Shown here: positions 1 to 64,000 of the stretch, one piece after another
Position numbering within the stretch: position 1 is the first letter of the stretch
How the letters are laid out: every line of letters starts with the position of its first letter
DNA from: Octopus vulgaris
Taxonomy: Eukaryota
Reading direction: 5' to 3'
Assembly: GCA_951406725.2 (NCBI GenBank)
Contig: OX597832.1
Coordinates: 51,646,001-51,710,000, forward strand
Length of the DNA: 64,000 nucleotides
The notes under the pieces: model-generated
Seen by the model: only the letters and a program-made list of their open reading frames with translations
The model's database searches: none
What the model was told of the DNA's origin: nothing
Made by a program: the position numbers and the translations under genes

Positions 1-387
1 CCCCATAGAACTTAAGTGACATTTCACTTCATTTCGCATTGCTCCAGTCCACTCAGATGGCAAAAATGAGTAATCCTGTGATAGGTACTACTCAGAGAGT
101 TGCCTGGGATAAGATGAGCAAATATCGACAAATGGATGGATGCAGTGACATGCTGCAAAAGTGCATGTCCCACCCCCCATACCTGACATGTAATTATGAA
201 TGTGTTCAGATGATGCATGTTTAAGGAAAGTTAGAAAAGATTGAAAGATACTATCTACATAAGAGAAGGCTACTGGTGTATAGAAAGACAAGAGAGGAGA
301 CAGAACAGAGCCCTGGGGCACACCGGAGTAAATAGAGTGAAAAATAGAAAGTGCTCAGACAACACATTTTATTAGTGTTAGATATGT

Positions 388-690
388 GAAAGCACATGGC
401 TTAGTGGTCAGGGTATTCAGCTCGCGATTGTAGGGTCGTGAGTTCGATTCCTGGTGGCACATTGTGTCCTTGAGCAAGACACTTTATTTCACGTTACTCC
501 AGCCCACTTAGCTGGCAAAAATGAGTGGTACCTGTATTTCAAGGGGCCAGCCTTGTCACACTCTGTGTCACGTTGAATCTCCCTGTGGAATGCTCAGCCA
601 CTTGCATGTTAATCTCACGAGCAAGCTGTTCCATTGATCATATCAGCTGGGACCCTTGTTGTCATAATCAACGGAGTGCTTCCTATCCTA
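388..690 (+). mobile_element. tRNA-derived SINE (family D; relatives at 1880-2092, 6935-7155, 18603-19310, 29939-30443)
   Basis: A box tggcttagtgg, B box gttcgattcc, core ttgtgtccttgagcaagacact...ctggcaaaaatgagt. Confidence 0.75.
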
Positions 691-1380
691 TGTTAAGACA
701 CTATCAATCCAAGAAATGAGAGATGGTTAGATCCCCTAGGTGGGTAGTTTTCATAGGTTTGCATACCAAACTTTGATGATGTCAAGGGCACCAATGTTGC
801 TTTCAGCAAGTTTCTTCAAGTAGTAACCCCATAAGACCTTGAATCTCTCTCTCTCTCTCTCTCTAATTAACAACCATAAGACAATTATTAAAGAGAGATT
901 CAAGTTGCTGGAAAATGTCGTTAATGACTGTTTCTATTACTTTGGAGATATTGGGAGTGCAATAAGGTGATAATTAGTAGGGTCAGAAGAGTTGCTTTTT
1001 CTTGGGAACAGCACACCTTCCCAAGACTTGTGAGTAGATTTGGTAGAGGGAAACTGAAGGAAGCCAATGAAGTGTGTGTGCATGCACGTGCATATGTGTG
1101 TATGTCTTTGTGTCGTGACAAACAGTGTTGGTGTGTTTATGTCCCCTGTAACTTAGCAGTTTGGTAAAAGAGACTGACAGAGTAAGTACCAAATTTTAAA
1201 AAATAAGTACTGGGCTCAACTCAAAGATCACAATAGATCACTGGAATGATAGAAATTGGGGGATTGAAGGTCTTGTTGAGTATAGGAGATAGCTCTGTGA
1301 CACAATGCTTGAAAATTATGGAAGGGACACTTTTAGGCTTTGTTGGTTTGAAGTAAGCGGAGACATTTTCACACATAGCA

Positions 1381-1864
1381 TCTCTATATCTATAAATGGC
1401 AAAATGTCTGTGAATCTGTGTGTCTGTGTGTCCTTTATACAAATCTACAGTTTTTCACATAAAAGGCTTGCATTTTCTACAGGCTTTCAAAACTGTCTGA
1501 GGGTGGTCGTGAAGATCTTTTCATTTCCCCAGTCACCCCAGAAAGCCATTAAAAAAAAAATCGATAAACCGACCCCTTATGCGTTTTCTGCTTTCTTCTG
1601 CCTCCTTTTTTGTCCGACTAATGGCATGTGCACAGTCCCGCTAATTTTCCATGATTATGCCGTTCCATGTGTGAAAACCAAAGTCCAATGAATATCAATT
1701 ACTCTCATAAAAAGCCTCCAACTAGCTCATAAACAACAAAACTGGCCTGGGTTGAAATGCGATGAGAAACTTAGCTCTTGATTTAGTGAGAAATTTTTAC
1801 TGTGACCCAGCAATGGACAACAAGCACTAGCACTAGACCCGGCAATGCTAGGTCATAGTGCTAG
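1381..1864 (+). mobile_element. Non-autonomous Helitron
   Basis: A|TC start, tctatatctataaa 5' end, subterminal hairpin gacccggcaatgctaggtc, CTAG|T end. Confidence 0.75.
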
Positions 1865-2829
1865 TATGTATATAAAAGCTCTTTCCCAAGTCATATAGAC
1901 TCACATAGTGCCAGTTTCCCAAGGGTCCTAGTCCATTGTAGGTACAACTCATTTTTGCCAGCTGAGTGAACTGGAGTAACATGAAGTGAAGTGTTTTGCT
2001 CAAAAACACAATGCACTGCCTGGTCCAAGAATTGAAACCACAATCTTACGATCATGAGTCCAACACCTTAACCACTAAGCCATGCATTTCCATTGTTATA
2101 TGTGTATAGAAGGTGATGGATTTGGAAGAGTCGACGGGAGCTTGATTTGGAATGAGATTTGCCAAATGTATGCTGTACTGAGTTGGGTGCAAAGCATGTG
2201 GCAAAGAAGAAGGCTTCCTCTGCAGAGATTCTGCTCACAGAGACATCGCTGATATAAAGTGAAGTGAGACAGGTTTCTTATAAACGTTCTTTTAGCTAAA
2301 GTCAGGAGGGTAAGTTGCAGTTTGGGAAGTGAAAAGCCTTCTAATTCATTGTTTTCATGAGAAAAAAATAATGCATTTTTTTATTTCTATTCATCATGAC
2401 ACTTAAATACTACTCGTTAATAATTTTAGGTGGTTCTTTTATTTCTAGTCTTGTGAAAGTGAAAGCAATTATTTTATCAGAAATATGTTTTTTTAGGCCA
2501 AAACATGAAAACGTCTTCTCTAGCACAAATAAATAAAATAAATAAATAAATAGCTGTTTTCAAGCGCTGAAAAATGGAAGTATTTTTCTCAAGAGTTAAA
2601 AGTCAAATACAATGAAGAATGACATAATTTCACAGAAAAAGTGAAAACCTGTCATTTATCTGCCATTAATTGTTCTCTCTTTTGTTTAACAAACAATATA
2701 TTAGGTTGGGTAACAGTTGTGCTTTACTTGAAGTCATTAGAGAATGTGATCAATATACAGGGTGTCTATAAAGTCTTTTTACAATTTAAAAAAATTATTA
2801 CAAAGACAATTGATAAGATATCTTAATTA

Positions 2830-3015
2830 GGATCTTTTCGGTTTGAATGGCAGTTTTTTCTAGCGGTGTCATATGAAATTGTCACCCATAATTATGACCC
2901 TAGTATCAATCTATTGCATTTCAATCTGCTTTAGGGTTAGGGTTAGGGGTGGGGGAAGGGTATCTTTTGTTCTTCACAAATGTAAATAAACCCAATCTGT
3001 TTCTTAAATGAGGGA
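2830..3015 (+). mobile_element. Truncated Merlin-like MITE copy with internal TTAGGG repeats
   Basis: Same TIR (ggatcttttcggtttgaa) and body as 18735-19142; ends where the HERO sequence begins. Confidence 0.8.
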
Positions 3016-6000
3016 AAAACCATAAGAAGTGTGGCCAGAATCTCCTGGAAAAAGACCATAGCAAGGGTCATTCCACAGTTGAATTGGAAGAGCCAAAAAA
3101 TGTGATAGGTGTGAAGAAGCCAAAATTTAAGTGGCTGAAAGCAAATGGTGCAGTGAGCTATAAAAAATTTTGACGACGAGGTAGCAAGAATGACCACCAA
3201 ATTCAAAGATGACAACGAGCAAAAGCTTGAGAACTTGGCTAATATAATCTACAAGGAAGGGGAGAAAAGATTTGAACTTGAAACAACAGGGAACGTAGAA
3301 TCATCGGCAAAGGGCAGACCATTGAGGGGAGAAAGACGGATCGCAAAGATATGAGAAGAGAAGGGTTAAAGCAGCTATATGAAGAGATAAAAAAGAAAAG
3401 AGGCATTAAGAACTACTCAGAAAAGAAAGAAGGAAGAACAGAAGAAAGGAGAGAGAAAAGAACTATCGTAGTTTTGTGAACAACCCTTACAAATACTCGT
3501 ATGTGAAACATTTATTTACTGAGAGTAAAAGCGGAAGATTGGATTGCACGAAAGAGGAGCTCGAATGCCATCTTAAAGGGACAATGACTCTGACAGAAAT
3601 AAAATACTCCCAGAAATGCACGGGCTGAAGAAAGCACCTGAACCAAGGGTACCATTCGATTCGAGTGACATCAGACGAAAAGAAATGGATGAGTTCATAA
3701 GAAAAGCAAGAGCAAAAAGTTCACCAGGGAACGATGGAGTGAGCAACAAGGTATATAAGTATTGCCCGAAATTACGTGTGCAGTTGTTTGCACTGATAAG
3801 AGAAATGTGGAAGAAGAAAGATGTAGCAGAGCGATGGTGTATAGCTGAAGGTATCTATTTACCTGAAGAGAAAGATACAAAAACACTAAGGCAATTCAGA
3901 CCCATTTCATTATTAAATACTGATGGGAAAAATCATGTTTGGAATTATTGCTAGACAAATCATAAGATTCATACAGCATAACGGATATGTTAATGAAGCA
4001 ATCCAAAAAGCAGGGATCCCTAGAATCCCTGGGTGCATAGAAAATGCATTTGCCATCTGGAACGCTATCACCTGTGCAAAACAACTGAGGAAAAACCTGT
4101 ACATTGTGTAGCTAGATCTTGCCAATGCTTATGGATCTGTTTCACACGCACTAATTCAAGCAGCTATGGATTTCTTTTGGATTCCAGAAGATGTTCAACG
4201 AATGCTCATGTGTTACTACGACAACTTGAGAATGAGATTTACAGCAGGGAAGTTCACAACAGAGTGGTATTGCAGCTTGATGCACAATATCAGTCATCTT
4301 ATTTGTGTTAGTCATGAAGATGTTACAAAGATACCATTAAGGGCTTTTATGGATGACGTAACTATATTATCAGAAAGTAGAGAAGCAGCAGATGGAATGT
4401 TAGAGCGGTTGGACGAACTGATAGAATGGGCAAGAATGAAATTCAATGCCAAAAAATCTCGAAGTGTGGCTTTCATGAAAGGAATGCAAGAAGAAGTGAA
4501 ATTCAGGATAGGAGGTGAAGACATACCAACGGTGAAAGAACAACTAGTAAAGAGTCTCGGCAGATGGTACAAAGATTTACTAAATGATAAAAAGCAAAGC
4601 AAAGAAACACATGATTTAGTGGAACAAGGACTAAAAGTAATTTATGGAACAACATTACCGGGAAAGTTCAAATGTTGGATACTGCAATTTGGACTGTACC
4701 TAAGGATAATGTGGCCACTGCAAATGTATGAAATAGCCTCGAGTAGAGTAGAAAGATTGGAACAAAGATGCAGTGTGTTTATCAGAAAATGGCTTGGTCT
4801 GCCGAAACCACTGAATACAACTGCACTATATGGAAAACCCGTGCTGCAACTACCAATAACATCAATCGCCAAAGAATATAAGGCAGGAAAGGAAAGGACA
4901 GTAATGACTCTAAGGTATTCAAAAGATCAGAGCATCCGAAAAAACCCTCCAAAAGTATGAACAGGGGGGAAATGGAATGTGGAAGAGGCAGTAAACAGGG
5001 TGATTGGAAAACTAAGGCACGCAGATATAGTCGGAGCGACGCAAGAAGCAAGAACCGGCCTAGGGTTGCAAAATTTCAGGCCATTTTGCAAGAGTAGTGT
5101 AAAAGAGATGAAAGAGGCAGTGGTACACGAAGTGAGAAAGGAGGAAGAAGAAAGGCGAAATGTACATTTGGTGCAATGTAGTCAACAGGGACAGAGCCTG
5201 AGATGGGAGGAATATGTGGTCAGTCGCAGAATCTCATAGAAGGAACTTTGGGTTTGGGAACAAGCAAGGACATTCTTCATGATCAAGTCTGCCTTCAACA
5301 TTTTACCCTCACCAGCAAATTTAGTCCGGTGGAACATACAAACTGATGAATGTAGATGTGGAGAGAAAGCAACGGTGAGACATGTTCTGTCAAACTGCAG
5401 GCTAGCACTAGACAGATATACATGGCATCACAATCAAGTACTTGGCGTCATAAGTGCAGCACTGAAGAAGATTGAGGGATATAATAGGGGTGAGTACCCA
5501 AAAGTGGAAAAGCACAGAAAAATATACTTCCACAAGGAGGGAAAAGGATACAAGGCCAGGCTTTCAAATAAAATATACGAAACAGATGAAAGATGGAAGG
5601 GATGCTAGGAGCTGGCCACGGATTTGGGAAAACTGTTAATATTTCCACTCATAAAAATGACAAAAAGACCAGACTTAATCCTATGGAACAGAATAGAGAA
5701 TCAGAATTTTGCTAGAGCTGACAGTGCCATGGGAAGAGAACATCACTAATGCAGAGCAACGGAAGGAGAAGAGGTATAAAAAATTAATAGAAGAGTGCAG
5801 AGAACAGGGATGAACTGTTGAGTATTACCACCAGGCAGTGAGGGCTAGAGGCTTCATTGAAAGGAAAATGACAACGTTATTCAAAATAAGGTTTGCATTT
5901 TTGAGCTCAGGAGTGAGAAAAGTAATGAGGATACAGGAGACAGTCGAAAGAGCTAGCTTCTATATATGGCTGAAGTGAGAAGACCAAAAATTGCTTGAAA

Positions 6001-6020
6001 GCCATAACATGCCGGTTGGG
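3016..6020 (+). mobile_element. Decayed HERO-clade non-LTR retrotransposon (RT, CCHC zinc finger, restriction-like endonuclease)
   Basis: Collinear broken ORFs 3616-5608 carry SSPGNDG..KVYKYCP, QFRPISLLN, QKAGIP.IPGC.E, DL.NAYGSV.H, AFMDD, SLGRWY, LPGKFK.W, KWLGLP and CRCG...HVLSNC...RYTWHHNQVL. KRPDLILW and LELTVPWE follow at about 5665-5735. Several stops and frameshifts. Confidence 0.9.
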
Positions 6021-6021
6021 A

Positions 6022-6223
6022 AATAGCTATTTCTTTACTACCCACAAGGGGCTAAACACAGAGGGGACAAACAAGGACAGACAAACGAATTAAGTCAATT
6101 ACATCGACGCCAGTGCGTAACTGGTACTTAATTTATTTAACCCCGAAAGGATGAAAGGCAAAGTCGACCTCGGCGGAACTTGAACTCAGAACGTAGCGAC
6201 AGACGAAATACTGCTAAGCATTT
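6022..6223 (-). mobile_element. Meta-domain-like SINE (family B)
   Basis: Core aggtcgactttgcctttcatcctttcgggg...taagtaccag recurs more than 12 times in the window. Confidence 0.8.
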
Positions 6224-6607
6224 CAATGCACTCAAAACCAGAGCTGAAGACACCTCCAAAGTGGGGGGTGCCATGTCAAAAACGGTAGAGGAGTAAAGGC
6301 TGAAACCAGCCGTGGTTCCTCCTGATAATGTCTTTAGCCACTGGATCCTATAAAGGAGCTGTCGAGGTAGCAAACCAAGAAATGTGGTTGGAATTGTCCC
6401 TTATATTTTCTACTCTGAACAAACTATTAAGCTTATAACAAAGATATTCCCCTTAGAAGACTTCTAAGATCAACTTCTATGTTTTGGTACCCTTACGTTT
6501 ATAGAGGCGTACCTTCTTAAAATACATAAAATCATGCTATACACTGGAACAGTCTGACCATGAAATTAATGATGTCCAAGTGACTGAGTACTCCATAGAC
6601 ATGCATT

Positions 6608-6908
6608 GTTTGTTCCTTCTCGAGCCATACCTGGCTCATAAGGGCCGGTTTCCCGGTTTCCTTGGCGTGTAAGTTCCCCACCTGGACAGGACGCCGGTCC
6701 GTCGCAGGTGAGCTGCAAGATGCAGGTGGAAAGAGTGAGAGAAAGTTGTGGCAAAAGAGTCAGCAGAAGTTCACCATTACCTTCTGCCAGAGTTGCGTGG
6801 AGCTTAGGTATTTTGCTCATAAACACATGTATCGCCCGGTCTGAGATTCGAATCTGCGACCCCTCGACCACAAGCCCGCTGCTCTAACCACTAGGTCATG
6901 TGCCTCCA
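6608..6908 (-). mobile_element. tRNA-derived SINE (family C)
   Basis: Reverse-complement copy of 49081-49382, with A and B boxes in the head. Confidence 0.8.
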
Positions 6909-7329
6909 TTTGATCTTGATCATAGACATGCATACTTTTAATGCAGTTCTCAGGGAGATGCAGTGTGACATAGAATGTGACAAGGCCGACCCCTTGAAAT
7001 ACAGGTAACACTCACCTTTGCCAGCTGAGTGGACTGGGGTAACATAAAATAAAGAATCTTGTCAGAAGACACAAATTTCCACCGGAAATTGAACTCAACA
7101 CCTTATCCTTGTGAGCTGAACATGTACGCTAACCAATAAGCCATGCACCTTCACACAATATGTAAATCACGAGGATATTTAGAAAAGCTTATAGAGATGG
7201 ATGTTGTTTATTTTTGGTAATTCTTAAATTTTCATCCCAGTATATGCTTAGGGGCTGGCTATGGGTGTAAGTGTAAAGGAGGAGGGGTGCTAAGGAAAAG
7301 GAAGAAAATATAATTCTGTTAATTCCAGT

Positions 7330-7967
7330 ACTCTTTACTCTTTTACTTGTTTCAGCCATTTGACTGTGGCCATGGTGGAGCACCGCCTTTAGTCGAGCAA
7401 CTTGACTCCAGGACTTATTTTTTGTAAGCCTAGTACTTATTATAGGCGCAGGAGTGGCTGTGTGGTAAGTAGCTTGTTTACCAACCACATGGTTCCGGGT
7501 TCAATCTCACTGCGTGGCACCTTGGGCAAGTGTCTTCTACTATAGCATTGGGCTGACCAAAGCCTTGTGAGTGGATTTGGTAGACGGAAACTGAGAGAAG
7601 CCCGTCGTATATATGTATATATATGCGTGTGTGTGTTTGTGTGTCTGTGTTTGTCCCCCTAGCATTGCTTGACATCTGATGCTGGTGTGTTTATGTCCCC
7701 GTTACTTAGCGGTTCGGCAAAAGAGACCAATAGAATAAGTACTGGGCTTACAAAAGAATAAGTCCCAGGGTCGAGTTGCTCGATTAAAGGCGGTGCTCCA
7801 GCATGGCTGTAGTCAAATGACTGAAACAAGTAAAAGAGTAAAAGAGAGAGTATTCTATTAGTCTCTCTTTTGCCGAACCACTAAGTTACGGGGACGTAAA
7901 CACAGCAGCATCGGTTGTCAATCGATGCTGGGGGTAGAAACACAGACACACAAACATATACACACAC

Positions 7968-8038
<71 letters not shown>

Positions 8039-8201
8039 TGATGGACTTCTTTCAGTTTCCGTCTACCAAATCCACTCACAAGGCTTTGGTTGGCCCGAAG
8101 CTATAGCTGAAGACACTTGCCCAAGGTGCCATGCAGTGGGACTGAACCCAGAACCATGTGGTTGGTAAGCAAGCTACTTACCACACAGTAACTCCTGCGC
8201 C
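7330..8201 (-). mobile_element. Family A SINE (Nin-domain-like) interrupted by an opposite-strand family A copy
   Basis: The tail half (7330-7443) and head half (7851-8201) rejoin as gtacttattctat. Confidence 0.85.
7445..7850 (+). mobile_element. Full-length family A SINE (~410 bp)
   Basis: Head ggcgcaggagtggctgtgtggtaag, core gtgagtggatttggtagacggaaactg, internal (TA)n(TG)n, tail (aaagagt)n. Confidence 0.9.
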
Positions 8202-8545
8202 TTTTTATTTTATTTCATATAATTTTTATCAGATTTTTATGTTTTCAACAGAAGAATGCAGGGTAAGGGATGGGCGTAAAAATGTCAAAATTTAATTTTG
8301 TTTTTTGACCTCCTCCATTTTTTAATTTTTTTTTTTTGATATTTGATAACAGCTAAATAAGAATAATTTGTTATTTGGAATACATATATCAGTTTTAATA
8401 ACCTTGCCTGAATTGTAAAAAAACACATTTTATCTTGGCAAAAAAATAAAATAAATAAATACAAAATAGAATCATTTCAGTTATAATGTCAACAGTGTCG
8501 TTTCAAATAACATGGAATTTTATTGGGTGTTGAACAAGAGGCAGT

Positions 8546-9120
8546 TTATTCTTTTATTCTTGTTTCAGTCATTTGACTATGGCCATGTTGGAGCACTGCC
8601 TTTAGTCGAGCAAATCGACCCCAGGACTTATTCTTTGTAAGCCTAGTACTTATTCTATCAGTCTCTCTTAGTGAACCACTAAGTGATGGGGACGTAAACA
8701 CACAAGCATCGGTTGTCAAGCGATATTGGGGGGACAAACAGACACACAAACATACATACATACATATATATAGTTAATCCAAACATGAAAACACAACAAC
8801 GCAAGGACGTGGAACAAGTATAGTATTATTGGACGCTCAGGAAGGAAGGAAAGGAGGATTTAATGTTTCGAGCGGAGCTCTTTGTCAGAAACATAGGAAA
8901 AGGAAAGATCCAAAGAAGGGAAGATGGAGGGAAAAAAATCGCCAACGGTACACACGTGGTCACATTTTGAATATATAAATACATACGATGGGCTTCTTTC
9001 AGTTTCCGTCTAGCAAATCCACTCACAAGGCTTTGGTCGACCCGAGGCTATAGTAGAAGACACTTGCCCAAGGTGCCACGCAGTGGGACTGAACCCGGAA
9101 GCAACTTACCACACAGCCAC
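8546..9120 (-). mobile_element. Family A SINE with a Penelope-like fragment (about 8775-8970) in its microsatellite
   Basis: SINE tail and head flank an unrelated insert carrying a hammerhead-like motif. Confidence 0.75.
8857..8893 (-). ncRNA. Degenerate minimal type I hammerhead-like motif (Penelope-like repeat)
   Basis: Minus strand reads tgttt CTGACAA a gagc tcc gctc GAAA catt aaatc; the core is mutated. Confidence 0.45.
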
Positions 9121-9659
9121 TTCACAGTTTTTCTACCTTATTAGTTTAACTACAAAAGTAGATCAAATGGTGGTCTTACAACAAAAGCTAATTCTTAAAT
9201 TCCACATTTCCTTTCTTTTATTTTTTTTTTCATAAAGCATTGACAAAACTGGTAATCTTTCTATTGTGGTACAAAGAAAAATGGCAAAACCAAAATGAAA
9301 TAACTGGAAGGAAACAAATAATTGCAACAGGTTTTGTTATTGTTAGAACATTCAAACTCCATGAGAAAGTGCATTATGCTTCACTATAATCAAACATGAA
9401 GTAATCTATTTATTGCTTCTACCTTTTATTTACTTGTGAACATCATGTGTACAAAAAGGCATACAAAAGGTTGTTTGAAGCAGTCAGTTATTCAACAGTG
9501 GTAAAGGGAGAATGACAATGGTAAAGCTCACACGCACGTGATAAAATGTGTGTCTGCTAAGGAAGAGCTGCTTGCAAGAAAGTGAACAATACATTACATG
9601 TGGAAGCCAAAGTAACTGACCCCTCCTTAATGTTCTGTGAAGGTTTGTATTTATATCTT

Positions 9660-10053
9660 ATTTCTTTATTGCCCACAGAGGGGAAAACAAGGACAGACAA
9701 AGGGATTAAGTCGATTACATCGACCCCAGTGCGTAACTGGTACTTAATTTATCGACTCCGAAAGGATGAAAGGCAAAGTCGACCTCGGCAGAATTTGAAC
9801 TCGGAACGTAAAGACAGACGAAATACCTATTTCTTTACTACCCACAAGGGGCTAAACACAGAGAGGACAAACAAAGACAGACAAACAGATTAAGTTGATT
9901 ATATCGACCCCAGTGCGTAACTGGTACTTAATTTATCGACCTCGAAAGGATGAAAGACAAAGTCAACCTTGGCAGAATTTGAAATCAGAACGTAGCGGCA
10001 GACGAAATTCCGCTAAGCATTTCACCCGGCATGCTAACGTTTCTGCCAGCTCA
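9660..10053 (-). mobile_element. Family B SINE, two tandem units
   Basis: Core repeated at about 9715-9825 and 9895-10010. Confidence 0.85.
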
Positions 10054-10635
10054 TCTATTGGAAAGCTGAATGCATGTTGGAGAACAATAGAAAGTAAATT
10101 TCCTTATCCATGTTATTAACCTGCTTTTGACCTAAGAATGTTAACTCAAACAAAAGAGCCAGAATAAGTATGACAAGTGCCCTATAAATTCGGGCACATG
10201 GCCTAGTGATTAGGGTGTTGCAATCATGATCGCGGGATCATGGTTTCAATTCCTAGACTGGGTGATGCATTATGTATCCGAGGTCGACTTTGCCTTTCAT
10301 CCTTTCGGGGTCGATAAATAAAGTACCAGTTTCGTGTTGGGGTCGATGTAATCGACCTAATCCCTTTGTCTGTCCTTGTTTGTCCCCTCTATGTTTAGCC
10401 CCTTGTGGGTAGTAAAGAAATATATAAATTTGTAATACTAATGCTGAGAACAACGGTGAGGGTGCGGGGGAAGGATCTTGTAGAAAAATCTAGGCTAAGG
10501 TTTCAAATCCTGACTAAAAATTTTAGAATCAATTTCTTACATAATCAATAATCTGCAATGATAAGTAAGTACGTCTATGAATAAAGGTACAGCAGACATA
10601 ACCATCTTGTTATTTTGTTGGTGTATCTACAGACT

Positions 10636-11232
10636 TGGAGAAGTTGTTGGTGTATCTACAGACAATGGAGAAGTTCTTAAGCAGATCAGGCCGAAAATGT
10701 CGCTAGAAGCTAGGATCACCAAGCATAGAATGGCATATTTTGGTCATGTTATGCGGAGAAAATCCCTGGAGAAGGACACCATGCTCGGATTGGTCAGTGG
10801 CAAGAGAGGAAGAGGCCAACCAAGAACCCGCTGAGATACCGGAATGGACATAGCCAATCTGAAAGAAGCGGCCCAGGATAGAATTGACTGGAGGACACTG
10901 ATCCAACGAGTGACCGAGAGTCGACTTCGACTGAGCGGATAGAGAGAGAAGTATTGTACATATATACCGTCAGTTGTTAAAGGTGAAAAATATGTGTTCA
11001 GAGAAAGCGATGGGGGGGAAGATAAACTATTGGAGAAGGACATCATGCTCGGAATGGTCAGTGGCAAGAGAGGAAGAAGCCGATCAAGAACCCGCTGGCT
11101 TGACACCATCAGGAGTGATACCAGAATGGACATAGCCAATCTGAAGGAAGCGGCCCAGGATAGATCTGACTGGAGGACACTGATCCAATGAGTGACCGAG
11201 AGTCGACTTCGACTGAGCGGATAGATAGATAG
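10636..11232 (+). mobile_element. RTE-clade LINE 3' end, present twice in tandem
   Basis: YFGHVMRR..LEKD.MLG.VSGKR.RG..RTRW motif occurs twice, with (GATA)n tails; atctacagact repeated at 10625-10635 and 11233-11243. Confidence 0.85.
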
Positions 11233-11800
11233 ATCTACAGACTATATTATTCATTGTGTATTTTCCTTTTGCAAGATGTTGTTGTGATGACTGTGGTGAT
11301 AGTTGTGATCATTAGGGGTAGTATATAGCCCCAACCCGACCCCAATTGAGCAAACTTATTAAAAAAAGGCTTTCCACCTGTGACTATTACTGTCTCTTTG
11401 TTTTCCTTTAGCTTCAGGCATGGGCAAGGATGTATGGTTTGACAAGAAGAATTTGATAGAATAAGTACCAAGCTTAAAATAAAATAAGTACTGGGACCGG
11501 TTTGTTTGGCTAAACCCTTCAAGGTGCTGCTCAATAATGGTCCAAGTCTAATGACTGAAACAAGTAAAAGATAAACCAACACAGGTTGTCAAGCAGTGGT
11601 GCAGAACAAACACAAACACATACACATGTGTGCGTGTATATATAGTGTATACATACATATATATATATATATACATATATATATAATATAATATATATAT
11701 ATAAAGGGAAAGTTTATGAAAATAAACAAAAGACGAAGGCAGGTGGAGTACAAACAAACAAATGTATTAGTATAGCGCTCAGGAATAGAAATAGAAAAAG

Positions 11801-11838
11801 TCTTTTACGTTTCGAGCCTATGCTCTTCAACAGAAAGA
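11801..11838 (-). ncRNA. Minimal type I hammerhead-like motif in a Penelope-like repeat (11704-11910)
   Basis: Minus strand reads tcttt CTGTTGA a gagc atag gctc GAAA c GTA aaaga. Stems I and II pair perfectly; core position A6 is U. Confidence 0.6.
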
Positions 11839-11911
11839 TACACAGGAAAAAAACAAGGAGAGAAACAAGGAGAGAAAAAAATGAATGTAGGAGCTAACGA
11901 TCTATCATTAG

Positions 11912-12390
11912 CATCATCGTCGTTTAACATCTGCTTTCCATGCTGGCATGGGTTGGACGATTTGATTGAGGACTGGTGAACCAGATGGCTGCACTAGGGT
12001 CCAATCTGATCTGGCAGAGTTTCTACAGCTGGATGTCCTTCCTAATGCCAACCACTCTGAGAGTGTAGTGGGTGCTTTTATGTGCCACTGGCACAAGGGC
12101 CAGTCACGCAGTTCTGGCAACGACCATGCTCAAAAGGTGCTTTTTACATGCTACCTGCACGAGAGCCAGGCCAGTGGCAACAACTACGCTCAAATGTTGT
12201 TTTTCACGTGTCACCGGCACACGTGCCAGTAAGGTAACACTGGCAACGATCACACTCGAATGGTGCTTTTTATGTCCCACCAGCATGGGAGCCAATCAGC
12301 GGCCCTGGCAACACTTATGCTTGGATGGTGCCTTTAATGTTCCACTGGCACGAGTGCCAATCAGGTGGTACTGTCATTGGCCACATCAGT
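11912..12390 (-). mobile_element. RTE-tail retroposon (family also at 23785-23960, 26320-26700, 26700-27280, 41390-41580, 42272-42530, 63786-63920)
   Basis: (CAT)n-gtttaac-ctttccatgct...ctggatgcccttcctaa signature with internal ~50-60-bp subrepeats. Confidence 0.75.
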
Positions 12391-13051
12391 GGGGATTTCT
12401 TAACAACAATGTAACCTTCATATAATTAAGTTATCCTTGGCCTAATGAATAGCGAGCAGAGTACCCCTTGTTGAGTAATTATTTCCAAGGATCTGCTAGA
12501 TAGGAAACATATGTAGGCTAGATTTCACCTGCTCCACTCCATCAATTTGGATTTGTATTTGCATTCATAACAACTCTTGTTGCTAACTGTGAACTATAAA
12601 AAATACTTTTCACAGCTTACTGAACTTTGATATGGGGAAAGTCTACAACCTTCGGTGTCAATAAATCATTATTGTTCCTGAAAGTTGTTTTTCATATCTA
12701 TCATGGACTACTTGAAGCTTATTAATGTCCAACAAGTAGATCACTGGATCTTACAATTACATATCAATAGTATATATATCGTCAATAATTCATATATCCA
12801 AAAAAATAGTCCAACGATGGCTTAGCTAGTCGACACTTCGAAGTCACTGTCAACAACGTCCTAACGTCCTTCTTTAAGAAAATTATATATATATAATTAT
12901 ATATATATAGAAAATTATATGGCGTTCTTTTGGTATAAGTACCGGATACATTTCAAGAAAGTGTTTTTTTTATATATGGGGGGTTAGGGTTAGGGTTAGC
13001 GTTAGGGGTGGGAGAAAAGGGTTTCTGTTATCTTCAGAAATGTAAACAAAC

Positions 13052-13092
<41 letters not shown>

Positions 13093-13295
13093 CAGCTGAA
13101 TTTTCTTGAGAACAATTTTTTCTTAGTGGTCAGACCATATGGGGTCTACCTCTAGCATAATGGATGTCCACTTAGTGGTCATCTCCCTTATATGTATGTA
13201 ATATAATTTTCCTGAATCTTCAGATTTTTCAATATGCTAGGCCACTGGTTTTAAATTGATATTAATCAAATCAATATTCAATTTTTCACCCTTAT

Positions 13296-13334
<39 letters not shown>

Positions 13335-13431
13335 TGGTTGTATGCTGTCAACTTAACGTGACAGTCCCTTATGAGAATTACCACACCGCTGTTTAGCCCT
13401 AGGAAGCATTGAACGCTTCTTGTCGGCTTTG

Positions 13432-13474
<43 letters not shown>

Positions 13475-14073
13475 AAGACATTATGTGTCCCCATTTCTGC
13501 TGACTTTGTTACCTCATAACTTTGCAAAAAATGGATCTCAGGGTGTAAATGGTTACGACTGAGGACTTTGAAGCTAATGATTCACCTTCGTTTTAATAAC
13601 AGAATCTCAGCATATCCACAGCCTCTGGTTGAAACAAGTCTAAACATATAGACAAAAGAATATATTTAAAAAAAAAAAAAAACGAAGATTAAAAAACAGA
13701 AATAATACATTTCTAAATCTCCAATTCTACATAATATATATATAACGTATTTTACTTCACTTCCGTAATAAATCATCCATATTATTAAACAGATACACAC
13801 ACATACAGGCCCTTATGTCCATTGTTTTCGACAATGAGTATTCCACTGCATCGATCTACAGAAGTTCATAGCTGTATTATCACACTCTGAGTATTCAAAA
13901 GAGATTTATTCCTATAACGTAAACACCATACAGACTCCAGCGTAGCTAGAGTGTCTGCCAACCGGAGCGGTCCTTCAGCTGGCCGGCCCTGGACCCCCAC
14001 AAAAATACATATTGCCTACAGCAGTCCCAAAAGTTGTGTCACTCCCATAAAAGTGTCAACCGGAGCAGACCTC

Positions 14074-14501
14074 GGATCTTTTCGGTTTGAACGGCAGTTT
14101 TTTAAAATAATTTCCACGTAACTAAACACTTTCAAACTTTGTATACTGGTAGAATGTGTTTATAAAACTTTTTTTTTCTCTTGGCTTTATTGAGAAAATC
14201 CTATAGTTTGTAACATATTTGTTGTTGTTTTTTCTTCAATTTCTGCAATTTCAACCAATCAATGACGTCTATTGAGGTAAAAAAGAAACATTCTGTGCCA
14301 TATGACTATGTCCCTCGTTTAAGAAACAGATTGGGTTTATTTACATTTGTGAAGAAAAAAAGATACCCTTCCCCATACCCCTAACCCTAACTAACCCTAA
14401 AACAGATTGAAATGCAATAGATCGATACTAGGGTCATAATTATGGGTGACAATTTCATATGACACCGCTAGAAAAAACTGCCGTTCAAACAGAAAAGATC
14501 C
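14074..14501 (-). mobile_element. Merlin-like MITE, complete (428 bp)
   Basis: ~30-bp TIRs ggatcttttcggtttgaacggcagtttttt; 8-bp TSD cagacctc at 14066-14073 and 14502-14509. Confidence 0.88.
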
Positions 14502-14719
14502 CAGACCTCAACCTTCAGCTAGGCTAGTGCAAACAGAATCTGTATGAGACAGTATCACAAGGTCGAGCCTTTAATTACACATACACTTTACACAACGGAT
14601 TTGGCTCAGTTGCTGCCCACGGCTGATTGCATGCATAGTATCAACACAGCAACACAGTATCAAATATGTGAAGAGCAATCGGAAGTAAATCTGAAGAGGA
14701 AGCCTAAGGTTTAGGATGC

Positions 14720-15290
14720 CCTTTTTCCTAGGAACCTCCCTCTTGTCCAGAATATCAAACTATTGGAAGCAGTCCAGAAATGTACAACCAAATGAATACT
14801 CTCCGCCAAATCACCATATCTTGAATGTGTTGCTCCTCCTGACATTGACACACTAAAGTTTCGACACCTTGTAGCTGACTCGGAAAAACCCCACAAAATT
14901 ATCCACCATTTTACCAACAACTTTAGACTAACTTCTTAAACTAGATATTCCTAACCTCTATATCCCGTGAACTTGCTTATAAAATAAAAATAATAAGGAT
15001 GATGATGATTTCTTTATTAACCACCAATATTATAGACCATGCAGAACAATACAAATGTATGTGTGTTGTGAGGGTTTTACGTGGAAATTCCTTCACGTTC
15101 AAAATTGTTGAAGTATGGAATAAACTACCCATGTTCGTCGTTAGATGTCAGGTTATCAAATCCTTTAAAAATACCATGCTTCCTGAATTTCGTTAGCATT
15201 TCTTTTGGTGTGTGGCCCTTTCATTTTTGCTTACTTGACTTTCTGTCCCACCCTTTCCCGACGAGTTGTAGCGCACCAGTTGAAGGATCT
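14720..15290 (+). mobile_element. Old CR1-type LINE 3' fragment
   Basis: I.LLEAVQK..TK, DTLK.R.L.AD and F...IVEVWNKLP motifs; homologous to 34330-34765. Confidence 0.7.
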
Positions 15291-15476
15291 AGTATTTTAC
15301 AGAGATAAAATTATTGTTAAAATATAGGAAGAGATTTTTTTTTTTTTTCCAATATGGGATTCCCAAATATTAGAAAACCTCAAACGTGAGTAACTAAATA
15401 CCTCACTGCTCAATTGAACACACAACTCAGATCTAACGTTTACAACCAAATCGCTACAAACATTGGCTACAGTTAT

Positions 15477-15675
15477 GATAGATAGATAGATAGATAGATA
15501 GACAGATAGATAGATAGAAAGATAGATAGATAAATAGATAGATAGACAGATAGATAGGTAGAAAGATAGATAGATAGATAGATAGACAGATAGATAGGTA
15601 GAAAGATAGATAGATAGATAGATAGACAGATAGACAGATAGATAGGTAGAAAGATAGATAGACAGACAGACAGAC

Positions 15676-15762
<87 letters not shown>
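15477..15762. repeat. (GATA/GACA)n-(GA)n microsatellite
   Basis: Direct inspection. Confidence 0.95.
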
Positions 15763-16984
15763 CAATGTACGTTTTGTAAGCAAAACCCCAGAGTTCCAGG
15801 CTTGAACTGATTTAAAAAAAAACTTTTCATTCTACAAGGGTTTGCCAATAAAGGCATTCTTTTAGTTTGTGATTATAAACTGAAATACTGACACTATTCA
15901 GCAATGTCCAGGTAGACATGTTGAATACCCTGCTTTTTTCATCCCCTCCCAAAAACTTCGAATTCTGTTTTCAACAAGAGATTACGTTTTTTTATTGGGT
16001 GGGGGTGATTTTTAAAACTTATTTACCCACCCCACTTTTTGCTTTTTTTCAAAGTATTTTTATTCCGAAATATCAATACCGATTGCTTCGGATAATTTCC
16101 CACTTTTCGATGAGTGGGTCACAAACCGAAAGTATGTCATTCGACTACTGTCATTATTCCATCGAGCCAACTTCATAATTTTCTACATGGCAGACCGTTA
16201 CATAAACATACATACAAACAAACAAAAACAAAAGAAACATGCCTTCTCTCTCTCTCTCTCTCTCTCTCTCTGTCCCTCACACGCACATGAACATGTATGC
16301 AATAGGTGTACGTACGTATGTTTCTGTGTGTGTGTGTGTCACTGAAGCTAGCCATTCACACATACATACATACATACACACAACAAACACACACACACAT
16401 ACATACATACATACATACATACATACATACATACATACATACACACATACATACATACATACACACATACATAACAGCCCCCCCTATCTCTCTCTCTCAA
16501 TCACATACACACACACACATCAGCAAAATACCTTCACATCCACAAACCCCCCATCAACACACATACATCTATTGCTCTTTCTCTGTCTCTTCACACACAC
16601 TAACAATACAACTTCACATACACACCACATTTTCAGTGTCCCACACCCCATCAACACACACACATCATTCCTCTCTGTCTGTCTCTCTCCCTTTCTGTCC
16701 CTTTCGCTTTACACCGACTTCAAAAGGTGAGTCCCCTGTTCCAATTGCTCCCTCTCTGTGTCGGCCAAAATATATTTTGTCATTTGCTTAGGGGTTAGTA
16801 ATCGTTGCTCCTAAAATGGTAGTTTTAATATACAAAATGTATGTTCTTATTAAATAAGAACCAGATCTGGTCGATATCTATACGACAGGTGGCAACAAAA
16901 ATAATTAAAAAATGTATAACGAAGAATCACGAAGCTTTTACATCAGACACGAAGAGAATGAATTAGGGAGCTGGCTTTACTCAC

Positions 16985-17208
16985 CTTTGCCCACAGATTA
17001 TCTAGGGACAAGACTAGGGTATTTAAGACCATGAATAGGGTGTATTATGAGAAAGAAGTTTGTGCTGATAAATTTGCGAACCAGGAAGAAGCGAAATCAA
17101 AAGCGGTGGACATAAGATCTGTTGTATAAACAACTTCATGCGGTAGGGGACTTCGAGGGGCAGCCGTCTCAAAAATTTCACTAGGGAATTTACGAGCAAC
17201 AGGTGTTT
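16985..17208 (-). other. Putative exon 2 of a second minus-strand gene (mostly 5'UTR; possible start MVLNTLVLSLDNLWAK at 17032)
   Basis: Acceptor ttcctaatttacag| at 17209, consensus donor AAG|gtgagt at 16984, and an upstream donor CA|gtgagt at 17770. Lies in repeat-free, CpG-retaining DNA. Confidence 0.45.
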
Positions 17209-17770
17209 CTGTAAATTAGGAAACATTTGTTTGTGAGAAAGTGAATACTAGTAACCACCACCAGTAGAATGTTAAACTATAAAATCAGTAATGGATTTCG
17301 AAAGAAGCTTGGGCCATTGCTGGAATAAAAAAGATTAAACTGCACTGTTGAACAGTCACTGTGACCATCAACAAATTTAGTACCACAAGGCCTAAGACTA
17401 CCCTACTACCAGCAGTGGTTCTCAATAGTGGCCCACAAGGACCTTAGAGGTCCGTAAAATTTATGTGCAATAAATTACTTATACTTCTACAATACACAAA
17501 ATATTTTAATATTTTTTATTCATTTTCTAATAATATTTCATTTTAAAATTACAGTAAGATTTTTTTTTGTTGCATATATACAGTGAATGATTATAGAGAT
17601 CCTGTTGAATAAAATAGGGATCGAAGGGAGTCCATAAGGAAAAAATGGTTATTCACTAAATGATGGTTATAACATAGCGAAAGTAAATAAACTTTCGTCC
17701 AGGAAAATGAACACTTTAAATCTATACACCGATCGATTTGTACAAACAATAACAAATACCATATACTCAC

Positions 17771-18420
17771 TGATGTTATGATTGCGGAACACGAAACATA
17801 ATCCTTGTTATTTAACAACTCTTTCTCAGAATTTAGATAAGTTAGGCAATCTCAAAAAAATCTTCTTTTCTTTATGTAAGTTCATGTCAGCGATGTTTCT
17901 CACTTTTTGTAGTAAATGATTTAATTCTGGGTTTTACATTATACAAAAGATTCTGCGAGAAACGACAGTCGTTTTAACGACTAGTTTCGTTTTTCCAGTA
18001 CTTCTAGGAATGCTTTAGTGTGAGTCACAATGTTTCTGTTCTGAAATCCGGTTCCGATTTAGTTATTTATCTATTAAGTGTAATAATTAATAACTTCTCC
18101 GTATAGACATGATAAAGGAGTAGTAGCAGTAGTAGGCGCTGAGAATAGGTTTATTTTTATGACAATGAGTAAAATATGTGTCTTGTAAATTTACCGGTGC
18201 TATTAATACTTAAAACGTGCACGTGTTCGTTTCTCAAAGCGAGAAAGAGAAGACAAAAAGTAGCTGAAATTATTGTCAGTTTTATAAACCAACCAAAATA
18301 TCGTAAAGATTTCTCAGCAAAAATAAGTTACGAAATAGATAATATGTCTGTTGCATTCTCAGTACATATGAACAACCTAGATCGTCAATTGAACGATTTT
18401 CTTGTGTGATGAGAGACTTA
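17771..18420 (-). promoter_or_regulatory. Putative promoter/first-exon region with STAT-type TTCN3GAA sites
   Basis: Repeat-free, relatively CpG-rich stretch upstream of the donor at 17770; TTCTCAGAA at 17823-17831 and TTCTAGGAA at 18002-18010. Confidence 0.3.
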
Positions 18421-18734
18421 GCTTTTGTTTACTTTAAGTCAAGAGGACGTTCTCGTTGTATTGTCATGTTTAACACATATTTCTCTGCGGCATTTGTTTA
18501 GCCCTGAATCAGATCTGTTTGAACAGACTTTCAATCAGTATCTATAATCTAATCTATTACATGACAATTCTATTTACACACACACCCTACCTACCCTACC
18601 TCGCATGGCTCAGTGGTTAGAGCGTTGAGCTCACAATCATAAGGTAGTGAGTTCGATTCTCGGTCCGGGCTGTGTTGTGTTCTTGAGCAAGACACTTTAT
18701 TTCGTGTTGCTCCAGTTCATTCAGAAGTGAGTTG

Positions 18735-19142
18735 GGATCTTTTCAGTTTGAACGGCAGTTTTTTCTAGTGGTGTCATATGAAATTATCACCCGTAATTAT
18801 GACCCTAGTATCGATCTATTGCATTTCAATCTGGGTTAGGGGTGGGGGGAAGGGTATCTTTTTTTCTTCAGAAATGTAAATAAACCCAATCTGTTTCTTA
18901 AGCGAGGGACATATTCATACGGCACAGAATGGCTTTTTTTTTACCTCAATAGACATCATTGATTGGTTGAAATTGCAGAAATTGAAAAAAAAAAACAACA
19001 AATATCTTACAAACAATAGAATTTTCTCTAAAGCCAAGAGAAAAGATGTTTTATAAACACATTCTACCAGTATACTAAGTTTAAAAGTGTTTAGTTATGT
19101 GGAAATTATTTTAAAAAACTGCCGTTCAAACCGAAAAGATCC
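18735..19142 (+). mobile_element. Merlin-like MITE inserted in a family D SINE
   Basis: Same TIRs as 14074-14501; 8-bp TSD gtgagttg at 18727-18734 and 19143-19150. Confidence 0.88.
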
Positions 19143-19490
19143 GTGAGTTGAAATGTCACTGGTACCAAGCTGTATTGGCCTTTGCCTTTCGGTGGCGTGA
19201 GGAGGGGTGGCTGGTATACTAGTCTTCCATAAACAACCTTTCCCGGACTTGTGTCTCAGGGGAACTTTCCGAGTGCAATCTCATGGTTATTCAGGAATGA
19301 TGGGGGTCTTTATAGGTATTTCTACAGAAGTGTGCCCCTCACTCCGATTTTGTCTGCCTCATAACTTCCAGAAAAATGGATACTTTATTCAAAGTATGTA
19401 GAGGGATTTCACAATTCTATAGTTAAGAGATGTGGAATTATGTACATTATTTACATTTGAGGGATATTTGTCCTCATCTTGTTTGTTTTT

Positions 19491-19536
19491 AACTCAACGT
19501 TTCGGCTGATGTACCCTCCAGCCTTCATCAGGTGTC
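19491..19536 (-). ncRNA. Minimal type I hammerhead ribozyme motif (inverted partner)
   Basis: Minus strand reads gacac CTGATGA a ggctg gagggtacat cagcc GAAA c GTT gagtt; stem III is the palindrome aacgtt. Confidence 0.7.
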
Positions 19537-20056
19537 TTGGGGAAATTATAATAATATTAATAATAATAATAATAATAATTATTATTATTATTATAGGCGC
19601 AGGAGTGGCTGTGTGGTAAGTAGCTTGCTAACCAACCACATGGTTCTGGGTTCAGTCCCACTGCGTGGCATCTTGGGCAAGTGTCTTCTGCTATAGCCCC
19701 GGGCTGACCAATGCCTTATGAGTAGATTTGGTAGATGGAAACTGAAAGAAGCCTGTCGTATATATGTATATATATATAAGTGTATGTGTTTGTGTGTCTG
19801 TGTTTGTTCCCTAGCATTACTTGACAACCGATGCTGGTGTGTTTACGTCCCCGTCACTTAGCGGTTCGGCAAAAGAGACCGATAGAATAAGTACTGGGCT
19901 TACAAAGAATAAGTCCCGGGGTCGATTTGCTCGACTAAAGGCGGTGCTCCAGCATATCCGCAGTCAAATGAATGAAACAAGTAAAAGAGTAAGAGTAAAG
20001 AGTATAACATCGAAAAATACCTTAGGAATGAGAACCCAGGTTCGAAATTTCCCCAA

Positions 20057-20101
20057 GACACCTGATGAAGGCTGGAGATATATCAGCCGAAATGTTGTGT
20101 T
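20057..20101 (+). ncRNA. Minimal type I hammerhead ribozyme motif
   Basis: gacac CTGATGA a ggctg gagatatat cagcc GAAA t GTT gtgtt: intact CUGANGA/GAAA core with stems I and II. Confidence 0.7.
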
Positions 20102-21328
20102 AACAACAAACAAGATGAGGACAAATATCTGTCAAATGTAAATAATGTAGAGAGATTTGTTGAGAAAAAATTTTTCGAGGATTAGGGAGAAGAGTTTCGG
20201 AAAATTCACACGCTCCGACATTTTCACAATCATAACTTTCAGGAAAATGGGTATCTTTTAATGAAATTTTACACAAGTACTTTTCAAACGGCATAGATTA
20301 CAAAGAAATTTGTTGGGAAAATTTCTTGCAAGGGGGTGGCAAGAAGAATTTCGGATCAGGCGGCCCGCATAAGTTGGAATTTCTCCGTTTTGACGGGGAT
20401 TTTTCCAATTTTGTTTTTTCTTTCATAACAGCCTTCGAAATGATGGAAAGCATATATTTATGAAAAAAAAAAAAAAAAATTTTGAAAATTCATGATTTTT
20501 TTCACTCCACCACCCCACTCCAGACCGATTTTGGCCAGTTATTTTTTGCACTCCACTCTATGAGAGAAGCCTTTTCAGTTAAAAAAAAAGTTGATATTTT
20601 CAGGGGAAAAAGTGTGTGATTTAAGTGAGATTTGACTGTTGTTTCTAGCACATCCAAAGACCACCCTCGTTTCTTTCTCACTCTCACATCTATTGATGTT
20701 TTTCAATATTTTTCACCCCATAAACACATTTTATGGAATGATGAGTTGGAAGTAACACATGCATGGTCGATTACTGGATATAAGCAAAAAAAAAAAAAAT
20801 GGTAATTTAAATTTTTACCCCCCATCCCAACCAAGTGAGGTTGTGTTTAAGAAAAAACATTTCCTCACAGAAAATTATGCTATCAAAATAAATACTCTTT
20901 TACATACCTCTATTTTAAAGTCACTCTGGATAAATCCTAGGAAGGACCATCTCAGGCTGTTCAATATTTTAAAATTATAAATGAAAACATGTGAGCAGAA
21001 ACGAAAACATAAAATTATAAATGAAAACATGTGAGCTGAAAGTTATGAGGGGAAAAATTTTGAGTAATGCAAATTTTCTGGAACTCTTCTCTCTAACCAC
21101 TCAGTAAAATTTTTTCGGCAAATCCCAACACACTCTGAATCTACAACATCTTGGTGGTATTTGTTGAAAATTTTGTTAAAAAGTATCCATTTTTCTGGAA
21201 GTTACGAGGCAACAAAATCGGGGGTTGGGGGTACACACCTGTAGGAATGCCTATATATATATATACAGGGTGCATAAGATATTTCAGGACAGATTTATGT
21301 TTATTAAAAAACCAAAAAAAAACCCATA

Positions 21329-21732
21329 TCTTTATATATAAAAGTGAAGTTGTGTGTGTGTGTCTGTCTCCTACGATTTAGATTCCTAACTACTCCCACA
21401 TTTTTCGGTGCAGTTTAACCAAAACCGGGTATCTTATAGTCGTGATTCATATTGAGCCCTTCTGGGTATTAGCGCACGTCTACGATGAGTCTACAATTTT
21501 AAAAATAATTTACCATCATTTTTTTCCATTTTAAAGCATCTTTTTCGCTATTATATAAGGGAAGTAACTCTCTAAAAATGTCTACGATGAGTCAACGATT
21601 TAAAAAAAAATTTACCATCATTTTTTTCCATTTTTAATGCATTTTTTTGCTATTTTTTGGCTATAACTCTCTAAAAATGCTTATATAGTTATTTCCCTTA
21701 CAAACCCAAGCAACGCCGGGCGATACTGCTAG
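21329..21732 (+). mobile_element. Non-autonomous Helitron (copy 1 of tandem pair)
   Basis: A|TC start, 3' hairpin cccaagcaacgccggg, CTAG|T end. Confidence 0.85.
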
Positions 21733-21735
21733 TAA

Positions 21736-22132
21736 TCTATATATATAAAAGTGAAGTTGCGTGGTGTCTGTCCCCTACGATATAGATTCCTAACTACTCC
21801 CACATTTTGCGGTGCAGTGTAACCAAAAGCGGGTATCTTATAGTCGTGATTCATATCAAGCCCTTCTGGGTATTAGCACGTGTCTACGATGAGTCTACTA
21901 TTTAAAAAAAAATTACCATCATTTTTTCCCATTTTTAATGCATTTTTTTGCTATTATATAAGGGAAGTAACTCTCTAAAAATGTATTATTAAATCTCAGA
22001 ACGTAAAAAGCTACAGTAACACCCCCCTTTGTGGTTAGCCATATTGAGATAGCTATTATACTTTACATCTCTAAAAATGCTTATATAGTTATTTCCCTTA
22101 CAAACCCAAGCAACGCCGGGCGATACTGCTAG
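21736..22132 (+). mobile_element. Non-autonomous Helitron (copy 2 of tandem pair)
   Basis: Same termini; separated from copy 1 by taa. Confidence 0.85.
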
Positions 22133-24320
22133 TAACAGATAATAATTTCATTTATCAAAAAATGCTATGAGGATAAAACAAGCCTTCTTTTCTATAATGT
22201 TATTCAATAAAGCCACCTTCAACAACAATTCTTCTATATGAGATCTAAATCATCTACATGCTCAAATCAAGTGGTCCTGGTTCATTTTGGACATTACTCT
22301 GACTATGGCTGCTTTCAAAGAATCTTTGGTGTTATAAGCGTGTTTATTGACTTCTCTCTCAACAACACTCCACATGTAATAGTCCAATGGATTGAAATCT
22401 GGGGAATTAGGAGGCCAAATGTTAGGGGCTAGATGATCATGAACATTTTCAGCCATCCATTCTTGTGTTACTAGAGCCATGTGTGATAGTGCAGAGTCTT
22501 ACTGAAACATATATGGCCTTCCATTGCGTACACTGTCTATCCAGGGCTTAACAATTATTTCCAGGACCTCAATGTAGGTGGCAGAGTTAACTCTAAGGCC
22601 TTGTGGAAAGAAGTAAGGTGACAACCATTAAAACCATGACAGTTGCAGGAAATTATGTATGTATAACATTTGGACCTTCAGAAGGGTCTGTACATAACTA
22701 TCTGTCATTTGTTCTGTTGACTTTTTGAACTTGGTTGAAGTTTTCTCGCTTGCTGGATTTTTCAGTTTGTTTAAGAGCCTTTTAGGTCTGATGTAGTGAT
22801 TTTCTTTTGCTTTTTCCGACATAAACTGAACTTTCCCCATCATATATAACATATCTGATGTCTTTGTGGACAACATTTCTGACTGTTCCTTCTGAAACAT
22901 GGAGATCTTTATCAATTGGCCTCATGGACTTTCTGGGATTGTAATCAATGGTCTGTTGAACTTGCTGGATAAATTCAGGTGTTCTGATGATTTCAGAGTG
23001 TTTAGGATGCTTTTTATGCTTTGATACTGGTGATATGTTTCCATCTTCAGTCTCTAACTCCTTTACAAACTTTGTTGGCAAAACATCTGGCAACTTTTAA
23101 AAATCAAAATATTTCTAAATCGCTATGCTCAGCCTTTATAACCACAGTAACAGCATATCTCTTCATTTTTCGAGTAAGCTGAGGGTCTGTCATTATTATT
23201 TTCTGAGACAAAGATTATTCAGAGTTAGCAAAAAATGCAGCAATAGTCAAAAAAAGGTATCTCCTCTAATACCTTACGCACCCTCTCTCTATATATACGT
23301 ATATACATTATGAAGAGGAGTTAGTCAGGATTTGTATAAAAACTATTTATTTGGCGCTTTTGTCCCTTTCAGGTATTAATCAGGAATGATCTCTTATAGT
23401 AAATTCATACCTTTTATATTTTTTGTTTTTTTGTTTTTAAAGTTTCGGCTCAGAGCTGCGGCCATGTAAGTTTGTTGAAAAAGTATCTGGAGAAGAATTT
23501 GTTTCATTGGGTTTTGAAAAGAGGGTGTTCTTGGAGTGGTTATTTGAGATGTTCTTTGTCATTTTGAATCTATACATGTGTGTGTAAACATGTAGATACA
23601 GAAGTACAAAGAAATAAAGATGATGACATTACATCTTACACACACACACACACACACACAGTGCAAAAATTCACACATACACACATACATATATATATGC
23701 ATAGGGGGCTGTATTGGTGAAACAAACAATTCCCTTTGGCTATGAGCAAAAATCCACAGATAATACACCCAAAAAGAGACATCATTATCATCATCATCAT
23801 CGTTTAACATCCGCTTTCCATGCTAGCATGGGTTGGACGATTTGACTGAGGAGTGGCGAACCAGGCTCCAATCTTGATCTGGCAGAGTTTCTTCAGCTGG
23901 ATGCCCTTCCTAACCTCAACCACTCCAAGGGTGTAGTGGGTGCTTTTACATGCCACGAAAGTGCTAAATATATAGTTTTTGTCCAAATCCTATCTCTTTT
24001 CTTAATATATAAAATCTGTACACCACTTAAGTCTACACACATGCATACACACATATAATACATACATACACATCAATAGTTTCAAGGAATGAACTGCAAC
24101 CATGCTGGAACTCCACCTTGTTTTTATTTTTGTTTATGTGCGTGTCTCCCTCTTTTGTTCTTCTTCCTTTCTGTTTTTCTCTCCAATCTTTTCACTATTC
24201 TTCTCCTCTCCCCTTCACTATTCCCTCTCTCTCACTCTTCCTCCTTGACTCTCTTGTTGCTCACACGTGACCAACGACCATCCATCTTTCTTTCTTTCAC
24301 TTCCTTCCTAAAGACGAGAC

Positions 24321-25089
24321 GTGCTTTTATCTGTCTCTTCTCAAAGCTTGTTTTTCTAGCAGTCACCACTTCACATAGTCCTGTCTTAAAAGCCCTCACT
24401 GTTTGCTTTTTACTGTTTTGCTCTCACTGTCCTGTTTTTGTTACCTTTCACCCTCCGCTAAAAATCTCAAATTTTATTTAATTTGCTTTGCGGGAAGGAC
24501 TGTTTTAACAAAGTTGCATCTTGCCCTTACCTTCGAAACGTGGAGTAGATAAAACAGGGGACAACTGATGAAGGGAATGTTCTATATGTTGCCTGTCTCG
24601 TTTCTCTATTTATTTCCTCTCGTTGTTCAAAAAAAAAAGTTTGTTTTCTATGTTTTTATTTTTTATGTCTCATTTCTCATTCTGTCTATGTTTTTTGATG
24701 TCCTGTACCCATATATGCATGTATATATACATATATATGTAGGTATGTACATATATATATGTATATATGCATATATTCATATATTATTTATATTATATAT
24801 ATATTTTTTCGGCGCCCTTTTCAAGCCTAGCCAGGCTCATGGGCCCGGTTTCCTGGTTTCTGTGGTGTATGTGTTCCCCCCAGCTGGACGGGATGCCAGT
24901 CCATCGCAGCGTTATTCAAGAAACAGGAAGACAGAGTGAGAGAATACAATAAATGAATTAAAAACATTTGTGTATTAAGAATTTGGGTACTTTACCAACA
25001 GTATATTGGATAATTGATATCCCATTGTGGGTTACATCCATAACCCCTATTTTACTGTTTTTTATATATATATATGCCTGCTTGTGTGA

Positions 25090-25140
<51 letters not shown>

Positions 25141-26174
25141 CATACATATGTGAGTGTGTATGTGTATGTGTGTGTGTGCATGCTTGAATTTGAGCTTAAG
25201 TGGCTCTCAGTTATGTTCCAGATTATGGCTAACCACATCATCATCATCGTTGATTAACATCTGCTTTGACATAGAGCTATGCTGGATGCCTATCACAGAG
25301 CTATTCAGACTCCAGCTGTTTGACTTGGCATGGTTTCAATGGCTGGATGCCCTTTCTGTTTTTCTCTCCAATCACTATTCAACCACTTTGCAGACCATGT
25401 GTTGGGTGCTTTTATCTGTCTCTTCTCAAAGCTTGTTTTTCTAGCAGTCACCACTTCACATAGTCCTGTCTTAAAAGCCCTCACTGTTTGCTTTTTACTG
25501 TTTTGCTCTCACTGTCCTGTTTTTGTTACCTTTCACCCTCCGCTAAAAATCTCAAATTTTATTTAATTTGCTTTGCGGGAAGGACTGTTTTAACAAAGTT
25601 GCATCTTGCCCTTACCTTCGAAACGTGGAGTAGATAAAACAGGGGACAACTGATGAAGGGAATGTTCTATATGTTGCCTGTCTCGTTTCTCTATTTATTT
25701 CCTCTCGTTGTTCAAAAAAAAAAGTTTGTTTTCTATGTTTTTATTTTTTATGTCTCATTTCTCATTCTGTCTATGTTTTTTGATGTCCTGTACCCATATA
25801 TGCTTGTATATATACATATATATGTAGGTATGTACATATATATATGTATATATGCATATATTCATATATTATTTATATTATATATATATTTTTTCGGCGC
25901 CCTTTTCAAGCCTAGCCAGGCTCATGGGCCCGGTTTCCTGGTTTCTGTGGTGTATGTGTTCCCCCCAGCTGGACGGGATGCCAGTCCATCGCAGCGTTAT
26001 TCAAGAAACAGGAAGACAGAGTGAGAGAATACAATAAATGAATTAAAAACATTTGTGTATTAAGAATTTGGGTACTTTACCAACAGTATATTGGATAATT
26101 GATATCCCATTGTGGGTTACATCCATAACCCCTATTTTACTGTTTTTTATATATATATATGCCTGCTTGTGTGA

Positions 26175-26225
<51 letters not shown>

Positions 26226-26470
26226 CATACATATGTGAGTGTGTATGTGTATGTGTGTGTGTGCATGCTTGAATTTGAGCTTAAGTGGCTCTCAGTTATG
26301 TTCCAGATTATGGCTAACCACATCATCATCATCGTTGATTAACATCTGCTTTGACATAGAGCTGCCTATCACAGAGCTATTCAGACTCCAGCTGTTTGAC
26401 TTGGCATGGTTTCAATGGCTGGGTGCCCTTCCTAACACCAACCACTTTGCAGAATGTGTTGGGTGCTTTT
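24321..26470. repeat. Near-identical 1085-bp tandem duplication (units start at 24321 and 25406)
   Basis: Duplicated ORFs are offset by 1085 (24568/25653, 24767/25852); one substitution seen in about 950 bp. Confidence 0.95.
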
Positions 26471-27751
26471 CATGCGCCACAGGTACAGGTGCGTTTCTGC
26501 AGCACTGGCATAGGTACTTTTTAGGTAGTGGCGCTGGCACTTGAAAGGTTGATCCAATATGTGTGTGTAAGACAGCGATTTTAGTCAGCTTGACTTGTCT
26601 TATTAAGTACAACAAATTGCCACATCCCCCAGTCCCTTGTCATTTTGCCAGTGAGGGTTCAGTGTCCAAAGATCCTTCTCACCACTTCGTCCCACTTCTT
26701 TGATTTACTCCTTCCTGGCAGGACAAGTGAGACCATAACCCGTGGCCTCTACCTGGGACATAGCCAGCCCACTTATGCATACCTTTCCTTCTTGTGACAC
26801 AAACCCTACTTGTGAAGACCTGTTGAGGCAAGTGAAAATCAAAATCGAAATTGTTCAACATCAATGGAAATTGTAGCTGTGATACCAGTGCCGGTGGCAT
26901 GTAAGTGAACCATCCAAACGTGGCCGTTGCCAGCGCCACCCCGACTGGCCTCCGTGCCGGTGGCATGTAAAAATCACCATCCGATTGTGGCCATTGCCAG
27001 CCTCATCTGGCCTCTGTGCCGGTGGCACATAAAAAGCACCATCCGTTCGTTGCCGTTTGCCAGCCTCGTCTGGCACCTGTGCCGGTGGCACATAAAAAGC
27101 ACCCACTACACTCTCGGAGTGGTTGTCGTTAGGAAGGGCATCCAGCTGTAGAAACACTGCCAGATCAGACTGGGCCTGGTGCAGCCTTCTGGCTTCCCAG
27201 ACCCCAGTTGAACCGTCCAACCCATGCTAGCATGGAAAGCGGACGTTAAACGATGATGATGATGATGATGATGATGATGATAGGTGCCTTCCACAATTAG
27301 AGCATCGCACTTCTTCATGCAGCTGTCCTTGTCCATATACATCGCATGACCATTATCATCTATAATTACCGAGTTGTCACTCATGCTGTAAATTCCTCTG
27401 ATGGGTAATTATAAGTGTACAAAAATGCTGACAATTTTATTAATGATAGAGGATGGCACATCAGCACAGTGGGAAGAACCACTGATAAATGTTAGCAATC
27501 AAGTTAATATATGTACATACACAGAATTGAAACATACGAAGGATCAGATAAGATTGTAACATCTCGGTTGAAAACATTGCCCGCATAATGTATGTGTATA
27601 TATACACACTAACACCAGCACACATATATGTGCATATACATGCACACACACACATACACATACAAACATATACATACATACATATATACATATGGAAGTC
27701 TTTCAGTTTCCACTCACAAGGCTTTGGTTGGCCCTATAGTATGATGGGAGA

Positions 27752-28188
<437 letters not shown>

Positions 28189-28453
28189 AGGCGTAGGAGT
28201 GACCGTGTGGTAAGTAGCTTGCTTACCAACAGCATACTAGAGCAACACCTTGGAGGGTTTATTCAAACAAATCAACCCCACCATACTTTTTAAGTGTGAT
28301 GCTTATTCTATTGGTCTCTTTTGCTGAACTGCTAAGTTATGCAAACATAAACAAATCAACACTGGTTGTTGGACAAAAACACACACATATAAACAAACAT
28401 ATAAACTCACATGCAAACACACGCGCACACACACACACACACCTGAGTTAAAT

Positions 28454-29491
28454 GGTGCCTGGTAAATTTCACCGTGATAAATTCCACCACGGAAAATTCC
28501 ACCATAGGTAAATTCCACCATGGCATATTCCACCATGGTAAATTTCATCGTAGGTGAAATTATCATTATTATTATTATTATTATCAAATCATTATTTAGA
28601 AGGGTTCCACAATGCTTTGCACTCATCACTAATATCCACATATCCAAATTTGTGGAAACTATGCAAAATCTCTCGTGGAAGCGTCATCCAACCAAAGTAC
28701 AAACATATGGGAAACTACCACCTGTGTCATCTCTTGTGAAAGGTAAGAGAGTCCAGTTTGCTGGACATTGTTGTAGAGCTGAAAATGAGGTAATTTCTAC
28801 TCTTCTCCTCTGGAAGCCATCTGCTCACGATACCAGAGGGTGCACACTCTCCTACCCTGATGTAATCTCCAGGGATACAGGAATCCAGCAACAGGACCTC
28901 CATAATGCTATGATGGACCGTGAAGTCTGGCGTAACATGGTAAATTCCATTGTCTCGATCACGGTCGAACAATGATGGTGATGAAGCCAAACAAAAAATG
29001 GCCCACATTCTACAATTTTTAAGAAGTATTGCACACAATTTGTCTCAAGAAATTTTTTTTAAAATAAAAAAAACTTCTTTATCCTAACTCAACTTCACAA
29101 TGGACTCACTGTTATTTTTTTAATCCTCTTGTTATAATAAAATGTGTGCTAAAATTTGATCTTTTCTTTCTTTATCCTAAATTCTATTATTTTTGAAATT
29201 TTGTGATGAATCTTTTACATAGATTCTTGCTCGATGGGAGGACATTAAAGTGATCCCATCTCATTCAAGTAGATTATAAAGATTATTTTCTGTCTCACCT
29301 TCAGACTCTCTCTCCCTTCTTAAGACTTGAGAGATAGATTAAATAACATAGGTATTGACCCACAGTCTAGAGAAACTGACAATGGTGATTATTAGCGGGT
29401 GGAATTTACCATGGTGGAATATACCCTGGTGGAATTTACTTGGTGGAATTTTCTGTGGTGGAATTTACCATGGATGAATTTACCTAGAACT
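28454..29491. mobile_element. MULE/Foldback-like MITE with ~15-bp subterminal repeats; contains an RTE fragment (28618-28985)
   Basis: The left array (aaattccaccatggt)n mirrors the right array (ggtggaattt)n; 9-bp TSD gagttaaat/gagttaaag once the piggyBac insert is removed. Confidence 0.7.
28618..28985 (+). mobile_element. RTE-clade LINE 3' fragment
   Basis: NLSWK.HPT...YG.LPPVS and RVQFAGHC.R..E..S.LLLWKP motifs; (GAT)n tail. Confidence 0.8.
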
Positions 29492-29498
29492 GAGTTAA

Positions 29499-29719
29499 CC
29501 CTTTCATTACCAATCCGGCTGAAACTGGCTCTGGCTCTGAGTACAAATGTCTTGTTTTCATAAGTTTTGAATTAAAATTTTCCATCAAACCTTAGTCACA
29601 ATTTATGTTCCTAACATTAGCTTAATGATAACTAAGTTATTTTACTAAATTTTTTTGTTATATTTAAAGTAACTGAAAGAAACACAGATCATCTCAACAA
29701 AAATATGGGAACAAAAGGG
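29499..29719. mobile_element. piggyBac-like MITE
   Basis: TTAA|cccttt...aaaggg|TTAA. Confidence 0.8.
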
Positions 29720-29938
29720 TTAAAGAGCAATAAGAAAAAAGGAGAAAAAGAACAACAAGCATATTTTATGGTTTTTTTTTTCATATGTAGAACAAATAAA
29801 ATTATTTTTATATTACAAGATTATTGATTTTTATAAAAAAGATACAAACAGTTCATTAGTCTGTAGTTAAGACTGTTTGTACCCCAATCAATACAAAAAA
29901 AAAAAAAATCGAGACAACTGTCCTGTAAAGTCAGACAT

Positions 29939-30443
29939 TTTTTTTCGTGCCCTTTTAAAGCCTAGCCAGGCTCATGGGCCCAGTTTCCCGGTTTCAATGG
30001 CGTATGTGTTCCCCAGCTGGACGGGACGCCAGTCCATTGCAGTGTTACTCATTTTTGCCAGCTGAGTGGATTGGAGCAATGCGAAATGAAGTGTTTTGCT
30101 CAAGAACACAATGTATTGCCCGGTCTGGGAATTGAAACCGCGATCCTCTGACCGTGAGTCCGCTGCCCTAACTACTGGGCCATTGCGCCTCCACTGTTGC
30201 CCTATTAAAGCCTAGCCAGGCTCATGGGCCCGGTTTCCCGGTTTCAATGGCGTATGTGCTCCCCAGCTGGACGGGACGCCAGTCCATCGCAGCGTTACTC
30301 ATTTTTGCCAGTTGAGTGGACTGGAGCAACGTGAAATGAAGTGTTTTGCTCAAGAACACAATGCGTCGCCCGGTCCAGGAATCGAAACCACAATCTTATC
30401 ATCATGGTGCTGACACCCTAACCATTAAGCCACACACCTTCAC
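29939..30443 (-). mobile_element. Dimeric family D SINE
   Basis: Two ~250-bp monomers with different tRNA heads inside one 13-bp TSD taaagtcagacat (29926-29938, 30444-30456). Confidence 0.85.
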
Positions 30444-31497
30444 TAAAGTCAGACATAATGACAACAAAATAAAATATTGACCAGGGTCAATGGTACAGTT
30501 ACAAGTCCAGTTGTTGTTTTCTTGGATTTTCAGTGAAACTGCATTAACATACAACTGTGTTGCAAGACTGTGCTTAGTACAAAGCTGACTGAATCTCTGT
30601 TGTTGTCTGTTAGGGTTCTTTCCTTTTGGGTTCAAAATAGATATTATTCAGAACCATTCTTTGCAAATGCATGAAAAATATGCAAATCTCAATGGTAATC
30701 AACGAAGCTTAATTAATTTATGTATGTTAATCAAGCACTCCAAAGAATGATAATATTCTAATCTCAACCATCCATTTTTTTTTTATGGAACCAGAAACTA
30801 TTTTTCTCATAAGTAAAAATGAATCGTTATCATAATCATCATTGTTTTCAAAATGTTTTATCTGTGATCATCTCATCTTTTTGGGATCAGAGATTCTATT
30901 TTTTCTTTTAAATTCTTCAACCATAATCAGTAAACCATATTTTCCAGGGATTCAGAGATTTTTTTTTCACATTATTTACAACAAAAGTATTCTAACTGTG
31001 ATCTTTTAATTTCTAATTCAGATTCCAAGACAATCATCATTGTTTTTTAACAACCATTTTTCTATGGAATTAACCAAAGCAGATTTTTCCACAGCCAGAT
31101 GCTCTTCCTGTCCCCAACCCAAACCTTTTTACAAGCAAGGTAATATTTGCCCAGGCCAGACATATTTTTCTATGGAAGAGTGATAATGATATGAGATTTC
31201 GGTTGTATGACATTGATACTGATTTATAACTATTTCTTAATGAAACAAATACACACACAAGCATGCACACACATCCGAGGTCGACTTTGCCTTTCATCCT
31301 TTCGGGGGTCGATAAATAAAGTACCAGTTTCGCACTGGGGTCAATGTAATCGACTTAATCCCTTTGTCTGTCCTTGTTTGTCTCCTCTATGTTTAGCCCC
31401 TTGTGGGCAGTTAAAAAAAAAAAAAAATATATATATATATGTGATAAATCATTAGCCACTACACGCATTTTTTTTCTCTCCTTGTTTTTTCTGTGTG

Positions 31498-31535
31498 CCT
31501 TTCTGTAGAAGAGCATAGGCTCGAAATGTAACAGA
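31498..31535 (+). ncRNA. Degenerate hammerhead-like motif (same family as 11801-11838)
   Basis: ccttt CTGTAGA a gagc atag gctc GAAA t GTA acaga. Confidence 0.5.
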
Positions 31536-32504
31536 CTTTTTCTATTCCTGAGCATTATACTAATACATCTGTTTGTTTGGTACACCACCTGTCTTCGTCT
31601 TTTGTTTTTCTTGTAAACTCTCCCTATATATATATATATACATATAGGATGATCTTCTTTCAGTTTCTATCTTTTAAATTCTCTCACAAGGCTTTGGTTG
31701 TTCCAAGGCTATAGAAGAAGACGCTAGCCCGAGGTGCCAAGCAGTGGGACTGAACCTGAAAGCACACAGTTGGGAAGTGAACTGCTTCACCACATGGACC
31801 ATTATGAATCAGAATTAACCAAATTCAAAATTCAATTCAAAATGATAAATACATTTTTATGAAGAATCAAAACAGATGCTTTTGTCAGTATGCACAAGAA
31901 TGCAGAGATCAATATAATTGAAAATAAATAGTGGAGAATCATATCTAGAGATATTTTGCTGTACTTGTCCTTAATCACAAAAGGTTATATCAGAACCAAA
32001 CAGACAGCTGCCACGTTCTCAGATAAGGTCAAATGGATGGACTGCATACAGTGAAATAGATCAGGTGGGAGGAGTTTTTTTTATTATTTTGTAAATTATA
32101 TTTATTATTTTTAATTTTGATTTGTATTGTTTTCTTATTATTATTAGTTTTCTGTGACCCCTGAGTTGAAATTTGAAATTGTAATAAGGAGGGATGATCA
32201 TGGCTTGAATGCTTTAATTCTTCATCAACATCATTATCATTGTTTTAATGTTCACTTTTCTATGTTTGCATGGGTTGAATTGAATTTGTCGAGGTGGATT
32301 TTTTTTATAGCCAGATGCCCTTCCCGTTGCCAGCCCTCAACACACACACACACACACACACACACAGATTCTGTCTGCCATATCCACACACAAAGCTTAG
32401 ATTGGCCAAGCACTACAGTAGAAGACCGCTGCACAAGGTGCCATGCAGTGGATCTGAACCTGAAACTATATCGCTGAGAAGCAAAACTTCTTATCACATC
32501 GCTC

Positions 32505-32720
32505 TTTACTCTCTCTCTTTTACTTGTTTCAGTCATTTGACTGCGGCCATGCTGGAGCACCGCCTTTAATCGAGCAAATCGACCCCGGGACTTATTCTTG
32601 TAAGCCCAGTACTTATTCTATCGGTCTCTTTTGCCGAACCGCTAAGTGACGGGGACGTAAACACACCAGCATCAGTTGTCAAGCAATGCTAGAGGGACAA
32701 ACACAGACACACAAACATAT

Positions 32721-32752
<32 letters not shown>

Positions 32753-32970
32753 CACGTGACTGACCAGACCATCAGATGTTGCTACACATCGCTGGTCACA
32801 ATGCATATATACGACAGGCTTCTTTCAGTTTCCGTCTACCAAATCCACTCACAAAGCTTTGGTTGGCCCGAGGCTATAGCAGAAGACACTTGCCCAAGAT
32901 GCCACACAGTGGGACTGAACTTGAAACCATGTGGTTGGTTAGCAAGCTACTTACCACACAGCCACTCCTG
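32505..32970 (-). mobile_element. Family A SINE downstream of the receptor stop codon
   Basis: Full head-to-tail match; foreign insert at about 32752-32805. Confidence 0.88.
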
Positions 32971-33351
32971 CTTGCATCTTTTTATAAATAAAAAACAGGA
33001 TGGTCACAGTTGGAATACTTGAAATGAAAACCTCTGATTTTGTAAAAAAATAAAAAGACAATAGAGTCTCAGGTGAAACACTTTCTATGTTATGGTAGAA
33101 AAATTTGAAAACAAAAAAAAATTTCCTGACCCCATAAAAAGCAGGATGGTTATCTCTGGAACATTCCTGGTAACATTTGATAAATTGATAAATAAATGCT
33201 AGCTGACTTGACACTTGGAATATGCGTGTTTTTAACACATGAATAAAGAACTGTGTTCTTTAGTCATGTGCTAAAAAATATAATTTTTTGGTAATCGCAT
33301 AAAAAAATCTCACATTTCAATGAATTTTTCTTTTAAACCTCATTAAGTTAA

Positions 33352-34224
33352 TTATAAGTAAAGTTCTGTTTTGACATAATCTATTGCATCAGGTTTTTGT
33401 TGTGTGTCTTTTTGTTGTAATTTATCCATTTTTTTATCTAGCCTTTGCAAAGAATCTGATAGTTTATGAACATTAGCATTTACAAGATTACAAGAACTTG
33501 TTGGATTTTGAGATAATCCTTGTCTTTCATTTTGAATATTTTTGTCTTGAACCTCATCTAATGAGGAGTCCATAGCCTCTACAACGTGTTCATGTGGTAC
33601 ATAATCATCATTACAATTCACTTTTACATTTTCTTCGACTGTTCTACCATTGAACTTTGAAGTATCTATATGATTGCTTTCTTTATTTTCAGTTTGTAAA
33701 ATCTGTCCCTTCAAAGGTTTACTTTTATAAGAGTTAGTGCTTTCTTCGGGAATTTCCGAAATGTAATCTGGTTCAGAGAATATATAATCTGTGATACTCC
33801 CATTACTGTTTGTATTTTCACATGGAGGAATAGGATTCGATACAAGTTTCTTAAAATCATTTGGTTCATCAACATAATCTGGGCTACTGGAGACATTTTC
33901 CTCCATGTTACCATTCACACATGTGGAAACTGATGTAGATTGAACTTCAATGAAAGAACTATCTGGTGGTTCATCAGCGTAATCTGTTCTACTAGAGACA
34001 TTTCCCTTCATGTTACCATTCACACATGTGGGAACTGGGTTTGTTCGACGCTCACTTAAAGCAGATAATTCATGAGTATAATTTTTTGCATTGTCTGGTA
34101 ACTCATTAACTTGAACATAGCTTGGAATATGGTTTGCTACATCAGTTAGTAAACTCTTGTCAGATAAAGATTCCAGAGAATCATAGCCTGTTGATGTGTC
34201 ATTTTCTGGCGGAGTATTGACCAC
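33352..34224 (-). CDS. Receptor last coding exon; 290-aa acidic, Tyr-rich cytoplasmic tail
   Basis: Acceptor ttttttcag|GTG; open to TAA at 33352-33354. Translates VVNTPPENDTSTGYDSLES...DAIDYVKTELYL*. It is the longest non-repeat ORF in the window and has no kinase domain. Confidence 0.9.
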   Translation of the reverse strand: MVNTPPENDTSTGYDSLESLSDKSLLTDVANHIPSYVQVNELPDNAKNYTHELSALSERRTNPVPTCVNGNMKGNVSSRTDYADEPPDSSFIEVQSTSVSTCVNGNMEENVSSSPDYVDEPNDFKKLVSNPIPPCENTNSNGSITDYIFSEPDYISEIPEESTNSYKSKPLKGQILQTENKESNHIDTSKFNGRTVEENVKVNCNDDYVPHEHVVEAMDSSLDEVQDKNIQNERQGLSQNPTSSCNLVNANVHKLSDSLQRLDKKMDKLQQKDTQQKPDAIDYVKTELYL

Positions 34225-34329
34225 CTGAAAAAAGAAATAAGACGTGTATATATTAATATATGTGTGTGTATGTGTGTTTGAGTTTATAATAATAATGATA
34301 ATAATAATAATAATAATGAAATTATTGTA

Positions 34330-34765
34330 TACAGTGCTCAGGTGCACCATAACTTGTCAAAAGTGCATATAAAGCATATGCAGTAATGTACAAATGCCTG
34401 GAAAGTGAACAGTGTATGAGTCAGATACATGCTTGCGTGTGTATGGAGGAGAGAAAATCAGGTGTAGTGTTGGCGAATCTCAGGAAGCATGGAAGTTTTG
34501 AAGGATGCAGTGCTCCGACAACTAGCAACTGATGCCAGCAGTTTGTTCCATGCTTCAGCAACTCTCAGCGTGAAAAAATGTTTCCTGAAGCCATGGGAGC
34601 TGTGCTGTTTTCTGACTTTGTAAACATGTCTATGGGTGTTAGACAGATGGAGTTTGAAAAGGTGCTCAGAGTTATTGTTAGTAAGATGGTTAATAATTTT
34701 ATTGGTGTCTGCCAAGTCAGCTGCCAGATGTCGGAGTTTCAATGTATCCATGCCCAGTTTGTGCA
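34330..34765 (-). mobile_element. CR1-type LINE 3' end
   Basis: LGMDTLKLRHLAADL...RKHFFTLRVAEAWNKL followed by a 3'UTR and ATT-type tail. Confidence 0.8.
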
Positions 34766-34789
34766 TATACACATATGTGTGTTTATCTT

Positions 34790-35886
34790 TTATCTTTACT
34801 TGTTTCATTCAATGGCCTGTGACCATGCTGGGGCACCACCTTGAAGGGTTTTGAGCAAAGCCTTGTACTTATTCTATTGGTCTCTTTTGTCTAAATGCTA
34901 AGTTACAAGGATGAAAACAGACCAACATTAGTTGTCGAGAGATGGTAGAGAATAAACACAAACATAAAGGGACACAGCTCAGCCGTGTGGTAAGAAGTTT
35001 GCTTCCCAACCACATGGTTTTGGGTTCAGCTCCACTGTGTGACATCTTGGGCAAGTGTCTTCTACTGACCAAAGACTTGTGAGTGGATTTGGTAGGTGGA
35101 AATTGAAAGAAGCTTATCATATATATACTCTTTTTACTCTTTTACTTGTTTCAGTCACTTGACTGTGGTCATGCTGGAGCACCGCCTTTAGTCGAGCAAA
35201 TCGACCCCAGGACTTATTCTTTGTAAGCCTAGTACTTATTCTATCGGTCTCTTTTGCCGAACTGCTAAGTTACGGGGATGTAAACACACCAGCATTGGTT
35301 GTCAAGTGATGATAGGGGGACAAACACAAACACACACACATATATATATATATATACACATACATATATACGATGGGCTTCTTTCAGTTTCCGTCTACCA
35401 AATCCACTCACAAGGCTTTGGTTGACTTGAGGCTATAGTAGAAGACACTTATTTTCTTGAAGAGTTCAGTTAAATAAACATAGGCACTAATAAAGAATTA
35501 TCCATAATTCTGATTGCCTTTTTAAAGATATATATCTATCTTGACAGCTTGACAACTGGTGTTGGTGTGTTTACATCCTTGTTACTTAGTGGTTTTCCAA
35601 AAGAGGCTAATAGAATAAGTACCAGCTTTAAAAAAAGTACTAGAGTCAATTCATTTGACCACAAATTCTTCAAGGTGGTGCCACAGTCTAATGACTGAAA
35701 CAAATAAAAGATATATACATATATAGATAGGCGTAGGTATGGCTTTATGGTAAGAAGCTTGCTGGGTTCAGTCCCACTGCATGACACCTTGGGCAAATAT
35801 CTTCTTCAATAACCTCAGGCCGACCAAAGCCTTATGAGTGGATTTGGTAGACGGAAACTGAAAGAAGCACATCAAATATATATATT

Positions 35887-35944
<58 letters not shown>

Positions 35945-36085
35945 CGTATGTATTTATGCATGTATATCTATGTGTGTGTGTCTTTCTGTCAGTGTTTGTC
36001 CCCCCCCGTCCCACATCCAGTTGACAACTGGTGTTGGTGTGTTTTCATCCCCACAACTTAGCAGTTCGGCAAACGAAACTGACAG
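34790..36085. mobile_element. Cluster of family A SINE fragments in both orientations
   Basis: Repeated family A head, core and tail segments. Confidence 0.75.
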
Positions 36086-36472
36086 TGTATGTGTGTCCAA
36101 GTGTATGTGTGTATGCAGATGTGCACATGTGCACCAATGTACAGATGCATACACTTGCATCAATATACGCATGCATGCAAAACCATAAACACATTCACAC
36201 ACCACATATAGAGCTATATACTTGCCCACGCCACACTTTCCTACTTCCTCCACAACAACCTGACCAATTTCCTAATTGCCACGTGGTCTATTTCCTGTCC
36301 TTCACATGGTCAGTTTCCTGTTCACTATGCGGTACTTCCCAACTAACTGTTGCCCATATACCAACATCAAACCATGACACCACATGACCTTTGTCAACCA
36401 GTTGCTGCCCACCTTACCGTAATAACAATCAACTTGTCATTCAAATTCAAAATTTGAATCAAAAGTTGTGAA

Positions 36473-36507
<35 letters not shown>

Positions 36508-36510
<3 letters not shown>

Positions 36511-37575
36511 TCATCATCATCATCATCATCGTTTAACGTCCGCTTTCCGCGCTAGCACGGGTTGGACGGTTTGACCGGGTCTGGGAAGCCAGGGGCCGCA
36601 CCAGGCTCCAGTCTGAATCTGGCAGAGTTTCTACGGCTGGATGCCCTTCCTAACGCCAACCACTCCGTGAGTGGATTGGGTGCTTTTTACGTGCCACCTG
36701 CACAGGGGCCGGAGGGTCCGGCATCGTCACGATCGGTTCGAGCATTTTAACGTGTCAGCGGCACGGGGGCAACGAGGTCCGGGGTACTTTGGGGATCCAG
36801 GGTACTTTGGGGATCCGGGGTACTTAGAATGAGTAGGGGGTATGTGGAATTGCTGCAGAAAGCAGCCCGGGTCTTTGTAGTCACAGCATTTATCGTCACT
36901 GAGTAACGTAATTAGGTAGAGGAAAGAAATACAGATATTCTAGAGTTGAGTTGGGGAGGGGGAGGTCCAGTTGAGGCGGGTAATATAGGAGAGCAACCAG
37001 TGGGGAAGGTTGGGGTAAGGAGGAACGATGGCAGGAAGGGTTGGTGTAGGTTCCTAAGAAATAAAGACATTCGTTATCGTCACTGAGTAACGTTATTAGG
37101 TAGAGGAAAGAATACAGATATTCTAGAGTTGAGTTGGGGAGGGGGGTCCAGTTGAGGTGGGTAATATAGGGGAGCAACCAGTGGGGAAGGTTGGGGTAAG
37201 GAGGAACGATGGCAGGAAGGGTTGTTGTAGGTTCCTAAGAAATAAAAACGTAGGATATTACGAGGCGGGAGGGTGCTAAAGGGGGATAGTCGGAATGAGG
37301 CAGTGTCAGGAGGAAGCGTAAGATCGGTGGGCAGTTGATGAGCTATGGCGCTAGCAGCTTGTCTTTTCACAGTGAAAGCATATGAGGAGAAGGGGTAGTG
37401 GGGGGAGGAGGAGGGAGTAGGGCGTACCCGGTGTAGATGAGTAAGGCGTATCCGGTGTAGATGGTGAGGACAGGGTATACTGGTATTGGTGGTGGGGGGT
37501 GAGGAACAGTGTTCACCGGTATTGGTGGTGTTGGCGGTGAGAACAGTGTTCACCGGTATTGGTGGTGGGGGTGAT
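36508..37575 (-). mobile_element. Composite GC-rich retroposon: tandem-repeat body plus RTE-derived 3' tail
   Basis: RTE tail 36508-36780; 18-bp, ~184-bp, 21-bp and ~36-bp tandem repeats; (TA)n on both sides. Confidence 0.6.
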
Positions 37576-37584
37576 ATATATAAA

Positions 37585-37615
<31 letters not shown>

Positions 37616-37632
37616 ATATCTATATCTATCTA

Positions 37633-37672
<40 letters not shown>

Positions 37673-37676
<4 letters not shown>

Positions 37677-38952
37677 GTTGTCAAGAAAGTTCTTGGGATT
37701 TTTAACCTTTAAATTCAGATGTGCAATCTCGGCTCAAACGAAACTTTATAAATCGAAATAAACACAATCAGAATCAACACACTTTTGCCAACGCGAAACA
37801 AGTTTATTTATGCCAGTAGCGTAAAAATCCTGTGTTCTGCTGGCGATGAAGTCGTTGAAGGCGTGTTTGGCATTGTCTTGATTTTTGAAGCATTTCTCAA
37901 GCAGGAAGTTGTCAAGATGCTTGAAAAAGTGGTAGTCGGTAGGCAAGAGGTCTAGTGAGTATGGTGGATGAGGCAGAGTTTCGTAGCCCAATTCGTTCAA
38001 CTTCTGCAGGGTCAGTTGTGTGACGTGCGGCTGAGCATTGTTGTGGAGAATTGATCCTTTTCCATTGACCAATGCTGGCTGTTGTTGTCGGAGTTTCTTA
38101 TGCATTTCATCCATTTGCTGACAGTACTTCTCTGCCATAATGGTTTCACCTGGATCCCAAAAGCTGTGATGGATGAGACCGGCCGCAGACCACCAAACAG
38201 TCACCATGACCTTCTTTTGGTGCAACTTTGGCTTCGGGAAGTGCCGTGGAGCTTTGTCGGCATCCAACCACTGAGCTGAGCATTGCTGGTTGCCGTAAAG
38301 AATCCACTTTTCATCGCAAGTCACAATCCAGTCGAGAAACGGGTCATTCTTGTTGCATATGAGAAGGGAAGACAACACTTCAGAACGGCATTTTTTTTTG
38401 GTTGTCATTCAATTCGTGTGACACCCATTTCTCAAGTATTTTTGTTTTTCCTGTCTCTTTCAAGTGGTTGGAAATTGTTGTATACATTACATCTAATTCA
38501 AAAGCAATCCCTTGAACAGTTGTGCATGAATTGGCTTTCACTAAGGCTCTTAGTTGATCGGTGTCAACATCCGATGGCTGAGCACTACGCTTATCATCTT
38601 CAAGACTCTCGTCACTGCTACAAAATTTCTTGAACCACCATTGTGCTGTACGTTCATTAGTGGTTCCTGGGCCAAATGCATCATTGATAGCGCTGTTTCA
38701 GCAGCTTTTTGGCCTAGCTTGAACTGGAATAAGAAAATTGTGCGAATTTGCTTTTTGTCCATGTTGTATTCAACATGGACGGAAAAAATGGCCTAATTAT
38801 TCAAAAAGCAAAAGAGTAACATGATTAGATAGAGCACAAAACGGGCTTTAAAATGATATATAAAGTCAAAGTAATTTAATGAAAATTAATTTGAAAATAT
38901 ATCATTTAAAACCAAAATTTAAAATTCCACAAGCACTTTCTTGATAACCCAA
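37673..38952 (-). mobile_element. Full-length (1280 bp) mariner, cecropia/Hsmar1-like; transposase frameshifted
   Basis: TA-flanked TIRs ttaggttgtcaagaaagt and actttcttgataacccaa. Protein motifs [36 protein letters not shown] (second catalytic D is N) and [16 protein letters not shown]. Confidence 0.95.
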
Positions 38953-38970
38953 TATATATAAATATCAGTT

Positions 38971-39002
<32 letters not shown>

Positions 39003-39542
39003 CAGCTACATATATATAAATACTCACACACTTACATACAGAGAGAGAGAGAGAGTGCAAAGTAGGCCATGTGCTGATCATGTGAATAGTCAGTCAAGTA
39101 GGACAGGAAGGTATTGTAGTATTATCATTGTCAACTCCACAACTACAAGGACAAAGGAAACACATGAGAGAGAGAGAGAGGGGGACATAGGAGGAGGTAG
39201 AGTAGGAGGAGGGGGAAATAAAGAGGTTTTCAGTCTGACCAGATTATAAAATTTATTCTTTTCTACTCTATGCACAAGGCCCAAAATTTTTGGAGAGCGG
39301 GGATAGTCGATTGGATCGACCCGAGTACTTAACTGGTACTTAATTTATTGACCCTGAGGTTATAGAATTTATTGAAAGCGTTATAGCTAAGCTGATTAGA
39401 CAAGGATTCTTGAAGGCTAGAAATGAAGCTAGCAGGACCTGCTGGATGCGTAATGTCAGTGCACAAGAACGATGGGATACAAATGGGAAGAGTGAAAACC
39501 TGGGTATTAGGGGTATCAGATACAGTGTGCAAATGAGAAGGA

Positions 39543-40090
39543 TGTGCTGGTTTCGTCTGTCGTTACGTTCTGAGTTCAAATTCTGCCGAGGTTGAATTTG
39601 CTTTTCATCCTTTTGGGGGGTCGATAAATTAAGTACTAGTTACGCACTGGGGTCAATGTAGTCGGCTTAATCCGTTTGTCTGTCCTTGTTTGTCCTCCCT
39701 GTGTTTAGCCCCTTGTGGGTAGTAAAGAAATAGATATTTCATCTGTCGTCACGTTCTGAGTTCAAATTCCGCCAATGTCGAATTTGCCTTTCATCCTTTC
39801 GGGGTTGATAAATTACGTACCAGTTATGCACTGGGGTCGATATAATCGACTTAATCCATTTGTCTGTCCTTGTTTGTCCTCTCTGTGTTTAGCCCCTTGT
39901 GGGTAGTAAAGAAATGGGTATTTCGTCTGTCGTTACGTTCTGAGTTCAAATTCCGCCGAGGTCGAATTTGCCTTTCATCCTTTCGGGGTTGATAAATTAA
40001 GTACCAGTTACGCACTGGGGTCAATGTAGTCGGCTTAATCCATTTGTCTGTCCTTGTTTGTCCCCTTGTGTGTAGTAAAGAAATAGGTAT
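39543..40090 (+). repeat. Three tandem ~180-bp units of family B SINE
   Basis: Units start near 39550, 39735 and 39918 at (g)tatttcgtctgtcgttacgttctgagttc. Confidence 0.9.
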
Positions 40091-40364
40091 TGGGCATTTA
40101 ATTCACATGGAGGATGACAACTGCATAAAGTAGTGCCAGGTACTAAAAGTAAAAAAGGGAGGCCTAAGAAGAAATGAGATGGGTGAAGTGAAGGCCGACT
40201 TGAGAATACTGAGTCTTACAAAGGAGATGATAACTGGCCATGACGTTTGTCATCCTGTAAGCGCAATGCTGGAGAGAGAGAGAGAGAGAGAGGGAGACCA
40301 ACCTGTGATAGCATCATAGTAGGAATGGGGACTAAGAGATATGTAGATCTCTAATCCAATATGA

Positions 40365-40756
40365 CACTCTTTTACTTGTTTCAGTCATTTGACTATGGCC
40401 ATGCTGGAGCACCGCCTTCAGTTGAGCAAATCAACCCCGGGACTTATTCTTTGTAAGCCCAGTACTTATTCTATCGGTCTCTTTTGCTGAACCGCTAACT
40501 GACGGAGACGTAAACACACGACCATTGGTTGTCAAGCAATGTTGGGGGGGGGGTGACAAACACACATATATATTTATACATATACATATATACGACAGGC
40601 TTCTTTCAGTTTCCGTCTACCAAATCCACTCACAAGACATTGGTCGGCCCGAGGCTATAGCAGAAGACACTTGCCCAAGATGCCACACAGTGGGACTGAA
40701 CCCAGAACCATGTGGTTGGTAAGCAAGCTACTTACCACACAGCCACTCCTGTGCCT
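40365..40756 (-). mobile_element. Family A SINE
   Basis: Full-length match. Confidence 0.88.
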
Positions 40757-42048
40757 ATGTTAAACTTCCATATTCTTCACCTCATTACCTTTTTGATACT
40801 TTCTCCTTTCTGTTATGACTTATCTCTCCATCATTCATATGCTTCATCACAAGCATTAACCTCTATCAGTCATTCATGCCGCCTTTCCTCTTTCCTATTC
40901 TTTGTACCATACTGCCTGTGCAACAAGGGTGGAAGTGAATTTTTTCCTATACAATTATTCTACTTTCAATTGCAGCATGGAAGGTGTTTGTAAGCCATTC
41001 AAGAAACACACAAAAGCCATTCGATTCACTTCAACATTTAAGTTTAATTTGTCAAAATATTTTCGTCGCTTTAAGACCGCGATCTGTTCACTGACAAAAA
41101 TCCGTGCTGCTTTGATAAAACTGAGTAAAATAATATTAATTATATAAAATAATATTAATTATAAAAATAATAATAATAATTGTAAAAATAAAAATAATAA
41201 TATTTTTTCTAATTTTAGTACAAGGTCAGCAACTTTTTAGAGGATGCAGAATTTGAGTACATCAACTCAATTGGTACTTATGTGCTCAATTGGTACTTTT
41301 GTGAGCAAACCTGAAAGGATGACAGCTGATTCAGAATAATGTAAAGAGTTGCAAGAAATGCTTTACCGATTCTGCTAGTTCAGTGTCATGCTAATGGCAC
41401 CCGTGTCACTGGCACATGAAAGCACTCTCGGAGTGGTTGTCATTCAGGAAGGGCATCCAGCTGTAGAAACCCTGCCATTTCAGACTGGAATCTGGTGCAG
41501 CCTTCCAGCTTGCCAGCCCTGGTCAAACTGTACAACCCATGCTAGCATGGGCAATGGACATTAAATGATGATGCTGATGATACTGTACCATGCTGTTTGC
41601 ACAACTAGAAATAGCAGTGAATCTGGGCAGCCTTCTCTTTCATTTACTGAGTTGTGTGATGAAGAACTGCATGGGCCCTGTGTATATTCTACCACCATGC
41701 TTATCATTCTTCTTCTCTCCAACATTAAAATGTCTACGTATGAAGGGCAGTCATTGGATCTTATTCATACTAAATTCACCCTACCATACCCTTCCTGTAC
41801 TGGTAGTTGTGACTCCCTCCTCATTTCAAGTCGCTTGTTATTACACTCCCTCATGAGAGCAAATGTGTCGCTTCCATCACTTTCTCTCTTCCATTACCCC
41901 CTCCAGCAATGTTACTTCTCTATTATTCCCTCCTCTAATCACCCTCTCACTCTAATCACTCTGTTTCACCCATCACACTCTCATTCCCTTCACTCACTCA
42001 CCCTGGTTCTTCTGTTAATGGGCTCTTTTCAATCCATGTTCATGGTTC

Positions 42049-42188
42049 TAGAAGAAATGAGATACTCAGAAATCTGGATAGTTTTATATTTACAGATATT
42101 TATTAGTATGTTACGTGTTTTTATAACATACAAATAAATATCTGTAAATATAAAACCATCCAGATTTCTGAGTACATCATTTTTTCTA
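42049..42188. repeat. 140-bp near-perfect hairpin (palindromic MITE-like)
   Basis: ~65-bp arms (tagaagaaatgagatactcagaaatctggat... and ...atccagatttctgagtacatcatttttcta) with a ~10-nt loop. Confidence 0.9.
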
Positions 42189-42227
42189 ATATATAATACC
42201 TGTACATCATTTCCAAACCTTCTAATG

Positions 42228-42273
<46 letters not shown>

Positions 42274-42531
42274 CTCATCGTTTAACGCCCGTTTTCCAAG
42301 TTAGCATGGGTTGGACGGTTTGACCAGGGATCTGGGAAGCCAGAAGGCTGCACCAGGCTCCAGTCTGATCTGGAAGTGTTTCTACAGCTGGATGCCCTTC
42401 CTAACGCCAACCACTCCATGAGTGTAGTGGGTGCTTTTTACGTGCCACCGGCACAGGGATCACAACTGCAGTTTCCATTGATTTTGATGTTGGTGTACTT
42501 GACTCAATGGATCTCCTCAAGCACAGGGTCG

Positions 42532-42570
<39 letters not shown>

Positions 42571-42575
<5 letters not shown>

Positions 42576-45400
42576 TAGACATGGGCGATTGTTGTATTCT
42601 TTCTTGTCTTGAGGTTCACAGCCAAACGGGTGGGTGGATTTGCGTGAAAAATGGCACACATGTGGAGACAGGTGCATAGATTGGAATGCAATTTGTATTT
42701 TTTTTCCTAGCCCCCATAGTTACCGAGAAAATCAATGAAAACTTTTCTAATGGAATTCCCATGCCAACATACATAACCACTCTCTCTCTCCTTTCCTCTG
42801 TCAGTCACTCACACATTCACTCACTACAAAAGTGAATAACAAAATTTCAGTTCACTCTCTCTCGGCCATAATAGATACATACATCTATGTATACATATAT
42901 ACTTACATACATACATACATACATAACAATCTGCGTGCATGTGTGTGTGTCACTGAAGCCATTCATACATACATAACCTCTCTCTCTCTCTTTTACTCTG
43001 TCAATACTCACACATTCACTCACTACAAAAAGTGAATAAAAAATTTCAGTTATCTCTCTCTCTCTTTTCACACACGCTAACAATAGCAATTCACATATAC
43101 ACCACACATTCTGTCTCACACACCCCATCAAACACACACACACACATACACTCTCTCTCTCTCATTCTCACACACACACATCAATTCTTCCGCTTCATGC
43201 CAACTTCAAAAGAACTTCACTCATACAATCACTATCTCTCTGTGTCTTTTGCTTTCACACCAACTTCAAAAGATCCCCTTTCCACCCAACCCTATATTAC
43301 AAAAATAAAAATTTCTTATGGAGAAGGGCTCCTGACTCCTTTTACTGCAGGCGAAGGAGTAAAAAACGAAGATATTTTCACTTGTCCGGACATTGCTATT
43401 ACAGACAAATTAACAACAATTTGACTCGAGAGATAAACACAAACTACCTCATGCTGACTGCAAAAATCCTGCCAAATTAGCCGGAATAATACACACATCC
43501 ATTTCATATATCTTCTTTCAATTTCTGCTCTTTGATTACAAAGACGTCCAATACAATAGCTCTCACCTACATTTTGTTCTCTAAAAAGGTACGTGTCTAT
43601 TTTTTCTATAAGCGTATAACAATGACTTATTTCATACTTCTCCACTTAGCTTTTATCTCCACTTTTCTTCAACTGGATACGTCTGCTGTTAAATTGCAGA
43701 ACTTTGGCAGTACAGTTAAAAATCATTTCTGCTTTACTTCTTACATACAATTTCCCCGTAAATTCTTACAGCTTCATTTTTTGGTGATGATTGAAATGTC
43801 AAACATTTTCTAACTGTTAAGCAATTCTTAACATCAACTTCTTAATGCCTCTTCTATTTTTTTCCTAGCCTCCATACTTAGTAAGAAAATCAATTAAAAC
43901 TCTTTGTTCTGCCATTAAAACAACCAGTTATTCACACAGCTGCCATATACTATTCCGCTAGCAACAAGGGGACTACAGGATGACAGTCAGCCAAAACTTT
44001 CCCTATGCTATCTCTCTTCTTTCACCTCTTTGTGGGGTTAATTATCTTCATCTTTAGTTACAGTTTCTCATTAAAACTACATAATATGCAGAATTGTCGG
44101 ATTAATACAGTAGGGTGTTTTGAGGGAGATTTGGCTGCTATTTCTACCAGGTCTACCAACCATGTAGAGGTCTGAACTTGATTTTCATTCACAGATTTGC
44201 ATTTCAAAAATTTCCCACTGAGACTACGTACAAATTCTTTGTTCACAACTCCTGAAGTTGTTTTCTGCGAAGATATTTTCATTTGTCCGAGCATTGCTAT
44301 TAGACAAATTAACAACAATTCAACTCAAGAGATAAACTCAGTTGCTCACACAGCCGGCATATACCATTTCGCTAGGAACAAGGGGACTACAGGATGACAG
44401 TCAGCCAATACCTTATGCCTAACTAAAAACGATAGGCGATCTCTTATCATTTAGCTTCATGCTTATTCACTATTGTCCTTCAAAGCTGCATGCTTTTTTT
44501 TAGAAACATTTCATTACTTTTTTTCTTATTTATCATTATACATTTCCACCTATAATAAAAGATAAAGATTAATACTTCGTTCAAAAACCTTAAAGTTTCC
44601 CTTTCAGACACGGGTTCAAGTTTCAAAAAAACTATACTTTCGCTACACTTACTATTTGCTTCTTTAAAAAATCTCATGACTTTTGCCTTAGTAAAAACCA
44701 TCTTTACAGATAATGCCTAACCAAAAACAATCAATGCTCTGTTCCAAAAGGAATGCCCTCCTAAAACAGCGAAAAAGTGAGTTGTGTTCACAGGTACGTT
44801 TTTCAACCTTCATATCATTTCGATTTTGCTTCCACACATTCTCCTGTATCCCATTTCAATATTGCACTTTCATATATGTCCTCTACTATTCCTTTCAGGA
44901 AACACCAGAAGCAAGAGAGGCCCGTCTTGCTGCACAGCGTAGTCATGATCAACGCTCACTACTTGACGAGCCTGTTGAAGCAAGGCAGGCCCATCTTGCT
45001 TCCATGCATATTTGAAATCAGCGCTCATTCTTTGAGGAGTTGGCAGAAACAAGACAGGCCCGTCTTGCTGCCCTGGATGTTTCAATAATGTGTATCGGCA
45101 CGTGGATGATAATCAAAAAATTATACTCCCGCGTTCTGCAGGCAACCGTCTTGAATGGACCAGCCACTGTTATAGACACATATCATATCTCTCCGACTAA
45201 CTGCATATTAATGAAAATAGAAAGATTCCAACCTCAGTTACAGATTAGATATTTGAAAAAACTTACTAGAGTTTCACAGACAATTCCAGAATATGGCGCA
45301 TGGTTGCTATTTTCTCCTCCAATTGTATCAGGATAATGGTACTCAGCAGAATTAATTCTAGGATCCTAAATAGATATTAAACAAAGTGTATACAAATTTA
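42571..45400 (+). mobile_element. Internally deleted Helitron remnant with N-terminal repeats and a helicase fragment
   Basis: ETPEAREARLA/EARQAHLA/ETRQARLA repeats (44899-45075) and IKKLYSRVLQATVLNGP (Pif1-like). Internal duplications at 43369/44269 and 43933/44346. The 3' end was not found. Confidence 0.55.
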
Positions 45401-45423
45401 TGCAAGAATTACAAATTTATGCA

Positions 45424-45472
<49 letters not shown>

Positions 45473-45477
45473 ATGTT

Positions 45478-46035
45478 ATGTCAGGTCACTTTCAAGTGCT
45501 ACTGGTAACATGTAACCCAGTACTACCTGTTGCATGGTCGGGTCGTCGGCGACTAAACCGGCAAACCCACCAAGCTCGCTTGGTGAGGAGGGTGCTTATT
45601 GGTCACACTGCGGGATGGAAAACAAAACCCGTCAAAGGGTGGAGGAATTCTTGAGAGTCAACGGCCATCCAATAAATGTCTTAAGGTTGTATTATGCGCG
45701 GGGACATAGAAATAATCGGACTGAATACCCGATCGCGCGGTTAAACCATTGGGAGTGAAGGACTCCTAGCCCTTGTTAGGGCATCCTTCTAGGAGAAGGT
45801 AACTCAGGTAACTGGGATAACTCCGACATAAAACCTGCGGCTCAGTGGTTACCGATGATGTTGACTTGTTCTTCTTTTCGGATTATGGCTGCTGTTGCTT
45901 AGTGAGTGGGATTGACTCAGTTCATAGCCTTTCCTCACTTAAAAAAATATCTTCTTGCACAGGCATTGCACAATAACAACATTGATTAAGCTTCGTGCAA
46001 TGGCCATACTCGATAACGAGGGGACAGCCACCATG
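45478..46035 (+). mobile_element. Bipartite non-autonomous RTE derivative (5'UTR fused to 3' end)
   Basis: CpG-rich with no ORF; RTE-5'-like ctaggagaaggtaactc...aaacc and RTE-3'-like ggccatactcgataacgaggggacagcc; flanked by (ATGT)n. Confidence 0.55.
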
Positions 46036-46337
46036 TATATATGTGTGTATGTATGTATGCATTCATGCAGTGGCGGACTGGTCAGGTTGCGAACTTGCCT
46101 GATGGCAACCATATATGGGGGATGGGGAATGTGAAAAATACTTTGGTTTCAAAGAAAATATCTGAAGTCTTAGAGAAAGAATAAAAATTTTAAAAAATAA
46201 ATAAAACAATTAAGCAAAGCAGTTGGTCAAAGAATTCCCAAAGGAATTAGTAGAGATAAAAATTTATGATACCGCTGACAGCTGGTCAGTGGTGATAAAG
46301 TGTAGCGAAATTTATATGCATATTAATGCATTTATAC

Positions 46338-46516
46338 ATGGCTGTGTGGTAAGTAGCTTGTTTATCAACCACATTGTTCTGGGTTCAGTCCCACTGCGTG
46401 GTACCTTGGGCAAGTTTCTTCTACTATAGCCTTGAGCAAGTGTCTTCTACTATAGCCTTGGGCTGACCAAAGCCTTGTGAGTGGATTTGGTAGATGGTAA
46501 CTGAAAAAGTCTGTCG

Positions 46517-46573
<57 letters not shown>

Positions 46574-46680
46574 TTGTTTGTGTCTGTTTGTCTCCCCACC
46601 ATCACTTGACAACCGATGCTGGTGTGTTTACATCCCCATCACTTAGCGGTTCAGCAAAAAAGACTGATAGAATAAGGGGT
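46338..46680 (+). mobile_element. Family A SINE (rearranged)
   Basis: Head and core match, with a 23-bp internal duplication. Confidence 0.8.
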
Positions 46681-47143
46681 TGATTTGTTCTACTGCATCA
46701 TCTTTAGGAATAAAAATTGGTCAGCATAATTGTTGAAGTTGAGAGAATTTTGAAAAACAGTCATGTGACAGGTACTTTTCTTTCAAGAAATATTTCAGCT
46801 TCAACCTGATTGCAATCGAGGATGTTAATTAAATATGTGGATAATTTTTGGTGTTTAACAATTAATATTCTTTTCTCTGTTAGATTCCATATCTATTTTT
46901 TTCCCACACTAATGTCTAATTTGATAATTTTCCATTCTCAAAAAGAGAAAAAAAATGATGTCTAAATTGGGGCAAAATGAGTAATAACTAATTTCAATAA
47001 TAGCAGTTTCAGATCAGATTTTCTGTTTTGACGGTGATTACTTTTTCACCACAGTCTAATTCTTTCAGTATATCCAACCAGGACAGAGATTAAATGATGA
47101 TGATGATGCTGATGATGATGATGATTATAGGAAACAAATTTAC

Positions 47144-47189
47144 CACTTTCGCGTATTCAATACTAATTTGCTTCTTATATTTGTTGTAT
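47144..47189 (-). CDS. Receptor juxtamembrane exon (Box1 position)
   Basis: Acceptor atttatttcag|A, donor GTG|gtaaat; 46 nt, phase 2 to 0. Translates (R)YNKYKKQISIEYAKV and bridges the phase-2 TM exon to the phase-0 last exon. Confidence 0.8.
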
Positions 47190-47744
47190 CTGAAATAAAT
47201 CAACAAAAATTAAAACATTTAGAAATTGGGTGGCATTAAAATCTTGAAAAGGCATCATAACGATGTCACATAAATAATATCGTCAACTTGGGAAATAATG
47301 GTATAACAGCATCTGAAATAATGGAACTTCTTCCCTCACCTCCCAGCTCAAGGTACACTTGGAAAATCTTGTATAGAATTCCATGTTAATTAAGTGCAAT
47401 GTTATTGTCAGTCTGAATCTGCTTGATGTACGGTTGAACTGGGAAACAAGCTAATCACTGCGTTTTGTCATAGAGAATATATCGCTTGTTGAGAAATGGT
47501 GTGTATACACCGAGATTAGCTTGCAGTGCCACCTACCTAGACTGGCTGAATTGTTAACATGTCAGACAAATGCTTAGCGCATTTAGCAACATTTTTGTCG
47601 GTCTTCACATTCTGCTGGGATCGACTTTGCCGTTCATCCTTTTGAGGTGAATAAAATAAGTCCCAGTTTAACACCGGTGGTCTATGTAATTGACCTACTC
47701 CACCCCCCGAAATTGCTGGCCTTGTGCCAAAATTTGAAATTTAT

Positions 47745-48156
47745 ATTATTATTATTTTATGTTTGACTTTTGCTTTACATTTGTACAAGTTGGCTCCAAG
47801 TCTCACCCAGAGACTTCAAGAGACAACAAGCTGGAAGTTCATGTTGGTGTTATGCCTAGGGTGCTATATATTTGGTTTTGTACTTAGTGTTGTACTAGTG
47901 AATGTTTAAGAAACCATAGAACATATTTTGCGTAGGATATGAGCAATTCCCATGAGCACTAACTTTTGAATTTCTACCATTTTCGGGTTTCCTAGTATTT
48001 GACTAGGTAGCAATCAGCCCCTTTTGCTATCATTCCCAGGGCACCTATGACAACAGGTATTATTTTAGTCTTTAGGTTCCACATTTTGCTAATTTCTATT
48101 TCTAGATCAGTTTTTGGTAGGTCTTGACAGATACGTTTATATCGATTGGGACAATC

Positions 48157-48158
<2 letters not shown>
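47745..48158 (-). mobile_element. R4/Dong-like RLE retrotransposon 3' fragment
   Basis: Translates DLEIEISKMWNLKTKIIPVVIGALGMI...EIQK.VLMG.AHILRK. Confidence 0.75.
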
Positions 48159-48211
<53 letters not shown>

Positions 48212-48311
48212 CAATTGGTTAACGATTCAACTAATTAACCAGCCGATTGTTTGATTAATATATGTTTTTATGTGCGTGTTCATGAAAAAGAAACAAAGAT
48301 AGATTACTTAC

Positions 48312-48399
48312 CTGGAATAATATTGTTTCAGGCATAGAAATATTGCCAGTATTACAGACAGTAATACAGGTACAATTATTGCAACCAGATTTACAAATT
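48312..48399 (-). CDS. Receptor transmembrane exon
   Basis: Acceptor tttttcatag|AA, donor CCAG|gtaagt; 88 nt, phase 1 to 2. Translates EFVNLVAIIVPVLLSVILAIFLCLKQYYS: a hydrophobic helix followed by a basic residue. Confidence 0.92.
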
Positions 48400-49080
48400 C
48401 TATGAAAAAAAAAAAAAGCAGTATTTTTTATATGCACTATTGTTATCATCATAATCTCCGTCATCATTATCATCATCATCACCAACATCATTATCATCAT
48501 CACCACCACCATCATGATGACCAAAATTTGGGTATTTTATCAGAATTTTTCAATTACATTTATATTCTTTATTCTGATATTTTTGTAATAAGAGGAAACT
48601 CAGGTTTTCTTAGCAGTTGTAAACTGTTTTAAGTTTTTCGCATAAGAATTTCTGGCTAACTCGCTTGCTAATATCATTATCTCAGAATTTAGGTTAGATA
48701 TAAATAAATACACCATGGTATCTATCAATAAACCAGGTGAACTGGGCCACTTCAGTTAAAAATATCTTGACCTTGAACATTATATAATAGTGTGGATATT
48801 AGTCTTGTACATTATGCAATAGGAGTGACTGTCCAGCATAGGTTTTATGCAGTCTCATATGCTACTGAACGTCTCACTGTCATTTCATACATTTTAATAG
48901 GAATGTAACATATGAATAATTGATAGCTGTAGTACAAGCCTGTATTTGTGCAAAGTTTTATACTTATATCATTCAAATTATTATCAATGTAGGCGCAAGA
49001 GTGGCTGTGTGGTAAGTAGCTTGCTTACCAACCACATGGTTCTGGGTTCAGTCCCACTGCGTGACACCTTAGGGAAGTGT

Positions 49081-49382
49081 GGAGGCACATGGCCTAGTGG
49101 TTAGAGCAGCGGATTCGCGGTCAAGGGATCGCGGGTTTGAATCTCAGACCGGGCGATGTGTGTGTTTATGAGCGAAACACCTAAGCCCCACGCGGCTCTG
49201 GCAGCGGGTAATGGTGAACTTCTGCTGACTCTTTCGCTACAACTTTCTCTCACTCTTTCCTCCTGCATCTTGCAGCTCACCTATGACAGACCAGCGTCCC
49301 ATCCAAGTGGAGAACCTATACGCCAAGGAAACCGGGAAACCGGCCCTTATGAGCCAGGCATGGCTCGAGAAGGAACAAAAAA
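49081..49382 (+). mobile_element. Family C SINE inserted in a family A SINE (48991-49490)
   Basis: 15-bp TSD accttagg(g/c)aagtgt at 49066-49080 and 49383-49397; A-rich tail. Confidence 0.9.
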
Positions 49383-49540
49383 ACCTTAGGCAAGTGTCTT
49401 CTACTATAGCCTCAGGCCGACTAAAGCCTTGTGAGTGGATTTGGTAGACGGAAACTGAAAGAAGCCCGTCATATATATGTGTATATATATATAGTAATAC
49501 CAGCGATTATAATTATTTTTATTTTATCGCAATTTGATTT

Positions 49541-49615
<75 letters not shown>

Positions 49616-49629
49616 TTGAAAAAGGCAAA

Positions 49630-50452
49630 CAATGAAGTGATGGACAATTTTGCATTTAAACAATTTCTAAAAGAGTACCGAGTAACACCTAATCTGAATA
49701 CACTGTCGGGAATGTCACCCACAGAATTGATGTGAGCTAGAAAGGTCAGACATGTTTTTGATAAGCTGATACCGAGTGAAAATAAAAAAAGGTGAACAAC
49801 AAAAATACTTCAAAATTCTTCAAGCTAGGCGACAAAGTTTCTTTTAAAGACTATAGATATAGTAAAGAAAACTGGAAGGCCGGTGTAATAATTAAACTAG
49901 TTGGAAGAATGATATTCTAGGTAAAAGGAAACAATTTCGAATACAAAAGACATATAAACCAGCTTAAAAAGATTCACAGAAAAAATAGTCATGAGAAATG
50001 AAATTCCCATGGAAGTATTGTGCAACACATTTGAGGTACCAACACCCAAACAATTTGAATCTACACATTCTAGCACCAGGAAACAGAAAAAAAAGGAAAC
50101 ACTGAAATTGAACCCTAAACGTAAGAAATATGAAAACATGGAGTGGGGTTCAATTCTCAAAAGGGGAGAAGACAGAGGAGACTGATTTTAAAAAGGGAAG
50201 ATGTTGTTGAAGGATTCTGACCACTGCTTGGGTGACTAAAAGGTGAACTGACTCATTGTTATAAATCAAAGAACTGTGAGTGATCGGCAGTTCGGGTTAA
50301 TAAGCAGATCACTATGAGCTGTTGATATAGAGCATTGAGTCTTGTGTAGTAGTTACAGTAGTGCACTGTGTATACATTTTCTTTCCCCTTGCTTTGTTAT
50401 ATTATATATTCTATATAAGGACATAAAAATTATGAGCCACATGCTTATCACA
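49630..50452 (+). mobile_element. Gypsy-type LTR retrotransposon 3' fragment: integrase C-terminus, PPT and LTR (50202 to about 50452)
   Basis: FLKEYRVTP...SG.SP.ELM...R..FD.L.P; PPT aaaaagggaaga followed by TGTTG; candidate end ...atcaCA. Confidence 0.65.
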
Positions 50453-50644
50453 GATTGATCTCTGCTGGCATGGATTGGTGGTGAGTCAAGATTCACATAC
50501 CAGTGACCAAACACAGTACCCAGCCACCCAGAATTCACTGACTAATACTTGCATTTACATGTACTGTGAAACTGCATAATTTTTATGTTTTGTACTTTCG
50601 CTCATCAACATGGAAGCAGTGAACAGAAAAAAAAAATGAAGGTA

Positions 50645-50809
50645 GTCGCAGGAGTGGCTGTGTGGTAAGTAGCTTGTTTACCAACCACATGGTTCCGGGT
50701 TCAGTTCCACTGCGTGGCACCTTGGGCAAGTGTCTTCTACTATAGCCTCGGGCTGACCAAAGCCTTGTGAGTGGATTTGGTAGACGGAAACTGAAAGAAG
50801 CCTGTCGTA

Positions 50810-50853
<44 letters not shown>

Positions 50854-51080
50854 TGTGTGTGTTAGTGTGTCTGTGTTTGTCCCCTTAGCATTGCTTGACA
50901 ACCGATGCTGGTGTGTTTATGTCCCCGTTACTTAGCGGTTCGGCAAAAGAGACCGATAGAATAAGTACTGGGCTTACAAAAGAATAAGTCCCGGGGTCGA
51001 GTTGCTCGATTAAAGGCGGTGCTCCAGCATGGCCGCAGTCAAATGACTGAAGCAAGTAAAAGAGTAAAGAGTAAAAGAGT
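50645..51080 (+). mobile_element. Family A SINE
   Basis: Full-length match. Confidence 0.9.
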
Positions 51081-51364
51081 AGTTGCTTCTAACAAATGAC
51101 ATAGGAATAGATAGAGATGATCAAGAAAATATGTGAGGGTGGAAGCTTTGCTGCTGGAGGCTGTGAGTTTGAGGTCCATGAATCTAGCATTTACAAAGTA
51201 TGTGGAGTGATTCATTTTTCATTCTTTTTAAAACCAAACTCTCATGATAAACAAGGATAGATGTATTACATTACTTCTGTTATGGTAACAAATGGTCGAC
51301 AGAGGAATCTAGGGAGACTCCTTGTAATTCTTCCCCTCCACTCCAACAAGAGAGGAATTAAATA

Positions 51365-51586
51365 TATTTCTTTATTGCCCACAAGGGGCTAAACATAGAG
51401 GGGACAGATAAAGGGATTAAGCTGATTATATTGACCCCAGTGCATAACTGGTACTTAATTTATCGACCCCGAAAGGATGAAAGGCAAAGTCGACCTCGGC
51501 GGAATTTGAACTCACAACGTAACAGCAGACAAAATACGGCTACGCATTTCGCCCGGCGTGCTAACGTTTCTGCCAGCTCGCCGCCT
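51365..51586 (-). mobile_element. Family B SINE
   Basis: Full head (ggcggcgagctggcagaa) plus Meta-like core. Confidence 0.85.
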
Positions 51587-51673
51587 TGGAATTAAATAAC
51601 AATGATGAATGATGTATAAACAAAATAAATATTCGATTCTAGATGATTCCATGCCATAAAGTATTCTCTTTAC

Positions 51674-51838
51674 CTGTGTCTTTAGTCATTCCTATTGTGG
51701 GGTCACTCATTACACTTAGTCCAGCCTTTGTCTTCACTTGTATACATACTGTATATTCTGTGCCTGTTGATAGGCCATTGATGACAACATCATTTTCAGC
51801 AGCTTTTATTCCAATCACTGGAAATTCTTTCTTCGTAC
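51674..51838 (-). CDS. Receptor exon; C-terminal half of membrane-proximal FN3 domain
   Basis: Acceptor cctttatag|GT, donor ACAG|gtaaag; 165 nt, phase 1 to 1. Translates GTKKEFPVIGIKAAENDVVINGLSTGTEYTVCIQVKTKAGLSVMSDPTIGMTKDT (FN3 I.GL..GTEY.V.I...T.AG.S..S signature). Confidence 0.92.
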
Positions 51839-52865
51839 CTATAAAGGATTTTTAAAAAGAGAAAAGGAAAGCATTTTACCATTTCTTTATATTTATTTTA
51901 CCAGTCACAGAATATCTTTATGAAAGACAGGAATACCACATCTTTTATTTCTATTTTTCTGCACCAAACATATGGTTTACAGAATGATATACAATGATGA
52001 TGATGACGATGGCCAGAACAGCAACAACAAAGTCAGTACCAACATGAAATTAGAATATGGAATTGGAATACAGGAGGAGTTTCTTTTAAAAATTACTTTA
52101 AGGAATAAAAAATACAAGAGTCCCATGGGCAGCTTTCAACATTTTCTATCCAAAGGGATTTTTTAACTTGATATTTATATGCTATCATTTATAGCTTTAT
52201 CTGCTTCAAGGTCCACTGTTCCAAAAACAGAATCATTTCATTTTCTCTTTAAGTTTACAAAGTCTTATGTCCTCAACAACATGCAGTTCCTGTTGGTAAG
52301 AATAAAGTTTCTAAGATGGGTAAAGAAATTTGAAAGAATGCTTTGGTCCAATGGTAGAACATCTTTCATGTTGACAGGAGATGTGGGTTCATGTCCCACA
52401 AGTAGAATTTGACCTTTTCTATCTAAAGGGTTTTTTAACCCAATATTTACAGGCTATTATTTATAAACCTTTTCTGGTTTGAGAGTTGCCTTTCCAAACA
52501 CACAAAAAAATATTTCTTGTTCTCTTGAAGTCAATAAGTTTTATATCACTGTCAACATTTCTTATTAATTTTGGAGTAAGTTTCGCCAATGAGTATTCAG
52601 TTATATCCATCAATTGAATGACTTAAACATTGAATAGTGTGCAAGTGGCGGAGTACTCCACAGACATATGTAATTTGAACTTAACTTTCAAGAAGAATCA
52701 GTGCTACCCAGTGCAACAGACCTGGACATTGAACTTCTACACAGTTTTTGTCAACCTTTGTGTATGTTTACATTGCTTTTGCAGCTAAAGATTTTACTAG
52801 CTCAAATCAGTGAAATTCTGCAGTTGAGAGGTGTGCCAGATATTGTTTTGATTGTTCCGTATGCA

Positions 52866-53285
52866 GGTGCAGGAGTGGCTGTGTGGTAAGTAGCTTGCTT
52901 ACCAACCACATGGTTCTGGGTTCAGTCCCACTGCGTGGCATCTTGGGCAAGTGTCTTCTGCTATAGCCCCGGGCTGACCAATGCCTTATGAGTAGATTTG
53001 GTAGACGGAAACTGAAAGAAGCCTGTCGTATATATGTATATATATGTGTATGTGTTGTGTGTATATGTTTGTGTGTCTGTGTTTGTCCCCCTAGCATAGC
53101 TTGACAACCGATGCTGGTGTGTTTACATCCCCGTCACTTAGCGGTTTGGCAAAAGAGACCGATAGAATAAGTACTGGGCTTACAAAGAATAAGTCCCGGG
53201 GTCGATTTGCTCGACTAAAGGCGGTGCTCCAGCATGGCCGCAGTCAAATGACTGAAACAAGTAAAAGAGTAGAAGAGTAAAGAGT
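52866..53285 (+). mobile_element. Family A SINE
   Basis: Full-length match. Confidence 0.9.
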
Positions 53286-53299
53286 ATGCATTCTATTTT

Positions 53300-53980
53300 G
53301 TCTGAGTTAACATGGAAATTGACATCTCTTCGGTTGAATGTTCAGAACTATGGAGAATGGTTTCTGCTTGGCTTTTTAGATCAGAGAATAGCACGAAAAC
53401 CATCAGCTTAATCTGCATTTATGATCCCTTTATAGCAGGAAATATAATCCTTCTTCATGGATTTAGTGTGAATCCATTGTCTTTAATGGTATCAAAAGAA
53501 CTTCTGAGAATGTAATTGAAGCAAATGATGAAGACAGTGTCTTGTAGCCCTCCTGCAACAATTTCAAAGAAATCTGTGTCACCATCTGGATCCTTACCTC
53601 AAAACTAGAAAGAAGAAGATTGGATGGAGCCTACACTTGCATACTAAGGATAGCTTTGAATGTCACTTGGAGAGGTCGTCTGACCAATGAGTGATTGTAT
53701 GGGAACCTTTGTCCAGTATCAGACATCATCAAAGAGTATTGAGTCAGATTTGCAGGGTATTGCTGGACAACTAAAGATGAAATTTTTAGTGAAGTTCTTT
53801 AGTGAGAGCCTATGCAATGAAGAGCTAACAGAGGATGACAAGTCAAGACCTATATCAAGCAGATTTGTTATGACAAAAACTGCAACCCCTCTGGCCTATT
53901 GATTGTGATGAACAATAGAACTGGATGGCAACAGAGTCATGGGAATCTATGCAAGGAATGCTAGTGGATGATGGTGATTG
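53300..53980. mobile_element. Old RTE LINE fragments (partly inverted)
   Basis: Minus-strand DGDTDFFEIVAG.LQ and DFRSKPSRN pieces; plus-strand LRIALNV.W and AG....DEI.S pieces resembling 28618-28985. Confidence 0.5.
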
Positions 53981-54194
53981 CCAACCTATTTTCACTTAAG
54001 AAGCTTAAATTGACCCAAAGCTATGGTAAAAATATTGCTTGTGAAAAACACTATACTTTGGAATCAAATCCAGTATGCCCCAAAATTGCAAAATGAATGT
54101 CTTAAGCATTTTCTAGTTGTACTGTGTCTAGTTGGAGTACAAGTATAAGAAATGGGTGAAAGCCACTTGATAATGCAGACTGAAGAGGGCTTAA

Positions 54195-54415
54195 CCCTTT
54201 AGTGCTTGCATTATTCTGCCAAAATTAATCCTTTTTTATCCAAATTGTTTTGAACTAATCATGCATTGTTTTATAGCTATGAGATTTTGATGAGGTAGCT
54301 GTTAATTTTTAAACCGATATTGTAGGGTTGGTGTAAGAGACCAGATCTGGCCAGTTTGAACATAAAACAGGCAGAATACTTTTGGCCAGATATGGCCGGT
54401 TTAAACACTAAAGGG
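54195..54415. mobile_element. piggyBac-like MITE
   Basis: TTAA|ccctttagtg...cactaaaggg|TTAA. Confidence 0.82.
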
Positions 54416-55259
54416 TTAAGCAATTTTTAATAAGAAAAAAAAAATGGAAAATTCAAAATGAAAGATTGATAAAAAATGGTACTAACATGAATCTGACAAA
54501 TATAGAAACACAGAATGTAGCATGCAGAGGGACAGAGTGCAACCTTCAAAATAATCTGTGAACTTCTAGAACTTGTATAATGTTATTGAATTATGATTCT
54601 AAGAGCATAATGTGAACAGCATCATTAATATATAAACAAACAAAATTCTTATTGAAAACAGCTTGTAAGAAAACCTAACTTCCTTTTTCATACAGCTGGT
54701 TGTATATTGATTGATAAGCTCTTTGTGGTCATATATAGTTTAAAATGTATATACAAATACTAACTGGTTTACAAACATCTGTCTTACTAAATTGCATCTC
54801 AGCAATTCTTAGATTTTGTAAGTTATGCTAACTCACAAGTCTTTTCATAGAAAATTTAATAACATGCCTAATTTTAGAGCTTATTCTTATAAACCACTTA
54901 CAATCACAACTCAAAAATGGTAAGAGTTCTCCTTGACTTCAGAAGTTTGCAATTAATTTCCTGTGCACTGAGTTTGTATTCGTTATATAATGGCATTTGT
55001 TTATTAAATAATAACGCTGGTACTAGTTACGTATTAAGTTAAACTTTTCCCTCAGCCTAATAGGAATAGCTGCCAAATCTCCCTCAGTTCAGATATTAAC
55101 ATTAAAAAAAAAAAAATACCCCAAAACAGGACATGTTTAATGATAAGGTCGTAGATATAATCTGTCCAAAAGAAAAATAGGTGACACTTAGGATAAATTT
55201 GGTTCTGATTTCTTAAAGTGGGTGGAATGCATGGAAGTGGGAGACCCAGGAAGGCAGGG

Positions 55260-55867
55260 GATGAAGCACTGAAGGATTATCTTGATGGCGATGATGATGA
55301 TGATGACTGTGTTGATGATGATGATGATGATGATGATGGTGTTGATATAGATATTGCTGCTGCAGATGATGATGTTGATGATGAAGATGGTGATGATTAT
55401 AATGACGATGACGATGATGAATATGATGATAGTGATAATGATGATGTGGATGGTGATGATGGATCGTGGTGTTGACAATGATGATGATGATGATGATGAT
55501 GATGAAGATGATGATGAAGATGATACAGATATTGCTGCTGTAGATGATGATGATTTTGTTGATGATGACAACGACGAAGATGATGAAGAAGATGAAGAAG
55601 ATGATGGTGGTGGTAATGATGATGGGGATGGTAATGGTGGATCATGTTGTTGATGATGATGATGATGGTGATGATGATGGTGATGATGATGGTGATGATG
55701 ATGATGATGTTGATGATGATGATGATGGCGATGATGATGATGATGATGATGAGAAAGTGGAGGAGAAGGAGCACAATGATAATATGAAAATATTAAAGAT
55801 AACGATAACGATGTATTTGTACCATCGTAACAGCCACTACAAACAACAACAACAACAACAACAACAA
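55260..55867. repeat. Degenerate (GAT)n region with ~180-bp higher-order duplication, then (CAA)n
   Basis: gatattgctgctg at about 55350 and 55528; gatggatcgtggtgttga / gtggatcatgttgttga at about 55458 and 55637. Confidence 0.85.
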
Positions 55868-55900
55868 ATGGAAAAGGACTCATCTAAAAAGAATACTCAC

Positions 55901-56041
55901 CATTTTCACAACTCTTACCCTCTGCATAATGCAGCACATAAGCAATGGGTATATCATTCCAGTCAGAACATTGCAGTGTAGGCCATGTAAGAGAAAACTT
56001 AGTTTCTGACCAACTGATACCAGGTGTCCGAGGTTTCTTGG
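55901..56041 (-). CDS. Receptor exon; N-terminal half of membrane-proximal FN3 domain
   Basis: Acceptor tgtttcag|CC, donor AATG|gtgagt; 141 nt, phase 1 to 1. Translates PKKPRTPGISWSETKFSLTWPTLQCSDWNDIPIAYVLHYAEGKSCEN (FN3 P..P, L.W, Y.L.Y pattern). Too short for the ORF track. Confidence 0.9.
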
Positions 56042-56065
56042 CTGAAACAGCATAAGATCTTTCTG

Positions 56066-56128
<63 letters not shown>

Positions 56129-56194
56129 TTGTAAGGATGGGCGAAAGTCTGGTGTGCTAACGATTCTACCAGTTCACTGCCTTTGATCTCAATA

Positions 56195-56414
56195 ATACTG
56201 TAAGCACAAGGCCCGAAATTTGTGGGGAAGTGGGGGGGGGGGCAGTCGATTAGATCGACCCCAGTATGCAACTGGTACTTAATTTATCGACCCCCGAGAG
56301 GATGAAAGGCAAAGTCGACCTTGGCAGAATTTGAACTCAGAACACAGCAACAGATGAAATATCGCTAAGCATTTCATCCAGCATGCTAACGTTTCTGCCT
56401 TAATAATAATAATA

Positions 56415-56447
<33 letters not shown>

Positions 56448-56450
56448 TTG

Positions 56451-56488
<38 letters not shown>

Positions 56489-56700
56489 TCTTTCTATGGG
56501 AAGCACAAGGCTTCAAATTTGGGGGAAAGGATTAAGTCGATTACATTGACACCAGTGGGTAATTGGTACTTATTTAATTGACCCCGAAAGGACGAAAGGC
56601 AAAGTTGACCCTGATGGAATTTGAACTCAGAATGTAGCAGTAGACGAAATATCACTAAGAATTTCACCCAGTATGCTAATGATTCTGCCTGCTCACTACC
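56195..56700 (-). mobile_element. Two family B-related SINEs separated by (AAT/GAT)n
   Basis: Meta-like core present twice. Confidence 0.8.
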
Positions 56701-56701
56701 C

Positions 56702-56747
<46 letters not shown>

Positions 56748-56749
56748 TT

Positions 56750-57760
56750 ATTGTTTTATTAGCCATAAGGGCTCACATACAAAACATTAAAGCAGGACGA
56801 TATAATGGGTTTTCCATGTGTACGCAATGTAATAACAATAAAAATACCTAATAGGGGAGGCACTTTAAGGTCCTCATGGAAAAACCCACGAAAGCCACAG
56901 TTGCCTGAACAACAGAGTAAGAGACCTTCTCCTTTAATTCCATTTTTTATAGGTGCACACTCAGAATTGGTCCTTCCAACATTCACCCTCCTTTAAGCAA
57001 ACTTGCTAGAAGGCAACACTTCCCTCTCCTGCCTCTTTTACTCTTTTACTTGTTTCAGTCATTTGACTGCGGCCATGCTGGAGCACTGCCTTTAGTCGAG
57101 CAACTCGACCCCGGGACTCATTCTTATTGTAAGCCCAGTTCTTATTCTATCGGTCTCTTTTGCCGAACCGCTAAGTAATGGGGACATAAACACACCAGCA
57201 TCGGTTGTCAAGCAATGCTAGGGGGACAAACACAGACACACAAACACGCACACGCATACATATATATACATATATATGACGGGCTTCTTTCAGTTTCCGT
57301 CTACCAAATCCACTCACAAGGCTTTGGTCGGCATGAGGCTATAGTAGAAGACACTTGCCCAAGGTGCCACGCAGTGGGACTGAACCCGGAACCATGTGGT
57401 TGGCAGACAAGCTACTTACCACACAGCCACTTCTGCGCCTTCCTTCTCTCAAATGAAACTTGAAAAAGTTGATGAGGGCTTGGCCAAAGAGGAAAGTGTC
57501 TGTCTTTAGCCCTTTCAAAAGGGTCCACCACACTACTTCTTTCACTACAGCCATTAGACAAATAAAAATTACCTGCCCCTCACGGCCAAAAGAAGGTGGC
57601 AGAGTAATCTTCACAATGGTTTCAGCTGATGGCCGGATCCGTGCCACACGCGACAGCAGGTGTTCGACATAAACCCACGGGTCAGCAATACTCAGGCACT
57701 GGACTAGGGCATGCACAACGGTTTCATCATTCTGGGTGCACAATGTCACAAACAATGACA
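56750..57760 (-). mobile_element. L1/Tx1-type LINE 3' fragment, interrupted by a family A SINE (57036-57439)
   Basis: C..N.ETVVHALVQC (CCHC knuckle) and .KEVVWW motifs of the ORF2 C-terminus. Confidence 0.7.
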
Positions 57761-57811
57761 CAAGACCAGCAATTTTGAGGGGGAGAGTGTAAGTTGATTA
57801 TATTGACACCA

Positions 57812-58220
57812 GGGCGATGAGCTGGCAGAACCGTTAGCACGCCGGGCGAAATGCTTAGCAGTATTTTGTCTGCCGTTTCATTCTGAGTTCAAATTCCGCC
57901 AAGGTCGACTTTGCCTTTCATCCTTTCGGGGTCGATAAATTGAGTACCAGTTACGCACTGGAGTCGATGTAATCGACTTAATCCCTTTGTCTGTCCCCTC
58001 TATGTTTAGCCCCTTGTGGGTAGTAAAGAAATAGGTATGTCGTCTACCGTTACGTTCTGAGCTCAAATCCCGCCAGGGTCAACTTTGCCTGTCATCCTTT
58101 CAGGGTCGATAAATTGAGTACCAGTTACGCACTGGGGTCGATGTAATCGACTTTAATCCCTTTGTCTGTCCTTGTTTGTCCCCTCTATGTTTAGCCCCTT
58201 GTGGGTAGTAAAGAAATATA
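57812..58220 (+). mobile_element. Family B SINE, two tandem units
   Basis: The second unit restarts at ggtatgtcgtct (about 58034). Confidence 0.85.
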
Positions 58221-58332
58221 TATTGACACCAGTGCTGAACTGGTATTTCTGTTCTTAACCTTGAGAAAATGAAAGTTAAAGTTAGTCTCGGTGGAATTTA
58301 AGTTTCTACTCATAAACAGCTTGAAGAGAACA

Positions 58333-58834
58333 TATGTGAGTGCGTGTGTCTCTGTACGTGAGTGTATGTATGCGTGCATGTGTGTGATTGAGTGTGTGTA
58401 TGCGGTTGTGAGCATGTGTGTGGCTGCATAGATGTGCATGTGTGTATTTGTGTTTTGTGTGTGTATGTGTGTTTTGTGTGTGTGTGTGTGTATGTGTGAC
58501 TGTACGTCAGTGTATGTATGCGTGCATGTGTGTAATTGCGAGCATGTAAGAAACTGCATGTGTGTGTATCTGTACGAGGTTGTGAGTATGTGTGTGTGTG
58601 GCTGCATATGTTTGCATGTGTGTGTGTGTGTGTGATATTGTGTGTATGTTGTGTGTGTGTGTGTGTGTGTGAAACTGTACATCAGTGTATGTATGCGTGC
58701 ATGTGTGTGTGTGTGTGTGTCATGTTGTGTGTATGTTGAGTGTGTGTATGTGACTGTACGTCAGTGTATGTATGCATGCATGTGTGTGTATCTGTATGAG
58801 GTTGTGAGTATGTGAGTGTGGCTGCATATGTTTG

Positions 58835-58875
<41 letters not shown>

Positions 58876-58895
58876 GTGTTGTGTATGTGTGTGTA
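58333..58895. repeat. Cryptic (TG)n region with internal duplications
   Basis: gactgtacgtcagtgtatgtatgc and gaggttgtgagtatg...ggctgcatatgtttgcatg each recur. Confidence 0.85.
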
Positions 58896-59194
58896 TTACA
58901 GCAGACTTACTGTTGTCAAGTACTGATAATTTGTATCTGGTTGCTGTCAAGTTGGACAGACTTGAAATGTGAACCAACCAAACTATTTTCTCTAATAAAA
59001 AAAAAATCTAACAATATCAGGTGGGGTGGCGGAATTTTATATATCCACAAGCAAAAAGCGAAAAGTAGGACAAAGAAAAAAGGAATAAAAAGCAGCAACC
59101 CCCTACCCCCCCACCCGTAAACAGTAGAGCGCCAATGTAAATATGCTGTGAACTGGGAATTCCCAATCAACAGGTCATGGAGCATGTTGTATGC

Positions 59195-59607
59195 TCTCTT
59201 TACTCTCTTTTACTCTTTTACTTGTTTCAGTCATTTGACTGCGGCCATGCTGGAGCACCGCCTTTTAGTCGAGCAAATCGACCCCGGGACTTTATTCTTT
59301 TTGTAAGCCCAGTACTTATTCTATCGGTCTCTTTTGCCGAACCGCTAAGTGACGGGGACGTAAACACACCAGCATTGGTTGTCAAGCAATGCTAGGGGGA
59401 CAAACACACACACACACGCATACACATATATATATACATATATACGACAGGCTTCTTTCAGTTTCCGTCTACCAAATCCACTCACAAGGCATTGGTCGGC
59501 CCGGGGCTATAGCAGAAGACACTTGCCCAAGATGCCATGCAGTGGGACTGAACCCGGGACCATGTGGTTGGTAAGCAAGCTACTTACCACACAGCCACTC
59601 CTGCGCC
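59195..59607 (-). mobile_element. Family A SINE
   Basis: Full-length match. Confidence 0.9.
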
Positions 59608-60465
59608 TATATTTATGCATATATTTATCTGTTTATCAGTGTGCGTGTGTATGTGTGTGTGTGTGTGTGTGTGTATGTGTGTGTGTGTGTGTATGCATCT
59701 ATCTAGCCAGCCAACCAACCAGCCAGCCAGCTCTCTCTCTCTCTCTCCCTCTCTATCTGTCTATCTATCTATCTTTCTCTCTATCTATCTGTGTATCAAT
59801 CTCTCTTGCACAATGCACCAACAACTTAGACTCAGGTAATATCTATCCACCTCAGTTTCTTCCATTCCATAGTTTCAGGAAAACAGGTGATGGATTGTGA
59901 CGTATATTTCCATTTAAACATGGCTAACCCCTAAGGGTGGATGCTACTGTAGTTTGTAGCCCCAGGAGGACACCTCCTCCAGCTGGCTATAGACACACTT
60001 TCTGTGCCCTATCAGCATTTGCAAAGGGAAGCCATCCTTCCCGTCTTCAACTTATGCTACACATGGACTCGAGTTTCTGGGTATTGACCCGTCACCGGCG
60101 CGTGATAATCACAGTTGTCAATGAAAAGTAGGTTCCCTACACAAATACTTATACCTTTTTCCAGTATCGTACTGACACTGATATCGAAAAAGTACTTTCT
60201 TACAATCATTTTTAAGAAAGTCATTTTATGGTTGAACAATTTCTCATCTACCAAGAACATATAATTTCACAAAAACCACCTGCAATACAGCAGCAGCAGC
60301 ATAACAGGAGATGTACACCATTCCAAGGTAAAAAACAATGACTTTGGTAAGCAGATGCTGAGGGCCACCACAAACTCTATCAGAGACTTCATATTACTTA
60401 TTCTGGGTATAAAACAATGGGACACATACTAGTGATAATAATAAATTGAGATAAATTAAATTTAC

Positions 60466-60616
60466 GTTTTCCAGGTGTAAATATACATTCAGCGTTCATT
60501 AAAGAACTGCTTCCATTTTCTGTGCTAACGTATGCAGCAAAAACAGGACTTTGTTCTGCTCTGTAATTTACCAACAGATAACTTTCATTCACAAGTGTTT
60601 TCCATTTGACATGGTC
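60466..60616 (-). CDS. Internal exon (most 5' found) of a Domeless/gp130-like type I cytokine receptor; C-terminal half of an FN3 domain
   Basis: Acceptor ttgcttctag|GAC, donor AAAC|gtaaat; 151 nt, phase 0 to 1. Translates DHVKWKTLVNESYLLVNYRAEQSPVFAAYVSTENGSSSLMNAECIFTPGK, resembling the FA(V/I)S..SSGM.W..C segment of invertebrate Domeless-type receptors. In phase with the next exon. Confidence 0.85.
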
Positions 60617-60667
60617 CTAGAAGCAATCAAGAAAAATTAATTGTATAAATATGTTTGAATAAATGTA

Positions 60668-61057
60668 TACTCTTTACTCTTTTACTTGTTTCAGTCATTT
60701 GACTGCGGCCATGCTGGAGCACCGCCTTTAGTCGAGCAAATCGACCCTGGGACTTATTCTTTGTAAGCCCAGTACTTATTCTATCGGTCTCTTTTGCCGA
60801 ACCGCAAAGTGACGGGGATGTAAACACACCAGCATCGGTTGTCAAGCAATGCTAGGGGGACAAACACACACACATACATATATATATACATATATACGAC
60901 GGGCTTCTTTCAGTTTTCGTCTACCAAATCCACTCACAAGGCATTGGTCGGCCCAAGGCTATAGTAGAAGACACTTGCCCAATGTGCCACACGGTGGGAC
61001 TGAACCTGGAACCATGTAGTTGGTAAGCAAGCTACTTACCACACAGCCACTCCTGCG
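60668..61057 (-). mobile_element. Family A SINE
   Basis: Full-length match; ends about 50 bp from the exon acceptor at 60617. Confidence 0.9.
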
Positions 61058-61461
61058 TATATATATATCTTCTTTTATTTTTATGGGCTGTAGATATGCT
61101 GGGGCACAGCTCTCAAAGAATCTTTTTTCTTTCTTTTTGGTGTTAATCATGAAGGTACAGGCATGGCTGTGTGATTCAGAATCTCACTTTACAACCATGT
61201 GGTTTTAGTTCAATCCCACTACACGGCACTTTGGGCAAGTGTCTTCTACTATAGACCTGAGCTGACCAACACCAGGTAAGTGAATATGGAAGATAGGTAT
61301 TGTCTGGAAACCCATCGTTCACACACACACACACACACACACACAACTCATTTGATATGAACACATCTGATGCTGCCCATTATTCTAACACAAACTTCCT
61401 GTTTTAGAATTATGTTAATTAAAACCTTCCATTAAAATTTCATATTAATCTATATTTCAAA

Positions 61462-62765
61462 CATCATCATCATCATCATTGAACTTCCATTGTTCATGCG
61501 GGAATGGGTTGACCAGGATGGCACATGGAAGGCTGCCCCAGACTCCAGTCTGATTTGGCATGGTTTTCTACAGCTGGATGCCCTTCCTAATGCTAACCAC
61601 TACAAAAGTGTAATGGGTGCTTTTACGTGTCACCGGCATGGCTGCCATTTGTGAGACACTAGTATCTGCCATGACTGTAATTTTGCTTGGCTTGATGGGT
61701 CTTCTTCTCAAGCATGACATAAAGCCAAAAGTCTTGGTCATTGCCTCTGTGAGGCCCAACACATGAAAGGAACACAGCCACTTTGGCTCTGTGAGGTCCA
61801 ACACTTGAAAGGAACTTATCCACTTGGCCTCCAAGAGGTCAATGCTTGAAAGGTGTTCTTTATGTGCTACCAGCGCAGTTGCCAGTTACTACGACTATGA
61901 TTTCACTTGATGAGCCCTCTCAGGCACAGCACATTGCCAAAGGTCTCGGTCACTAGTCATTGCCTCTGTGAGGCTCAAAATTCAAAGATCATGCTTCAAC
62001 ACCTCATCCCATGTCTTCCTGGGTCTACCTCTACCACAGGTTCCCTCCACAGTTAGATCGGCACTTCTTTACACAGCTGTCCTTGTCCATATGCATCACA
62101 TGACTATACAAGCACAGTCGTCTCTCTAGCACACCACATCTGATGCCTCTTATACCTAACTTTTCTCTCAAGATGCTTACATTCTGTCCAGCGAAGAATA
62201 CTGGCTTCATTTCTTTCAAGCCTACGCATGTCCTCAGTTGTCACAACCCATGTTTCACTACCATCTAGCACAGATTTTCACACACAAGCATCAAACAATC
62301 TACCTTTCACTCTGAGATAGAGGCCCTTTGTTGCCAGCAGGAGTGGGAGCTCTCTGAACTTCAAGCTTAATCTTATTCCTGCAGCTACCCTCTCGGAGCA
62401 TCCACCTCCACTACTAACTTGGTCACCTAGATAATGGAAGCTATCTACAACTTCTAGTTTGCTCCCCTTAGCAGTTGATGGAGTCTATTTTCTGCACATT
62501 TTCAATGTTTATTGTCCCTGTGTATCTTCCACATACAAAAGCTAGTTTTCCTGTTAACCTTCCTCTTATATTACTGCACCTTTTATGTGTCCAAAACTTA
62601 CACCAGGTGCATTTTATGGAGTTTCTACCTGCACCTGTTCTACAGATCAAGCAGGGCCATCTACCTGAAGAGATTTGTGATATGTCTGCCTTCCTACTTA
62701 CAAAGATTTTGGTTTTTTTCTAGGTTAACTCTAAGGCCCTTTGAATCTAGACTTTGCTTCCATGG
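61462..62765 (-). mobile_element. 5'-truncated RTE-clade LINE with Cys/His-rich insert (probable partner of the RTE-tail repeats)
   Basis: C.IC..G.G.NSI.C..C..W.HKRCS.I.G.L, VVDSFHYLGD and LREKLGIRGI...R.RL..Y.HV..MD motifs; 3'UTR and (GAT)n tail shared with the RTE-tail repeats. Confidence 0.82.
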
Positions 62766-62804
62766 TTTCAAGTTTTGAAATAAGGCCACCAATTTCAGGG
62801 AATT

Positions 62805-63245
62805 AGTCGATTATATCAACCTTAGTTGATATAATTGACTTATAATTCACTGGTACCTATTTTATCACCCCTGAACAGATGAAAGGCAAAGTCAACCTCA
62901 GCGGAATTTTAACTCGGAACATAAAGATGGATGAAATACCACAAAGCATTTTGCCTAACATGTTAACAATTCTGCCAGCTTGCCACCCTAACCAACCAGA
63001 TTATATTCATTTGCAAATAGGCGGCAAGCTGGCAGAATCGTTAGCACGTAGGGCGAAATGTGTAGCTGTATTTCGTTTGTCTTGACGTTCTGAGTTCAAA
63101 TCCGCTGAGGTCGACTTTGCCTTTTATCCTTTCAGGGTTGATAAATTAAGTACCAGTTATGCACTGGGGTCGATGTAATCGACTTAATCCGTTTGTCTGT
63201 CCTTGTTTGTCCCCTCTATGTTTAGCCCCTTGTGGGTAATAAAGA
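62805..63245. mobile_element. Head-to-head pair of family B SINEs (62805-62987 minus, 63020-63245 plus)
   Basis: Meta-like cores in opposite orientation. Confidence 0.8.
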
Positions 63246-64000
63246 ACCATATATGCATTTGCAAATGGTGGATAAACTTTTAATTTTCCTGTTTGACCAC
63301 ATAAGTATCTGCTGGTACTGATGCTTCTGTTGTTCTTTGTCTTGCTTAAATATGAATATTCCCTTTGTTTTTTTTTATATGTATCATTTATGGTCATTGA
63401 TATTGTATTGCTGTTGTATAACCTCCCCCGCCCCATGCCACCCCACTACCCTCCAACTAAGTCGGCTTTGTTCCAGCACTCCTAGGGAACACAAGATAGT
63501 TGTTCATACAAAGAGGTTTGACCTAGATTCACTGATCTTTCGTTCCAGTCATAGCAAGACTCCACTTAATTGAGACGCATATTAGACATTTCAAAATAGA
63601 CTGATGACCCATACGAGACGCAGTCTGAAAGTCCAAACATGCCAAACATGCTCCACTGTTCAGTCTGTCTCTGTGTGCTTGTAGATTCTGTGGGGTGGCC
63701 ATGGCAAAACAAAAAAGCTTCAGCCTTTGAGAAATGACAACTAAATCTTCTTCAGATTTTATCATTCCATCTTGAAAATAGATCCTCATCATGATTTTAA
63801 TGTCCCCTTTTCCATGGTTACACAGGTTAGATGGAACTTGTTGAGACAGATTTTTCTATGGCTGGATGCCCTTCCTGTCACCAACCTTCACCTGTTTCCA
63901 ACCAAGTTAATATTTTCCAGTGACACTTGTTTACAACAGTGCCATGAAGTCAAGATAAGGAGACAATAGGATAGGAGAACCCCTTCAGTCATGAATGACC

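Follow-up and report, generated by a model that had tools for sequence, protein, structure and literature searches.

A predicted gp130-like receptor gene in a cluster of three Octopus vulgaris paralogues, with a stalk and tail probably homogenised with a neighbouring copy by gene conversion

Introduction

The locus described here raises the question of which type of receptor it encodes, how this receptor is related to Domeless and by which route it may signal. For invertebrates, a single signalling receptor of class I cytokine type, namely Domeless, is usually described. An earlier note on 64,000 nucleotides of Octopus vulgaris DNA (contig OX597832.1; this whole stretch is referred to as the window) proposed a hidden six-exon receptor gene resembling Domeless and gp130. 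The gene is already annotated, and its receptor class is known in molluscs. The octopus cluster to which it belongs combines eroded cytokine and JAK motifs with region-specific homogenisation. Three paralogues are located within 310 kb, B on the plus strand and C and A on the minus strand, with A representing the window gene. The genome harbors at least five class I cytokine receptors, three of them in this cluster.

Exon structure and annotation of gene A

The six minus-strand exons reported in the earlier note, flanked by AG/GT signals, totalling 1,464 nt and showing the incoming phases 0-1-1-1-2-0, were reproduced exactly and translate without stops. Since each of them is 77–92% identical to its counterpart in P0013, the O. 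bimaculoides orthologue, and all are included in GenBank/RefSeq models, they represent more than a chance arrangement. The supposedly hidden six-exon gene comprises 17 coding exons encoding an intact product of 1,023 amino acids and is publicly recorded as 'uncharacterized' LOC115222231. The window carries the last seven exons and the other ten lie beyond its end. The junctions were placed from splice signals and phases, from public gene models and from conservation between species. In a search of sequencing runs, 15 of 24 rows contained at least half of the words of the last exon; these rows, many of them presumed rather than listed as RNA, were given no weight as evidence.

G000:C19:51711494-51761941 (past the window end): exons 1–10, signal peptide, Ig domain, cytokine-binding module, first FN3 domain and first half of the middle FN3 domain
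60466..60616, minus strand: coding exon 11 (17 in total), 151 nt, phase 0-1, C-terminal half of the middle FN3 domain (gp130 D5 equivalent)
55901..56041, minus strand: coding exon 12, 141 nt, phase 1-1, N-terminal half of the membrane-proximal FN3 domain (D6 equivalent), dS to B 0.07
51674..51838, minus strand: coding exon 13, 165 nt, phase 1-1, C-terminal half of the membrane-proximal FN3 domain, dS to B 0.08
48312..48399, minus strand: coding exon 14, 88 nt, phase 1-2, single transmembrane helix, 17% identical to B
47144..47189, minus strand: coding exon 15, 46 nt, phase 2-0, juxtamembrane segment with the Box1 position, lacking the LP/PXP proline
45267..45365, minus strand: coding exon 16, 99 nt, phase 0-0, overlooked in the earlier note
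33352..34224, minus strand: coding exon 17, 873 nt including the stop codon, disordered tail

Exon 11 is 92% identical to its counterpart in P0013 and 70% identical to that of paralogue B (dS 0.50). Exon 16 is present in all seven gene-A protein records (P0001, P0002, P0004, P0006, P0007, P0013, P0014), is 71% identical in O. bimaculoides and has no separate counterpart in B, whose tail is encoded by one exon. The previously described order of two FN3 domains, a transmembrane segment and a non-kinase tail of about 305 amino acids holds for the transmembrane segment and the non-kinase character of the tail. The FN3 part corresponds to one half and one whole domain, and the tail reaches about 346 amino acids because exon 16 adds to it. 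The six short exons occupy stop-to-stop frames of 39–90 amino acids with ATG-initiated ORFs of at most 33, which fits the earlier statement that four of the six exons are not displayed in their coding frame among the open reading frames. Joining the six exons directly preserves the frame, but none of the seven gene-A records skips exon 16, and this join was rejected as the true transcript.

Predicted ectodomain and eroded receptor motifs

Pfam fn3 was detected in A, and its ectodomain was predicted to form six beta domains collinear with D1–D6 of gp130, i.e., one Ig-like domain, the cytokine-binding module and three FN3 domains, followed by a single transmembrane helix and a long disordered tail. 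In the P0002 model, the helix spans residues 651–682 and the tail shows pLDDT values under 50. The structure model was built on an alignment of 35 rows of family members and therefore is not independent of this family alignment. In a Foldseek search, the nine top-ranking rows were IL-6-family/IL-12 receptor complexes that matched along the entire length of the ectodomain (E 4.6e-27 to 5.3e-22; TMq 0.32–0.41), as compared with a TMq of 0.16 for contactin-2 at rank 10. Alignment by VIA-align placed model residues 142–340 on the receptor chain 8d74_C of the CNTF complex (Z 14.4, rmsd 3.6, 187 aligned residues) and residues 23–647 on gp130 (Z 14.2, rmsd 9.2, 537 aligned residues); neogenin FN3 pairs also reach Z 13.1. 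Based on these models, two tandem FN3 folds of A are predicted to form a cytokine-receptor homology domain, and the ectodomain is predicted to correspond to gp130 domain for domain. Group 2 receptors feature an N-terminal Ig domain and FN3 modules between the binding module and the membrane (PMC1963337).

Beyond the window end, where the earlier note proposed looking for a WSxWS-type module, a cytokine-binding module is predicted; of the WSXWS motif itself, A retains the last W alone. Strict WSXWS was found in none of the ten proteins tested, the Domeless-labelled one included. The [FY]WS[DN] form is mostly kept in proteins outside the clade of A, and a YWSD strand is kept in member D and in the cuttlefish member. 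Furthermore, the first cysteine pair (CX9-10CXW type) is missing from all five clade members (A, B, C, D and the cuttlefish protein) and present in 5/5 outside proteins. The second pair (CX10-15C type) appears to be kept in A, and C182 is near-invariant. With the first cysteine pair and WSXWS lost, cytokine binding represents a candidate, unproven function of A.

Relatives and placement within the receptor family

The type I (class I, gp130-type) cytokine-receptor layout assumed initially is backed by the predicted structure, by language-model neighbours and by profile matches. Atlas neighbours of A were LIFR-like (0.96), LEPR, IL12RB2, OSMR and gp130, and all top rows represented cytokine receptors or FN3 clusters of these. 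Comparison with homologues, as suggested in the earlier note, yielded 75 profile matches; named ones mostly carry cytokine-receptor labels (LIFR-like, IL6Rb-like, OSMR-like, domeless) or are 'uncharacterized'. Word-indexed homologue searches returned Octopus A and B only (5, 5 and 4 proteins).

In the family tree, the cuttlefish protein groups with A, B, C and D in one clade (SH-aLRT 98), separate from the Domeless-labelled protein. This tree is a quick LG+G4 reconstruction with midpoint root and weak deep nodes, calculated from 46 rows hand-picked from the 75 matches and their cluster members, omitting long many-FN3 matches and short fragments. Judged by sequence, A is assigned to a cephalopod clade with three neighbouring copies and not to the Domeless-labelled gene. 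The cuttlefish protein P0021 showed weak local matches to the cluster exons and none in a time-limited search of genome G000. Orthology of A to Domeless was rejected: the Domeless-labelled octopus gene (P0100) is located elsewhere (G000:C13) and holds the conserved motifs. Accordingly, of the proposal that the locus encodes a cephalopod JAK/STAT receptor or a divergent paralogue, the divergent paralogue stands and the Domeless-labelled gene does not; a JAK/STAT function of A is putative, the LP/PXP site and distal YXXQ being missing.

JAK site and tyrosine-containing tail

The pattern hydrophobic-x-hydrophobic-P within 32 residues of the membrane occurs in 20 of 28 other family rows versus 0 of 7 A/B rows; it was defined after the sequences had been seen, and the seven rows represent two genes rather than seven tests. 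The eight other rows lacking the pattern include the Domeless-labelled protein, whose LPSLP is situated slightly further out. The proline is present in C in three species and is also kept in the cuttlefish member. No PXP was found in the first 40 tail residues of A. The window copy of A has a proline five residues after the Box1 position that is absent from O. bimaculoides A, and alternating hydrophobic residues persist at this position. In Drosophila, the matching proline P925 of Dome is needed for Hop binding, and the P925I variant acts as dominant negative; the authors conclude that two JAKs are required (PMC4751595). Pfam searches of G000 for STAT_bind, JAK FERM_F2 and JAK SH2 gave no matches, but neither did their controls, and they carry no information on JAK or STAT genes.

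The exon 17 tail contains 11 tyrosines, several of which lie in D/S-Y-[VIA] contexts. A 34-aa tyrosine repeat is present twice (about seven times in B), and a C-terminal DYVK motif is common to A and B. Scanning A for STAT motifs revealed the juxtamembrane Y689 as the sole YXXQ, YXXL at Y747 and many D-Y-[VI] sites, whereas no distal YXXQ was found in the tail. Latran binds STAT without YXXQ or YXXL (PMC4751595). A carries a YXXV motif, of the SHP-2/SOCS3 type (PMC1963337), at Y769, and B has one at the corresponding position; in O. bimaculoides A, the motif is replaced by YXXN.

Patchwork of divergence between A and B

Comparison of A and B revealed saturated cytokine-binding exons (26% identity) and a divergent juxtamembrane region (17%), whereas two FN3 domains and the distal tyrosine tail are 80–96% identical (dS 0.04–0.11). 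For saturated exons NG86 dS is rough, and codon identity where A and B share the residue is more reliable: codons differ at 22/50 such sites in the binding module versus 1/74 in the first FN3 exon (Fisher p 1e-9). Two likely conversion tracts were delimited:

55890..56007, minus strand: run identical in A and B, 118 nt, crossing the donor site into the intron, likely a recent conversion tract
33364..33820, minus strand: distal tail block, 89% amino acid identity to B, dS 0.11, likely conversion tract

At the former, the O. sinensis A record differs from window A at three residues where window A equals B. The latter contains runs of 97, 53, 47 and 46 nt identical to B. At exon 13, the similarity to B (87% over 335 nt) continues beyond the exon, reaching about 145 nt into the intron upstream. 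For A and B, DNA from one genome was compared, and other species were represented by protein records only.

Trees of different regions conflict. In the binding-module tree, Argonauta B groups with Octopus B (94/93); identity in this module is 26–29% between paralogues and 29% between Octopus and Argonauta B. In the last-FN3 tree, Argonauta A groups with Argonauta B (99/100), and orthologue clades were rejected (p-AU 3e-7 and 5e-6). For the juxtamembrane region, orthology of the Argonauta genes lacks firm support in the tree (51/80, 53/61). Within Argonauta, and likewise within O. bimaculoides, the homogenised regions resemble each other and carry residues specific to the lineage. In an Octopus-only quartet, paralogue- and species-pattern sites are about equally frequent (7 vs 5 in the last FN3, 7 vs 8 in the distal tail), and conversion therefore is patchy.

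Synonymous and non-coding identity is thus confined to tracts and region trees conflict, as in ectopic conversion. Based on the mosaic of saturated and near-identical regions and on the conflicting trees, recurrent gene conversion very probably caused the A/B patchwork.

Proposed role of A as a receptor chain and alternative explanations

With roughly even confidence, A is interpreted as a gp130-like single-pass receptor, one of three paralogues, with a stalk and tail likely homogenised with those of B by conversion, and that likely serves as a ligand-specific chain beside a JAK-carrying partner. Lack of the JAK-binding proline together with the near-identical patches shared with the neighbouring copy implies that A would likely signal only with a partner chain. 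A and B may bind different ligands via their saturated cytokine-binding modules, and ligand binding would place A or B beside a JAK-holding chain (C or the Domeless-labelled receptor). JAK would then phosphorylate the tail tyrosines common to A and B, on which SH2 proteins (a STAT5/6-type STAT, SHP2 or SOCS) could dock, so that different ligands would lead to the same output. This sequence of pairing, phosphorylation and docking is held with slightly less than even confidence. It is doubtful that octopods independently built a shared-chain receptor system in which JAK-less A and B, their stalk and tail held alike by conversion recurring since before the Octopus-Argonauta split, signal via JAK-carrying C. 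If true, an undiscovered family of cephalopod cytokines would be expected. With this cluster, a separate origin of receptor-chain specialisation resembling that of vertebrates becomes testable, and concrete orphan receptors are at hand for fishing out cephalopod cytokines.

It is rather unlikely that A is self-sufficient, as the earlier note implied, in the form of a homodimer or A/B heterodimer binding JAK via a non-canonical juxtamembrane strand. The full predicted gp130 architecture, the long conserved tyrosine tail, the alternating hydrophobics at the Box1 position and the eight of 28 family rows without the proline pattern are consistent with self-sufficiency. An A/B pair is further suggested by the Ig domain of A, which B lacks in Octopus and Argonauta, and by atlas neighbours of B, including IL12RB1 and IL27RA-type clusters; gp130 pairs with IL-27Ra, and IL-12Rb2 with IL-12Rb1. 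Moreover, group 5 vertebrate receptors lack a canonical Box1 (PMC7444064). However, Dome needs the proline experimentally (PMC4751595), and since it is missing from both A and B in all species seen, such a pair would carry no canonical JAK site.

An inhibitory or decoy role of A and B, comparable to Latran/Eye transformer or Dome P925I, in which they reduce JAK number and recruit SOCS/SHP2, appears clearly unlikely. The dominant-negative effect of Dome without its proline and the need for two JAKs (PMC4751595) favour this role where a chain lacks JAK; Dome and Latran are tandem paralogues (PMC2914635), and the YXXV sites (PMC1963337) would suit such a role. Yet Latran keeps its JAK site, is short-tailed and has no FN3 domains (PMC2914635, PMC4751595), whereas A and B tails are long, with the tyrosine repeat expanded in B, and the YXXV site is not maintained in O. 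bimaculoides A.

It is improbable that the clade abandoned cytokine signalling for other ligands (e.g., microbial or matrix) and Src-type kinases with SH2 adaptors. Loss of the first cysteine pair throughout the clade and the very rapid change of the binding module point in this direction, but C and the cuttlefish member hold the JAK-site proline, D and the cuttlefish member the YWSD strand, and the predicted fold still is a cytokine-binding module. Regarding the patchwork, purifying selection after recent duplication or assembly cross-talk is quite improbable as its cause: cross-mapping reads could homogenise short blocks already alike, and other species are known from protein rather than DNA, but synonymous sites and intron flanks are homogenised beside saturated exons, the same regions are alike in Argonauta and O. 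bimaculoides with lineage-specific residues, and the tracts fall short of full identity. An FN3 adhesion protein of the Ig-CAM or receptor-phosphatase type, suggested by weak sequence matches to Dscam, PTPRF and PTPRD, by a sequence-only PDB search with Dscam and LAR-type phosphatases at the top (E 3e-4 to 9e-4) and by the labels of a cuttlefish (PTPRQ) and an abalone (Lar-like) relative, is highly improbable and largely refuted by the atlas, Foldseek and VIA-align results, as the whole ectodomain matches gp130 rather than CAMs, A has one Ig-like domain only, and domain search and model revealed neither a kinase nor a phosphatase (PTP) domain.

Comparison with known receptor systems

Interpreted as a gp130-like chain, A resembles gp130/IL6ST and class I group 2 receptors (IL-12Rb2, G-CSFR, LIFR, OSMR) in its signal peptide, Ig domain, two-domain binding module, three FN3 domains, one helix and long disordered tyrosine tail, its model aligning over residues 23–647. 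It differs by lacking the first cysteine pair, WSXWS, Box1 PXP and distal YXXQ, at 14–16% identity. Since the duplication is cephalopod-specific, resemblance to any one vertebrate chain does not denote orthology. Vertebrates likewise feature local duplicates, IL6ST-IL31RA and IL23R-IL12RB2 (PMC12284397).

With Drosophila Domeless/Latran and octopus P0100, A shares the receptor class, tandem paralogues and a tyrosine-rich tail. The Domeless-labelled protein differs in keeping CX9-12CXW and FWSD and is placed elsewhere in the tree. Latran is a short protein in which FN3 domains are missing and the Hop site is retained (PMC2914635, PMC4751595), whereas A is full length without a Hop-type site.

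Paired receptors such as Siglec-5/14 and CEACAM are described with the opposite arrangement, with like ligand ends and differing tails. TLR1/TLR6 and avian TLR1A/B (PMC3125219) resemble A and B: the paralogues are neighbours, their N-terminal ligand regions diverge while the C-terminal ones are converted, conversion is repeated across lineages, and codon identity shows the same signature (PMC3125219). They represent another protein family; in octopus, the probable conversion bridges about 190–250 kb and acts on single exons of two intron-rich genes in inverted orientation, leaving out the transmembrane and juxtamembrane exons.

Gene structure and annotation of receptor gene A

The window (G000:C19:51646001-51710000 of the O. 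vulgaris assembly) contains the 3' end of a receptor gene, here termed A. In a scan for AG..GT exons with open frames and a join by coordinate, the six minus-strand exons of the earlier note were recovered (60616-60466, 56041-55901, 51838-51674, 48399-48312, 47189-47144 and 34224-33352), and their 1,464-nt join is stop-free with phases 0-1-1-1-2-0, as stated there. The count of six did not hold, as the same scan yielded a seventh in-window exon (45365-45267, minus strand, 99 nt, phase 0-0). Since this exon is present in all seven gene-A protein records printed and is 71% identical in O. bimaculoides (77-92% for the other six), the seven-exon chain is genuine, its junctions being supported by splice signals, public gene models and cross-species conservation. 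The gene had been described as hidden. However, its tail exon matches the protein records P0001 (100%, labelled Octopus vulgaris), P0002 (O. sinensis LOC115222231) and P0004 (O. bimaculoides), each already annotated as 'uncharacterized'. Gene A is thus real and already annotated, and its kind of receptor is known; the literature consulted, mostly open-access, gave 0 hits for LOC115222231.

With 200 kb of upstream DNA included, gene A comprises 17 coding exons that all have AG/GT borders, extend from C19:51761941 to 51679352 and encode 1,023 aa. The GenBank model P0001 (955 aa) omits two intact exons (G000:C19:51731072-51730931 and 51722746-51722655), one of which carries the strand at the expected WSXWS position, so that part of the cytokine-binding module is lost; both are kept in the O. 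sinensis and O. bimaculoides models. Furthermore, a cluster of poly(A)-signal hexamers at window positions 32570-32085 (minus strand), 0.8-1.3 kb beyond the stop, is possibly the 3' UTR end of gene A.

Predicted architecture

Sequence searches with the gene A protein were weak: Pfam returned fn3, a PDB sequence search returned Dscam and LAR-type phosphatases (E about 1e-3 to 1e-4), and a profile search of PDB reached IL-12Rb2 at E 8e-4. The top clusters in a language-model atlas were LIFR-like (0.96), leptin receptor, IL12RB2, OSMR and gp130. In the AlphaFold2 model of P0002, built on a 35-row alignment, six beta domains are modelled with confidence, residues 651-682 form a helix and the tail is disordered. 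For this model, Foldseek ranked complexes of IL-6-family and IL-12 receptors in the first nine rows, with end-to-end alignments (E 4.6e-27 to 5.3e-22, TMq 0.32-0.41), followed at rank 10 by contactin-2 (TMq 0.16). In VIA-align, residues 142-340 matched a binding module (Z 14.4, rmsd 3.6, 187 aligned), whereas the longer stretch 23-647 matched gp130 (Z 14.2, rmsd 9.2, 537 aligned). As neogenin FN3 pairs reach Z 13.1, the case is carried by the collinear six-domain match and not by Z. The predicted layout (signal, Ig, cytokine-binding module, three FN3, helix, tail) is that defining group 2 receptors according to PMC1963337, and the type I cytokine-receptor layout proposed earlier thus agrees with the predicted structure.

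Family members and orthology

There were 75 hits when 1.84 billion representatives were searched with a profile. Among the 20 that were looked up, named clusters comprised Octopus and Argonauta paralogues and a cuttlefish protein labelled PTPRQ; mollusc and insect labels were LIFR-like, IL6Rb-like, OSMR-like, 'cytokine receptor-like', Lar-like and 'uncharacterized', and one O. vulgaris label was 'cytokine receptor domeless'. Family members map to five loci.

Family loci in the O. vulgaris assembly (G000)
C19:51451023-51487168, plus strand: paralogue B
C19:51523383-51633732, minus strand: paralogue C, between B and A
Window on C19, minus strand: gene A
C19:40402961-40457152 (40.40-40.46 Mb): clade member D, 11 Mb from the cluster
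C13:9729048-9855353 (9.73-9.86 Mb): Domeless-labelled gene, a conserved receptor

An ectodomain tree of 46 chosen rows (quick search, midpoint-rooted, with long branches) grouped A, B, C and D with the cuttlefish protein in one clade (SH-aLRT 98), separate from the Domeless-labelled pair. Of the two identities offered earlier, gene A is therefore the divergent paralogue and not the Domeless-labelled gene.

B has no Ig domain in either Octopus or Argonauta; C keeps it, together with a juxtamembrane LP motif. For D, the Argonauta protein and a cuttlefish relative have additional FN3 domains. Abalone, Gigantopelta and oyster likewise possess several gp130-like receptors or clusters of high variability (P0025/P0030/P0039, P0024/P0028, P0040); two pairs come from contigs of equal length, a hint that such receptors expanded in parallel in molluscs outside the cephalopods. 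Local receptor duplicates are treated for vertebrates in PMC12284397 and the Drosophila Domeless paralogue Latran in PMC2914635. IL6R-like receptors have been traced to molluscs, with two Octopus abbreviations listed (PMC13203501). Neither a cephalopod expansion of gp130-like receptors nor conversion between cytokine-receptor paralogues was found in the literature, mostly open-access and covered largely by listings.

Patchwork similarity of A and B

A and B point towards each other across 192 kb that include C, and their intron phases match from the binding module through the juxtamembrane exon. Their identity is uneven along the gene: 26% in the binding-module exons (synonymous sites saturated), 96% in the first FN3 exon (dS 0.04), 70% in the middle FN3 (dS 0.32-0.50), 80-87% in the last FN3 (dS 0.07-0.08), 17% in helix and juxtamembrane region, and 89% in the distal tail (dS 0.11). 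Same-residue codons differed in 22/50 cases in the binding module against 1/74 in the first FN3 exon (p 1e-9). Identity extends 108 nt beyond one exon and 145 nt ahead of another, with identical runs of up to 118 and 121 nt. C exons are 35-59% identical to those of A/B, and the shared tracts are not apparent in C at the protein level.

Between O. vulgaris and O. bimaculoides, the last FN3 and tail hold 13 sites common to both paralogues of one species versus 0 of the cross-pattern, along with 14 paralogue-pattern sites; for Argonauta, the last FN3 gave 23 versus 1 and 1. Argonauta B groups with Octopus B in the binding-module tree (94/93), whereas in the last-FN3 tree the two Argonauta genes group together (99/100) and orthologue clades are rejected (p-AU 3e-7, 5e-6). 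The juxtamembrane tree is weakly compatible with orthology. From the DNA of one genome and protein records of the other species, we infer that the duplication is old and that gene conversion has acted repeatedly, in part recently. The pattern matches that of TLR1/TLR6, in which the ligand ends diverge and the signalling ends are converted (PMC3125219).

Receptor and JAK/STAT motifs

Box1 and STAT motif definitions followed PMC7444064. CX9-12CXW was found in 0/5 clade members and 5/5 outside proteins, and strict WSXWS in none of ten proteins tested; of this motif, which the note proposed to look for beyond the window, gene A retains only the last W. PXP was not found in the first 40 residues of its tail. 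Near the membrane, 0/7 A/B rows but 20/28 other helix-bearing rows show a hydrophobic-x-hydrophobic-P motif (pattern post hoc, two helix-less rows dropped), which C keeps, including the G000 copy. The Domeless-labelled protein also departs from this pattern and carries LPSLP instead; it has neither strict WSXWS nor tail YXXQ. By strict definition gene A fails three motif tests; going by its architecture and descent, the most fitting name for it is a degenerate gp130-type receptor.

The gene A tail contains 19 tyrosines, its sole YXXQ being juxtamembrane, and a 34-aa tyrosine repeat occurs in two copies in A and about seven in B. At DNA level, the B tail (G000:C19:51485609-51487168) holds a tandem 102-nt repeat with one tyrosine motif per unit (about 7 units in O. 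vulgaris B, 4 in O. bimaculoides B, 2 in A); the O. sinensis records end within this array.

Proposed mode of signalling

The locus structure, the patchwork and the motif loss are observed, whereas the fold is predicted. Molluscs have been reported to possess JAK and STAT (PMC13203501; for Aplysia, PMC9334734), and the white body of O. maya shows enrichment of the pathway (PMC6522055). With roughly even odds, A and B would read different ligands through their binding modules, hold JAK poorly, assemble with a JAK-carrying chain (adjacent C or Dome being candidates) and present a common tyrosine set to SH2 proteins. Autonomous signalling by gene A via a non-canonical JAK site is unlikely beside the motif count in A/B. 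In Drosophila Dome, the LP proline P925 is required for Hop binding and its mutant is dominant negative (PMC4751595), as a decoy or inhibitor would be; beside the long tyrosine tails of A and B this role is less probable still. JAK-independent signalling would suit the loss of the first cysteine pair and is improbable, the membrane-near proline being kept in C. A patchwork without gene conversion has even lower probability beside the homogenised synonymous sites and the rejected orthologue clades. An adhesion molecule, as Dscam-type hits might suggest, is very improbable given the collinear match.

Other features of the window

3400-5600, plus strand: broken non-LTR retrotransposon; reverse transcriptase match 4112-4957 (PF00078, E 8e-8)
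22265-23096, minus strand: DDE (Tc1/mariner-type) transposase remnant (PF13358, E 2e-5, under cut-off)
62471-62719, minus strand: 83-aa frame whose PHD-finger match is weak (E 4e-5, narrowly under cut-off); probably part of a retroelement

Moreover, the introns carry numerous interspersed repeats, each about 180-430 nt long (e.g., 9674-10008, 39551-40075, 55290-55752), some in 184-nt tandems, as well as long microsatellites; a 460-nt (GAT)n array lies immediately 3' of exon 12.

What the first reader, a model, noticed from the sequence alone, without database searches (positions are those of the whole stretch)
47144..47189. Consensus ITIM (IEYAKV) where the proline-rich JAK-binding Box1 should be
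Seen: after the TM helix the sequence is KQYYSRYNKYKKQISIEYAKV|VVNTPP. There is no hydrophobic-P-x-P Box1, but IEYAKV matches [ILVS]xYxx[LV] exactly, and a TxYxxL motif (TGYDSL) follows about 13 residues later. Known: Box1 prolines recruit JAK, and tandem ITIM/ITSM motifs recruit SHP-type phosphatases. Inference: this may be an inhibitory or JAK-uncoupled cytokine receptor paralogue.
Basis: partly seen in the sequence, partly recalled or inferred. Interest (0 to 1): 0.7.

Follow-up and report, generated by a model that had tools for sequence, protein, structure and literature searches.

The report
Proline-less JAK site in octopus receptor
The supposed inhibitory motif is the worn-down kinase-docking site of an octopus Domeless-type cytokine receptor that has lost its key proline, so the motif match is likely chance, and the receptor likely still signals through, or modulates, JAK rather than acting as a phosphatase-recruiting brake.

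Summary
IEYAKV is really at 47161-47144 (minus strand), at the end of a 46-nt exon of an Octopus Domeless/gp130-type receptor. So VVNTPP does not follow IEYAKV, and TGYDSL lies 50 residues away, is not a strict ITSM and reads TGYDSM in O. bimaculoides. The 46-nt exon is the family's JAK-binding exon: a tandem paralogue has the same 46-nt exon reading IDIELP, matching the Drosophila Hop site (Pro925), against ISIEYA here. The ITIM reading does not. The tyrosine is absent from both Argonauta members of that clade and from the sister paralogue. Another paralogue has Tyr-Pro at this site. The flanking hydrophobics are inherited Box1 positions, and 54% of shuffled tails carry an ITIM. The chain keeps the hydrophobic register, a conserved LVVN[TL]PP element and 6 DY-hydrophobic sites, so weak or non-canonical JAK coupling is likelier than inhibition. 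No binding was tested.

The parts
60466..60616 (-). Coding exon, fifth extracellular (FN3) domain
   Evidence: exact match to P0001 436-485, AG/GT flanks
55901..56041 (-). Coding exon, start of the last FN3 domain
   Evidence: exact match to P0001 487-533
51674..51838 (-). Coding exon, end of the last FN3 domain
   Evidence: exact match to P0001 534-587
48312..48399 (-). Transmembrane exon (88 nt)
   Evidence: helix 654-685 in the model
47144..47189 (-). 46-nt Box1-position exon, YNKYKKQISIEYAKV; Ala stands where paralogues have the JAK-binding Pro
   Evidence: same length and phases as the exon of paralogues B and C
47144..47161 (-). IEYAKV, the ITIM-like hexamer; it is the decayed Box1 (I-x-I-x-Y-[P to A]-x-V)
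45267..45365 (-).
   Evidence: in 9 of 9 annotated models; canonical splice sites
34207..34224 (-). VVNTPP; with the preceding Leu a conserved LVVN[TL]PP element (Box2-like or second Box1-like)
   Evidence: 6 of 7 identical to Argonauta P0022, reached by 1 of 300 shuffles
34174..34191 (-). TGYDSL; not a strict ITSM, TGYDSM in O. bimaculoides, no counterpart seen in Argonauta P0022
33352..34224 (-). Last coding exon: 290-aa disordered acidic tail with six DY[VIA] motifs

Best explanation
IEYAKV is the remnant of the Domeless-type JAK-binding motif in an octopod paralogue that lost the proline, its ITIM match is likely incidental, and the chain likely works as a weakly or non-canonically JAK-coupled partner receptor whose tyrosine-rich tail would dock STAT-type SH2 proteins. 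Shown: gp130-like six-domain ectodomain, TM, Box1-position exon without Pro, an extra linker exon, a long tail with DY-hydrophobic motifs, and Pro-bearing paralogues (C in the same cluster, E elsewhere). Inferred: ligand-driven pairing with itself or with a Pro-bearing paralogue; reduced JAK affinity through the retained I-x-I-x-Y register plus the LVVN[TL]PP element about 40 residues downstream; phosphorylation of the DY sites; STAT recruitment.
For: Family: a profile of 60 relatives hits gp130 at E 2e-77, then LIFR, IL12RB2 and OSMR. The model (pLDDT mostly 85-98 over the ectodomain) matches gp130 best (E 5e-27), and named relatives are Domeless or cytokine receptors. Exon homology: A, B and C each have a 46-nt phase 2-0 exon after the TM exon, aligning without gaps as ISIEYA / IKVATI / IDIELP. 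The Drosophila Hop site read from the published primer is DIGLVLP925QGI, and P925I loses Hop binding. A strict hydrophobic-x-hydrophobic-x-hydrophobic-P occurs in 17 of 59 relatives with TM and tail (1.7 expected), a looser form in 36 of 59 (12.3 expected). The Pro lies at a median TM+17, and the Ala here is at TM+19. ITIM incidental: 54% chance; no Tyr in Argonauta P0022 (LDIEIF) or P0020 (FEIDTE); Tyr-Pro in paralogue E; P+2 is I/L/V in 12 of 36 Pro-bearing relatives against 18% background. 17 of 19 tail tyrosines are shared with O. bimaculoides anyway, so conservation within Octopus says little. Still coupled: the hydrophobic register survives Pro loss; Pro-less registers also occur in Haliotis P0039, Gigantopelta P0117 and Argonauta P0059, whose O. 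vulgaris counterpart has the Pro (read by eye); LVVN[TL]PP is conserved to Argonauta at the 20-40 residue distance described for Box2; there are six DY[VILA] motifs against 0.31 expected, and [DG]Y-hydrophobic motifs occur in the Argonauta tails too.
Against: In Drosophila the single Pro change nearly abolishes JAK binding and makes a dominant negative, and two JAKs are said to be needed, which favours the uncoupled rival. Both Tyr and Val are kept in all three Octopus species while the middle residues change (AK / VR). Strict L/V at P+2 is rare in the family (2 of 36), so the Val is not simply consensus. The DY excess is partly due to internal repeats, and the DY pattern was chosen after looking at the tail. 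The only YxxQ (YKKQ) is juxtamembrane and at chance level. The loose-motif counts at P-3 and P-1 are circular because the pattern demanded them. Orthology of Argonauta P0022 to A rests on the tail (z 2.1-3.8); the ectodomain tree joins it to the other Argonauta protein.
Confidence: 0.5

Rival explanations
1. JAK-uncoupled long co-receptor: loss of the Pro abolishes JAK binding, and the chain dampens signalling by forming one-JAK heterodimers with paralogue C or E or by holding STAT, without needing an ITIM.
For: Dome P925I binds very little Hop and is dominant negative. The Pro is absent in 8 of 8 rows of the A/B clade and present in 3 of the 4 rows of the sister C clade (the fourth, the O. 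vulgaris model, skips the exon, but the genome has it). A tandem duplicate acting as an inhibitor has a precedent in Et/Lat. No alternative Box1 exon was found among 1274 candidate exons in the introns.
Against: It keeps a 344-aa tail with six DY motifs, and similar motifs occur in Argonauta. The hydrophobic register and LVVN[TL]PP are conserved. Pro-less registers recur in other molluscan members. JAK contact can rest largely on Box2, as in the TYK2-IFNAR1 structure.
Confidence: 0.28
2. True ITIM receptor: in Octopus the dead Box1 was converted to a phosphotyrosine site that recruits an SHP-type phosphatase (or SOCS) and inhibits neighbouring receptors.
For: Exact consensus, the only strict ITIM in the first 70 tail residues of 58 of the 59 relatives' set being absent (2 of 59 rows carry one: this protein and P0083). 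Tyr and Val are kept in three Octopus species. This paralogue lacks the Yxx[IL] site that B, C, Argonauta and Sepia have 10-20 residues after Box1, so the site may have moved. ITIM-bearing receptors are reported in oyster (PMC11841013, search listing only).
Against: Chance level 54%. There is no tandem partner: the second motif is not an ITSM and is not conserved. The Tyr is absent from Argonauta and paralogue B. Tyr is a tolerated Box1 residue. Two of five O. bimaculoides models lack the Val. Even a real SHP2 site in this family need not be inhibitory, since gp130's SHP2 site engages ERK.
Confidence: 0.12
3. Splice switch: the symmetric 99-nt exon is a cassette whose skipping brings V-V-V-N-T-P-P to about TM+21, restoring a membrane-proximal Box1-like motif.
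For: The exon is phase 0-0. The Argonauta counterpart LVVNLP is a strict family motif, and insect relatives read V-x-V-K-L-P-P. TM+26 for the Pro is inside the family range of 12-28.
Against: 9 of 9 annotated models include the exon. Thr replaces the hydrophobic residue before Pro in Octopus. Strong splice sites flank the exon.
Confidence: 0.07

Closest known systems
Drosophila Domeless (protostome tall type I cytokine receptor)
   Same: FN3 ectodomain, degenerate WSxWS (STIWN here), single TM, long Tyr-bearing tail, hydrophobic register at the Hop-binding position
   Different: The Pro925 equivalent is Ala (Val in O. bimaculoides); no distal YxxQ; the first C..CxW pair of the cytokine-binding module is missing; several paralogues instead of one long receptor
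Drosophila Eye transformer / Latran
   Same: Tandem duplicate beside a canonical receptor; a candidate negative or accessory chain
   Different: Et/Lat is short, keeps the LP site and binds Hop; this protein is full length, lacks the Pro and keeps a 344-aa tail
gp130 / LIFR / IL12RB2 / OSMR
   Same: Six-domain tall architecture; best sequence-profile and fold matches; gp130 carries an SHP2/SOCS3 tyrosine site while being an activating chain
   Different: About 14% identity; no PxP Box1; the Tyr site here sits on the Box1 position itself rather than downstream
ITIM/ITSM inhibitory receptors (PD-1, KIR, teleost LITR, oyster NCAM1)
   Same: One hexamer fits the ITIM consensus
   Different: No conserved tandem motif, no conservation beyond one genus, cytokine-receptor ectodomain, many further DY sites; phosphatase binding untested

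Membership tests
Tall type I cytokine receptor (Domeless/gp130 family) | Ig-like domain + two-domain cytokine-binding module + three FN3 + single TM | tested here: met
   Six beta-sandwich domains and a TM helix in the model; gp130 is the best profile and fold match
Tall type I cytokine receptor (Domeless/gp130 family) | First cysteine pair with CxW in domain 2 | tested here: not met
   Absent in all 10 cephalopod A/B/C/D/Sepia rows (P0022 does not cover the region); present in 33 of 60 rows overall, including paralogue E of Argonauta
Tall type I cytokine receptor (Domeless/gp130 family) | WSxWS-like motif at the end of domain 3 | tested here: inconclusive
   Degenerate STIWN aligned with xxxWS of invertebrate relatives
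Tall type I cytokine receptor (Domeless/gp130 family) | Membrane-proximal JAK-binding proline motif | tested here: not met
   ISIEYA against IDIELP in paralogue C and IGLVLP in Dome
Tall type I cytokine receptor (Domeless/gp130 family) | STAT-docking tyrosines in the tail | tested here: inconclusive
   No distal YxxQ; six DY[VILA] against 0.31 expected; their likeness to STAT5-type sites is recalled, not tested
Tall type I cytokine receptor (Domeless/gp130 family) | Binds a cytokine and activates JAK/STAT | not testable with these tools
   needs cell assays
ITIM-bearing inhibitory receptor | [ILVS]xYxx[LV] in the cytoplasmic tail | tested here: met
   IEYAKV, but 53.8% of shuffles also have one
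ITIM-bearing inhibitory receptor | Second conserved ITIM or ITSM in tandem | tested here: not met
   TGYDSL fails TxYxx[VI], is TGYDSM in O. bimaculoides and is 50 residues away
ITIM-bearing inhibitory receptor | Motif conserved in orthologues | tested here: not met
   Kept in 3 Octopus species (7 of 9 models); absent in both Argonauta members of the clade
ITIM-bearing inhibitory receptor | Tyr phosphorylated, recruits SHP/SHIP, inhibits a co-engaged activating receptor | not testable with these tools
   needs pull-downs and reporter assays
Et/Lat-type short inhibitory co-receptor | Short tail, retained LP site, no ligand binding | tested here: not met
   344-aa tail, LP lost; ligand binding not tested

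The most novel reading that the evidence does not exclude
Octopods evolved a full-length Domeless paralogue lineage that shed its JAK-binding proline before Octopus and Argonauta split, and in Octopus the dead JAK site itself was rewired into a phosphotyrosine phosphatase-docking motif: a long, JAK-free inhibitory cytokine co-receptor, unlike the short Et/Lat type.
Probability: 0.12. Interest if true: 0.65.

Novelty: new variant of a known kind. Interest (0 to 1): 0.32.

Why it matters
The ITIM claim itself is weak, but the locus shows that octopods have at least five Domeless-family genes: two with the JAK-binding proline, two long ones without it, and one apparently secreted. Databases label them 'uncharacterized' or phosphatase-like. 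If the proline-less chains still signal, the proline is dispensable in molluscan JAK docking, unlike in flies. If they do not, they are natural versions of the dominant-negative Dome P925I mutant. Either result is directly testable and bears on how cephalopod immune and developmental cytokine signalling is tuned.

Tried and rejected
Splice junctions could not be checked on reads, so exon inclusion rests on annotation models. The run search listed no holder on record as RNA, which is no evidence either way. The first fold, from a 5-row alignment, was unusable (pLDDT 36.7) and was replaced by a 60-row model. A single-sequence PDB search gave only weak FN3 hits. Word-based homologue searches found only Octopus proteins; the distant relatives came. 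An intron scan for an alternative Box1 exon gave 156 motif-bearing candidates among 1274; the 11 with passable splice signals looked like repeat or transposon sequence and none was convincing. Family searches in the own genome for LIFR_D4 and two JAK domains found nothing real (the one hit was simple repeat). This does not show absence, but it left no intact octopus JAK or SHP2 sequence, so no complex was modelled. MAFFT's pairing of EYAKV with paralogue C's downstream EYATI was rejected in favour of exon-level homology. Rows dropped before the counts: 38 of 97 hits lacked a detectable TM, had a tail under 20 aa or exceeded 1500 aa; a few kept rows are probably not cytokine receptors. The scan's earlier findings returned nothing. 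PMC5645147 passages were uninformative.

Full report
Locus. The finding lies on the minus strand of a multi-exon gene. Its last exon matches P0001, a 955-aa Octopus vulgaris model, at 100%, and P0001 maps exon by exon onto the window. Orthologous models exist in O. sinensis (3) and O. bimaculoides (5). The 5' exons lie beyond the window's right end.

Observation. The TM exon (48399-48312) is followed by a 46-nt exon (47189-47144) reading YNKYKKQISIEYAKV, so the hexamer is real. The Tyr of TGYDSL is thus 50 residues from the Tyr of IEYAKV. That distance alone does not exclude two-site SH2 binding (recalled). However, TGYDSL fails TxYxx[VI] (consensus recalled) and is TGYDSM in O. bimaculoides. 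At least one strict ITIM occurs in 53.8% of 5000 shuffles of this tail. The splicing was not confirmed on reads.

Family. Pfam sees only FN3. The Atlas neighbours are a mollusc FN3 cluster, LIFR, gp130 and leptin receptor clusters at 0.94-0.96. A search of 50%-identity representatives gave 97 hits. Of the 20 looked up by name, several are Domeless, cytokine-receptor or IL6ST-like proteins of molluscs and an insect; most others are uncharacterized or carry phosphatase or adhesion labels. A 60-row profile hits gp130 at E 2e-77. The model from that alignment has six beta-sandwich domains, a TM helix and a disordered tail and matches gp130, OSMR and IL12RB2 best. The first C..CxW pair of the cytokine-binding module is missing in the cephalopod A/B/C/D clade, and the WSxWS position reads STIWN. 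It is therefore a divergent Domeless-type receptor that fails two family features (that Cys pair and the JAK proline).

Paralogues. The same contig carries B (plus strand, about 51.47-51.49 Mb) and C (minus strand, 51.52-51.61 Mb) next to this gene, A. D lies at 40.4 Mb and E on another contig; these searches are lower bounds. A, B and C all have a 46-nt phase 2-0 exon after the TM exon. Without gaps they read ISIEYA (A), IKVATI (B) and IDIELP (C). E has a 40-nt exon ending IPFEYP. D runs into a stop codon after its last FN3-type exon, as its Argonauta counterpart also ends without a TM, and no TM exon was found in 39 kb downstream.

What the site is. In PMC4751595 (passages read: abstract part, results section, primers) the Hop-binding site of Dome is an LP motif. 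The mutagenesis primer translates to DIGLVL-P925-QGI. P925I binds very little Hop and is dominant negative, and the short inhibitor Et/Lat keeps the site. Among 59 of the 97 hits that have a TM, a tail of at least 20 aa and at most 1500 aa, 17 carry a strict hydrophobic-x-hydrophobic-x-hydrophobic-P in the first 28 tail residues (1.7 expected) and 36 a looser form (12.3 expected). The Pro sits at a median TM+17 (range 12-28), and the Ala of IEYAKV is at TM+19. So IEYAKV is the Box1 position with the Pro replaced. Its Ile is a Box1 hydrophobic position. Its Tyr is a residue that paralogue E and a few relatives have before the Pro. Its Val falls where 12 of 36 Pro-bearing relatives have I/L/V, though only 2 of 36 have L/V.

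Evolution. An ectodomain tree of 22 rows puts A (3 Octopus), B (3 Octopus) and two Argonauta proteins in one clade (100/99), sister to C plus its Argonauta orthologue (99/97), with the Sepia-type protein outside. All 8 A/B rows lack the Pro at this position, while C, Argonauta C and the Sepia-type protein keep it. The Tyr occurs only in Octopus A: Argonauta has LDIEIF and FEIDTE. Argonauta P0022 is the likely orthologue of A by its tail (LVVNTPP against LVVNLPP, 1 of 300 shuffles; z 2.1-3.8). The tree groups it with the other Argonauta protein, which I attribute to gene conversion (inferred from near-identical A/B exons) and to its short coverage. Within Octopus the Tyr and Val are kept (IEYVRV), but 17 of 19 tail tyrosines are kept anyway. 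Two of five O. bimaculoides models read IEYEYG, probably through an alternative donor (I did not see that DNA).

Mechanism. Three points favour residual JAK coupling. First, the hydrophobic register persists after Pro loss, and Pro-less registers recur in two gastropods and in Argonauta E (by eye). Second, LVVN[TL]PP is conserved 33-40 residues downstream, where Box2 is described (PMC5394478, passages). Third, the tail has six DY[VILA] motifs against 0.31 expected (partly repeats, pattern chosen after inspection). Against it stands the Dome P925I result. I put weak or non-canonical coupling at 0.5, an uncoupled dampening chain at 0.28, a true ITIM at 0.12 and a splice switch at 0.07. In favour of the ITIM, only 2 of 59 rows have a strict ITIM in the first 70 tail residues, and A lacks the Yxx[IL] site that its relatives carry just after Box1. 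Even so, an SHP2 site in this family need not inhibit: gp130's site engages ERK and also binds SOCS3 (PMC6823243, passages), and ITIM/ITSM motifs can activate in teleost receptors (PMC4810170, passages).

Literature. Searches for domeless + octopus (2 papers), octopus + cephalopod + cytokine receptor + JAK + STAT (3 papers) and domeless/mollusc/box1/JAK (26 papers, 20 listed) showed no title or abstract describing these receptors. PMC13203501 (passages) treats molluscan IL6R/Domeless but has no occurrence of octopus, cephalopod or box 1 in its main text; its supplements were not read and might list octopus sequences. The library lacks most subscription papers.

Verdict. The Box1 proline is truly lost in an old octopod paralogue lineage, but the tandem ITIM/ITSM is an artefact of a missed exon plus a likely chance match. 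New variant of a known kind; interest 0.32.

Noticed in passing
G000:C19:51528649-51528694 (L008:8649-8694, minus): The O. vulgaris models of paralogue C (P0017, P0120; labelled phosphatase F-like) skip the 46-nt Box1 exon that is in the genome and in the O. sinensis and O. bimaculoides models: a probable annotation error hiding the Pro-bearing receptor.
   Followed up: yes
G000:C19:40402961-40457152 (minus): Paralogue D ends in a stop with no TM exon found; Argonauta P0023 ends likewise. It may be a conserved secreted cytokine receptor or decoy.
   Followed up: partly
G000:C13:10626000-10681246 (minus): Paralogue E has a Box1 exon ending IPFEYP; its Argonauta counterpart keeps the C..CxW pair but reads IPIDIG without that Pro. 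A further weak hit lies at C13:9749570-9749779.
   Followed up: partly
window 33355-33930 and G000:C19:51466052-51487132: A and B are nearly identical in one FN3 exon and in the distal tail but very different in domains 1-3 and the juxtamembrane region, in both Octopus species compared: likely gene conversion. B has a tandem expansion of a 34-aa repeat carrying TDYVDE.
   Followed up: partly
O. bimaculoides models P0004, P0015 against P0013, P0014, P0016: A three-residue isoform difference removes VRV right after the Tyr, switching the ITIM match off; probably an alternative splice donor.
   Followed up: no
window 37749-38800 (minus): Broken mariner-like transposase in the last intron (recognised by eye from the translation).
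   Followed up: no
window 3410-5605 (plus): Broken non-LTR retrotransposon reverse-transcriptase frames (recognised by eye); many more lie in the neighbouring loci L005-L019.
   Followed up: no
window 24080-26541: Near-identical translated stretches recur about 1.1 kb apart, suggesting a local tandem duplication.
   Followed up: no
tails of B, C, Argonauta, Sepia-type and bivalve relatives: A Yxx[IL] site 10-20 residues after Box1 recurs across the family (EYATI, DYEKI, SYEDI, TYNEI) but is missing in A.
   Followed up: partly
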